Origin: a cyanobacterium endosymbiont of Rhopalodia gibba
GTDB lineage: Bacteria > Cyanobacteriota > Cyanobacteriia > Cyanobacteriales > Microcystaceae
Direction of reading: 5' to 3'
Assembly (NCBI GenBank): GCA_045159875.1
Contig: CP067995.1
Span: 582,970 to 622,969 of the forward strand
Length of the DNA: 40,000 nucleotides
Shown here: in pieces, positions 1 through 40,000 of the stretch
Layout: every line of letters starts with the position of its first letter
Position numbering within the stretch: position 1 is the first letter of the stretch
Program-made: the position numbers and the translations under genes
Notes under the pieces: generated by a model
Seen by the model: the letters and a program-made list of their open reading frames with translations, nothing else
Database searches by the model: none
What the model was told of the DNA's origin: nothing

Positions 1-329
1 ACTTCTATCGTACTGTTATTAACAGTTGGGACACAAACAGCAATATGTTGTTTGTAGATCTCTTCATCATTCTCCTTATTGACACTTAAACGTTCACAGA
101 GAATAGTATCTGAGAGAATGGCACTTGCCATCATTGCGGTATGAATTTCTAATAATGCTTGAGGCACAGCTTCAAACATCAGCTGTTGTCCAGGAAAGAC
201 AACTCTCTCAAAATACCAATTCGGAACATTTGCAATCCGAACAACTTGAATTCTACTTGTCGCGTTTACATAGCAACAAAGGATAATTCTCCTTTGTCCA
301 GTTTGAAGGGAATGGAGAATCTGGTCCAT
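1..329 (-). CDS. DUF1830-like conserved cyanobacterial protein; C-terminal end runs off the window
   Basis: Hand translation of the minus strand from ATG (complement of 327-329) gives MDQILHSLQTGQRRIILCCYVNATSRIQVVRIANVPNWYFERVVFPGQQLMFEAVPQALLEIH... An in-frame stop lies just upstream (360-362). The CCY..PNWYFERVVFPGQ block matches my memory of DUF1830 proteins. It is absent from the ORF track because it is open at the window edge. Confidence 0.6.
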   Translation of the reverse strand, partial: MDQILHSLQTGQRRIILCCYVNATSRIQVVRIANVPNWYFERVVFPGQQLMFEAVPQALLEIHTAMMASAILSDTILCERLSVNKENDEEIYKQHIAVCVPTVNNSTIE

Positions 330-791
330 AGTAATGGAGGCAATGTGAAGTACGGTTCGTCATTTCCTCTATACCCTAACATTGAGGGCTCTCAACCAAC
401 TGTAATTAATATTACATTCAATATTTCTATCCTAAAACCAGGACACATTTAAAGAGGGAAGATATTGCTAACTTAGACAAAATTCAAAGGAAATCTTTAA
501 AAATTGTTCGTTAAAGTTCTTTGTCTTTAGTTAATTTAAATAAATATTTTGTTTAGGACTAGCTAAGTTGAATTCACAGTCTCTATTTTTTGATTTAAAT
601 TAACCCTTGCTATCTACTCATAATCTCGTTAAAGTCAAAGATATGTTACAAATTTATCATCGCTTTTAAAAAATTTATTAGATACTGAAGTGATCCTGGG
701 ATCGTCTATTGTTGCTTAGCCTAAACTATTCTTAATCCCCCATTTGCGAGCGATTAACTCTGCTGAACTAATGTTTAAGAAGGATTTGACA

Positions 792-2360
792 ATGACACAG
801 CGTATTCTCTATGTTCGTCTCCCCTGTAATCCCATTTTTCCTATTGGCGTTGTCTATTTATCTGATCACGTTCATAAATTTTTTCCTCAAATTAAGCAAA
901 AAATTCTTGATTTTGGAACAATTCCCCCATTAGAATTCAAAAAAACTTTAGATAATTGTATCGATGAGTTTAAACCAACTTTGCTAGTATTTTCTTGGCG
1001 AGATATCCAAATTTATGCACCTGTTGGTGGTAGAGGAGGCAATCCCCTACAAAATGCTTTTGAATTTTATTACGCTAAAAACCCTCTAATTCGTTTACGA
1101 GGAGCATTAGGTGGATTAAAAGTAACTATTGCTTACTATGGTGAGATATGGCGAAATATAGGGCTAATTCGGCGTGGACTTAAACGGGCAAAAGAATATC
1201 ATCCAGAAGCACGTTTGGTTGTAGGAGGCGGTGCAATAAGTGTGTTTTACGAGCAGTTAAAATCGGATCTTCCCAAGGGGACTATTGTTTCAGTGGGTGA
1301 GGGAGAAACTTTACTTCAAAAACTGTTGCAAGGGAAAGATTTTTCGGAAGAGCGTTGTTATGTTGTGGGAGAGAATGCTCTCCGCGAAAAATTAATCCAT
1401 GAACCACCAACACCTATTGAAAAAACTGCTTGTAATTATAAATATATTCAGAGTATTTGGCCGGAATTTGACTATTACTTTCAAGAAAATGACTTTTACA
1501 TTGGAGTACAAACTAAGCGAGGTTGTCCCCATAATTGTTGCTATTGTGTCTATACAGTAGTGGAAGGAAAACAAGTTAGAATCAACCCTGCTGATGAAGT
1601 AGTCAAGGAAATGCGCCAACTTTATGATCGAGGAATTCGTAATTTCTGGTTTACTGATGCCCAGTTTATTCCCGCCCGTAAATTTATTAAAAATACTGAA
1701 GAATTATTACAAAAAATTCTTGATTCTGAGATGACAGATATTCATTGGGCAGCCTATATTCGGGCAGATAATTTAACTCCAAATTTGTGTGATTTGATGG
1801 CTAAAACAGGGATGAATTATTTTGAAATTGGTATCACTAGTGGTTCACAGGAATTAGTTCGTAAGATGCGAATGGGCTATAAGTTACGAACAGTTTTGCA
1901 AAATTGTCGTGATCTTAAAAGGGCAGGATTTAATGACATGGTATCAGTTAATTATTCTTTTAATGTAATTAATGAAACCTTTGATACCATCCGACAAACT
2001 ATTGCTTATCATCGAGAATTAGAAAATATTTTTGGAATTGATAAGGTAGAACCTGCTATTTTCTTTATTGGGCTACAACCCCATACTCATCTCGAAGAAT
2101 ATGCTTTGGAAAATAATATTCTTAAACCTGGGTATAATCCTATGAGTTTGATGCCTTGGACAGCCAAGAAATTACTTTGGAATCCTGAACCTTTAGGATC
2201 ATTTTTTGGAGAGGTTTGCCTGAAAGCATGGAAAGAAAATCCTAATAATTTTGGACAGGAAGTTATGAAAATTCTAGAAAAAAAATTAGGAAAAGCTGAT
2301 TTAGAAGAAGCCTTAACTGCTCCTATCAAAGAGAAAAAAAAACAGTTGATAGTAGCTTAG
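792..2360 (+). CDS. Radical SAM protein with an N-terminal B12-binding-like domain (a cyanobacterial family I recall being annotated as photosystem II high-light acclimation radical SAM protein)
   Basis: The track ORF 744-2360 starts at TTG. The ATG at 792 gives MTQRILYVRLPCNPIFPIG. It carries the CxxxCxxC radical SAM motif CPHNCCYCVY, and the long ORF has no internal stops. Confidence 0.8.
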   Translation: MTQRILYVRLPCNPIFPIGVVYLSDHVHKFFPQIKQKILDFGTIPPLEFKKTLDNCIDEFKPTLLVFSWRDIQIYAPVGGRGGNPLQNAFEFYYAKNPLIRLRGALGGLKVTIAYYGEIWRNIGLIRRGLKRAKEYHPEARLVVGGGAISVFYEQLKSDLPKGTIVSVGEGETLLQKLLQGKDFSEERCYVVGENALREKLIHEPPTPIEKTACNYKYIQSIWPEFDYYFQENDFYIGVQTKRGCPHNCCYCVYTVVEGKQVRINPADEVVKEMRQLYDRGIRNFWFTDAQFIPARKFIKNTEELLQKILDSEMTDIHWAAYIRADNLTPNLCDLMAKTGMNYFEIGITSGSQELVRKMRMGYKLRTVLQNCRDLKRAGFNDMVSVNYSFNVINETFDTIRQTIAYHRELENIFGIDKVEPAIFFIGLQPHTHLEEYALENNILKPGYNPMSLMPWTAKKLLWNPEPLGSFFGEVCLKAWKENPNNFGQEVMKILEKKLGKADLEEALTAPIKEKKKQLIVA

Positions 2361-3371
2361 TTTATAAGTTAATGTAGAGGAAATACTTAAAACTTTACCA
2401 ATGATCGTTAAGAGTAGTATAGATTAAATAGCTCGAACCCTTATTTTTTAATTTTCAATTTTATTAAAAATTAAAGAATACTTGAGAACTATGCAATTCT
2501 AGAGTTCTCAATAGGACTGTCAATAAAGCGATTTATTTAGTAACTTAGTAAAGACATAATTGGCTAGTTTAACCACTGCTTTCATTGTGAACTACTCAAT
2601 CTAAACTCTCTATTAGTTTTAATTTGCGGGGAAATTTTTAACGTTGTTTATCAGTCAATCAAAGTCTCTTTCCTCATTTTCCTTTTAAATTATCTTCTTA
2701 AAACTCTTAATCTATCCTTCTACAAATTTATTCTATGTTTTTAGAACTTTCTTTCTATTAAGAGAAATTTGTTTTTACATAAAATGCGTAATTTCTGAGA
2801 GTTAACTTCTGAGATATTCTCAAGAGTAAATATTATCTTCTTAATTCTGCATAATTTTACTTTTTTAGACACTTATTATTTAGCTAAAGTTGACTGGCTT
2901 AAGAAGCTAAATAAAGTTTCTCATAGATTATTTATATCTAGATTGTTTTTCTCTCAATTATAAGTAAGCTGTTACTACTAAATTTAGTATGATTCAAAGA
3001 CAACAAAGTTTTTATGTAGTGTTAGTTCTTTTAAATAAAGAAGTAATCATAGAGATTATAGAAGGAATAAGATAATCAGTTTTCTCAAAAATACACCGAT
3101 TATTTCTTGAGGAAGACTCAGACTGGTTATATCAGGACCATTGAAATTAGCTAACTGATGTCAGAACGTTTGTTTGTTGCAACTGATTAATAATTAACTT
3201 AGTACGAGTATTTTCTCTATTGCAGGTAAGAATTAATTTTTTATATAAATATTTTTTTATACACAATTTTTAAGAGTCATTTAAGGTTAATAATTGATTA
3301 AAATAGATTGTAGACTAAATTAACTTTATTTTGAAAAAAATAAGATATAAAAATTACTTTACTGCCTGGCT

Positions 3372-3420
3372 AAGAAACAAGTTTTCTGAAAATTTAAAAT
3401 TTTCAGAAAACTTGTTTCTT
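3372..3420 (-). terminator. 49-nt perfect palindrome (24-bp stem, 1-nt loop) 10 nt downstream of the 3431-3682 gene
   Basis: Read directly: aagaaacaagttttctgaaaattt-a-aaattttcagaaaacttgtttctt. There is no clean U-tract on the minus strand, so the terminator or RNA-stabiliser role is inferred. Confidence 0.45.
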
Positions 3421-3430
3421 AAAAAGATGT

Positions 3431-3682
3431 TTAACTTTCAGTCACAAGTTCAGGGTACAATCCTAATTCTTTAGATAACTGACGGGCAAGAAAAATCAGG
3501 AACTTTGCTCCATCTTGATTTCCTTCATGAGCTTGTGCAGTAGCAACTTCCATTAAGGTTTGAACAAAATCTGCATCAATTAAACTTTTGTTAGCATCTA
3601 ACACATCCGGCTCTTGTCCATTGGGACAACCGACTAAATCCTGAATTAGTTGAAAATATTGCTGTCGACGAGATTCTGTCAT
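3431..3682 (-). CDS. Small hypothetical protein resembling the N-terminal module of cyanobacterial TPR/CHAT-type proteins
   Basis: 83-aa ORF. The segment QQYFQLIQDLVGCPNGQEPDVLDANKSLIDADFVQTLMEV resembles a motif I recall from N-termini of large cyanobacterial TPR proteins. Its GC content is clearly above the surrounding AT-rich DNA. Confidence 0.5.
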   Translation of the reverse strand: MTESRRQQYFQLIQDLVGCPNGQEPDVLDANKSLIDADFVQTLMEVATAQAHEGNQDGAKFLIFLARQLSKELGLYPELVTES

Positions 3683-3729
3683 GGGAATGGTTCTCCTTAG
3701 GTAAATATCCTGGGTTAAACTTAACTTAC

Positions 3730-4218
3730 TTAATCGTCGTCTTTGTCAGGGGATTTTGTTAAAACTTCAAATACCGTTGTAGCACAAGATTCTCGATTTT
3801 TATCAATTTCTTTCACCCTTTTAGTTATCAGTTTAGCTTCTTCGAGTTGCCCAAGTTTAGCCAAAATAAACCCTTGCGCTGCGTAGGCATTCATATACAG
3901 TCGGATAGATGAATCAAACTGACGATTGACTAATATGGGCTTTAGTTGCTCCCATTGTAGCGGAAGATTTTCTCTCTCTTGGATAATTCTTAAGATTTTT
4001 TTTGCAATCTCGAGAGCAATTTCGGGTTTTTTTTTATAAAAGAAAAAACGATAAGCTCCTATTAAAACATCAAGGTTATTTTCGGACTTGTTTAGGGCTT
4101 CACGTATATATTGTTCTGCTAATATTGTATTTTCCCAATTGTTAGAAGCTACAATTAATAAAGTTTTTACATCTTCCGATACGTCGTACCAGGACAGTTG
4201 ATCTTCACTTACTACCAT
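3730..4218 (-). CDS. Hypothetical protein, helical/TPR-like
   Basis: 162-aa ORF with helical-repeat-like composition (AYRFFFYKKKPEIALEIAKK, NAYAAQGFILAKLGQLEEAK). It lies 47 nt upstream of the 3431-3682 gene on the same strand. Confidence 0.5.
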   Translation of the reverse strand: MVVSEDQLSWYDVSEDVKTLLIVASNNWENTILAEQYIREALNKSENNLDVLIGAYRFFFYKKKPEIALEIAKKILRIIQERENLPLQWEQLKPILVNRQFDSSIRLYMNAYAAQGFILAKLGQLEEAKLITKRVKEIDKNRESCATTVFEVLTKSPDKDDD

Positions 4219-6266
4219 AATGCATCCTAAAATTCTATTATTAGAATAGCATTTCTACACAAAATAAGTATCAAAATCTCTACTTTAGAGACCGTTCATA
4301 ACGTATACATTGAAAATATTGTAGGGTGTATTATCTTATTTTGATACAAAAAAGATTGTTAACAAAAAAAATTTAGGAATTCTATTGATACAAAAAATAG
4401 AAATCTTAGTTTTCTATTTTAGATAAAGAAACAAGACTAATTTAAAATTAATTAAGCACAAATACTTATGGTTAAAATAGATAAAATACAGAAAATGGAT
4501 TTAAATTATCCTCTTTTTAGGTTTAAAAAATGTTTAATCTCTAAAAATATAAAATTCTCTCAAAGAGTTTTACTATTAACATCTTGCCGTCAAAGTTAAT
4601 TTTATTAATTTTTATTTAATTAAATAATTTACTAGATAAAAGGAAATAATTAGATGTTGTCTATATAATACGAGATATGATAATGGCTGTAATTTGTTTT
4701 TAACAAGTATTAAAATTTAATAATAAAGAGATAAATACAAGCTAATATTTTTAGGTTTTTAGAATTTTTAAAAATTTTCTACTTGTAACAAGTATATACA
4801 AATCTTGTCTCAATTTATTTAGATATAAACAAGGTTTTTAAAATTTAAAAATTCTTAATAATATTTAAAATAGATTAAATTTTCAATTTTTATAAAAAAG
4901 TTTTATCAATTAAGATAACAATATTTTATTGCCATTTTAGTCGAATGATTACATTAATAATTTAATTTTTTTTATCAAAATCATAAATTTAAATTTAACT
5001 GCGAAATCAGATTAAAAGACTGAGTAAACCTGTAAAAAGTTATCTATAAAAATATGGTTTTTCATTAATCTATTCTCAGTTATAAAATACCTAAAGACAA
5101 ATCAATATCTTATATATGCAAACAGATACAAGATGCGTTATTAAAATATGATTTACTTTTTGTAAAAAAAATTAGTATGCAGTAAAAAATTTTAATAAAG
5201 CTAAAAAATAATGGTTTATCAGAATATTTTTGTTACTAACAATAAATGAAATAAAAAAAATAGAAAAAACAATAATCAGTTTTAGACTAAAAAAAGTATT
5301 AAATAAAGATAATAACATTCTTAAAAATCAAGAATCTAATTTAGAAAATAGTGTTAGAAATACACAACAGCATTTATCAAAAAGACTACTCGCTTTAATC
5401 TGGTTCATTTTTATCTTGTATTACGTCTTTTTATTAGTAAATAAGCTAGATTAAAAAGTCTGAATAAAATTAGAGAAAAGAAACCCTTTTATAAGATAAA
5501 AAAATAAAGCTTCAGTTAAATATGAATAGTTTAAAGATTAGTCATGATTATCTATATATCTAATACTAGAAAGTGAGCAAAATAAATTAACTAATTAATA
5601 ATTTTCAAAATCCCTAGTTTATACAAAAAAATGATTAGCTATGTTTTTTATATAAAAATTTATATAATAAAAATATATTTTAAAAAAAATATTTTTTTTA
5701 AAGTTACTTCTCTGGTTTAATAAAAGAATTGAGTTCTTTTATTCTTCACAATAAGAATGACTAAGTTAAATTCTTATAAAATCTAATTAGAAAAATAATT
5801 TCTAGATAAATGAGTTAAGAAATATAAGTATTATAGTCTTTTTCAAAAAGTGTAAGTATAGATAGAATAAAAAGAACTTAGTCTATGCAAGTAATTTTTA
5901 CTAGATAAGTAAAATAAATAACAAAAAAATTATATAAATATTGATCTTTCCGACTTAAATTACTATTTAATGAACCAGGTCATCATTTTTTCTCATTATC
6001 TATCAATTTGCACCACAACTCTTAAATTAGGAACTTAATTTTTCAGTATCTTGGTTTCGTTCTACTTTAGTGGGAGAATTTCTTAATTAAATGAACGATT
6101 TTAAATATTCTTTGATTTTCTTAAATAAGGAATTTGTAGAGCTTTCTATTGACAAAATGAACCAATTTCAAAAAATTGAAGAGCGAATTACCCAATCCAT
6201 TGAGTAATTACGTCCTAAATGTTTTGAATTTAGATCATCTGATCGAAACTGAGACACTGACAATCT

Positions 6267-6314
6267 CAGCTTTTTGTTAGGGTTGCGCCTAAAGCGCAAC
6301 CCAACAAAAAGCTG
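6267..6314 (-). terminator. Strong stem-loop ending the fdxH-feo-mod-fdxB transcription unit
   Basis: cagctttttgttagggttgcgc / ctaaa / gcgcaacccaacaaaaagctg is a stem of about 21 bp with one bulge, and it includes a GC-rich core. It starts 3 nt after the fdxB stop (6317). A/T runs inside both arms mean it could act bidirectionally. Confidence 0.7.
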
Positions 6315-6316
6315 TG

Positions 6317-6601
6317 CTAGGCAGGAGCGTGAGCATAGCAGTTTTTAGGACAGATGCGAGCGCAAGCTTCACAACCAATGCAATTTTCCTTATTAGCAAT
6401 TGTCATAACTTGACGTTCGATATCGTCTTCATCTTCATCTTCGTCAACGAATTCTCCGTCTTCATTAACCCCCATTAAGGCTAATACTTTCTGACCACAG
6501 ACTTTAAAACAACGTCCACAACCCAGACAAGTATCTTTGTTGATAGAGTTAACAAATTGAGGAATCCATTCAAGTCCACCAAAAGTTAAAGCAGTTGCCA
6601 T
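6317..6601 (-). CDS. fdxB: nif-associated 2[4Fe-4S] ferredoxin (ferredoxin III type)
   Basis: 94 aa with two cluster motifs, [11 protein letters not shown] and [12 protein letters not shown], separated by an acidic DEDEDEDD insert. An AGGAG Shine-Dalgarno sequence precedes the ATG. Confidence 0.8.
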
Positions 6602-6615
6602 GTGTGTTCTCCTTT

Positions 6616-8565
6616 TTAAGATAATTTTGGCTTTGAGTGATCCTCGCTAGTTAACCGTAAAGGTTCACTAGGCGAGTATTCAAGGGTATGATATCCGCTT
6701 GAATTCTGTAATAGCAGCAGACGCTGCGGATGAAGCTGAACCCGCCAAGGAAAAGGGCGATCTTTGAGTTGCTGCCATTTGTCCTTCAACACCTCCACTT
6801 GTAAGTGGTAATCGTAGGGACTGGTAGGAGCGCAATTCAGCTTTAAATAAAGAGTCATCCGATGTTGGGTTTCACTAATGGTGGTTAACCAACAGGGGAA
6901 AACATTAATGTCGTGAAGGGGAGAAAATCTTTCAATATCAGGAAAAGTCAGTTGATGAGCGCGAATCCCTACATGGACTAAATTCGAGTCAATGGGATCA
7001 AATACCTCAAGGGTGCATCCCCAGTCAATAGCCGTAATTTTGTATTGGGCAACTTGTCTGACGCGGGAAAAATTCTTACAGCCAGTCAATTGAGCAACCC
7101 TAAAGCTTTGGGGATGTTCAAAAATCCCTTGTTTGGGTCCTTGAGCAATAATTTTTCCTTCTTCGAGAATCAAAAGATTAGGACAAACTCGATATGCTTC
7201 CTCTAGGTTATGAGTGACAAATAAGGTAACACCTTGATAACGAATCAAACTAGTCCTGAGAAGTTTTTCTAGTTGATCTCGTAAGTAGGTGTCCAGAGCA
7301 GAAAATGGTTCATCAAGTAGCAATATTTCTGGTTCGCTGGCTAAGGCACGGGCTAGAGCAATTCTTTGTTGTTGTCCTCCTGAAAGTTCTGTTGGATAGC
7401 GACCACCTAACGCATCCAATTGAACATTGCTCAAATGCTTCTTAATCCTAGCGCGAGTGGCACTTACCGAGAGTCCTTTAGGTAAACCAAAAGCAATATT
7501 CTGAGCAACTGTGAGATGGGGAAACAAGGCATAATTTTGGAACAGATAACCCACGCGACGCTCATGAATGGGTATATTAATCCCCTGACGAGAATCAAAT
7601 AAAACCCGGCCATTCAGGATAATCCGACCGCGATCAGGAGTCTCTAACCCTGTTATACAGCGTAAAATCATGCTTTTTCCTGCCCCAGAAGCCCCTAATA
7701 ACCCCAAGGGAAGTCCATCGGTATGAAAAGACACATCTAACAAAAATCCAGGTAATTGCTTCTGAATGTCAACAATTAGCTCAATTTGCGCTTTTGGCAC
7801 CGGATAATCCGTAGTGTTCCAAGTTAAACCTAATGCATCAGGATCGAGGTTTTCTCTTAACAAGTTGGGTTGTTTTAAAGAGGTTGTTCCTTTGCTTTTT
7901 TGTTTGGGCTGCCTATCAGACCAATAACTAACAATACTCATGATGCTAAGGGACAACACTAAGATGATCCCAACCCAAGCCAATGCCTGATTCATTGCTC
8001 CACTTTCGGCGGCAAAAAAGATGGCAATGGGAATTGTCTGGGTTTTCCCTGGAATACTACCAGCTAACATTAAAGTTGCCCCAAATTCTCCCAACGCTCT
8101 GGTAAAAGCCAATAAAATCCCAGCAATAAGGCCAGGTTTCGCTAGGGGTAGCAAGATTTGCCAGAAAACTCGTTCTTCTGATGCTCCTAGCGTTCTAGCA
8201 CTGGCTAACAAATTGGTGTCAATTTGTCTGAAGGACCCTAACATGGTTTTATACATTAATGGAAAGGCAACAACAACTGAGGCGATAACAGTAGCATACC
8301 AGGTGAAAATGACACTAATATTGAATAAAGCCAACAACTGTCCAATCGGTCCTTGCTTGCCTAACAAGAGTAATAAGACAAACCCCATTACCGTAGGGGG
8401 CAGTACCAAAGGAGCAGTTAATAACCCATCAATTAAACCTTTCCCTACTCCCCGATATTTGAACATCCAACGGGCTGCAGTCACACCGCAAAAGGAGGCA
8501 ATCAGTGTTGCTGTTAAGGCTGTTTTTGAGGAAATCCATACCGGAGAGAGGTCAAGATGCATCAT
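6616..8565 (-). CDS. modBC: Molybdate ABC transporter, fused permease (ModB) and ATPase (ModC) with a C-terminal TOBE-like region
   Basis: 649 aa. The N-terminal half is polytopic membrane with an EAA-like loop ([15 protein letters not shown]). The C-terminal half has Walker A GASGAGKS, signature LSGGQQQR and Walker B LLLDEP. Confidence 0.85.
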
Positions 8566-8640
8566 AATTTTTGCTTTTTACTTTTTACCCGTAATTGAGC
8601 ATTGCCCATCCCATAATTAATGGAGGTGCTTAACTGTCTT

Positions 8641-8892
8641 CTACCGAGTTCGTCTTACATAAATGGCACGGGCTAAGGTACGATCAATGGCAATTCGCAT
8701 TTCTCCAACTTTAATAACATATGAAGGAAATCGCTGTTCTAAGGTAATTTTAAGTCCAGGCATAATACCCATAGCGATCAGTTTTCGCAAGAGACTCTCA
8801 TCATTCTTTCTGAATTGAGTAATAATCCCTGTATCCTTCTCTTTGAGAAGATTTAGAGCTAAAGACTCAACGGTGAAACTTTGGGCAAACAT
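8641..8892 (-). CDS. feoA: Ferrous iron transport protein A
   Basis: 83-aa FeoA-like SH3 fold sequence (LRKLIAMGIMPGLKITLEQRFPSYVIKVGEMRIAIDRTLARAIYV). It starts 2 nt after the feoB membrane ORF ends. Confidence 0.8.
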   Translation of the reverse strand: MFAQSFTVESLALNLLKEKDTGIITQFRKNDESLLRKLIAMGIMPGLKITLEQRFPSYVIKVGEMRIAIDRTLARAIYVRRTR

Positions 8893-8893
8893 T

Positions 8894-10360
8894 TTAGAAC
8901 GTGACCTCCAGAATGGATAAGAGTTGATTGAGCAAATACCCCATTAAAAAGGCAAGTACAATAACAAAACTTGTCATGGCTAGAGTAATTTTAAGTCCGT
9001 GTTGTTTTAAAATTAATTGGAATTGAGTCAGACAGGGAATAAATAGAGTTAAGGTAACTGCCGCTACGATCAATTGACGACCCATCAAAACACCTGAGCG
9101 ATGAAGGTCAAACATAGCTGCAGCCCCATAGTCTCGGCGAAAAAATCCGTAAAGAAAAATGGAGGAAGTTGCGGGAGGAAGTCCTAACCAAATCATGATT
9201 GGCTCTAACTCTTTGAGCAATATTTCAAAGAGTCCAGACAGTTTTCCTAGCCAAATTAATACTGATACTAAAATGGATATGTGAATAATTTCCTTTAAAT
9301 ACCATAGAGTTCTTCCATAAGTTTTGCTCAAAATAGACTGAACTCTAGGTATCCTTAATGGGGGAATTTCTAGATAAAAACAGGCACTATCACCAGGTAG
9401 TATCTTGGCGGTTAATAACCCTACGATAACAAAGATAAAACTAATTGTTCCCACCCAAACAATTAGAGCAGTAGGACTTTGAGACAGTAACCCCAAAATA
9501 ACTCCTAATTGAGGCGAACAGGGGACAACTAAGGCTAATAATAGGGTAGCAATCACTCTTTCCCGTTTACTTTCTAAAGTGCGAGTAACAAGAGTAGCCA
9601 TCGTTCCACATCCTAATCCTAAAACTAGGGGAGTAATAGAACGTCCTGATAAACCTAAAGCTTTCAATAAGCGATCAGCCAATAGAGAAAGTCGAGGTAA
9701 GTAGCCACTATCTTCCAATAGAGAAAACATCAAAAAGAAAGTAGTTACAATAGGAAAAATAATAGCGATAACATATCTTAATCCTAAGGTAATAATGCCA
9801 TGCTCATTAGCAATTAAATTTTGCAAAATTGTCCAGGGCAAGAGAGCCGCAGTTATCTGATTAATCAGAGGGTTAATAGTTTTAGTGAAAAAACCTTCGA
9901 GATTACTGACTAATACTCCTACGCCAAAGCTACCAATAAATTGATAGATTCCAAAATAAAAAATAATTATTGCTAGGGGAAAGCCCGTAATGGGATTCAC
10001 AGTCAACTGATGGAAAAATTCCTCACTTTCCTGGGATTTTTTCTTTATATTAACCACCGATGATTCTGCTATTTTCCTAGATAATTGATGACGACTTTTT
10101 GCAACTACTAACACCAGAGGATCACTAAACTGAGACCTAACATAATCAATAACAGTTTGAATTTCTGGAAAATGGGGCTCTAGTTTTTTGGCTTTTTCCC
10201 AAAAAATGGGATCTCCTTGAATAAGTAATAGGGCCAAACTACGCTTCGCAATCGGATATTTACACGAACTAGAAGACCCTTGATGATCTTGTATCAGCAG
10301 GGACTCAATTCTTGTCAGCCCTTCTTCAATAGCTGTAGGATAGCGCAGGAGTGGTGACAT
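8894..10360 (-). CDS. feoB: FeoB membrane (permease) portion, a separate ORF from the G domain
   Basis: 488 aa and polytopic, with typical FeoB gate/core segments. Its ATG lies inside the last 35 nt of the G-domain ORF in another frame. Confidence 0.75.
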   Translation of the reverse strand: MSPLLRYPTAIEEGLTRIESLLIQDHQGSSSSCKYPIAKRSLALLLIQGDPIFWEKAKKLEPHFPEIQTVIDYVRSQFSDPLVLVVAKSRHQLSRKIAESSVVNIKKKSQESEEFFHQLTVNPITGFPLAIIIFYFGIYQFIGSFGVGVLVSNLEGFFTKTINPLINQITAALLPWTILQNLIANEHGIITLGLRYVIAIIFPIVTTFFLMFSLLEDSGYLPRLSLLADRLLKALGLSGRSITPLVLGLGCGTMATLVTRTLESKRERVIATLLLALVVPCSPQLGVILGLLSQSPTALIVWVGTISFIFVIVGLLTAKILPGDSACFYLEIPPLRIPRVQSILSKTYGRTLWYLKEIIHISILVSVLIWLGKLSGLFEILLKELEPIMIWLGLPPATSSIFLYGFFRRDYGAAAMFDLHRSGVLMGRQLIVAAVTLTLFIPCLTQFQLILKQHGLKITLAMTSFVIVLAFLMGYLLNQLLSILEVTF

Positions 10361-10958
10361 AATTACCGATCTTGGCTTTTAACGTTTGAATGCCTCTTTT
10401 TTGGTAGGCTGATAGGGTGATAACAGGAATACCGAGAGAGGCTTCTAATTGTTTTTCATTGACCCAAATTCCCAATTTTTCAGCTTCATCAAGCATATTG
10501 ACTGCCAATAAAACCGGAAGTTGAATTTCCATGAGTTGAAATGTCAAAGCTAACATTCGACTGAGATGTTTAGCATCAATAACATGAATAACTAAATCAA
10601 TCGATTCTGTTAATAAAAAATCCCGAGAACACTGTTCTTCTTCTGTCATGGGAATCAAAGAATACATCCCTGGAGTATCAATAATAGATACTGTTTGTCC
10701 AGAAATAATTGCCTGACCTTTGGAAATGTCAACAGTTGTCCCAGGATAATTAGAAACAGTTGTGTAACTACCTGTCAACAGGTTAAATAGAAGACTCTTT
10801 CCCACATTAGGAGAACCGACTAAAGCAATAGTAGCTCGAGTAGGAATTAAAGGGTTAGAGGATTTTTTGAACTGATTTCTTGTCCAAAAACGATCCCAGA
10901 TAGCTCTCAATTTACCCGGGGATGTTTGGGAAAAATCCCGACAGTGATTGCACGTCAT
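10326..10958 (-). CDS. feoB: FeoB N-terminal GTPase domain, a separate ORF
   Basis: 210 aa with G1 GSPNVGKS, G2 PGTT, G3 DTPG and G4 NMLD. It ends in a short out-of-frame-looking tail, TTPALSYSY. Confidence 0.75.
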   Translation of the reverse strand: MTCNHCRDFSQTSPGKLRAIWDRFWTRNQFKKSSNPLIPTRATIALVGSPNVGKSLLFNLLTGSYTTVSNYPGTTVDISKGQAIISGQTVSIIDTPGMYSLIPMTEEEQCSRDFLLTESIDLVIHVIDAKHLSRMLALTFQLMEIQLPVLLAVNMLDEAEKLGIWVNEKQLEASLGIPVITLSAYQKRGIQTLKAKIGNYVTTPALSYSY

Positions 10959-11258
10959 TTTCTATATCTAACTGGAGCTTATTCTCAGGATAGTTAATTT
11001 TTGTTTTGTAAACAGTCAATTGAGATACACAATACCAAACTAATTTTTTAACAGAGAAAATTATAGCTAAATAGAATATATTTTTGTAGATATTGGGATA
11101 ATAATTGGAGATAAAACTTATGTAAATTTAAAAAATGAATAAAAAAAAAGTGGACATTACCTAGTCAACTTACTGTATCCTACAGCGTCACTATATCGGC
11201 AAGACTAATTAATATACTTTAGTTAATTAATTTCATCGTTTTTTATCTATAGCTGGAA

Positions 11259-11483
11259 TTATTCTTCTACAATCTGACCAGGTTTAAAAAACCAAATAAT
11301 CCAAATACTTAGCATCAATTTAAGAATAGCTGAAGTCATCATAAACAATAAAAATATAGCTAAACTTCCTGCCATAATCGCTGCTAGTTTATGAATTTCG
11401 TCTTGACCTTTTAATCTAATCCAACTAGCAGTGATCCCGATAATTAACAATAAACAATAAACAGCAACCATAATTTCTCTCAA
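11259..11483 (-). CDS. Small two-helix membrane protein, unknown function
   Basis: 74-aa ORF with two hydrophobic stretches (VAVYCLLLIIGITASWI, AGSLAIFLLFMMTSAILKLMLSIWIIWFF). It lies on the same strand within the nif-linked operon. Confidence 0.45.
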   Translation of the reverse strand: MREIMVAVYCLLLIIGITASWIRLKGQDEIHKLAAIMAGSLAIFLLFMMTSAILKLMLSIWIIWFFKPGQIVEE

Positions 11484-11516
11484 TACTCCAATACTATTAG
11501 AGTGATTTAATCTAGT

Positions 11517-11867
11517 CTATATCTGAGGCTCAATATTAGTGGCAATCCAATACAATTCTAACCAGAGTCTAGGGTTCTTCTTTTTAAGATTAGACATAGG
11601 GTCTCTCACAATTCTTGTTGCATTTAGACAAACAACTTCAACTAATCCTAAATTCTCGGCAAGTTCTTTCAACTCTTTTTGATATAAAAGAATATTCTTT
11701 CCTGTTCTTGCAGAATAATAAATGGCAAGATAATGATAGAATTTCTCTTGTCTTTCCGCCCAACTATCAACAACGGTTAAATAACAACAACTCAATAGGT
11801 AGGAAATATGAGGATAATACTTATTGACAAGAGAAACATATTCTTCAAGTAATTTCTCACGAATCAT
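11517..11867 (-). CDS. Hypothetical protein linked to the nif cluster
   Basis: 116-aa ORF. Its ATG overlaps the stop of the upstream gene (agcaATGattcgTGA, 11857-11867), which suggests translational coupling. Confidence 0.55.
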   Translation of the reverse strand: MIREKLLEEYVSLVNKYYPHISYLLSCCYLTVVDSWAERQEKFYHYLAIYYSARTGKNILLYQKELKELAENLGLVEVVCLNATRIVRDPMSNLKKKNPRLWLELYWIATNIEPQI

Positions 11868-12234
11868 TGCTACAATCCCTCCACTTTAAACTATGAGATA
11901 GGTCAGAAAATAGAGAAGCTTTAATGCAATGGTTTTTGATTTTAGTGCATTTGTTAAAAAATACACCCTTATGACTGATACAATCCTTTAGGGGGTACTC
12001 AGAAAATTGGAAAGCTACCTCATTAATAGGACAGTCTTCGCTTATTTTTGGACAAAATTTAGGTTTAAGGCAAGATAGTTTAACAGTTTTGTGATTTTTT
12101 CGAGATAATTCTAATTCTTGTCCAAAAAGAAACTCACTATAGTCTGCTACATTATCCAGACCCAACAAATTGAGCAAAATCTCTCCCATCATCCAAAATG
12201 TTGTTTTGAAGACAAATGTTTTCCATTTGAGCAT
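11857..12234 (-). CDS. Cys-rich hypothetical protein linked to the nif cluster
   Basis: 125-aa ORF. Its N-terminal MGEILLNLLGLDNVADYSEF block is one I recall from conserved cyanobacterial small proteins, and it carries seven Cys residues. The true start may be at the internal MM (near 12192). Confidence 0.5.
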   Translation of the reverse strand: MLKWKTFVFKTTFWMMGEILLNLLGLDNVADYSEFLFGQELELSRKNHKTVKLSCLKPKFCPKISEDCPINEVAFQFSEYPLKDCISHKGVFFNKCTKIKNHCIKASLFSDLSHSLKWRDCSNDS

Positions 12235-12381
12235 AGCCGAACCTCAGCAAAAATTCGTGCATCGTGTCCATAATACATGACTCCTAAAATAGGATAGAAG
12301 GGGGAAAAAGTCGCAGAATTCTAAGAATAAACTACGACTCCAACAGCAGATGATAAGAATAAAACTAGAAAAGACGATAAC

Positions 12382-12723
12382 TTACCCTAAGTAAGGTTCC
12401 TGATGAGTTTTAATCGTACAATCAGAGCGAGGATAAGCTACACAAAGAAGCACCCATCCTTTCTCAATTTGTTCATCATCCAAAAAGCTTTGATCTTCTT
12501 GATCAACTTCTCCCTCTACCATTCTGCCAACACAGCTAGAACAACCTCCTGAGCGGCAAGAAGAAGGTAACTCGATATCGTTTTCTTCAGCAAAATCCAG
12601 AATATACTGATCCTCTGGGACTTCTAAAGTTATGTCCATTTCCGCAACTTCTTCTTTCTTACCCGTCTCTTTATTTTTTCTTTTGGCAACTTTCATGAGA
12701 CGAACTTTATATGTAGTAGTCAT
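12382..12723 (-). CDS. fdxH: Plant-type [2Fe-2S] ferredoxin of the nitrogenase-donor (FdxH) type, with a Lys-rich N-terminal insertion
   Basis: It has the CRSGGCSSC...LLC ligand pattern and the FdxH-like tail [17 protein letters not shown]. At 113 aa it is about 14 residues longer than the FdxH I recall. Confidence 0.85.
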
Positions 12724-12765
12724 GTGTGTTCTCCTCCATTTAAGAACAGTAATTGGAAACTTGAA

Positions 12766-13125
12766 TTAGCTACAAGAGGTGGCTTTACTACCACAATCTC
12801 TTGATGAGAAAGACTTGCCACACCCACAGGTATCTCCAGCATTAGGATTAGTAAAGATAAATCCGCTTTGGGTTAAACTGTCCACAAAATCAATTACCAC
12901 CCCCTTGAGAAGAGGGAAACTTTGGGAATTAACATAAATAGGAACATTTTCTTGCTCAAAAAAGATATCCTGAGCGTCTGGCTGTTTGACTAGATTGAGG
13001 GTGTATTCATGGCCACCACAGCCTCCATCTTTTATCCCAACACGAATCCCGGTTACTTTAGCTCCTTTCTCTTCTAAGAAGGTACGAAGTCTAAAAGCCG
13101 CTTTTTCAGTTAAACTAACTGTCAT
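12766..13125 (-). CDS. hesB: HesB/IscA-family Fe-S cluster carrier
   Basis: 119 aa with the A-type carrier pattern GGCGG...NPNAGDTCGCGKSF. Confidence 0.85.
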   Translation of the reverse strand: MTVSLTEKAAFRLRTFLEEKGAKVTGIRVGIKDGGCGGHEYTLNLVKQPDAQDIFFEQENVPIYVNSQSFPLLKGVVIDFVDSLTQSGFIFTNPNAGDTCGCGKSFSSRDCGSKATSCS

Positions 13126-13247
13126 AATTTATCTCCACGTTTGATAGTTGCCGACTGTAAAGCTATATTCTCTGCTTACTGTTCATTACTCACTACCTAG
13201 AGTGCTCACTCTCGGTGTGTTTTGGTTGATTATCCCAGTCAAGTTTT

Positions 13248-13991
13248 CTAGGTTAAATCACCACAAACCGGACAGTCAGGATCATGATAAGGACGACGTT
13301 TAGCAAAGGTGGTACTCGCAAAATCCATGGTCAATAATTGTCCTGTCAATGGCTGTCCTAGCCCCGTAATTAGTTTCACAGCCTCTAAGGCGGCTAAACA
13401 AGCTAGGGTTCCTGAAACAGCCCCTAACACCCCAAATCCCCAACGGTCCCAAGTTGGTTTCTCAGGAAAAATACAGGACAAACAGGGGGTTTCCCCAGGA
13501 ATAACCGTGGTTAAGTAGGCTTCCATCTCACTCATAGCCGCTTCCACCATTGGAATTTTCTGTCGCACACAGGCGGCATTTAGGGCTTCACGTTCGTTAA
13601 AGTCAAAGGCACAGTCGAGGGCAATGTCGGCTTGTTGTATCAGATTATGGACATTCTCTGGGGTTACAAATTCGGGTATAGCCTCAATTTCTACATCAGG
13701 ATTGATTTCTAAAAGAGTTGTTTTGGCCTTGAATACCCTCGGTTTTCCTACCCAATCATCGGTCATCAAAATCTGACGGTTTAGGTCTTCTCGGCGAAGA
13801 TTGCCCCCTCGAACTAGAACTAACTTGCCTATTCCCGCGACAGCTAAGTAAAGGGCAACAGTTCCACCGAGCCCCCCTACTCCTGTAACAACAGCAGTAG
13901 TGGATTTTAGTTTCTTCTGCCCTTTCTCACCAAAGCCGTCTAATTGCATTTGACGAGAATAACGTTCTAATTCAATGGGGGTCAGTTCCAT
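13248..13991 (-). CDS. hesA: HesA (MoeB/ThiF-family adenylyltransferase)
   Basis: 247 aa with ERYSRQ, the nucleotide loop GVGGLGG and two CxxC pairs (CLSC, CPVC). Confidence 0.85.
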   Translation of the reverse strand: MELTPIELERYSRQMQLDGFGEKGQKKLKSTTAVVTGVGGLGGTVALYLAVAGIGKLVLVRGGNLRREDLNRQILMTDDWVGKPRVFKAKTTLLEINPDVEIEAIPEFVTPENVHNLIQQADIALDCAFDFNEREALNAACVRQKIPMVEAAMSEMEAYLTTVIPGETPCLSCIFPEKPTWDRWGFGVLGAVSGTLACLAALEAVKLITGLGQPLTGQLLTMDFASTTFAKRRPYHDPDCPVCGDLT

Positions 13992-13999
13992 AATGTTTC

Positions 14000-14335
14000 T
14001 TAATCCTCAATGTCCTTAGCTAAATCGTCAAGTAAGACTACGTTTTTAGGAGCGTCTTTGAAGACCTTAAATAGCTTAGTTTCTAGAGGACTAGAAGTTT
14101 TGAACAACTCATAAGCTTCTTGAAAAGCTTCACCATACTTAGCTAACTTTTCCGATTCGCTGATATTAGTAAACGCCTTATCAACGGCGGCAATAAGGAT
14201 GGAAAATTGCTTCAAAATATGAAGACGATTAACATTAACAAAACCGGGTTCATATTTAATTTCAAAAAATTGCAAAAAGTCTTCTGCATTAGTTAATTTA
14301 GAAAACTGTTCGTAAGTCTTTTCTGTACCAGCCAT
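14000..14335 (-). CDS. nifW: Nitrogenase-stabilising/protective protein NifW
   Basis: 111 aa with the NifW-like AEDFLQFFEIKYEPGFVNVNRLHILKQF. It sits between DUF683 and hesA, as in other cyanobacterial clusters. Confidence 0.8.
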   Translation of the reverse strand: MAGTEKTYEQFSKLTNAEDFLQFFEIKYEPGFVNVNRLHILKQFSILIAAVDKAFTNISESEKLAKYGEAFQEAYELFKTSSPLETKLFKVFKDAPKNVVLLDDLAKDIED

Positions 14336-14336
14336 T

Positions 14337-14573
14337 TCAGAGTTCCTCCCAGATTTTGAGTTGTTTTTTTAGTCGATCTAGTTCAAAATAAATATCGTAA
14401 GTTTTCTGAGCCATCTCTAGCAAGGTTTTGTAATTTATCGGTAAGCCTTCTGCTAGATCGTGCAAATCCATTTTTTGTTGACCCGCTCTGGAATTGAGTC
14501 GTTTAATGGATTTCTTGAGAGCTTCTATATCTTCTGGTGTCGGTTTAGTGGTTGTTGCTTCTCCCATTTTCAC
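14337..14573 (-). CDS. DUF683 (CCE_0567-type) small nif-cluster protein
   Basis: 78 aa and helical (DLHDLAEGLP motif). Its stop is 1 nt from the nifW start. Position and size match the family as I recall it from Cyanothece. Confidence 0.7.
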   Translation of the reverse strand: MKMGEATTTKPTPEDIEALKKSIKRLNSRAGQQKMDLHDLAEGLPINYKTLLEMAQKTYDIYFELDRLKKQLKIWEEL

Positions 14574-14712
14574 TTAACTCTTCTTTAACAAACCGTTAGC
14601 AATGAACAATTTCCACTTAATTATTGTTCAGAAAAATTAAAACAGCTATTTCTGATAAATATTCGTCAAAAACTCTTGGTTTAAGAGAATAAATCTTAAT
14701 AGATTTTAGCCA

Positions 14713-15186
14713 TTAAAACCTTGCTACTTCAGGAAAACGCTGCACAACTTCGATCCCTGATTGAGTAATTTGTTCTCCTTGAGCTGCTAACCTTTCTAAG
14801 GAGTCAAAACCAAAACGATGAGCATCTCTTAAAGTCCGGCAAACCGTCATTAAACGACCGCTCCAGACTAAAGCCCAACCAAATCCCTCATTATTCAGCT
14901 CTACTAATACCTGACATAACTGAGCCGTTTCTTTCTCAATTAAACTAGCAATAGCACGATAGAAACAAAGAATTCTTAATTTAGTAGCTGGGTCAATATC
15001 TCCTTCTAGAGAAATCTCCCGTTTTTGTTTTTTACTAATTACATAAGGTCCGAGGACTAATTCATTAGTCCAACTTTTATAAACCCCATAGTGATCGTAG
15101 GCCCGAATTTGTCGAGCAACCTCTTGTAAGAAGGGACTATCTGAAACTAAAAGTGTTGACTGTTCTGAATTAGTTTTAGTCGTCAT
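14713..15186 (-). CDS. NifX-associated protein (DUF269)
   Basis: 157 aa, directly downstream of nifX, with GFGWALVWSGRLM and RDAHRFGF blocks typical of DUF269 as I recall it. Confidence 0.75.
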   Translation of the reverse strand: MTTKTNSEQSTLLVSDSPFLQEVARQIRAYDHYGVYKSWTNELVLGPYVISKKQKREISLEGDIDPATKLRILCFYRAIASLIEKETAQLCQVLVELNNEGFGWALVWSGRLMTVCRTLRDAHRFGFDSLERLAAQGEQITQSGIEVVQRFPEVARF

Positions 15187-15261
15187 AGCAACTCCCTGAC
15201 GTTAATTGATGATCAACAATTGATAGTTAATAATGAACTTAAAACTATCCACTATATACTA

Positions 15262-15687
15262 TCAACTATTAACTACAATTTCCTCGTCGTCCTCATCTTC
15301 GAAGTTCAAAGGTTTAGACTCTTGTTGAAGAACTTTGCGTAACCAGGGGGGGGGATTTCCCTTTAGGGTTTTCACCAATTCTGTTAGCAATTCCTCAATA
15401 GTTTCTGACTCACTCCTGGCTTTAACTGGGGTAACATTGCTGCGAATCAATCGAGCCGCTGCACTACCACCAATAGCAGCAACATAGATAATGGTACATC
15501 CTTTGAGGGCTTCAAGTTTTGGGTTTATTTTGTCTTCGTTCCCATCTTCTTTTAAGTCTCCTGAAAATTCTAAAGTTTGGTTAAAACTGAATCCTTCAGG
15601 TGTAACATCGTAAACGTCAATTTCCTTTGCCCAACCAAAATGGGCATTAATATGAACCCTATCACTAGTGGTAAATGCAACTTTCAT
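15262..15687 (-). CDS. nifX: FeMo-cofactor carrier NifX
   Basis: The track ORF begins at 15741. The internal ATG at 15687 (MKVAFTTSD...) is preceded by a strong GAGGAGG Shine-Dalgarno sequence. It has the NifX/NifB-C fold pattern HFGWAKEIDVYDV. Confidence 0.8.
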   Translation of the reverse strand: MKVAFTTSDRVHINAHFGWAKEIDVYDVTPEGFSFNQTLEFSGDLKEDGNEDKINPKLEALKGCTIIYVAAIGGSAAARLIRSNVTPVKARSESETIEELLTELVKTLKGNPPPWLRKVLQQESKPLNFEDEDDEEIVVNS

Positions 15688-15753
15688 GGTAGTCCTCCTC
15701 TTAGAACTAAAAGAAATTAGTGGAAACTTTTCAAAAGCCATTAAGCAAAGAGA

Positions 15754-17136
15754 TCAATTATGACTTAAGACTGATGGATAATGAGGGGTGTTAGCTTCTT
15801 TATTTAACAAAATGTTGCCAACATCGAATAGAAATCGCATTGTTCCACGATATCCAACTAAACACCGTTGACCATTACCCAATTGATCAAAGACTGGATA
15901 GCCCATACGATATAAGGGAGCATTTAAGCGTTCTGCTAAAGCAGTCCCGTGGGAATTGGTAATGATTAAATCTGACCCAGCTGCCAAATCCTCTAAGTCT
16001 TCCAAGTCGCCAATGGTAACGGTACCGATAGGTAAATCTTCCAAAATTGGGGACTTAGTGGTAGTAACTGCCGCGTAAACCTTAGCACCCATATCATTAA
16101 GTAACCAAGCGGTTTGATAGAGTAAGTCTGGTTCAAGAGCTAAAGCTATCTTTTTACCTCCAAAATAAAAATGGGTATCGAGGATAGTATCTTGAAGTTG
16201 ACAGCGTTGGCGTTGAAATAACGTAGGGATATTAGGAATAATAGGGAAATGGTGGTCGCAGCGAGAAGTAACAATTTGGGACAAACGCCACAAAAAGCCA
16301 TCAACTGCTTCTAGACCAGCTAAACGAGGAAACACCTCATATTTTGTCCCGAAACGTTCCTCTAATATTTTAGCTGCTCCGCGCATACTTTCCCCAACTG
16401 CTAGGGTAAAACTTGAACGGGGCAATGACCTTAATTGAGCAACCGTTGTTCCCCCTCCAGTAATAGTTTGGTATCCATCTTCAAGATGTCCATCAAGAGA
16501 TCTCGATAAATCGGGAATAGCTAAAGGGGTTAAGCCAAATGCTTCAACAATTTCCTTGATTTCTTCCATATCTCCTGGAGAGACAAAAGAACCGGGCAAA
16601 ATATTGACTTGAGGTTGAGGATAAACTACCGAACTGAGAGAGGATTCCCCAGGAAAGGAATTATAGTCCAAGGCGACAATTTGCTCTACCGCAGAGGCAA
16701 AACCATCTTGTAAAGAGCCGCTATAATCCGGGGTAGAAACATAAACAATGGGCAAACTGTCCAGTTCCGGGTGACGTTCCCGAATAGTTTTGAGAATACG
16801 CTTCATATCATCCCCGCGCGTCTCTGTTAGCCCCGTGGTGAGCAACCCAATAATATCAGGGCTATTGTTCTCAACAATGGTCAAAATAGCCTGTTCAACG
16901 TTTTCCTCGCCCCCTAAGATAGTCGTTACCTCGGTCATAGCGGTGGTTGATAGGGGAATAGCTTCACGAAAATGACGTACCAGGACAACTTTGGCAAACG
17001 CGGTACAGCCTTGAGCCCCGTGAAATAAAGGCATCATTCCCTTTAATCCCAAAAATGCCAAGGAAGCGCCCAATGGTTGACTCATTTTAAGGGGGTTGAC
17101 AGACAGAGATTTGTTTGCACTAACAACAGTTGTCAT
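15754..17136 (-). CDS. nifN: Nitrogenase MoFe cofactor biosynthesis protein NifN
   Basis: 460 aa with NPLKMSQPLGASLAFLG and HGAQGCTAF. It directly follows nifE. Confidence 0.9.
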   Translation of the reverse strand: MTTVVSANKSLSVNPLKMSQPLGASLAFLGLKGMMPLFHGAQGCTAFAKVVLVRHFREAIPLSTTAMTEVTTILGGEENVEQAILTIVENNSPDIIGLLTTGLTETRGDDMKRILKTIRERHPELDSLPIVYVSTPDYSGSLQDGFASAVEQIVALDYNSFPGESSLSSVVYPQPQVNILPGSFVSPGDMEEIKEIVEAFGLTPLAIPDLSRSLDGHLEDGYQTITGGGTTVAQLRSLPRSSFTLAVGESMRGAAKILEERFGTKYEVFPRLAGLEAVDGFLWRLSQIVTSRCDHHFPIIPNIPTLFQRQRCQLQDTILDTHFYFGGKKIALALEPDLLYQTAWLLNDMGAKVYAAVTTTKSPILEDLPIGTVTIGDLEDLEDLAAGSDLIITNSHGTALAERLNAPLYRMGYPVFDQLGNGQRCLVGYRGTMRFLFDVGNILLNKEANTPHYPSVLSHN

Positions 17137-17205
17137 TTTAGTTAAAAGTTAAGCATGTGATAGTTAAATGTTGGTTGATGGTTGGTAGTTACTAACTGGA
17201 GAACT

Positions 17206-18639
17206 TTACCATTTACTACTTCCTATTCCGCTCGCTTCTAGATTTAGTAAGTCTTCGTGTTCCTGCTGCCAAATTTCCCAGGGAGCCGGTTTACGAACCT
17301 GTTGCCAAATAGGACTGTGCACTGCTTCGTCTAATTCCCTAGCCATTTCAATCATTCCTACATAGCCGGCATAGGGATGATGACGTTCTTGGTTAATATC
17401 TAAGAAGGGAATCCTCGCTTTGAGTGCAGTATATTGATTGCGCCCCCCTGCTACCAATAAATCTGCTTTCGTCTGTTCTATAACCTGTAATAGCTCCGTT
17501 GCATTACCCTTTTCAAGCATAATACCGTCTTTGCCTAAAAGTTTCTTAATCTTTGCCTTATCTTCCTCTGTACTCTTCTTAGTGCTGGTCGCCACTACTT
17601 CTATTCCTAAATCTTGTGCTGCAGAGACAATGGACCAACTTTTGACTCCTCCAGTGTAGAGAACCATTCGCTTACCCTTAAGGCGATTACGATAAGGGAC
17701 TAATGCTTTATCTAACTGCTCAGTTTCAGTTTTAATCAATTCTTCAACCCGTTGTTGCAAAGCAAGGTCACCCAATTTTGCGGCAATATTACGTAAACAA
17801 CGATTCATGTCTGCAATGCCGTAAAATGACTCTTCAATGTAAGGAATGCCGTAACGTTCCTCCATTGCTGTTGCCATGTTAATTAAAGCTTTGGAGCAAA
17901 TCATTACATTGAGTTTAGCGCGATGGGAATAACACACTTCTTCATAACGCGCATCCCCTGTGATCTTTGCCATCACTCGAATACCGACTTTCTCAAACAG
18001 AGGCAAAACACCCCACATTTCTCCGGCGACGTTATATTCTCCAATTAAATTGATATCATAATCAGTAGTATATTCCGGCTCACGTGTTCCGACAACGTAT
18101 TGCAACAATGCCTCTCCACCGAGGCGATTCCCTAGGTTTTTACTACCCACAAAACCAGGAGAATGAACAGGAATAACAGGAGTTTTATACTTAGCGGTAG
18201 CGGCTTTGCAAACTGCATCCAAATCATCCCCAATTAAAGCAGTAACACATGTAGAATAGACAAAAACAGCTGCTGGATTATAGCGTTTTACCAATCTAGT
18301 GATCGCCTTATAAAGCTTTTTTTCACCCCCAAAAATAACATCATTTTCTGATATGTCGGTGGTAAATCCCATTTTATAGGTTATAGGTCCACTGCTGAGA
18401 CTGCCACGACTATTCCAACTATTACCCGAACAAGCAATAGAACCGTGAACCAAATGAGCCGCATCTGTGATAGGAACTAGAGCGATAGACGCTCCGTCGA
18501 AGGCACAACCTCCCTGAGCCGCCCCAGGTTTAGCTTGTTGTTTACAGGACTTATTTTTTTCTTGACCTTCCTTGTTATGGTTATGTTCACAACCAGGTTG
18601 GGTGAGTAGTTCCGAGATTTTGCCTTTCGTGAGTTTCAT
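17206..18639 (-). CDS. nifE: Nitrogenase MoFe cofactor biosynthesis protein NifE
   Basis: 477 aa with GCAFDGA, HGSIACSGNSW and STCVTALIGDD. Confidence 0.9.
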   Translation of the reverse strand: MKLTKGKISELLTQPGCEHNHNKEGQEKNKSCKQQAKPGAAQGGCAFDGASIALVPITDAAHLVHGSIACSGNSWNSRGSLSSGPITYKMGFTTDISENDVIFGGEKKLYKAITRLVKRYNPAAVFVYSTCVTALIGDDLDAVCKAATAKYKTPVIPVHSPGFVGSKNLGNRLGGEALLQYVVGTREPEYTTDYDINLIGEYNVAGEMWGVLPLFEKVGIRVMAKITGDARYEEVCYSHRAKLNVMICSKALINMATAMEERYGIPYIEESFYGIADMNRCLRNIAAKLGDLALQQRVEELIKTETEQLDKALVPYRNRLKGKRMVLYTGGVKSWSIVSAAQDLGIEVVATSTKKSTEEDKAKIKKLLGKDGIMLEKGNATELLQVIEQTKADLLVAGGRNQYTALKARIPFLDINQERHHPYAGYVGMIEMARELDEAVHSPIWQQVRKPAPWEIWQQEHEDLLNLEASGIGSSKW

Positions 18640-18754
18640 GTTAATTGCCGGCTATTCTTGTTACCAATGACTAATCTTAGTATAAGAGTGGGTGAGGATG
18701 AAATCGAGCTGCTGCTTTTTGCCTTCTCACTAAAAAACACATTCATTTGCATCT

Positions 18755-18973
18755 TCACCACAGACATCGGAAAGATAGGTGAGAGCTCTGATGTGTAACG
18801 TCATAAATTCTATTTAGGTTTGAGTTTGTACAACAAAGGGATACGAAGCTGAATATGTCCAGATATAAAAATACCCCGTTTAAAGGAACAGGCATAGGAA
18901 ACCAACCCATAGTATGAGTAATTTCAGCCTGTCTGACTTTTACTAACTTCATCCAACGCCTCAGAGTACACAA
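18755..18973 (-). pseudogene. Probable relic of a small Cys-motif protein of the Mo-nitrogenase C-terminal domain (Mo-nitro_C) family
   Basis: 72-codon ORF with only a TTG start. LRRWMKLVKVRQAEITH...PMPVPLNG...VSLCCTNSNLNRIY aligns, from memory, with LRQWL..IE......AH...P.QCPFER...IPP.CKLNPLY, but the CPFER cysteine positions are substituted. Confidence 0.4.
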
Positions 18974-19045
18974 AAAACCGAACCTAAGGTTTGTTAAAAG
19001 TAAAAAATGGGTTTGAGTTACCGTAATTTACCCCCATATCTATCT

Positions 19046-19085
19046 GAAAAAGGGAGGGGAGGGGAGAGGGGGAGTGATTACTCCC
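19046..19085. other. 29-nt all-purine tract with four G-runs (G-quadruplex-type motif on the plus strand) overlapping a 6-bp hairpin, 43 nt downstream of the nifK stop
   Basis: Read directly: gaaaaaGGGaGGGGaGGGGagaGGGGGag, then gggagt-gatt-actccc. On the nif mRNA strand this reads as a hairpin, then a C/U-rich run ending UUUUU. Confidence 0.6.
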
Positions 19086-19127
19086 TGAATCTTCCTAATT
19101 CTCCCTTGTTTTCAGATTTCTCTGTGA

Positions 19128-20663
19128 TTAACGAACTAAATCGAAAGAAATATCCGTCACAGAAGGAGTATCAGTCTTACGATCTAACGCTTCAAGAACC
19201 CCATTAGCAATCCAGTTGAGTAGGTTGATAGCACCTTCATACCCAATGGTGGAATAGCGATGTAAATGGTGGCGATCAAAGATAGGATATCCGATACGGA
19301 TTAAAGGAGTCTTTGTATCACGCTCAAGATACTTAGCGTAGGAATTACCAATTAAGAAATCAACAGGTTCAGTGAACAGTAAAGAACGAAGATGCCACAA
19401 GTCCTTACCACCCCAAACGGTAGCCTGTTGTCCGAAGGGACTAGATGCTAGAAGAGCTTTAGCTGCAATTTCAAATTCCTTGGTACTATTATGAACCAAG
19501 ACATGAACAGGCTCGATACCCATTTCTAACATGAACTGTAATAAGCCCATCACTAAATCAGGATCTCCGTAAACTGCAGCACGCTTACCGTGTACCCAAG
19601 ATTGGGTATCGGTCATTGCGTCAACCGCACGTCCACGAGCGATTTCAAGTTCTTTGGGGATAGGATTTCCGGTAAGTTCGGATAAGCCCATCAAGAACTT
19701 ATCAGTACCTTTAATACCCCAAGGAAGATAGGTAAAGCACTTTTGCTTCCACTCTTTCTCAATATATTCAAGAGTCTTAGGAGTGGTATAGGTTTGAAGA
19801 GCAATAGTTGCTTCAGCGTTAATGGCGTCAGCAGCGACCTCTAAAGGTGTTCCTTCTTGATACATCTTGAACTCCCCTAAGTTGGGAGAATCAAGATACA
19901 TTTCTGTGTCACCTAGGATAGCAGCATTAACTCCCATGGCAGCCGTCAAGCTTTTAAGTTGACGAAGGTTCCCCATATAGGTCTCAAACCCAGGGATGAA
20001 GTTGATGGTTCCGTTGGTAGTTCCTTTTTTCTTACCTGCAGTTAAGGTGGAGAGGATAGATTTCATCATGCTGTCATAACCGGTGATGTGGGAACCCACA
20101 AAACTGGGAGTATGAGCGTAAGGCACGGGAAAATCTGCAGGGATGGAACCATCCTGACGAGCAGTTTCTACGAATGCACCCAAGTCATCCCCAATTACTT
20201 CTGCCATACAAGTAGTACAGACAGCAATCATTTTGGGCTTATAAAGGGTGTAAGCGTTCAGCAAACCTTCAATCATGTTTTTTAATCCACCGAAAACAGC
20301 AGCGTTTTCAGTCATGGAAGAAGAAACAGCACTAACAGGCTCCTTGAAGTGACGGGTTAAGTGGGTACGGAAGTAAGCCACACACCCCTGAGAACCATGA
20401 ACGAAAGGAAGAGTTCCTTCAAAACCGACGGCGGCTAATAAAGCACCAAGAGGTTGGCAAGCTTTAGCGGGGTTGATGGTTAGAGCTTCACGAGCAAAGT
20501 TCTTCTCGCGGTATTCCCAGGTTTTTGTCCACTCAGCAATTTCTTGAACCTTCTCAGCAGAAGGCATTCCTTCAAACTGTTTCTTATTTTCAAACAGTTC
20601 TTGATACTCAGGCTGGTGGAATAGATCAACGTGATCCTTAATGTTATCTACATTCTGAGCCAT
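19128..20663 (-). CDS. nifK: Nitrogenase MoFe protein beta chain
   Basis: It has CQPLGA, GSQGCVAYFR and TTCMAEVIGDD. The track start at 20759 adds 32 non-conserved residues, whereas the ATG at 20663 gives MAQNVDNIKDHVDLFHQPEYQELF, typical of cyanobacterial NifK. Confidence 0.9.
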   Translation of the reverse strand: MAQNVDNIKDHVDLFHQPEYQELFENKKQFEGMPSAEKVQEIAEWTKTWEYREKNFAREALTINPAKACQPLGALLAAVGFEGTLPFVHGSQGCVAYFRTHLTRHFKEPVSAVSSSMTENAAVFGGLKNMIEGLLNAYTLYKPKMIAVCTTCMAEVIGDDLGAFVETARQDGSIPADFPVPYAHTPSFVGSHITGYDSMMKSILSTLTAGKKKGTTNGTINFIPGFETYMGNLRQLKSLTAAMGVNAAILGDTEMYLDSPNLGEFKMYQEGTPLEVAADAINAEATIALQTYTTPKTLEYIEKEWKQKCFTYLPWGIKGTDKFLMGLSELTGNPIPKELEIARGRAVDAMTDTQSWVHGKRAAVYGDPDLVMGLLQFMLEMGIEPVHVLVHNSTKEFEIAAKALLASSPFGQQATVWGGKDLWHLRSLLFTEPVDFLIGNSYAKYLERDTKTPLIRIGYPIFDRHHLHRYSTIGYEGAINLLNWIANGVLEALDRKTDTPSVTDISFDLVR

Positions 20664-20813
20664 TTTGTTTGGTAACTCCTGTATGGATAGGGTTGAATAT
20701 CGATCAATTGGCACGTTTCCAAAGAGAGGGGGGCGTTGGGAAGGTATGGAATAAAACATTCTATTCTTACTCTCTTTTGTTTTCCTTAGTCCCCCGTGTC
20801 TTTTTTTATCCCT

Positions 20814-22250
20814 CTATTTATTCCAAGGGGTGCCAACTAATCCCCAAGTGGGACTGTTAAGGGCTAAGTCCATGTCACGGGCGAAGATAGCGAAGCCATC
20901 ATAACCGTGGTAAGGTCCTGAATAATCCCAAGAGTGCATTTGACGGAAGGGAAGAGCCATCTTTTGGAAGACATACTTCTCTTTAACCCCAGAGGCCACT
21001 AAATCAGGCTTAAGTTTTTTGACGAATTCTTCGAATTCATAGGCGGTCGCATCATCGTAGATGAGGGTCGCATCATCAACATACTTAGTTGTACGTTTGT
21101 AGTCATCACCGTGGGCGAACTCATACCCAGTTCCGATCATCTTCATCCCTAAGTCTTGGAAAGCGGGAACAACGTGACGAGGACGTAGTCCACCAACCAT
21201 CATCATGACAGTTTTACCTTCTAAACGAGGACGGTATTTTGCCAGAACGTCATCACACTGTTTTTGGTACTTTTTGATAACTTCTTCAGCTTTCGCCTGA
21301 ATATTCTCATCAAAACGTTCAGCAATGGTGCGTAAAGACTCAGCAATCTTTGTAGGTCCAAAGAAGTTATATTCCAACCAAGGAATACCGTATTTTTCTT
21401 CCATGTGACGACTAATGTAGTTCATGGAACGGTAGCAGTGGATAAGATTTAACTTAACCTTGGGGGTGACTTTCATTTCAGTGAAAGTACCATCACCAGA
21501 CCACTGAGCTACAACGCGGAGTCCGATTTCTTCAAGAAGAATACGGCTAGACCAAGCATCTCCACCAATGTTGTAGTCACCAATGATGGCAACGTCATAA
21601 GGAGTGCTTTCAAATTCTGCGTTTTCTTTGTCCGCAGCGGGGAAAACCCAGTCACGGATCATGTCGTTAGCGATGTGGTGTCCTAAGGATTGAGAAACCC
21701 CACGGAACCCTTCACAACGAACGGGAACAACGGATTTTCCGATTTCTTTACTCTTAGTACGAGCGACAGATTCAATGTCATCTCCGATTAATCCAACGGG
21801 ACATTCTGACTGAATAGAAATACCACCATTGAGGGGAAATAACTCTTCTATTTCATCAACGATTTTGCCGAGCTTTTTGTCTCCACCAAAAACGATATCC
21901 CGTTCTTGGAAATCAGAGGTAAAGTTCATCGTGCCGAAGGTATCAATTCCGGTAGTTCCGATGTAGTAGTTACGACGACCAGACCAGGAATAGTAACCAC
22001 AACCAACGGGACCGTGGGAGATGTGGATCATATCCTTGATAGGACCCCAAACCACCCCTTTTGATCCAGCGTAAGCACAACCACGAGTGGTCATTACACC
22101 GGGTAGGGATTGTTTGTTGGACTTTACTCCACAATCGTCTTTACCTTCTTCGTAAACGTTGAGGTGTTTCTCACGTTTTTTGGCGGTTTTCTCAGGATAT
22201 GTCGCTAAGACATCTTTAATGAGCTTCTTATTCTCTTCTACTGTTGCCAT
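20814..22250 (-). CDS. nifD: Nitrogenase MoFe protein alpha chain
   Basis: 478 aa with [27 protein letters not shown] and HCYRSMNY. Confidence 0.95.
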
Positions 22251-22421
22251 GATGTTCCTCTTCTGTAGAGTCGTAGATTATTAGGAATCATCGAAAAAAG
22301 AGGGAAGGCAAAAGGATCAATTGTGAACTAATAGTTAATAGTTGTTTATTGTTTCCCTAATGACTATTTTCTATCCACTTTTGCCTTGGTGTTCCTCTAT
22401 TCCGACTAAGCGAGACTAAGC

Positions 22422-23330
<909 letters not shown>

Positions 23331-23621
23331 CTAGGGAAGTTTTAACCGTTTCTGACGTAAGAACGGCTCGCCAACTGAGCGTTAGCAGTGGGATGTCCCA
23401 TCGAACCTTCAATCTCTACGTCAGGTCTGGGATTTCTTCCACATAGAAGCTAACTCTTGGTTAAGAAAAGCTTCCCCCGAGAAGAGCAAAAGCTATAAAA
23501 CTTCACTCACGAGGTGGCGTTTTAGAGAGTTAAACCAAACCTAGTCATGGTTGTGTCATGAGCAAGTAGATAAACTATACTCGTTAACATCCTTGATAGT
23601 GGGCTATCTCTAAACGTCCGG

Positions 23622-23664
23622 CGAGAAGCGATGCCTATGGTGGAGATCGCTCTCGACCTTTTTT
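23622..23664 (+). terminator. Terminator-like hairpin plus T6 on the plus strand, inside the nifU-nifH spacer (equally, a stem-loop in the nifH leader RNA on the minus strand)
   Basis: cgagaagcgat / gcctatggtggag / atcgctctcg, followed by acctttttt. The stem is about 10 bp with one bulge. Confidence 0.35.
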
Positions 23665-23739
23665 AATTAATAACATGGGCTTTGGGTATTTGATACTAAA
23701 TAAGTGAATAATTGACAGTTTGTTCTATTTACCAAGTTG

Positions 23740-24087
23740 TTATACAAAAACGACGATTAATTCTGGAGAAATACGATCACGCAATCTGGACTCGATTACA
23801 TTTTTTATGGTGGCCGCACTGCTCATAAAAGAACTGCAGGCTCCTTTGAGGGTGACTTTATTAAATAAGTCTACATCTCCTCCATCTTGTGCTGGGGCTG
23901 GCTTAACTTCTTCTTTAAGAATCTTTTGAATAAAGGTAATTTTTTGCAGATTTATTAAAAATGTGGTAGCGGCAACTTTGGACTTGGATCTGGCAACGCC
24001 TGTTGCTGTTTCTACTGCTATGGTTTCTTCTTGCACAATTTCAGTTAGAATGCTATCTATATAGTCCCACATTGTCTTTTCCTGCAT
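23740..24087 (-). pseudogene. nifU: nifU remnant: the N-terminal MWDY tag is fused to a degenerate C-terminal Nfu domain, and the IscU-like and central [2Fe-2S] domains are missing
   Basis: 115 aa versus the roughly 290-300 aa I recall for cyanobacterial NifU. It keeps MWDYIDSIL and QKITFIQKILKEEVKP..DGGDVDLF..KVTLKGAC..IESRLRDRISPELIV. The GACGSC motif reads GACSSF here, so the second Cys is lost. Confidence 0.7.
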
Positions 24088-24146
24088 GAATCGTTGATAT
24101 TTGTTGCTACTAATGATGAGTTAATAGCCATTTTTCTAAATATTCA

Positions 24147-25349
24147 CTATTTAACCAAGGCTGTCTGTTTTCGTTCGATGAGCCAACCGACATCATCGTT
24201 AGTGGGCGCAGACAAGGCACGGAGGCGATCAATAATTCCCGGCAGTACTTCAAGCACCTTCTGGACTTGATCATGAGTGGTAAAACGAGACAAACTAAAG
24301 CGAATGGAGCCGTGAAGCAACGCATAGGGAAGTCCCATTGCTCGCAATACATGAGACGGTTCTAAAGATCCGGAGGTGCAAGCAGAACCAGAGGATGCAT
24401 AAATCCCATGTTGATTTAGGGATAAGAGAATAGCTTCTCCTTCGACGAATTTAAAGCCAATATTTGAGGTATTGGGAAGCCTTTGCACGGCATGACCATT
24501 AAGTACGGTATCAGAAATAGTTGTTAGTATAGTTTGTTCTAAATAATCTCGTAATCCCTTTTCCCTGGTTTCCATAATCAGATAAGACTCAGCTAACTCA
24601 GCTGCTTTTCCTAGGGCGACAATACCAGGGACGTTTTCAGTTCCTCCACGACGACCTCTTTCCTGGTGTCCACCAATCAGTAAAGGGCTAAATCTTGTAC
24701 CACGACGCACGTATAGAGCACCAATTCCTTTGGGAGCATGAATTTTATGACCAGAAAGGGTCAACATATCAATGGTGCTTTCCTTCATGTTGAGAGGTAT
24801 TTTTCCTACTGCCTGCACCGCATCAACGTGAAACATTGCTCCGTATTTTTTAGCCAGTTGCCCAACTTGTTCTATGGGAAAAATAACGCCGGTTTCATTG
24901 TTAGCATACATTAGAGTAACTAACGCTGTATTCTGGGTTAAAGATGCCTCAAACTCTGAAATATCTAACTGCCCTTGATCATTAACAGATAGGTAAGTGA
25001 CAGTATAGTTTTTACCTTCTAAATTCTTGCAGAGGTTAAGAACTGCAGGATGTTCGACTTTACTGGTGATGATATGACGTTTGTTGGGTTGAGCGAAAAG
25101 AGCAGCATGAATGGCGGTATTATCTCCTTCAGTTCCACAACTAGTAAAAACAATCTCAGAAGGTTCCGCACCTAACAAGGAAGCAACTTGTTCTCTACTA
25201 GTTTTAACCGCAAGCCCTACCTGCCCACCAAAGGTGTGCATACTAGAGGGGTTACCGTAATAGAGGGTTAGATAGGGCAGCATAGCTGCAAGAACTTCTT
25301 CGTGAACTTGTGTAGTAGCGTTATTGTCGAGATATACACAGTCTTTCAT
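24147..25349 (-). CDS. nifS: Cysteine desulfurase NifS
   Basis: 400 aa with the PLP lysine context LSGHKIHAPKG and the active-site loop SSGSACTSGS. Confidence 0.9.
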   Translation of the reverse strand: MKDCVYLDNNATTQVHEEVLAAMLPYLTLYYGNPSSMHTFGGQVGLAVKTSREQVASLLGAEPSEIVFTSCGTEGDNTAIHAALFAQPNKRHIITSKVEHPAVLNLCKNLEGKNYTVTYLSVNDQGQLDISEFEASLTQNTALVTLMYANNETGVIFPIEQVGQLAKKYGAMFHVDAVQAVGKIPLNMKESTIDMLTLSGHKIHAPKGIGALYVRRGTRFSPLLIGGHQERGRRGGTENVPGIVALGKAAELAESYLIMETREKGLRDYLEQTILTTISDTVLNGHAVQRLPNTSNIGFKFVEGEAILLSLNQHGIYASSGSACTSGSLEPSHVLRAMGLPYALLHGSIRFSLSRFTTHDQVQKVLEVLPGIIDRLRALSAPTNDDVGWLIERKQTALVK

Positions 25350-25614
25350 CGCAGGGTACCCATAAATAAATTCCGTGATAGAGCAACTAACAGTTAAGTC
25401 AAAGGCAGGAGACAGACGTTAAAATCTCAATCAAATCCTGATCGCGCTTTGGAATAAGAAGAAAGCTAATTTTTGTGAATAGACGTTTAACCAGTGTTTC
25501 CAATAGGGCTGACCTTGGTTTGGTTTTGAGGCATCTTAATGAAGTTTGGTAACGACTGAACTAGTTCTCCTAATAATCAGCCGATGGCTGGACCGAAGCT
25601 AAAGGAGAGCAATG

Positions 25615-25642
25615 GTTACAAGTGGTAGGTTACAAGTGGTAG
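25615..25642. repeat. Perfect tandem duplication of a 14-nt unit (gttacaagtggtag x2)
   Basis: Read directly. It lies at the 3-prime end of the fdxN-like fragment 25616-25744, and 14 nt is not a multiple of three. Confidence 0.85.
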
Positions 25643-25744
25643 CGTCAATGAGCAAGACATCTTTATTATAGCATTAGTGGGACATCTAACACTACAGCGA
25701 TGATAGACAATACATTCAGATGTTGATGTTATGGCGTAACTCAT
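25616..25744 (-). pseudogene. fdxN-like fragment (N-terminal cluster motif, one Cys substituted, truncated)
   Basis: Hand translation gives MSYAITSTSECIVYHRCSVRCPTNAIIKMSCSLTLPLVTYHL*. It resembles the FdxN N-terminus as I recall it (MAYTITSQCISCKLCSSVCPTGAIK), but CxxCxxCxxxCP reads CxxYxxCxxxCP and the ORF stops after 42 codons. Confidence 0.45.
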
Positions 25745-25769
25745 GACACTACCCTTGTTCAATTCAGGT

Positions 25770-25961
25770 TTACTGGCTGCTGCCTAAATTGGGTAAACAG
25801 CTATAATCTTGGGAAAATCCCGCACAGGGGGGAATACTGTGGTCATCGACGCAACTATAACAGGTATTTTGAGCGTCATTGTCGGGCTGATGACCTATAG
25901 AAATAGAAGTTGCTGGGAAAACGGTAGAAGCTTTCACAGGAGTGATAATAATAGAATTCAT
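25770..25961 (-). pseudogene. fdxN: Degenerate fdxN directly downstream of nifB
   Basis: 63 aa. VFPATSISI stands in place of VCPTGAIKI, and CYSCVDDHSIPPCAGFS in place of CTNCVDTVYTVPQCKAGCP. All four first-cluster cysteines and the terminal CP of the second motif are substituted. Confidence 0.55.
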
Positions 25962-25964
25962 TAT

Positions 25965-27416
25965 CTATGATACTCCCATTGATTTGTTAGACTTTGTAAA
26001 CTGCTCGTAGAAATCTAGGGCTACTTTGTCAATAACATCGTAAGCCTCAAAGGGTTCTAACCCAGCCTTACGCAACTCCTCTTGGGGGCAAAGACCAATT
26101 TTAGAAGCAAGCACTCCTTTGCAATCAGCAATAGCTTTGATGATATGCTCAAGAGTCGCTTTCTCGCCATACCCAGTTTGACAATAATGGTCGACTTTGC
26201 GATGAGCTACAAATTTAACATCTGCACCATCAACCTCAAATATTTGAAATTCCTTAGCGTGACCAAAGTGTTGGTTTACTAAGCGATTCCCTTTAGTTGC
26301 TACTGCTACAAGTATTTTAGGACCTTTTTTGAGTGTTTTAGCAGCTTTTGCGGCTTTCACCTCAGCGGTAAATTTTTCAATACCTTCGTGGACTTTCTGG
26401 CGGGTAGCTAAATCATATTCAGGCGTCATCTCGAGGAACTTGTCTTTGGTGAATTCCTGAGAACGGTCTTCTCCTAAGAGTCCTACTGCGTCTGCTCGAC
26501 ATTGACGACAGTGACGCATCATTTTCATGTTACCAGAACAACTGTCTTGAACTGCTTTAAGTTCTTTGGGGCTAGGACCGCGTTGTCCGGTTAATCCAAA
26601 GTGGGTTCCATGCTCAGGCGCACTGATCAAAGGCATGATGTTATGAAGAAATGCACCTTTAGCACGAATAACTTCATTAACTTCTGCCAGGTGTTGGTCG
26701 TTAACTCCAGGAATCATAACCGAGTTAACCTTGCAAAGGATGTCTGCCTCCCTAAGGGCATCTAGGGACTCCATTTGCTTCTCTAAGAGAATTCTGACGC
26801 CTTCAATTCCCTTATAACGTTTGCGATTATAACGTACCCAAGGATAGATTTTCTCCCCAATCTTAGGGTCAACCATATTAATAGTTAGGGTAACATGGTC
26901 GATTTTCAGTTCTTTGATTTTATCAATGTACTCTGTTAACATCAAGCCGTTGCTTGACAGACATAATTTAATGTCGGGAGCTTGCTCAGCTACTAATTCA
27001 AAGGTACGGAAAGTATGCTTAGGATTCGCCAAGGGATCACCGGGACCCGCAATACCCAACACGGTCATTTGAGGAATCTTTCCGGCAATAACTAGAGCCT
27101 TGTGGGCAGCCTCTTCGGGGGTTAGAACTTCACTAACTACTCCTGGACGGCTTTCGTTGGCACAATCGTACTTGCGGTTACAATAGTTACATTGAATGTT
27201 ACAAGCAGGGGCAACTGCTACGTGCAATCTAGCATAGTGATGGTGTGCGTCCTCACTATAACAAGGATGTTTAGCAATCCGTTCCTGAATATTTTCAGGA
27301 ATAACTCGAGAGGCAGAGGAATCGCAGCCACATGGTCCTGAAGCTTTTATTGTAGATGGAGTTGCTGTCTTGGCTGCTGATGAGTCAGAGTTAGTTAAAC
27401 TGGTTGATTGTAACAT
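25965..27416 (-). CDS. nifB: FeMo-cofactor biosynthesis radical SAM protein NifB with a C-terminal NifX-like domain
   Basis: 483 aa with the radical SAM motif [14 protein letters not shown], the conserved [17 protein letters not shown], and a C-terminal [13 protein letters not shown] domain. Confidence 0.95.
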
Positions 27417-27675
27417 TGAATTCCGTGGAGTAAGAGGTGGCTAAAAAATGACCTAAGAGCATCTGGTGATTCAGTCGCTTGCTGGAACTTATCACAATAA
27501 GAGTCAAAAACGATCAATTTCCGTCCTTGGCGTCTATGCAAGTTATATCACTTCCTCTGGCAGTTCTTGATGCAGACAGCTGAGTTGGGATTTATCAAAC
27601 TTGTTAGAAAGTACTCAAATGCTGGAATCTCTTTCCTAACGCCATGCTAACGCAATGTTATTTTTTTTAGGGGTC

Positions 27676-27697
27676 ATGGGGCTAGTATTTTTAGTAC
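27676..27697. repeat. Motif A copy 1: atggggctagtatttttagtac
   Basis: It is the inverted counterpart of 28254-28277 (a 2-nt indel and 1 mismatch). It contains GTA-N7-TAC. Confidence 0.7.
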
Positions 27698-27730
27698 GAG
27701 GTCTAAGTATTTTTTTTAGGGGATACGAGC

Positions 27731-27743
27731 ATTTATGCACTCA
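27731..27743 (-). repeat. Motif B copy (TGAGTGCATAAAT read on the minus strand)
   Basis: The plus strand reads atttatgcactca. The same 13-mer occurs at 28336-28348 and, with one R change, at 28208-28220. Confidence 0.7.
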
Positions 27744-28207
27744 AGAGATAACCCCTACTGGAGAAAGAGCTGGGACCATTCTGGGACAGTTAAGTTCTTC
27801 ATAATTTTGCACTCAACTACCTCTTACCGAAAACAAAAGACAGCAGACTCTCCGGCAAAAGTTGATACGGTTGATATATTTTTTCCGCTTTGCTGTTTTC
27901 TTTCTATGTTTAGGTCTTTTCCTGTTTTTTTCTTCACTCCTTACACTACAAAAAACCGGAGTAAGCGTTCCGAAGCTCCTCCAGTGCTGTCACGGAATCC
28001 AATTCTGTATCTAAAGTAACACTTTTTTTAAGATAAAGCTGACTTTAACTTACATCTACCCTAATCTTTGTACATCAAAATCCCTAAAGACCTTATTTCA
28101 TAAGGAATTTAACTGTTAACTAACAATCAATTCTTGAGTTCTTTAGATGATGTCTTTGAATTTTCTTTTTATGGGGTTTAAATCCTTACTCTGATTGATG
28201 TCTAAAT

Positions 28208-28220
28208 TGAGTACATAAAT
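28208..28220 (+). repeat. Motif B copy: TGAGTACATAAAT
   Basis: Read directly; it lies 128 nt upstream of the next copy. Confidence 0.7.
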
Positions 28221-28253
28221 ACTTTAACCAATACCTATAAATACATAGACACT

Positions 28254-28277
28254 GTACCAAAAATACTAGCACCCCAT
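28254..28277. repeat. Motif A copy 2 (inverted): gtaccaaaaatactagcaccccat
   Basis: Its reverse complement is atggggtgctagtatttttggtac, compared with atggggctagtatttttagtac at 27676-27697. Confidence 0.7.
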
Positions 28278-28335
28278 ACTCAAAAAAAGATTTGCTAACG
28301 ACGCAAATACTTGAAATATAAATCTGCTAAGATTT

Positions 28336-28348
28336 TGAGTGCATAAAT
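28336..28348 (+). repeat. Motif B copy: TGAGTGCATAAAT, about 100 nt upstream of the cysE ATG
   Basis: Read directly. Confidence 0.7.
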
Positions 28349-28449
28349 AACTAATGTTTATTAACTAGACCTGCCTCAATTGTCTTGGATGGTTCAGGGT
28401 AACTTGGTATAAGCATAACAACTAGGTCTATGTAGAATCACGGAATTCA

Positions 28450-29181
28450 ATGTTTGGATCCATACCGCTTAGAGACGGCCGTTCTGAAAGTCAAGATGAT
28501 CGCCTAAAAGTTTCAACTACGACTTTGTCGGCACCCTCCCACCCGACTAAGCTGCCGTTGAAGACTCTTTGGGAAGACTTTCAAATAATTTTTTCTCGTG
28601 ATCCAGCTGCTCGCAACTGGCTGGAAGTGTTATGTTGTTATCCAGGGTTGCACGCCCTAGTCTTGCATCGTATCTCTCATTGGCTGTGGCATTATGAAGT
28701 ACCTTTTGTGCCGCGCTTTCTTTCCCATTTAGGGAGATTTTTTACAGGTATTGAAATTCATCCAGGAGCGACCCTCGGACAAGGAGTCTTCATCGACCAC
28801 GGTATGGGGGTGGTTATAGGGGAGACTGCTATTGTTGGTGATTATTGTCTAATTTATCAAAACGTTACCCTCGGCGGTACTGGGAAAGAGCTTGGCAAAC
28901 GTCACCCTACCCTCGGCAACAATGTGGTGGTGGGGGCGGGAGCTAAAGTTTTAGGAAATATTGCCATTGGTGATCACGTTCGTATCGGAGCCGGTTCAAT
29001 TATTCTAAGAAATGTGCCTAGTGATTGCACTGTGGTCGGTGTGCCAGGTCGTATTATTTCCCGCAGTGGTCGTGGTTGTCCATTAGAACACGGCAAGTTA
29101 CCCGATGTAGAAGCCCAAGTTATTCGGACCTTGTTGGACCGAATTGAGCAATTGGAACAAAAGATACAAAACCTATCCTAA
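28450..29181 (+). CDS. cysE: Serine O-acetyltransferase (nif-cluster copy, called nifP in some cyanobacteria)
   Basis: 243 aa with the SAT N-domain [20 protein letters not shown] and hexapeptide repeats [28 protein letters not shown]. Confidence 0.9.
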
Positions 29182-29196
29182 GCCTACTCTACCATT

Positions 29197-29475
29197 ATGA
29201 TCAGATCATCTCGTCCCGATGCGTTAATCAGCCAAGTTGCGAAAGTTTCTCGATGTGAACGCTGGTTACTCCACCGTCGCCTTGAAGAACTAATGATCCC
29301 TTCTTGGTGTCCCGATGATGGCTCTTTATGGGTGGAAATTCAACACGGCATTGATGCTATTCTTTTACGCAGCACTGTCTACCAAGCGAGTGCCTCTCGT
29401 CAAGAACTGGTGGATTGGCTCGGACGCTGCTGGGAAGCAGATGACACCCTTTCTACTCAATTCTACAATAGTTGA
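29197..29475 (+). CDS. Small conserved cyanobacterial nif-cluster protein (I recall the family name Asr1405/Asl0597)
   Basis: 92 aa. The CERWLLHRRLEELMIPSWCPDDGSLWVEI block matches my memory of that family. Confidence 0.6.
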   Translation: MIRSSRPDALISQVAKVSRCERWLLHRRLEELMIPSWCPDDGSLWVEIQHGIDAILLRSTVYQASASRQELVDWLGRCWEADDTLSTQFYNS

Positions 29476-29585
29476 GGATATTTTTCTCGAACTTGTCGCT
29501 TTTCCGGTTTGTTTTTTGCGCCCTTAACTCGTTGAGACCTAGCTCCGCTGGCTGATTGCGGAATAATTAGTTTTTTAGTGCTGTC

Positions 29586-29798
29586 ATGGAAGATCATCCA
29601 ATCTCTAACGAATTCACTCAATTTTTACAACAAGAACTATCTCTTTCATCCGATGACCTAGCGGTTGCTCTAAACAATCGCCGACAACCAGGAGATCCTA
29701 TTCCTATGTTGCTATGGCAATATGGATTAATTTCTAGAGGACAACTCCAGAGAATTTGGGATTGGCTTGATGCTCAGATTCAATTCCAGTTTCCTTGA
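29586..29798 (+). CDS. Small conserved cyanobacterial protein (DUF2949-like)
   Basis: 70 aa with FLQQELSLSSDDLAVAL...PIPMLLWQYGLISRGQLQRIWDWLD. Confidence 0.6.
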   Translation: MEDHPISNEFTQFLQQELSLSSDDLAVALNNRRQPGDPIPMLLWQYGLISRGQLQRIWDWLDAQIQFQFP

Positions 29799-29845
29799 CT
29801 ATCATTTTAGCAAGTTCTTACCTATAGTTGTCGAGACATTAAGCC

Positions 29846-30979
29846 ATGGACAAAACTCGCATTAATGATACCACCCTCAGAGATGGAGAACAAGCAGCTG
29901 GTATTGTTTTCACTCCCGAAGAAAAAATATCTCTAGCTAATTTGATGGATGCTATGGGCATTCCCGAATTAGAAGTAGGAATTCCGGCCATGGGAGGAAG
30001 TGAAGCAGAAGCCATTACAGCGATCACCCAGTTAGGATTGAAAGCCGATTTATTAGGCTGGAATCGGGCAGTCCGCTCCGATGTGGAAGCTTCCCTTGCT
30101 TGTGGACTCAAACGAGTTCACATCTCCATTCCCGTGTCTGAGCTACAAATTCAAGCTAAGTTCAAGGGTGATCGCAGCCTGGTTTTTACCTGTCTAGAGA
30201 ACACCCTCAAATTTGCCGTGGATAATGGTCTGTTTGTTTCTGTAGGAGCAGAAGATTCCTCTAGAGCTTCAGAAGAATTTTTGCTAGAGGTTGCTCGCGC
30301 TGCTCAGGAATGGGGGGCATCTCGTTTTCGATTCTGCGATACGGTAGGTATTCTCAATCCTATTACCACTACCAAAAAAGTTGGAAATTTAGTGAAAGAG
30401 TTATCAATTCCCGTAGAGATGCATACTCATAACGACTTTGGCTTGGCTACAGCCAATGCTTTAGCTGGACTCCAGGCGGGAGCTACTTCGGTGAATACTA
30501 CCGTTAATGGGTTGGGGGAACGAGCAGGGAATGCGGCTTTAGAAGAAATAATTATGGCTCTAAAGCATCTATATCAGGTGGACTTGAGCGTTAAGACTTG
30601 TCATTTGAGGGAATTGTCCCAGTTGGTCATTGCTGCCTCGGGTCATACTCTTCCTCCTTGGAAGGCTGTAGTAGGAGACAATGTCTTCTCCCACGAATCA
30701 GGTATCCATGCCCACGGAGTTCTTAAAAATCCCCAAACCTATGAGCCCTTTTCCCCAGAGGAAATCGGTTGGCAAAGACGATTGGTTGTAGGTAAGCATT
30801 CTGGACGACATCTAGTTGCTAATTTGCTAAAACAACATGGCATTACTTTAGATCGTGAGGAAGCCCAATTTGTCTTAGATGCAGTGCGCAATTTGTCAGT
30901 TCAGATGAAACGAAGTTTAACAGTAGATGAATTACTTAATTTAGTACCTCATAGGAGAATATCTCATGGGATTATATAA
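29846..30979 (+). CDS. nifV: Homocitrate synthase NifV
   Basis: 377 aa with INDTTLRDGEQ, HTHNDFGLATANALAG and NGLGERAGNAALEE. Confidence 0.9.
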   Translation: MDKTRINDTTLRDGEQAAGIVFTPEEKISLANLMDAMGIPELEVGIPAMGGSEAEAITAITQLGLKADLLGWNRAVRSDVEASLACGLKRVHISIPVSELQIQAKFKGDRSLVFTCLENTLKFAVDNGLFVSVGAEDSSRASEEFLLEVARAAQEWGASRFRFCDTVGILNPITTTKKVGNLVKELSIPVEMHTHNDFGLATANALAGLQAGATSVNTTVNGLGERAGNAALEEIIMALKHLYQVDLSVKTCHLRELSQLVIAASGHTLPPWKAVVGDNVFSHESGIHAHGVLKNPQTYEPFSPEEIGWQRRLVVGKHSGRHLVANLLKQHGITLDREEAQFVLDAVRNLSVQMKRSLTVDELLNLVPHRRISHGII

Positions 30980-31277
30980 TCCTGGCGAAATCGAACTAAA
31001 TGATCCTCCATTTTTTCAAATGGAGGAAAAAGTCCGCTTACGGAAAATGATTCGTAATGATGGAACATTTCCGGGTAAAGAACTTGGTCAAACTTTAGCG
31101 AAAAAAGGTGATGTTGGCTATGTAGTTGGTATTGGAACCTATCTACAGAGTTATTATATTTATGCGGTGCATTTTATTGATAGTGGCTTTGTTGTGGGGT
31201 GTCGCCGCAAGGAACTAGAATCAGCGGAGGATCCTGAAACCCTAGAACGTCGTAAGGAGGAGATGAGTCGCTATTGA
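30966..31277 (+). CDS. nifZ: NifZ
   Basis: 103 aa with EKVRLRKMIRNDGTFPGKELGQTLAKKGDVGYVV and YIYAVHF. It overlaps the nifV end by 14 nt. An alternative start exists at 31020. Confidence 0.8.
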   Translation: MGLYNPGEIELNDPPFFQMEEKVRLRKMIRNDGTFPGKELGQTLAKKGDVGYVVGIGTYLQSYYIYAVHFIDSGFVVGCRRKELESAEDPETLERRKEEMSRY

Positions 31278-31296
31278 TTAATACACCAAAAAAGTT

Positions 31297-31324
31297 AGAA
31301 TTATAATCATTTAATTATAATTCT
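31297..31324 (+). other. AT-rich 11-bp perfect hairpin between nifZ and nifT
   Basis: agaattataat / cattta / attataattct, read directly. Confidence 0.4.
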
Positions 31325-31366
31325 GCCTTCTACATTAGTGTTTAGATTGTTATTAGGAGTTATTTC

Positions 31367-31567
31367 ATGAAAGTTATTTTAAGTCGTAATGATACAGGCA
31401 ATTTATCTGTCTACGTTCCTAAAAAGGACTTAGAGGAAGTGGTGGTTAACGAAACCCCTGCAGATGAGGGAAAAATTCTAACCTTGGCTAATGGTTGGGA
31501 TTTAAAGTTTCCTACCTTGACCGATGATACTAAGTTACCTCAAACTATGGAAGCGACAAAACTGTAA
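31367..31567 (+). CDS. nifT: NifT/FixU
   Basis: 66 aa with MKVILSRNDTGNLSVYVPKKDLEE, typical of NifT. Confidence 0.8.
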   Translation: MKVILSRNDTGNLSVYVPKKDLEEVVVNETPADEGKILTLANGWDLKFPTLTDDTKLPQTMEATKL

Positions 31568-31638
31568 TTACTGTTAGTTTTTGAAGAATAAAACAGAGGT
31601 AACTTTTTTAGTGAATAGGAAAAGTAAAGGGCAAGGGG

Positions 31639-31686
31639 AAGAAGTTAAAATATCTGTTCCTCCCTCTTACCTCATTTTAACTTCTT
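31639..31686 (+). other. 13-bp perfect inverted repeat with a C/U-rich 22-nt loop, in the nifT to next-gene spacer
   Basis: aagaagttaaaat ... attttaacttctt, read directly. Confidence 0.45.
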
Positions 31687-31713
31687 AATTCTTTAATTAT
31701 TGAGGATTTAGTC

Positions 31714-32310
31714 ATGGATTCAGTGCATTACCAAACTTTATCATTTCGATTAGAAGGTCAATTCGTTGGATTTATCAACAAGTCCAATGGCCGATTAAAG
31801 TCTCTGCGATTAATACTTAATGGCAAAGAGTTACATATTAAATTGGATAAAGAATTACGGGGTTCCTTAGGGAATAGTTTAGCTGTTGGTGACTGGATTC
31901 AGGTTGTAGGAAGACAAAAATTCAAGGGTAGTTTTACTGACTTTAAACTAAAAGCATTTCAAGTAAATCGATTGAGTTATAGCTTAGAGTGTCAAGATAA
32001 TGTAAACCAAAATTATTCAGTAATTTCTGAAGATCGCTCGTCGAGTTGTCTGAAAAAAGGCAAAATTCTTTTGTGTAATAAATCTGATTGTGCCAAAAAT
32101 GGTAGTGAAGAACTTTATCAAGAACTCCAAAAAACTATCTATCGTTTGGGGTTAGAAGATTCTGTAACTATCCAAAAAACAAGTTGTCAGAAACGCTGTA
32201 AAAAAGCGCCCAATATGATTTTAATGCCTGGGAAAGAAAAATGCAGCAACCCTCAACCTCAGAGTATTGTAAGTCTTCTCCGTGATCATTATTTAGCTCC
32301 TATGGACTAA
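31714..32310 (+). CDS. Protein with a C-terminal thioredoxin-like [2Fe-2S] ferredoxin domain
   Basis: 198 aa. The C-terminal half has ILLCNKSDCAKNG ... TSCQKRCKKAPN (a Cx4C ... Cx3C pattern). Confidence 0.65.
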   Translation: MDSVHYQTLSFRLEGQFVGFINKSNGRLKSLRLILNGKELHIKLDKELRGSLGNSLAVGDWIQVVGRQKFKGSFTDFKLKAFQVNRLSYSLECQDNVNQNYSVISEDRSSSCLKKGKILLCNKSDCAKNGSEELYQELQKTIYRLGLEDSVTIQKTSCQKRCKKAPNMILMPGKEKCSNPQPQSIVSLLRDHYLAPMD

Positions 32311-32316
32311 GAAAAA

Positions 32317-32721
32317 ATGACTAATATTATTTTCTATGAAAAACCCGGTTGTATTAACAATACAAAGCAGAAAAAACTCCTCTGGAGTGCAGGTCATACC
32401 TTGGATATTCGTAACCTGTTGACGACCTCTTGGACTTTAGAAAAATTACGACCTTTTTTTGGTGATCGACCTGTTCAAGAGTGGTTTAACCCTACTGCCC
32501 CTCGAATTAAGTCAGGGGAAATTGTTCCAAGAAAATTAGACGAGAAAACAGCACTTAACTTAATGATAGCTGATCCTCTATTGATTCGTCGTCCTCTTAT
32601 TCAAGTGGAAGAAGTTTTTCAAGTAGGATTTGATGTGGAACAAATCGACTCTTGGATTGGTTTAAATAGTTTAAGTACAAAAATAGAAGATTTAGAAACT
32701 TGTCCTAACATTTTCCAATAA
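32317..32721 (+). CDS. ArsC/Spx-family nitrogenase-associated protein
   Basis: 134 aa with IIFYEKPGCINNTKQKKLL and LLIRRPLI, characteristic of the ArsC-fold family found in nif clusters. Confidence 0.7.
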   Translation: MTNIIFYEKPGCINNTKQKKLLWSAGHTLDIRNLLTTSWTLEKLRPFFGDRPVQEWFNPTAPRIKSGEIVPRKLDEKTALNLMIADPLLIRRPLIQVEEVFQVGFDVEQIDSWIGLNSLSTKIEDLETCPNIFQ

Positions 32722-32742
32722 TTAATTATTTTAAAAGCCATT

Positions 32743-32775
32743 AGAGATGTCAATTAACACATCTCTTTTCTTCTT
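32743..32775 (+). terminator. Rho-independent terminator closing the cysE-nifVZT operon
   Basis: agagatgt / caattaac / acatctct followed by tttcttctt. It begins 22 nt after the stop at 32721. Confidence 0.6.
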
Positions 32776-34156
32776 AAAAGAAGAAAAATAGAAACAGTCT
32801 AATAAATTAAAAATAGTTTAGAATGAAATGATGGGTTTAAGTTGATCAATAATCCATTATTTGGAACTTTATACTATTAATTTTTATATTAACTATAATG
32901 ATTCGTCTATTGTATAGATATGTTTAGAATAAATTTAGGAACTTAAAATTTCCTAAACTAGCTGTAAAACAATTTCAATAAAAAAAGCGGAAAAATCTTG
33001 CTTTATAGAATTTTAAGGACTCAACTACTTAAGTTTTATACAAGCAAAGTTCTTGAGGTCTTAGGGTACAGTCAAAATAAGAGTTTTGAAGATTATTTAG
33101 ATACTAATTTATTAATTTAACTCTAAACAAGATAGAAATCTAGATAGATAATTATAAAATAACTCAATAAAATAAAGTAAAATAAGTTCAAGAATAGCTA
33201 TAGAAAGTATTGAACCATAAGTCTAATAGATATATGCTAAATATAGTTTTTTAAAAATTTAAGAGGAATATTTTTTTAAAGTGTGTTGAACTACTTAAAT
33301 ATTAACGTTATCTCAAAGCAGACTTCTTAATAAGAAAATCTACATAATAGCGAGGCTAAGCAAGAGAAATTTGTCAGTACTTTTATTGAAATTAAATCTT
33401 CAAAGTTGTGATATTGAAATAATATTTCAATTTTGTAGATAACACTTCGCTTTGCTGAATCCATCTCCTCACCATTCAGATTAGTCATCATCTAGCAAAT
33501 TTTTTTAAAAAATAACTAACGATTAAATCTTTGGTGATAGATTACTAATTCTGCAGTAATATCACGCTCGTCGTTGTAACAAACATTTTGTTCTACAGTT
33601 GTTGTCTCTTTGAAAACTTCTGTTAATCCTACGCTAAGAAACATTACACTAGTAGCAGCAATGATGTAGTTGCGCGGGTTGATAATCTCGGTAGTAGTCG
33701 TTAACATCGTGAGTCATTTTCCTTTCTTTAATTACTTTTATAATATAAAAAGTTTAAGGGTGATGTCAGTCCCAAAACACTGGAAAAAAATTAAGTTTTA
33801 GAGTCTATTTAAGGGGAGTTATGTAGAAAATTTAACCAGTTTTATATAAAGTTAGTTACGATTGAAATTATTTTGTGTAATTTCCTACATTATCATAAAC
33901 TTCAATTAATTTTTTTTAAAATTTTTATAACACATTGTATAAACAACGACTACTAAGTTAAATCAGTATATCCTATTTTAATTTTAAAGTAAAATAGATT
34001 ATTCAACGAAGTGTTATCTTTAAAAGAGATTAGATGACTCCTGAGTTAATCACCTGATTCAAACAATAATTTAATTCTTGTGACCAATTCAAGGTTAATA
34101 ATTTAGTTCAGGAATCGTATAATTTTTCAATTATCAAAACAACTATCAAAACTTAG

Positions 34157-34858
34157 ATGTTGATCCCTCTGACTCGCCAAGCACTTGAAAAAATTATTCC
34201 CGCTATTGCAACGGGAGCACAATATGCATCTTGTTGGGGAAGAGCGCGGGATGTCTTAAGACGGTTATTAATTTCTGTGGTTGCTCTCACTATTTTCTGG
34301 TTAATTGGAAAACTCCTGGGTTCAGGAGGCCTAGCCATTAAACTTATTTTTGATATTATTGCTGGACTATATTGGCTGTGGAGTCCCATTTACTGGGCCA
34401 ATCTACGCAATGGCAGTTATCGTCGCTTTCCCTATAGTGGATTTTGGCAAGGACGAGTATTAGATGTCTATCTCACAGAAGAAGTTGTTGGAGAAGAAGA
34501 AACTGTCAACAAGCGTGGAGAACTAGTCGTCATTGAGAACCGAGAACGGCGAATTAATCTCGAAGTTGGCGATAACGAACAGTTCAGGGCTAGGATAAAA
34601 GCTCCCGTTAAACGAATTTATAAAAGCATTAATCCTGGAGATATAGCAGAAATGGTGATTCTATCAAAACAGTCAGATCTAAGCCGAATTGATAAAATTA
34701 CAGATGTTTATCTCCCACAACATAATTTTTGGTTAGGAGAATATCCCTATTTACGAAGGGATGTTTTTACTCAGGTGAGTGATGAACTAGGAACAGTCAA
34801 GGGTAGAAAAACGAACCAAGGACACCACCTTTATCGAGTTCAACGACGTAGACGTTAG
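34157..34858 (+). CDS. Conserved cyanobacterial membrane protein (N-terminal TM helices plus a soluble C-terminal domain)
   Basis: 233-aa ORF with hydrophobic segments LLISVVALTIFWLIG and IKLIFDIIAGLYWLWSPIYW. I cannot name the family confidently. Confidence 0.6.
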   Translation: MLIPLTRQALEKIIPAIATGAQYASCWGRARDVLRRLLISVVALTIFWLIGKLLGSGGLAIKLIFDIIAGLYWLWSPIYWANLRNGSYRRFPYSGFWQGRVLDVYLTEEVVGEEETVNKRGELVVIENRERRINLEVGDNEQFRARIKAPVKRIYKSINPGDIAEMVILSKQSDLSRIDKITDVYLPQHNFWLGEYPYLRRDVFTQVSDELGTVKGRKTNQGHHLYRVQRRRR

Positions 34859-35058
34859 CTATAAAATGATGAATAATATATTAGGGTCATTAGTAAATAA
34901 ATAATTATTCGGCTCAACTGGATATTCTTCTTCAAAAGAAACCCTAAAAATATTTTAGAAAGAACCTAATTAAAGTTCTAATCATAAAAATCCATAAAAT
35001 TGAACTTCAATCAACAGTGAAAGTATACTTATAAATAAGTTGAGAAATTATAAGCATT

Positions 35059-36030
35059 ATGTTAAATTACAAGGTTCAATCCCCAAAACTTTCTTCAACC
35101 CATCATAAAATTGCTGTTCTAATTCCCTGTCGTAATGAAGAATTAACAATTGCCCAAGTAGTGAAACAGTTCCGTCAAGAATTACCAGAAGCGGCGATCT
35201 ATGTTTATGATAATCGGTCTACTGACGATACTATAGCACAAGCTCATGCCGCCGAAGCCATCATTCGCTGTGAACCTCAACCAGGAAAAGGAAATGTTAT
35301 TAGGCGAATGTTTGCTGATGTTGAAGCAGATATTTATGTGTTAGTCGATGGAGATAATACCTATGAAGTTTCCGCTATTAAGGGACTAATTGAACAACTA
35401 ATTACAAAACGTCTTGATATGATGGTAGGTGCGCGTCGTTCTACAATCAAAGATGAAGGGGCTTATCGTTTGGGCCATCGCGGTGGAAATCTTTTTTTGA
35501 CAGGTGTGGTTAAGCTACTATTTGGGGCTCAACTAAAAGACATGTTATCAGGATATCGTGTTTTTTCTCGACGTTTTGTTAAATCATTTCCAGCCCTATC
35601 GAGTGGATTTGAAATCGAAACTGAATTCACCGTACACGCTTTAGAATTAAAAATTCCTTTTGCTGAAGAATATACATTATATGGGTCCAGACCGCCAGGT
35701 TCAGAAAGTAAGTTGAGGACTTTTACTGATGGTTGGCGAGTTTTAGGAACTGCTATCCTTTTATTCAAAGAAGCACGACCATTTTTGTTTTTTGGACTAG
35801 TTTTTATTGTTCTTGCTTTAATCTCAATTTTTTTAGGAGTGCCTATTTTTGGGGAGTATTTAACAACAGGGTTAGTGCCTCGATTTCCTACTGCAATTTT
35901 AGCGACTTCTATGATGTTGCTAGCTTTTTTAAGCTTAACCTGTGGTATGATTTTGGACTCGGTTGCCAGAGGTCGTCGTGAAGTAAAACGAATGGCATAT
36001 TTATATCATTCATTACTAGAATCGAATTAA
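35059..36030 (+). CDS. Family 2 glycosyltransferase with C-terminal TM helices
   Basis: 323 aa with IAVLIPCRNEE, YDNRSTDDT and the LVDGDNTY (DxD) motif. Confidence 0.8.
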   Translation: MLNYKVQSPKLSSTHHKIAVLIPCRNEELTIAQVVKQFRQELPEAAIYVYDNRSTDDTIAQAHAAEAIIRCEPQPGKGNVIRRMFADVEADIYVLVDGDNTYEVSAIKGLIEQLITKRLDMMVGARRSTIKDEGAYRLGHRGGNLFLTGVVKLLFGAQLKDMLSGYRVFSRRFVKSFPALSSGFEIETEFTVHALELKIPFAEEYTLYGSRPPGSESKLRTFTDGWRVLGTAILLFKEARPFLFFGLVFIVLALISIFLGVPIFGEYLTTGLVPRFPTAILATSMMLLAFLSLTCGMILDSVARGRREVKRMAYLYHSLLESN

Positions 36031-36050
36031 TTTTCACCCAAAGAATCTAG

Positions 36051-37055
36051 ATGAAACCTTCATTACCTCCCGATACTTTAACTCTTGATAATAAATTTTT
36101 TACCCCCGAAGTTTCAATTGTAATTCCTATTTTTAATGAGGAAGAAAGCATTGAACAGCTAATTGTAAGAATTATTGCAATCTTAACGAATTGTAATTTG
36201 TCTTATGAAGTGATTTGCATTGATGATGGTTCTCAAGACAAATCCTCTCAAATTTTAAGCGAATTAACTCAAAGATTTAATCACCTCAAAGCAATTATTT
36301 TACGTCGAAATTATGGACAAACACCGGCAATAGCAGCAGGGTTTAAATATGCAAAAGGAAAAATCATTGTAACCTTAGATGGAGATTTGCAAAATGATCC
36401 TATTGATATTCCAAGATTGATTAATAAGTTAAATCAAGGTTATGATTTAGTTAATGGTTGGCGAGAAAATCGACAAGACGATACCGTAACTCGGCTGCTT
36501 CCTTCTAAAATTGCTAATTGGGTTATTGGTAAAGTGACAGGGGTGGATCTTCATGACTATGGATGTTCTTTAAAGGCTTATCGTTCCGAATTAATCGCTG
36601 ATATGAATCTTTACGGTGAATTACATCGATTTTTACCTGCTTTAGCTTACATTGAAGGAGCAAAAATTGTGGAGATGTCTGTTTCCCATCACCCTCGTCG
36701 TTACGGGAAGAGTAAATATGGGTTGGGGCGGACTTTTCGAGTTGTTATGGATTTATTAACAGTTTTCTTTATTAAGAAATATTTAACTCGCCCTATGCAT
36801 GTTTTTGGATTATTTGGACTTGGTTCAACTATGTTAGGTATGATATTAGGGAGTTATCTGATCTTTCTCAAATTAGTATTGGGGCAGAGTATCGGCCATC
36901 GTCCCTTACTAATTTTAGCAGTATTATTAGTGCTGACTGGGGTACAATTGTTGAGTTTTGGATTATTAGCTGAATTAGTAATGCGAACCTATCATGAATC
37001 TCAGAAACGTCCAATTTATCGGGTAAGAGAAATCATCGGCAGCCACCAAGACTAA
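36051..37055 (+). CDS. Family 2 glycosyltransferase, polyprenyl-phosphate sugar transferase type (ArnC/GtrB/DPM1-like)
   Basis: 334 aa with VSIVIPIFNEE, IDDGSQDKS, LDGDLQNDP and two C-terminal TM helices. Confidence 0.8.
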   Translation: MKPSLPPDTLTLDNKFFTPEVSIVIPIFNEEESIEQLIVRIIAILTNCNLSYEVICIDDGSQDKSSQILSELTQRFNHLKAIILRRNYGQTPAIAAGFKYAKGKIIVTLDGDLQNDPIDIPRLINKLNQGYDLVNGWRENRQDDTVTRLLPSKIANWVIGKVTGVDLHDYGCSLKAYRSELIADMNLYGELHRFLPALAYIEGAKIVEMSVSHHPRRYGKSKYGLGRTFRVVMDLLTVFFIKKYLTRPMHVFGLFGLGSTMLGMILGSYLIFLKLVLGQSIGHRPLLILAVLLVLTGVQLLSFGLLAELVMRTYHESQKRPIYRVREIIGSHQD

Positions 37056-37695
37056 CCATTCAAAACTAACCATTTTAGGTTCAAATTATGAGTATAGGGA
37101 TGATTTGGAAACTCGGTGTTTATTCGAAATCGATTTTTAGATAGAAATCAAAAGAAATGTTGGGTAGTTCTTCTTTATAAAGCTTTTCTTGGTGTGGGAT
37201 GATCATACAATGATTTGTTTAAATATAATTGATCTTGCTCTAATTAAACTGTTAATTCCTTTTGGTAACAAAAAGCTATTAAAATCGTAATTACCCAAGC
37301 AGGAGAAAGCATAAAAGAATCTGTAGATGAATAATATGATTATCAAAACTTGTAAAGATGAGAGAATTTATCCAGTGCTCAGTCTTTGTATCCATGCCCT
37401 GAATCGATGGTTAAATTAACTAGTTCAAAACTTACTTTTATCTAAAATAACTTAGGTGTAATAATAAAGTCGCTTAGGCGACTGCTGTAGCTTCTACTAA
37501 TGTTGCTATAGAAGTGATAAGTCTGAATCAATAGGTTTTTCTTCCCCCAAAGTATCTGCTTCAGTTGAGATGAATGAGTTGAGGATTAGATTTGAGAAAA
37601 GATTTCCCTTGTCTTTAGTAAAACTCTTTTCTTTTCTCGGTAGTGGTCTCTAATCCTAATTATTTTTAAAAAAGTAGAGAATAAATCGCTTTTTT

Positions 37696-37864
37696 CTAAA
37701 ATTCACTTGTTTGTATCTATTATCTTTATAATCCAATAACTTGTCTAAAACTGTTTTTTAAAAAAAGTATTTTTTTAAAATTTACTTATTCTAAATCAAC
37801 TTAAATCTAATTATTTTTTTTAGTAATTAATATTACTTAAATCAACTTGTTTTGAATCTAATCG
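37696..37864 (+). repeat. Cluster of degenerate direct repeats (core AAATCAACTTGTTT..ATCTAAT)
   Basis: Copies are ctaaaattcacttgtttgtatctattat (37696-37723), ctaaatcaacttaaatctaattat (37791-37814) and cttaaatcaacttgttttgaatctaatcg (37836-37864). Related words occur at 37646-37668 and 37731-37753. Confidence 0.5.
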
Positions 37865-38271
37865 GGATAAAATAACTTTTATCTCTTCTTTAAGATTAAT
37901 AAAGTAAGCTCCCTTAAACTGTAAGTAACCTCCTTGTTACACCTTTAAATGGTTAAGTGCTTAAGTTTAATAAAAATACTACACAAGTTAAATTAATTTC
38001 AGTATGATTGACTTACTTAAAATTGGCAGAAAAAATTTTTAAAAAAAATTTAACTTCATTTATTTTAATTTTAATCAAAGAAAAATTACTTAAATTAGAT
38101 TATTTTAAATTAGCTCCTGATAATCCGACTTCCAATATTTTTTTGTGCTCATTGCGCTTCTTTAAGCTTAGTTTTTTTTTAAGCATTAAATAAAAAATAT
38201 TAATCTTACAAAATATTGTCTTTGCTTTTTTAAAAGCCTGGTTGATAAATAAGTTTAGTTGCTATCAATAA

Positions 38272-38988
38272 TCACCAATTAACTTGAGAAGTCACTTGTA
38301 TTAACCAAGGATGTACCCACCAGAATAACTCCACAAAAATGAGAATTCCTAGATAAGCTGGTTTAAAAAATTCCTGACATTTTAGAGATTGACGACCCTC
38401 AAGAATAGCTAAAAAAGGAATAATGGAAGTCCGTTTTTTCACATCAAGAAAAGCTTCTCCATAGTATTTTCTGAGGCGATAGTCTCCATGCCACACGGCA
38501 AATAAATGGTGAGTAACTAATCCTAATGATGTCACCAAAGTAAAAGTAGTCCCTAGCCATAAGGTATGAGTAATACACCAAATCACTTGACCAACCATTT
38601 GGGGATGGCGACAAATTCGAAGAATACCTGTTTCGTAAAGATGAACTTGGGGTTTAGAGATTGCCGCAATTTCCAGAAGATTAAAAGTAGCTGGATACAA
38701 AAATAAAAAAGATATAGCACTAAAAAACCAAACGAGAGCTTTAACCCCCTGATATCTTTGAAATTGCCATAAAATTAAGCCATCATAGCGATGATTAAAA
38801 AAGTAAATAATTAAAATTATTGCCAAGGGAATATTGACAAAGGCAAACATAACACGATAAAGTCTCGGTCCAATTTTATTTTCTCCCCAAGGACGCAAGG
38901 CTGCTAGTCCACTATGGACAATAGCAAATCCTAAAAGTAACCCTAAAATAATTCCATGACTTGGTGTTAACCAGGTTGGTAAAGCCAT
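38272..38988 (-). CDS. NnrU-family membrane protein (family that includes 15-cis-zeta-carotene isomerase-like proteins)
   Basis: 238 aa and polytopic, with RICRHPQMVGQVIWCITHTLW and HHLFAVWHGDYRL blocks typical of NnrU domains. Confidence 0.7.
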   Translation of the reverse strand: MALPTWLTPSHGIILGLLLGFAIVHSGLAALRPWGENKIGPRLYRVMFAFVNIPLAIILIIYFFNHRYDGLILWQFQRYQGVKALVWFFSAISFLFLYPATFNLLEIAAISKPQVHLYETGILRICRHPQMVGQVIWCITHTLWLGTTFTLVTSLGLVTHHLFAVWHGDYRLRKYYGEAFLDVKKRTSIIPFLAILEGRQSLKCQEFFKPAYLGILIFVELFWWVHPWLIQVTSQVNW

Positions 38989-39015
38989 TAGTATTTTTGT
39001 TTTTAATTAAAAAAA

Positions 39016-39051
39016 TTAGTATGGTTTGACATCTTTGTCAAACCATACTAA
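39016..39051. promoter_or_regulatory. 15-bp perfect inverted repeat in the divergent NnrU / LysR-regulator spacer
   Basis: ttagtatggtttgac / atcttt / gtcaaaccatactaa, read directly. It lies 28 nt upstream of the NnrU ATG (complement of 38986-38988). Confidence 0.5.
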
Positions 39052-39193
39052 AGGATTTTGATCCCCATCGTATGTTACTGTCGTTTTCAATGGGGATAAG
39101 TGTACCCTATTGAGGATATCCCGTCATCAAAGTTAAGTTAATAGTTTAAAATAGCCTTCTTGGTTAACTCCTTGCCTATTTTTTAATAAACCT

Positions 39194-40000
39194 ATGGTAG
39201 ACATTCCCTTTACATTAGATCAACTCCGCATCCTCAAGGCTATCGCTTCTGAGGGGAGTTTTAAACGGGCGGCAGATACTTTATACGTTTCTCAACCGGC
39301 TGTTAGTCTCCAAGTTCAAAATTTAGAAAAACAACTCAATGTCCCCTTATTTGATCGAGGTGGCCGTAAAGCGCGATTGACAGAAGCTGGACATCTTCTG
39401 CTGTCTTATGGCGAAAAAATCATTACCCTCTGTCAAGAGACCTGTCGAGTGATCGAAGATCTACAAAATCTTCAAGGGGGAACTTTGACTGTAGGGGCAT
39501 CCCAAACTACGGGAACTTACCTTCTTCCTAGAATGATTGGCTTGTTTCACAAAAAATATCCCGATGTTTCGGTGCAACTGCAGGTTCATTCTACCAGACG
39601 GACTTCTTGGGGGGTGGCAAACGGACAGGTAGATTTAGCGATTATTGGAGGAGAAGTTCCGAGTGAACTCCAAGAAATCTTAAAAGTCCGTCCTTATGCT
39701 GAAGATGAATTAACATTGATTTTACCAGTTTCTCATCCTTTAACTAAGGTAGAAACAATTCAAAAAGAGGATTTATACCGCCTTGATTTTATTGTATTAG
39801 ACTCCCAGTCTACCATTCGCAAAGTGATAGATAAGGTGTTAAATCGCTGTGATATCGATACAAAACGTCTTAGAATAGAAATGGAACTTAACTCAATTGA
39901 AGCAATAAAAAACGCGGTTCAAGCAGGATTAGGTGTCGCGTTTGTTTCTATTACAGCTGTTAAGAAAGAATTGGAAATGAAAGAACTTCATGTTGGCCGT
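39194..40000 (+). CDS. rbcR: LysR-family transcriptional regulator, RbcR/Ycf30-like; C-terminus off window
   Basis: Hand translation from ATG 39194 gives [70 protein letters not shown]... The frame is open to the window end (269 codons). It closely matches my memory of cyanobacterial RbcR. Confidence 0.8.

Follow-up and report, generated by a model that had tools for sequence, protein, structure and literature searches.

The window, that is, the whole 40,000-nt stretch of DNA analyzed here, comes from the nif region of a cyanobacterium, obligately endosymbiotic and non-photosynthetic, that lives in the diatom Rhopalodia (Epithemia) gibba as its spheroid body or diazoplast; we hold, at a probability of roughly 0.9, that its nif cluster is one in which the core has been preserved, three accessory genes are decaying, and feoB is an ancestral split. 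The closest GTDB genomes to the window are Epithemia endosymbionts (NifE 97% identical), and Logan assemblies of the spheroid-body read sets of R. gibba 17Bon1 are 100% identical to it; that of SRR26035201, one of the 17Bon1 genome read sets (PMC11131595), shows 0 mismatches over 21,383 nt. An initial annotation of this DNA read it mainly as reductive evolution in a cyanobacterial symbiont of the obligate, N2-fixing kind, and the contrast of neutrally evolving pseudogenes with a core under strong purifying selection supports this. Of the four loci that were then called “eroded,” nifU, fdxN, and the small Cys-rich gene that separates nifK from nifE are indeed pseudogenes, but feoB is not.

The core nif genes had been described as intact, and both family matches and strong purifying selection agree:

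6317..8892, minus strand: feoA, modBC fusion, and fdxB; intact, with Pfam matches
11259..12234, minus strand: three conserved ORFs, function not assigned (125, 116, and 70 aa)
12382..18639, minus strand: nifE, nifN, nifX, DUF269, Rop-like, nifW, hesA, hesB, and fdxH; all intact
19128..20663, minus strand: nifK, intact, 511 aa as called (longest ORF to 20759); TIGR01286 928 bits, cut-off 427
20814..22250, minus strand: nifD, intact; TIGR01282 879 bits, cut-off 654
22422..23294, minus strand: nifH, intact; TIGR01287 452 bits, cut-off 394
24147..25349, minus strand: nifS, intact, SGHK and SSGSACTS motifs present; TIGR03402 611 bits, cut-off 531
25965..27416, minus strand: nifB, intact; TIGR01290 651 bits, cut-off 344
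28450..32721, plus strand: cysE (nifP), 92-aa ORF, DUF2949, nifV, nifZ, nifT, 198-aa ORF, and ArsC-like gene; all intact, with Pfam matches

NCBIfam equivalog scores exceed the curated cut-offs for nifB, S, H, D, K, E, N, X, and W; hesB and fdxH pass NCBIfam subfamily models, and nifV, nifZ, nifT, and fdxB are supported by Pfam. hesA, for which no specific model exists, falls short of the cut-offs of the MoeB/ThiF-type models it matched. For nifB, D, K, E, and N, dN/dS is 0.04-0.13 when compared with EcSB (the diazoplast of E. clementina), EtSB (that of E. turgida), the symbiont genome L003, and SU2; nifD alone gives 0.04-0.05, nifB 0.04-0.06 (other symbionts and SU2), and nifH 0.07-0.10 (other symbionts). 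Values run from 0.04 to 0.35 for the genes between nifE and fdxH, from 0.05 to 0.15 for nifV, nifZ, cysE, and DUF2949 against Rhopalodia symbionts, and from 0.02 to 0.33 for core genes within Rhopalodia; overall, nifB, D, E, and N stay at 0.02-0.13. The structural and FeMo-cofactor genes are under such strong purifying selection, we suggest, because the host keeps its symbiont for nitrogen fixation. nifS, though intact, is somewhat accelerated, with 23 lineage-specific amino-acid changes versus 9 in EcSB, which keeps nifU (p = 0.013). The 125-, 116-, and 70-aa ORFs had no matches in a family search of NCBIfam and Pfam; dN/dS for the first two is 0.03-0.16, and homologues of the 125-aa ORF occur in UCYN-A4 and free-living strains. 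Crocosphaera sp. XPORK-15E shares the modBC fusion, likewise 651 aa long.

The accessory loci in decay, together with a neighboring small gene, are the following:

18736..19010, minus strand: Mo-nitro_C (PF06967) pseudogene, the small Cys-rich gene between nifK and nifE
23740..24072, minus strand: nifU remnant, 110 aa, start MWDY (23740-24087 as a 115-aa ORF)
25440..25744, minus strand: fdxN pseudogene, relics in three frames (25667-25744, 25519-25617, and 25440-25526), two in-frame stops
25770..25961, minus strand: conserved small Cys-rich ORF, 63 aa, directly after nifB

The nifU remnant, for which gene callers choose the MWDY start and hence 110 aa, matches only positions 176-288 of the 290-position NifU model (55.5 bits versus a cut-off of 273.3). 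It is made up of the first ~6 codons and the C-terminal Nfu domain, the IscU-like and [2Fe-2S] domains having been deleted; besides this internal deletion, the alignment shows an 18-nt in-frame deletion that takes out six domain residues. A single Cys is left, CGSC having become CSSF (TGT to TTT), and the 115-aa length and broken CxxC reported earlier are both borne out. Substitution patterns point the same way. dN/dS is 1.12 versus EtSB, 0.79 versus the R. yunnanensis symbiont, and 1.29 versus that of R. inflata, and substitutions by codon position (18/19/11, 4/9/6, and 7/8/7) are even, with no third-position excess; between the intact nifU genes of EcSB and SU2, dN/dS is 0.12 and the codon positions stand at 17/8/37. 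A relative-rate test gives 18 versus 5 changes (p = 0.007), and genomes that are distinguished by 1 of up to 479 aligned NifD residues show 13-17 changes among the 110 residues of the remnant. All of this suggests that nifU is a genuine pseudogene, evolving neutrally.

Could the short forms nevertheless be bona fide variants, the 110-aa remnant being a working minimal Nfu-like protein (e.g., a NifS partner or cluster carrier) in a cluster that is minimised, fully functional, and free of pseudogenes? The 110-codon frame is open in four Rhopalodia symbiont lineages and is annotated publicly as a predicted protein, the remnant still matches PF01106 (NifU-like domain, 47 bits), and some E. adnata-type remnants (P0004 and P0005) keep CGSC. 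Moreover, Crocosphaera watsonii WH 8501 and Crocosphaera sp. Alani8 have only the Nfu domain, fused to NifS and with CxxC intact, so a minimal Nfu can be functional in this clade. We nonetheless consider the proposal improbable: every Rhopalodia copy, the window's included, has Phe at the second Cys of CxxC and lacks the six domain residues, the dN/dS of 0.8-1.3 and the excess of NifU over NifD differences speak against it, and the sister copy in EtSB contains a stop and a frameshift. The open frame can be explained by chance (P ~0.27 for 110 codons across three Rhopalodia lineages), and fdxN and Mo-nitro_C, with their stops and frameshifts, cannot be variants. Neutral decay of nifU is thus our preferred reading, although some residual function that does not involve cluster binding might persist in the remnant.

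In the fdxN relic the first 4Fe-4S cluster motif reads CIVYHRCSVRCP, its second Cys replaced by Tyr, and the second 4Fe-4S motif is destroyed. L003 and SU2 carry an intact fdxN; the copies of EcSB (an open ORF without Cys ligands) and EtSB (frameshifted) are degenerate. In the window, fdxN is a genuine pseudogene. It had been described as degraded, with cluster cysteines substituted, which holds, and as present in “two fragments,” which does not: the relics lie in three frames with two stops. The 63-aa ORF does not belong to fdxN; it is a separate conserved small gene with homologues of 62-69 aa after nifB in free-living relatives. Its C-terminal motif, CxxCVDDxSIPPCxGFSxDYSC, is kept even in UCYN-A4, and it matched no NCBIfam or Pfam family.

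For the nifK-nifE interval, too, a degraded Cys-motif ORF had been noted, and it can now be named as a frameshifted PF06967 relic. Its remains occupy at least two frames with internal stops and a Cys to Tyr change, and the 72-aa ORF seen here is a chimeric frame; the intact homologue in CCY0110 has 101-102 aa and reaches 131 bits with PF06967. Copies in EcSB, EtSB, and L003 are degraded too; those of SU2 and Crocosphaera are intact. Its lesions mark the window's gene as a genuine pseudogene. The available parts of the text and pseudogene table of Kneip et al. 2008 (PMC2246100) do not list it.

The case of feoB is different, and here the initial annotation, which saw a frameshift and hence erosion, has to be set aside. 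Two genes are involved:

8894..10360, minus strand: feoB C-terminal gene (CFeoB, helical and membrane domains), 488 aa; FeoB_Cyto from residue 7, then Gate, FeoB_C, Gate
10326..10958, minus strand: feoB N-terminal gene (NFeoB, G domain), 210 aa; PF02421 positions 2-156 of 156

Canonical FeoB is a single polypeptide, and the ORFs here, in different frames, have 35 nt in common, as would be expected of a frameshifted gene. A recent inactivating frameshift, or programmed ribosomal frameshifting that rejoins the ORFs into canonical FeoB, is nevertheless very unlikely. The same junction (AAT TATG...TGA, with its own ATG) and the same 35-nt overlap recur in 11/11 genomes compared, six of which are not labelled endosymbionts (Crocosphaera/Cyanothece strains plus SU2 and SU3), and the conserved ATG speaks for separate initiation. 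The break sits precisely at a domain boundary, where the FeoB_N model is complete and FeoB_Cyto begins and the G domain gives way to the helical domain, and neither half (dN/dS 0.14-0.19 for NFeoB and 0.10-0.15 for CFeoB) has a relative-rate excess. Because close and free-living relatives share the split under clear purifying selection, feoB is a bona fide variant. Split NFeoB/CFeoB transporters are found in <0.6% of genomes but are conserved in diazoplasts and in C. subtropica ATCC 51142, and a second, plasmid-borne feoAB has also been reported (bioRxiv 10.64898/2026.04.23.720389). The window has their layout, with the G-domain gene adjoining the helical-plus-membrane gene and then feoA, and nothing distinguishes it from the split feoB of relatives; it is an ordinary member of a rare architecture. 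The two-gene feoB is a selected and functional arrangement inherited from free-living Crocosphaera/Cyanothece-type ancestors rather than a product of decay. Nor can “metal accessory genes” be called eroded in general, since the ORFs of feoA, feoB, and modBC are intact and their domains complete, and purifying selection acts on feoA (dN/dS 0.04-0.16) as it does on feoB.

Errors of assembly or sequencing as the source of the frameshifts, deletions, and substitutions are virtually ruled out by independent DNA, RNA-seq-run, and environmental assemblies. Indel errors are favored in low-GC, homopolymer-rich genomes, and two public Rhopalodia symbiont assemblies (L096 and L097) have fragmented nif gene calls; the latter, however, are due to runs of N and not to indels. 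Fourteen other sequencing runs (two genomic read sets and at least twelve more, RNA-seq runs among them) gave assemblies that are 100% identical to the window where they cover it, over a combined span of 5754-29072 that includes all four loci. An unrelated environmental metagenome contig, 99.93% identical, has the nifU truncation as well, and EtSB, EcSB, and L003 carry the same lesions or older versions of them. The remnants are found on contigs assembled from RNA-seq runs. For such contigs, DNA carry-over is possible in principle.

Much of this has precedents. Already published in 2008 for the R. gibba spheroid body, in the available portion of Kneip et al. (BMC Evol Biol 8:30; PMC2246100), are an fdxN* pseudogene whose homology is scattered among three frames, a nifU truncated by about 170 residues at the N terminus, a nif set that is conserved in other respects and syntenic with that of Cyanothece 51142, and an AT-rich non-coding region of roughly 2000 bp beside fdxIII/fdxB. 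Organism and locus are the same as ours, the AT-rich region corresponding to 4219..6316, but the strain differs: a NifU remnant named in UniRef for the R. gibba endosymbiont (P0001) is 92% identical to that of the window. In that portion of the paper (PMC2246100) nifU is also said to encode [2Fe-2S] and an intact C-terminal domain, whereas the window and P0001 have no central-domain cysteines and CSSF for CxxC. A 2026 preprint (bioRxiv 10.64898/2026.04.23.720389) already gives the conserved split feoB, finds SUF clusters in all diazoplasts, and regards nifU, truncated in E. adnata, E. turgida, and R. gibba, as likely inactive there, with SUF as back-up.

Related systems offer further comparisons. 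In the diazoplasts EtSB, E. adnata, and EcSB, as in the window, genes follow the same order, feoB is split, Mo-nitro_C is degraded, and fdxN is decaying, and the first two also have a truncated nifU with the same downstream deletion junction; in EcSB and L003, unlike the window, nifU is full length. The remnants of E. adnata and E. turgida keep 31 N-terminal residues versus about 6 here, and the EtSB copy is frameshifted whereas ours is open. UCYN-A (Candidatus Atelocyanobacterium thalassa, the nitroplast) has a Cyanothece-type cluster in a reduced, low-GC symbiont/organelle genome, as here, but UCYN-A4 has a full-length nifU (79% identical to CCY0110); in its locus neither fdxN nor Mo-nitro_C was detected, and no feoB or feoA match was found at the corresponding position. 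In WH 8501 and Alani8, independent losses have removed the IscU-like and [2Fe-2S] parts of NifU as well as fdxN from the nifB-nifS slot, which indicates that these functions are dispensable in the clade. Unlike in the window, their Nfu domain forms an in-frame fusion with NifS (469 aa in WH 8501), keeps CxxC (CDAC), and therefore looks functional; Mo-nitro_C is intact, and the records are not labelled endosymbionts. The earlier suggestion of a naturally minimised nif set that shows which functions are dispensable is no true rival to reductive decay; the same genes are missing or reduced in other diazotrophs of the clade as well.

As for how that decay has run, the genes of the NifU scaffold, the FdxN ferredoxin, and the Mo-nitro_C protein have escaped selection and are decaying by deletion, frameshift, and substitution. 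SUF could have taken over Fe-S assembly (a proposal based on the literature, the suf genes lying outside the window), and FdxH, FdxB, or other ferredoxins the electron transfer. The retention pattern in a handful of genomes suggests an order of loss: Mo-nitro_C apparently went first, being dead in all four symbiont genomes compared, then fdxN (intact in L003, without Cys ligands in EcSB, and frameshifted in EtSB and the window), and nifU, still of full length in EcSB and L003, last. By its dS values the window seems nearer to EtSB than to EcSB. One large internal nifU deletion would be common to the E. adnata/E. turgida and Rhopalodia symbionts; about 26 further codons may then have been lost in the Rhopalodia line, while separate events in different lines would have cost either CxxC or the reading frame. 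The remnants are still in place, and the RNA-seq-run contigs are consistent with passive co-transcription in the nif operons.

AT-rich gene-free stretches on the kilobase scale do exist, as had been remarked, but they flank the cluster and are not interleaved with its genes. All four (2361-3430, 4219-6316, 32722-34156, and 37056-38271; 21-26% GC) lie outside 6317-32721. The intervals of interest are:

4219..6316: gene-free stretch, 2.1 kb, 21% GC, adjoins fdxB
27417..28449: nifB-cysE divergent spacer, 1033 nt, 36% GC, the only kb-scale gap inside the cluster
32722..34156: gene-free stretch, 1.4 kb, 25% GC, on the other flank of the cluster

A Pfam search of 4219..6316 in three frames found no relic. 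Outside the cluster, AT-rich non-coding DNA very probably stands in place of lost genes, but the nifB-cysE spacer, which measures 995-1047 nt in the relatives whose sequence reaches the locus (Alani8, WH 8501, and EtSB), is ancestral and not a product of erosion. Pseudogenes number 3 among about 34 genes of the cluster (about 9%), a density that is not above the 7.7% reported genome-wide for the R. gibba symbiont; what is non-random is which genes decayed.

Before any biological reading is placed on these lesions, it is important to establish what the sequence is and whether it is real. The Logan assembly of SRR26035201, reached through an exact-protein look-up of NifN, agrees with the window without a mismatch over 21,383 nt (window 5754-27136), and 13 further run assemblies are 100% identical over the stretches that they cover. 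SRR26035201 is one of the genome read sets for the spheroid body of Rhopalodia gibba 17Bon1 (CP067995), and the SRR263799xx runs are from the RNA-seq series of that strain (PMC11131595). We conclude that the window comprises the nif region of a diatom endosymbiont, one that is obligate and fixes N2. In a scan of one genome per bacterial species, the closest NifE proteins, both at 97% amino-acid identity, are those of the endosymbionts EcSB (L001) and EtSB (L002), hosted by Epithemia clementina and E. turgida, respectively, followed by a cyanobacterial chromosome with the label uoEpiScrs1 (L003), strain SU2 (L004), Crocosphaera/Cyanothece strains at 85-89%, and UCYN-A4 at 80%. Synteny is of the Cyanothece/Crocosphaera type, the gene order being that of loci L001-L011.

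The initial annotation contrasted intact core nif genes with four eroded accessory loci: nifU, fdxN, a small Cys-motif gene, and feoB. Assembly error, which would undo the claim, is dismissed by two genomic read sets and at least 12 further runs of the same strain, whose assemblies are 100% identical to the window and span 5754-29072, a stretch that includes each of the four loci. The nifU truncation is also present in a contig from an unrelated environmental metagenome, which is 99.93% identical. Runs of the RNA-seq series assemble nifB-to-nifH and nifD-to-fdxB as long contigs, consistent with passive co-transcription of the relics, and the relic loci are found on these assembled transcripts or contigs, which speaks for presence on a contig only. 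Care is needed with two public assemblies, those of the symbionts of R. yunnanensis (CP191493.1, L096) and R. inflata (CP191494.1, L097), in which nifH, nifD, nifK, nifE, nifB, nifS, and nifV are broken. Loss of nitrogen fixation can be set aside here, since the breaks coincide with N runs (1,617 and 4,848 N in 20 kb, respectively) and are an assembly artefact, not biology.

The cluster in the window is laid out as follows, with degraded loci in parentheses:

Minus strand, first part: nifB, 63-aa ORF, (fdxN relic), nifS, (nifU remnant), nifH, nifD, nifK, (Mo-nitro_C relic)
Minus strand, second part: nifE, nifN, nifX, DUF269, Rop-like gene, nifW, hesA, hesB, fdxH
Minus strand, third part: three ORFs of unknown function, feoB N part, feoB C part, feoA, modBC, fdxB
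Plus strand: cysE, 92-aa ORF, DUF2949, nifV, nifZ, nifT, 198-aa ORF, ArsC-like gene

NifB, S, H, D, K, E, N, X, and W score above the cut-offs of their NCBIfam equivalog models, HesB and FdxH pass NCBIfam subfamily models, and nifV, nifZ, nifT, fdxB, feoA, and modBC have clear Pfam support; the list of intact genes drawn up from the sequence alone holds.

The nifU remnant (23740-24087) is an ORF of 115 aa, or 110 aa from the MWDY start chosen by gene callers. Against the model of NifU proper (TIGR02000), a three-domain Fe-S scaffold of ~290 aa, it scores 55.5 bits, compared with a curated cut-off of 273.3, and aligns to model positions 176-288 of 290 only. When aligned with the complete nifU of EcSB and of SU2, the remnant has its first ~6 codons joined in frame to the C-terminal Nfu domain. 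It can no longer be classed as NifU: it has lost the IscU-like domain together with the four central [2Fe-2S] cysteines, a single Cys is left, and a further 18 nt (six residues) are missing within the Nfu domain. That domain is still recognisable (PF01106, 47 bits), but its CGSC motif has become CSSF (TGT to TTT), which bears out the original description of a shortened protein with a broken CxxC. The same 110-aa CSSF form occurs in three other places in a large protein collection, namely, in the UniRef-named R. gibba endosymbiont NifU (P0001, 92% identical) and in the R. yunnanensis and R. inflata symbionts. In the E. adnata-type symbionts the forms are 132-143 aa long, with 31 residues retained at the N terminus and the downstream junction in common; CGSC is found in some and CGSR in one, and the EtSB gene has a stop and a frameshift. 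According to the 2008 paper on the R. gibba spheroid body (PMC2246100), the truncated nifU still encodes the domain that binds [2Fe-2S], and its C-terminal domain is intact; in contrast, the window remnant and P0001, which differ at 9 of 110 residues, both lack the central-domain cysteines and both have CSSF in place of CxxC.

Between the window and EtSB, aligned as nucleotides in the EcSB frame, nifU has a dN of 0.189 and a dS of 0.169 (dN/dS 1.12), with 18, 19, and 11 differences at the three codon positions; a codon alignment built through the protein alignment gave a dN of 0.459, inflated by the EtSB frameshift, and was replaced. The intact pair, EcSB and SU2, has a dN/dS of 0.12 and codon-position differences of 17/8/37. 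Within Rhopalodia the remnant gives 0.79 and 1.29 and differs at 13-17 of 110 amino acids, versus 1 of up to 479 aligned residues in NifD. With SU2 as outgroup, a relative-rate test counts 18 window-specific changes versus 5 EcSB-specific ones (p = 0.007). In the dN/dS comparison of short ORFs with core genes, a check proposed in the initial annotation and applied here to nifU, the remnant has values close to 1 (0.79-1.29) and no third-position excess, as expected of a pseudogene, versus 0.02-0.13 for nifB, nifD, nifE, and nifN; purifying selection on the core nif genes is strong.

A 110-codon frame that stays open in several lineages might be taken as a sign of selection. Only 3.8% of single substitutions create a stop, however, and the probability of meeting none over the ~33 substitutions of the three-taxon tree is ~0.27, so nothing about function follows from the frame being open. 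The dN/dS near 1, the rate excess, and the chance-open frame together mark the remnant, on sequence comparison, as a neutrally evolving pseudogene whose frame is still open by chance.

Crocosphaera watsonii WH 8501 (L011:3304-4713) and Crocosphaera sp. Alani8 (L010:~3443-4849) have NifS fused in frame to the C-terminal Nfu domain only (469 aa in WH 8501), with the CxxC intact as CDAC in both. NifU has thus been minimised independently in these strains, in a form that appears to be functional.

In the window, nifS (24147-25349, minus strand) keeps its catalytic Lys and Cys motifs. It has 23 lineage-specific amino-acid changes versus 9 in EcSB (p = 0.013); EtSB has 24 versus 10 (p = 0.016), and nifU-intact uoEpiScrs1 has 11 versus 14. 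Change in NifS is thus ~2.5-fold higher in the two nifU-less symbionts than in nifU-keeping EcSB, a signal that is statistically weak after multiple testing and comes from two symbionts that share a branch. It may reflect relaxed constraint after the loss of a partner.

An FdxN-type 2[4Fe-4S] ferredoxin should be encoded by an uninterrupted ORF of ~120 aa with two Cys motifs. What the window has instead are relics spread over three frames and interrupted by two in-frame stops. Of the cluster motifs, the first has become CIVYHRCSVRCP and the second is lost:

25667-25744, minus strand: fdxN relic reading MSYAITSTSECIVYHRCSVRCPTNAI, in which Tyr replaces the second Cys of cluster motif 1
Middle part: degenerate fdxN relic, second cluster motif lost
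25519-25617, minus strand: fdxN relic with two in-frame stops
25440-25526, minus strand: last fdxN relic

The gene had rightly been called degraded, with cluster cysteines substituted, but it survives as relics in three frames rather than as two fragments. The gene is intact in uoEpiScrs1 and SU2, an open ORF without Cys ligands in EcSB, and disrupted in EtSB; in the UCYN-A4, WH 8501, and Alani8 loci, no fdxN was found in the slot between the post-nifB ORF and nifS. A tblastn search of the window with the FdxN and Mo-nitro_C proteins of CCY0110 (L009) gave no match at E ≤ 1e-3, and both relics are visible only with closer references (uoEpiScrs1, SU2) and relaxed settings, or in three-frame translations.

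The neighbouring 63-aa ORF (25770-25961, minus strand), which begins 4 nt 3' of nifB, was considered as an fdxN fragment and rejected, as it is a separate conserved gene: an ORF of 62-69 aa follows nifB in all relatives (for example, L009:1975-2175 in CCY0110, L011:3013-3213 in WH 8501, and L072:2743-2826). Its C-terminal motif, CxxC-VDD-x-SIPPC-x-GFS-x-DYSC, is kept from Crocosphaera strains to UCYN-A4 and the symbionts of diatoms. Its N-terminal half varies, with a dN/dS of 0.24-0.78, and no Pfam or NCBIfam family matches the ORF. Retention in strongly reduced genomes suggests a real, as yet uncharacterised, putative nif-associated small Cys-rich protein.

In Crocosphaera/Cyanothece relatives and SU2, the slot between nifK and nifE holds a Mo-nitro_C protein of 101-102 aa (PF06967, 131 bits). 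The window has no uninterrupted ORF of ~101 aa with the conserved cysteines. Homology at 18736-19010 is spread over at least two frames with internal stops and Cys-to-Tyr changes (VSYACSFKR stands in place of IPCxCPFER, and PLLYKLKP in place of PPLCKLNP), and the 72-aa ORF listed in this slot is a chimeric frame. The small ORF said to have lost its Cys positions is accordingly a frameshifted Mo-nitro_C relic, and degradation was the correct call. EcSB, EtSB, and uoEpiScrs1 have degraded copies too, and the UCYN-A4 locus gives no match to the gene; it was probably the earliest of the three losses.

The same cannot be said of feoB, for which the frameshift had been read as erosion. All FeoB domains are there: ORF 1 (210 aa) covers PF02421 from 2 to 156 of 156, and ORF 2 (488 aa) has FeoB_Cyto (PF17910, 1-89 of 90) from residue 7, followed by the membrane domains PF07670 (twice) and PF07664. 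They are encoded not as a single polypeptide but by two ORFs with a 35-nt overlap. The junction, with its own ATG, its 35-nt overlap, and the same stop position, is identical in 11 of 11 genomes (window, EcSB, EtSB, uoEpiScrs1, SU2, SU3, CCY0110, WH 8501, Alani8, XPORK-15E, and BG0011). Both halves are under purifying selection (the N half has a dN/dS of 0.14-0.19, the C half one of 0.10-0.15), without a rate excess. A short form shared by close relatives under such selection is what the initial annotation itself had named as evidence against decay, and its claim for feoB falls. The NFeoB/CFeoB arrangement is described as rare (<0.6% of genomes) and conserved in diazoplasts and C. subtropica ATCC 51142, and a second feoAB lies on a symbiont plasmid (bioRxiv 10.64898/2026.04.23.720389). 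The split is real but is not erosion, and must not be scored as a pseudogene.

The nif cluster has 41% GC and its flanks 19-35%. Gene-free gaps of >1 kb with 21-26% GC lie at 2361-3430, 4219-6316, 32722-34156, and 37056-38271; the AT-rich stretches noted earlier are thus real, but all fall outside the interval 6317-32721 to which they had been assigned. Pfam searches of 4219-6316 in three minus-strand frames found no gene relics at E ≤ 1. This 2.1-kb stretch, which adjoins fdxB, matches the ~2000-bp AT-rich non-coding region next to fdxIII in the 2008 paper's description of that flank (PMC2246100). Within the cluster, the gaps of >400 nt are the two pseudogene slots, the nifU-nifH spacer (445 nt), and the nifB-cysE spacer (1033 nt). 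The last is not erosion: it measures 995-1047 nt in Alani8, WH 8501, and EtSB, the relatives whose loci reach it, and is therefore ancestral. Scans of the window for tRNA genes and Rfam families gave no matches.

Three of ~34 cluster genes (~9%) are pseudogenes, close to the genome-wide figure of 7.7% for the R. gibba symbiont (PMC11131595), so the cluster is not unusually eroded. The identity of the lost genes is non-random, as all three encode Cys-rich Fe-S or ferredoxin-type accessory proteins. Independent loss or reduction of these genes is seen in UCYN-A4, whose locus gave no match to fdxN or Mo-nitro_C, and in C. watsonii-type strains, which lack the slot fdxN and the first two NifU domains.

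That nifU, fdxN, and Mo-nitro_C evolve neutrally or are disrupted is plain from the data. As to how, the genes would have become redundant, with Fe-S assembly covered by SUF, which is reported in all diazoplasts (bioRxiv 10.64898/2026.04.23.720389), and electron supply by FdxH, FdxB, or other ferredoxins; they would then have decayed in a small host-restricted population through AT-biased mutation and a bias towards deletion. Judging from the genomes compared, Mo-nitro_C was probably lost first, then fdxN, then nifU; within nifU, a single large internal deletion in an ancestor would have come first, and further lesions would have arisen independently.

A bolder reading is that the NIF-specific Fe-S machinery is in stepwise and ongoing decay, which we consider unlikely, at roughly one chance in four. 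NifU would first have been cut to an Nfu-only form, one that apparently still works as the NifS-Nfu fusion in C. watsonii; several diazoplast lines would then each have lost the cluster ligands of the remnant on their own, and NifS, given its excess of change in nifU-less symbionts, may go next. If true, nitrogenase maturation in these symbionts would be handed entirely to housekeeping SUF, and a Crocosphaera-type cluster would need neither NifU, FdxN, nor Mo-nitro_C, which would be useful for minimal nif designs in phototrophs.

It is important to recognise that this is a known case. The sections of the 2008 paper cited here describe, for the R. gibba spheroid body, an fdxN* pseudogene, a truncated nifU, an otherwise conserved cluster, and AT-rich non-coding DNA (PMC2246100); the EtSB nifU pseudogene was noted in a 2021 survey; and nifU of E. 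adnata, E. turgida, and R. gibba has been called truncated and likely inactive, with SUF proposed as back-up (bioRxiv 10.64898/2026.04.23.720389). The organism, the fdxN pseudogene, the nifU truncation and its likely inactivity, the AT-rich non-coding DNA, SUF as back-up, and the conserved split feoB were all published between 2008 and 2026, and the finding as such matters little. Its residual value is that of a natural experiment on which accessory genes a Cyanothece-type nitrogenase can do without: taken together, diatom symbionts, UCYN-A, and C. watsonii-type strains have repeatedly lost fdxN, Mo-nitro_C, and most or all of NifU, which is relevant to moving the cluster into phototrophs. The reductive picture first drawn thus stands in part, for nifU, fdxN, and Mo-nitro_C, but not for feoB or the position of the AT-rich stretches. 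Our additions are small: a nifU remnant without [2Fe-2S] domain or CxxC, contrary to one sentence in the cited part of the 2008 paper; a quantitative measure of its neutrality; a Mo-nitro_C relic absent from the account in those sections (PMC2246100); and a NifS that may be relaxed in nifU-less lineages.

Some further genes deserve mention. CCY0110 (L009:19850-20728) and SU3 (L008:20003-20878) have a 292-aa ORF between feoA and modBC, presumed modA-like from its position alone. It has no match in the window (slot 8566-8640), the other symbionts, WH 8501, Alani8, XPORK-15E, or BG0011, and its absence is therefore not symbiont-specific. The 198-aa ORF 3' of nifT (31714-32310, plus strand) has a sub-threshold match to PF01257 (thioredoxin-like [2Fe-2S] ferredoxin; 22.2 bits, cut-off 24.8); its counterpart in the R. 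yunnanensis assembly is a 157-aa call adjoining an N run. Between fdxH and feoB (11259-12234, minus strand) lie three ORFs of 125, 116, and 70 aa without a family match; the two larger are under strong purifying selection (dN/dS 0.03-0.16), and homologues of the 125-aa ORF occur in UCYN-A4 as well as in Crocosphaera strains. All three count as conserved genes of the nif cluster to which no Pfam or NCBIfam family is assigned. Finally, hesA (13248-13991, minus strand) encodes 247 aa, with an aligned span of ~246-258 residues in other symbionts and UCYN-A4 and lengths of 265-289 aa in free-living relatives; the C-terminal tail is shorter or variable, whereas purifying selection acts on the conserved core (dN/dS 0.06-0.10).

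What the first reader, a model, noticed from the sequence alone, without database searches (positions are those of the whole stretch)
23740..24087. nifU reduced to an in-frame 115-aa remnant lacking the scaffold domains
The ORF keeps the NifU N-terminal tag (MWDYIDSIL) and the linker plus C-terminal Nfu-like domain (QKITFIQKILKEEVKP, DGGDVDLF, IESRLRDRISPELIV). About 180-190 residues carrying the IscU-like scaffold and the central [2Fe-2S] domain are absent. The Nfu CxxC reads GACSSF and the domain is shortened by roughly 6 residues. The reading frame survived a large internal deletion, which is notable. The remnant may matter for translational coupling or RNA processing ahead of nifH, or the deletion may simply be recent.
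Basis: partly seen in the sequence, partly recalled or inferred. Interest (0 to 1): 0.65.

Follow-up and report, generated by a model that had tools for sequence, protein, structure and literature searches.

The report
Decayed nifU remnant, reading frame kept
In the nitrogen-fixing endosymbiont of the diatom Rhopalodia gibba, the nifU gene is an already published 110-codon remnant that can no longer build iron-sulfur clusters and drifts like junk DNA, yet its reading frame has stayed open more than chance predicts.

Summary
Between nifS and nifH on the minus strand lies a 110-codon ORF (23740-24072; the 115-codon version starts at a non-conserved upstream ATG). It keeps NifU's first four residues, the linker and a damaged C-terminal Nfu domain. 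The IscU-like and [2Fe-2S] domains are gone, six codons are missing inside the Nfu domain, and CxxC reads CSSF.

The window matches the spheroid body (diazoplast) of R. gibba 17Bon1. This truncation was published by Kneip et al. 2008 and called 'likely inactive' in a 2026 preprint, so it is not new.

New here:
- The deletion is old. All truncated copies form one clade (R. gibba group plus E. adnata group), sister to R. gibberula's endosymbiont, which has full-length nifU.
- The remnant's protein sequence evolves neutrally: dN/dS about 1 against about 0.1 for intact copies, and changes fall 33/34/29 across codon positions. It diverges about as fast as the fdxN pseudogene.
- The frame is still preserved. 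All 7 indels are multiples of three, against 4 of 24 in flanking non-coding DNA. There are no stops, and the ribosome-binding site and start are invariant.

It is a non-functional scaffold relic. Its translation, not its product, may still matter.

The parts
23740..24072 (-). nifU remnant ORF (110 codons plus TAA), read from the conserved MWDY start
   Evidence: ORF list. Alignment to full-length NifU. The identical product is found in independent DNA and RNA-seq assemblies.
24073..24087 (-). Upstream leader: invariant Shine-Dalgarno-like AGGAAAAGACA (24073-24083) and a non-conserved in-frame ATG (24085-24087) that gives the 115-aa reading
   Evidence: In the nifS-nifU spacer alignment, AGGAAAAGACA followed by ATG is identical in all 7 endosymbiont genomes. 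The upstream ATG is ACG or AGG in the others.
24061..24072 (-). Retained NifU N-terminus MWDY. The deletion junction lies between 24061 and 24060.
   Evidence: Codon alignment with L091 full-length nifU and the Epithemia-type copies.
23947..24060 (-). Retained inter-domain linker (residues 5-42), homologous to NifU residues just after the last [2Fe-2S] Cys pair
   Evidence: Alignment...CLTDI|DDILAEIVQE... in full-length copies.
23752..23931 (-). Degraded Nfu (NifU C-terminal) domain
   Evidence: PF01106 scores 47 bits here. It scores 87 bits in full-length L091 and 83 bits in the Alani8 fusion. The AlphaFold2 model has mean pLDDT 51 and shows no Nfu fold.
23827..23838 (-). Former CxxC cluster-binding motif, now C-S-S-F (TGT>TTT)
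   Evidence: All four Rhopalodia-type copies read CSSF. E. adnata reads CGSR and P0007 reads SGSC.
23854..23871 (-). Site of the 18-nt in-frame deletion inside the Nfu domain (DLF-N-KV; lost DVEGDLV)
   Evidence: Codon and codon-blind nucleotide alignments.
23295..23739 (-). nifU-nifH spacer (445 nt). It is conserved and includes the hairpin GGTCGAGAGCGAT...ATCGCTTCTCGCC at 23620-23658.
   Evidence: JC 0.085 (window to L083) against 0.169 for the remnant over the same pair. Sequence blocks are conserved even in free-living relatives. Fold energy -23.4 kcal/mol, z-score -2.0.
24147..25349 (-). nifS, intact, immediately upstream
   Evidence: TIGR03402 scores 611 bits against a cut-off of 531. 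dN/dS is 0.09-0.26.
25350..25964 (-). Spacer between nifB and nifS. It holds an intact conserved small ORF (25770-25961) followed by the fdxN pseudogene, which serves as an internal control for neutral decay.
   Evidence: FdxN homology is spread over three frames, with stops. 11 of 14 indels in the spacer are not multiples of 3.

Best explanation
This is the relic of nifU left by an old in-frame internal deletion in the endosymbiont (spheroid body, or diazoplast) lineage of the Rhopalodia gibba / Epithemia adnata group.

It no longer works as an Fe-S cluster scaffold. The IscU-like and [2Fe-2S] domains are gone. The remaining Nfu domain has lost six core residues and the second cysteine of CxxC. 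The amino-acid sequence has drifted neutrally since before the two sub-clades split.

It is still transcribed together with nifB, nifS, nifH and nifD, and it keeps a conserved ribosome-binding site and start codon. Its reading frame has been kept free of frameshifts and stops more than neutral decay predicts.

I infer that what is still selected is translation through this stretch of the nif mRNA, for example to protect the long transcript. I do not think the product itself is selected.

Fe-S clusters for nitrogenase must then come from NifS working with other carriers. These would be the SUF system, as proposed in the 2026 preprint, and the HesB A-type carrier encoded in this window.

Shown: the anatomy, the age of the deletion, neutral substitution and frame preservation. 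Inferred: why the frame is preserved, and what replaces NifU.
For: Anatomy:
- Only PF01106 matches, and TIGR02000 scores far below its cut-off.
- Alignments to full-length copies show the deletion. The product has a single Cys.

Age:
- Truncated copies are monophyletic with bootstrap 0.92.
- Their sister, the R. gibberula endosymbiont L091, has a full-length 299-aa nifU.

Neutral protein evolution:
- dN/dS is about 0.8-1.4 in 14 of the 15 pairs of truncated copies (0.49 for the closest pair, L084-L087). It is 0.08-0.19 for the same region among full-length copies.
- For nifB, nifS and nifD in the same genome pairs it is 0.00-0.26. nifH is 0.06-0.18, apart from the near-identical pair L084-L087 (1.12 on dS 0.013).
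- The 96 inferred changes fall 33/34/29 on codon positions 1/2/3.
- N:S is 70:26 against a neutral expectation of about 68:28.
- Replacements are no more conservative than random ones (p=0.73).
- CxxC was broken independently three times: CSSF, CGSR and SGSC.
- The Pfam domain score has fallen from 87 bits to 33-54 bits.
- The AlphaFold2 model has pLDDT 51.

Rate:
- JC distance from the window to L083 is 0.169, against 0.203 for fdxN* and 0.085 for the nifU-nifH spacer.

Frame preservation:
- 7 of 7 indels are multiples of 3, against 4 of 24 in the adjacent fdxN* and spacers of the same genomes (Fisher p=1.3e-4).
- The expected number of non-3n indels is 6.6, so P(0)=0.0014. Homopolymer content is similar across the regions.
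- No stops occur in any of the 6 copies. Simulation gives P=0.058 for this.
- AGGAAAAGACA followed by ATG is invariant.

Transcription:
- The identical ORF sits on contigs assembled from RNA-seq runs. One of them, L090, spans the nifB 3' end to nifD.
Against: - No direct evidence of translation exists. The proteome passages of the E. adnata preprint that I read do not mention NifU, and I did not see its protein list.
- The fdxN pseudogene leaves roughly 400 nt of untranslated RNA in the same operon. That stretch is tolerated, which weakens a simple 'ribosomes must cover the mRNA' model.
- In Cyanothece 51142 nifHDK expression is reported to be driven by the sequence upstream of nifH (bioRxiv 10.1101/2025.01.20.633913). 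Read-through from nifB may therefore not be critical.
- One lineage, P0007, carries a 1-nt deletion 17 codons from the end (inferred from the protein).
- Several of the 3n indels sit in in-phase codon repeats (GATGTAGA..., TTAGCTGAA). A mutational bias therefore contributes to the count of 3n indels, though it does not explain the absence of non-3n ones.
- The truncated loci were fetched through their called ORFs, so some ascertainment bias is possible. However, every NifS lineage I could place in this clade has an open copy.
- Only about 6 sequences and two deep branches are available.
Confidence: 0.55

Rival explanations
1. It is a plain pseudogene. The remnant has no function of any kind, and its open frame is a coincidence of short length, few independent lineages and the way copies were found.
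For: - The substitution pattern is fully neutral.
- The chance that a single copy has no stop is about 0.43, and for all six it is 0.058, which is not extreme.
- Several in-frame indels lie in in-phase repeats prone to slippage.
- One copy, P0007, is frameshifted near its end.
- The 2026 preprint calls the gene 'likely inactive'.
Against: - There are no non-3n indels where about 6.6 are expected from flanking neutral DNA of the same genomes (P=0.0014).
- The comparison of 7/7 against 4/24 gives Fisher p=1.3e-4.
- The SD and start codon are invariant although the spacer around them varies.
- The stop codon sits at the same place in all copies.
Confidence: 0.3
2. It is a still-functional minimal Nfu-type protein. 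It would be a stand-alone C-terminal NifU domain, like cyanobacterial NfuA, that delivers clusters or sulfur to nitrogenase.
For: - PF01106 is still above threshold, at 47 bits against 27.
- The ORF, SD and start are kept.
- Kneip et al. 2008 argued that the truncation removes only redundant parts, citing Dos Santos 2004.
- A free-living relative, Crocosphaera sp. Alani8, keeps only the Nfu domain, fused to NifS and with CxxC intact.
- Every copy retains at least one Cys of the motif.
Against: - The CxxC motif is broken in this window (CSSF), and was broken independently in two other lineages.
- Six core residues are deleted.
- dN/dS is about 1 even on the branches leading to the copies with intact CGSC. 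N:S there is 22:11, summed from the per-branch counts.
- Replacements are not conservative.
- No confident fold is predicted.
Confidence: 0.07
3. The retained DNA or RNA carries a cis element for nifH expression, such as an internal promoter like the weak nifU1 promoter of Anabaena variabilis, or a processing signal. On this view the stretch was not deleted for that reason.
For: - In A. variabilis nifH has no promoter of its own. A weak promoter lies inside nifU1, and the nifH 5' end is a processed end with a stabilising stem-loop (PMC4284476).
- The 3' part of nifU is what survived in both sub-clades.
Against: - The remnant diverges about as fast as the fdxN pseudogene and twice as fast as the nifU-nifH spacer.
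- There is no significant low-variation segment: changes per 10-codon bin are 11,3,12,12,10,4,5,13,11,12,3, and a hand chi-square on these counts gives p of about 0.1.
- No sigma-70-like site was found on the coding strand.
- A nucleotide element would not explain frame preservation.
Confidence: 0.05
4. It is an assembly or sequencing artefact that hides a full-length nifU.
For: None was found.
Against: - The identical ORF occurs in many independent assemblies of DNA and RNA reads.
- Homologous truncations occur in at least 7 other genomes.
- No NifU_N or Fer2_BFD signal is seen in any frame of the 74-nt and 445-nt flanks.
Confidence: 0.01

Closest known systems
Published 'truncated nifU' of the Rhopalodia gibba spheroid body (Kneip et al. 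2008, BMC Evol Biol 8:30, Fig. 4; protein P0001)
   Same: It is the same locus (nifS-nifU*-nifH) with the same 110-aa architecture. Identity is 92%. The fdxN pseudogene lies next to it in both.
   Different: - The strain differs: the window matches R. gibba 17Bon1.
- The paper describes an N-terminal truncation of about 170 aa with the [2Fe-2S] domain intact.
- The alignments here show an internal deletion that keeps MWDY and removes all four [2Fe-2S] cysteines. The Nfu motif is also broken.
Full-length three-domain NifU (TIGR02000), e.g. the R. gibberula endosymbiont L091 (299 aa) and free-living relatives L092-L095
   Same: It is orthologous, lies in the same position between nifS and nifH, and has the same start context and C-terminal end.
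   Different: The full-length proteins have NifU_N (176 bits), Fer2_BFD (66 bits) and NifU (87 bits) domains, and evolve at dN/dS of about 0.1. The remnant has only a degraded NifU domain and evolves at dN/dS of about 1.
Stand-alone or fused Nfu domains: plant CnfU/NFU (PDB 2z51, 2jnv), human NFU1 C-domain (2m5o), and the NifS-Nfu fusion of Crocosphaera sp. Alani8 (L026)
   Same: They share the domain family PF01106. The best PDB matches are these proteins, at E 1e-4 to 3e-3. Alani8 shows that a relative also shed the two N-terminal NifU domains.
   Different: Those proteins keep CxxC and the full beta-hairpin. The window copy reads CSSF and lacks six residues exactly where the PDB alignments need a gap.
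The fdxN pseudogene in the same operon
   Same: Both genes are degraded in every copy of the truncated clade. Both sit within the region covered by RNA-seq-derived contigs. Their nucleotide divergence is similar.
   Different: fdxN* is scattered over three frames with stops, and 11 of 14 indels in its spacer are non-3n. nifU* has one frame, no stops and 7 of 7 3n indels.

Membership tests
NifU proper (three-domain nitrogenase Fe-S scaffold, TIGR02000) | N-terminal IscU-like domain (PF01592) with its three cluster-ligand cysteines | tested here: not met
   There is no PF01592 hit. Only MWDY remains.
NifU proper (three-domain nitrogenase Fe-S scaffold, TIGR02000) | Central BFD-like [2Fe-2S] domain (PF04324) with four cysteines | tested here: not met
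   There is no PF04324 hit. The region is deleted. The product has a single Cys.
NifU proper (three-domain nitrogenase Fe-S scaffold, TIGR02000) | Whole-protein score above the curated equivalog cut-off | tested here: not met
   55.5 bits against a cut-off of 273.3.
NifU proper (three-domain nitrogenase Fe-S scaffold, TIGR02000) | Orthologous position between nifS and nifH | tested here: met
   Synteny with 10 related loci.
Nfu-type Fe-S carrier (PF01106 domain proteins) | Recognisable NifU C-terminal domain | tested here: inconclusive
   PF01106 scores 47 bits (cut-off 27), against 83-87 bits for intact copies. A 6-residue internal deletion is present.
Nfu-type Fe-S carrier (PF01106 domain proteins) | CxxC cluster-ligand motif | tested here: not met
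   The motif reads C-S-S-F in the window and in all Rhopalodia-type copies.
Nfu-type Fe-S carrier (PF01106 domain proteins) | Purifying selection on the domain | tested here: not met
   N:S within the domain is 43:18, which is neutral. dN/dS is about 1.
Nfu-type Fe-S carrier (PF01106 domain proteins) | Alpha/beta Nfu fold | tested here: inconclusive
   The AlphaFold2 model from an 8-sequence alignment has mean pLDDT 51 and is all-helical with low confidence. The alignment is shallow, so this is weak evidence.
Pseudogene / gene relic | Loss of residues essential for the ancestral function | tested here: met
Pseudogene / gene relic | Neutral substitution pattern (dN/dS about 1, no codon-position bias) | tested here: met
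Pseudogene / gene relic | Accumulation of frameshifts and stops at the neutral rate | tested here: not met
   There are 0 non-3n indels (6.6 expected) and 0 stops (2.8 expected).
Translated ORF selected for being translated, not for its product (leader-like or cis-acting ORF) | Conserved ribosome-binding site, start and open frame despite an unconstrained sequence | tested here: met
Translated ORF selected for being translated, not for its product (leader-like or cis-acting ORF) | Ribosome occupancy, and an effect of frame disruption on downstream nifHDK expression | not testable with these tools
   This needs Ribo-seq or proteomics and genetics. Only transcription is supported so far.

The most novel reading that the evidence does not exclude
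The nifU relic is a case of 'frame without sequence'. It is a former gene whose amino-acid sequence is entirely free to drift. Its ribosome-binding site, start codon, stop position and reading frame are nevertheless held by selection, because translating this stretch of the nif operon mRNA matters for nitrogenase expression in the endosymbiont.
Probability: 0.4. Interest if true: 0.55.

Novelty: already known. Interest (0 to 1): 0.33.

Why it matters
**The basic fact is published.** A truncated nifU in the R. gibba endosymbiont was reported in 2008 and noted again in 2026. The finding therefore adds no new kind of system.

**Why it still matters for engineering.** These diatom endosymbionts fix nitrogen actively without a working NifU. 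Yet deleting nifU from the closely related Cyanothece cluster expressed in Synechocystis cuts nitrogenase activity more than 100-fold (bioRxiv 10.1101/2025.01.20.633913). How the endosymbiont supplies clusters to NifH and NifDK bears directly on efforts to build minimal nitrogen-fixing organelles.

**What this analysis adds.**
- It corrects the published anatomy: no [2Fe-2S] domain remains.
- It dates the loss to the common ancestor of one endosymbiont clade.
- It shows the protein is not under selection.
- It raises a testable oddity: the frame is preserved although the sequence is not.

Tried and rejected
- **Genome-collection scan with NifS.** I recovered the relevant loci through exact-protein look-ups instead.
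- **Rfam scan of the whole window.** No family reached threshold.
- **Consensus fold of the nifU-nifH spacer.** The blocks are well conserved but show almost no covariation (3 of 71 pairs), so no structure can be claimed from covariation.
- **Promoter and terminator scan of 23200-24200.** Nothing was found on the coding strand.
- **Search for more NifS-Nfu fusions using the Alani8 tail.** Only one short related fragment (P0128) turned up. The other listed hits were Nfu/NifU-family proteins, mostly about 185-aa NfuA-type from other phyla.
- **Supplement of Abresch et al. 2024, searched for nifU expression values.** Nothing was held.
- **AlphaFold2 on the remnant.** The model was low-confidence, so I did not run a fold search.
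- **Single versus two independent large deletions.** The junction sequences fit either history. Monophyly and a shared derived L>F change in KITFIQ favour one ancestral deletion followed by a second 78-81-nt deletion in the Rhopalodia-type copies. This is not proven.
- **Antisense ORF 23720-23929 (+).** I considered and rejected it as the real gene. All three reverse frames carry 2-14 stops in every copy.

Full report
**What is there**

The window carries a cyanobacterial nif cluster on the minus strand:
- nifB at 25965-27416
- a degraded fdxN region
- nifS at 24147-25349
- the ORF in question
- nifH at 22422-23294, then nifD, nifK, nifE and nifN
- further downstream nifX, nifW, hesA, hesB and fdxH

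The ORF 23740-24087 translates to 115 aa. Pfam detects only the C-terminal NifU/Nfu domain (PF01106, 47 bits). It finds no NifU_N and no Fer2_BFD. The NifU-proper model TIGR02000 matches only profile positions 176-288 of 290, at 55 bits against a cut-off of 273.

**Origin, and whether it is already known**

The closest proteins are 110-aa 'NifU' proteins from the endosymbionts of three diatoms:
- Rhopalodia gibba, 92% identity
- R. yunnanensis, 88%
- R. inflata, 85%

Four further copies of 132-143 aa come from the Epithemia adnata type.

The exact 110-aa product of the window is called on contigs in 37 blocks of the public assembly index. Contigs read include one from SRR26035200 and two from SRR26379929 and SRR26379931. 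Abresch et al. 2024 (PMC11131595) list the first as genomic reads, and the latter two fall in the range they list as RNA-seq, of R. gibba 17Bon1. The window is therefore that endosymbiont's genome, and the remnant is transcribed. One RNA-derived contig, L090, runs from the nifB 3' end through fdxN*, nifS, nifU* and nifH into nifD.

The truncation itself has been published twice:
- Kneip et al. 2008 (PMC2246100) showed a 'truncated nifU' and an fdxN pseudogene in the R. gibba spheroid body.
[quoted passage not shown] It suggests that SUF compensates.

**Exact anatomy**

I aligned the remnant to full-length NifU from close relatives: the R. gibberula endosymbiont L091 (299 aa) and L092-L095 (292-294 aa).

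Epithemia-type copies:
- They keep residues 1-31 and resume at ...DDILAEIVQE, just after the last Cys pair of the [2Fe-2S] domain.

Rhopalodia-type copies, including the window:
- They keep only MWDY and resume one residue earlier, at IDSIL.

Both types have lost every ligand cysteine of the IscU-like and [2Fe-2S] domains. This contradicts the 2008 statement that the [2Fe-2S] domain is intact. Pfam also finds no Fer2_BFD domain in that paper's own protein, P0001.

Damage inside the Nfu domain:
- Rhopalodia-type copies lack six codons (DVEGDLV>N) and read C-S-S-F instead of CxxC.
- Epithemia-type copies lack two codons at each of two places.
- E. adnata reads CGSR, and P0007 reads SGSC.

The Nfu-domain Pfam score is 87 bits in an intact copy and 33-54 bits in the remnants. 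An AlphaFold2 model of the window protein is of low confidence, with mean pLDDT 51.

The conserved start is the MWDY ATG at 24072. The upstream ATG that gives 115 aa is not conserved.

**Age of the deletion**

A nifS+nifH tree places all truncated copies in one clade (bootstrap 0.92). Its sister is the R. gibberula endosymbiont (bootstrap 1.0 for the wider group), which has full-length nifU.

Between the two truncated sub-clades, flanking genes differ at dS 0.15-0.44. The deletion is therefore old, not recent.

The junction sequences cannot tell one ancestral deletion plus a second 78-81-nt deletion apart from two independent deletions. Monophyly and a shared derived L>F change at an otherwise invariant site favour the first history.

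**Is the protein under selection? No.**

- dN/dS (Nei-Gojobori) is about 0.8-1.4 in 14 of the 15 pairs of truncated copies. It is 0.49 for the closest pair, L084-L087, which differ at only 8 sites.
- It is 0.08-0.19 for the same codons among full-length copies.
- In the same genome pairs it is 0.00-0.26 for nifB, nifS and nifD. nifH is 0.06-0.18, except for the near-identical pair L084-L087 (1.12 on dS 0.013).
- Parsimony places 96 changes within the truncated clade. They fall 33/34/29 on codon positions 1/2/3.
- Of these, 70 are nonsynonymous and 26 synonymous. The neutral expectation is about 68:28. The ratio looks neutral on every branch, including those leading to the copies that still have CGSC.
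- Replacements are no more conservative than random ones: mean BLOSUM62 is -0.37 against -0.26 expected (p=0.73).
- Overall divergence from the window to E. adnata (JC 0.169) is close to that of the fdxN pseudogene (0.203). It is twice that of the nifU-nifH spacer (0.085).

The remnant is therefore not a conserved protein, and it is not a conserved nucleotide element. The conserved cis information lies in the spacer. Blocks there, including a hairpin at 23620-23658, are conserved even in free-living relatives.

**The oddity: the frame is preserved**

- All seven indels inferred within the truncated clade are multiples of three: 78/81, 18, 3, 6, 6, +6 and +12 nt. A codon-blind nucleotide alignment gives the same result.
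- In the adjacent fdxN* region and the two spacers of the same genomes, only 4 of 24 indels are multiples of three. Fisher's test gives p=1.3e-4.
- From those controls, about 6.6 non-3n indels are expected in the remnant and none is seen (P=0.0014). GC and homopolymer content are comparable across the regions.
- No copy has an in-frame stop. Simulation along the tree with the observed mutation spectrum gives P=0.058 for all six copies and about 0.43 for one copy.
- The motif AGGAAAAGACA followed by ATG upstream is invariant in all seven endosymbiont genomes, although the rest of that spacer varies.
- In contrast, fdxN* is spread over three frames with stops.

Caveats:
- The deep branches are few.
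- Several of the 3n indels sit in in-phase codon repeats.
- The loci were fetched through called ORFs.
- One lineage, P0007, has a 1-nt deletion 17 codons before the end.

**Interpretation**

I am confident that this is a relic of nifU that no longer functions as an Fe-S scaffold or carrier.

The best reading of the frame signal is that translation through the stretch is still selected, and the product is not. This is an inference. The 445-nt gap to nifH rules out direct translational coupling.

A plausible mechanism is protection of the long nif transcript. In Anabaena variabilis, nifHDK mRNA derives from read-through from the nifB promoter, followed by processing at a stem-loop (PMC4284476). 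I recall that cyanobacteria lack Rho, but I did not test this here.

Two points count against that mechanism:
- The untranslated fdxN* stretch is tolerated in the same operon.
- The sequence upstream of nifH is reported to drive nifHDK in Cyanothece 51142.

The plain-pseudogene reading remains a serious rival.

What replaces NifU is not shown here. NifS is intact and under selection. A HesB A-type carrier is encoded at 12766-13125. The preprint proposes SUF.

The question has some weight. Deleting nifU from the Cyanothece cluster expressed in Synechocystis lowers nitrogenase activity more than 100-fold.

**Verdict**

The feature is already known. It is of modest interest, with one new and testable twist.

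Noticed in passing
L026:4001-5410 (Crocosphaera sp. Alani8, NZ_JARVCN010000055.1): In this free-living relative, NifS is fused in frame to a C-terminal Nfu domain (469 aa; PF00266 plus PF01106 at 83 bits; CDAC motif intact). No separate nifU lies before nifH. This is an independent loss of the IscU-like and [2Fe-2S] domains of NifU. A protein search with the tail found only one short related fragment (P0128).
   Followed up: partly
window 25350-25964 (-): fdxN is a frameshifted pseudogene. Homology to FdxN is spread over three frames and interrupted by stops, as Kneip et al. 2008 reported. The 135-aa 'fdxN' of the R. gibberula endosymbiont (L091:4044-4451) also looks degenerate and has no Pfam hit on record.
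   Followed up: partly
window 25770-25961 (-): A small Cys-containing ORF (63 aa...CYSCVDDHSIPPCAGFSQDYSCLPNLG...) lies directly after nifB. Gene calls show an ORF of similar size (57-65 aa; 32 aa in L084-L086; none called in L087) at this position in the other loci, including free-living Aphanothece sacrum. Only the L091 copy was compared by sequence (62% identity). It has no Pfam family and its function is unknown.
   Followed up: no
window 23295-23739 (-), hairpin at 23620-23658: The nifU-nifH spacer keeps its length (444-452 nt) among the endosymbiont genomes compared. It contains blocks conserved even in free-living relatives, including the hairpin GGTCGAGAGCGAT...ATCGCTTCTCGCC. The loop carries a 5-nt deletion in L084 and L087 while the stems are unchanged. 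It may correspond to the nifH leader or processing stem-loop described in Anabaena.
   Followed up: partly
window 8894-10958 (-): feoB is split into two overlapping ORFs: 10326-10958 (FeoB_N GTPase, 210 aa) and 8894-10360 (Gate/FeoB_C, 488 aa). This suggests a frameshift in this chromosomal feoB copy. The literature notes a second feoAB on the endosymbiont plasmid.
   Followed up: no
L081 and L082 (R. yunnanensis and R. inflata endosymbiont assemblies CP191493 and CP191494): nifH (L081 only), nifD and nifK, plus nifS and nifB in L082, are called as several fragments in these two genomes, while the nifU remnant is intact. These are either assembly frameshift errors or real decay of nitrogenase genes. 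It is worth checking before these assemblies are used for evolutionary inference.
   Followed up: no
window 4219-6316: This is an ORF-poor stretch with very low GC (0.205 for 4001-6000, against about 0.40 in the nif genes). It is probably heavily degraded former coding sequence.
   Followed up: no
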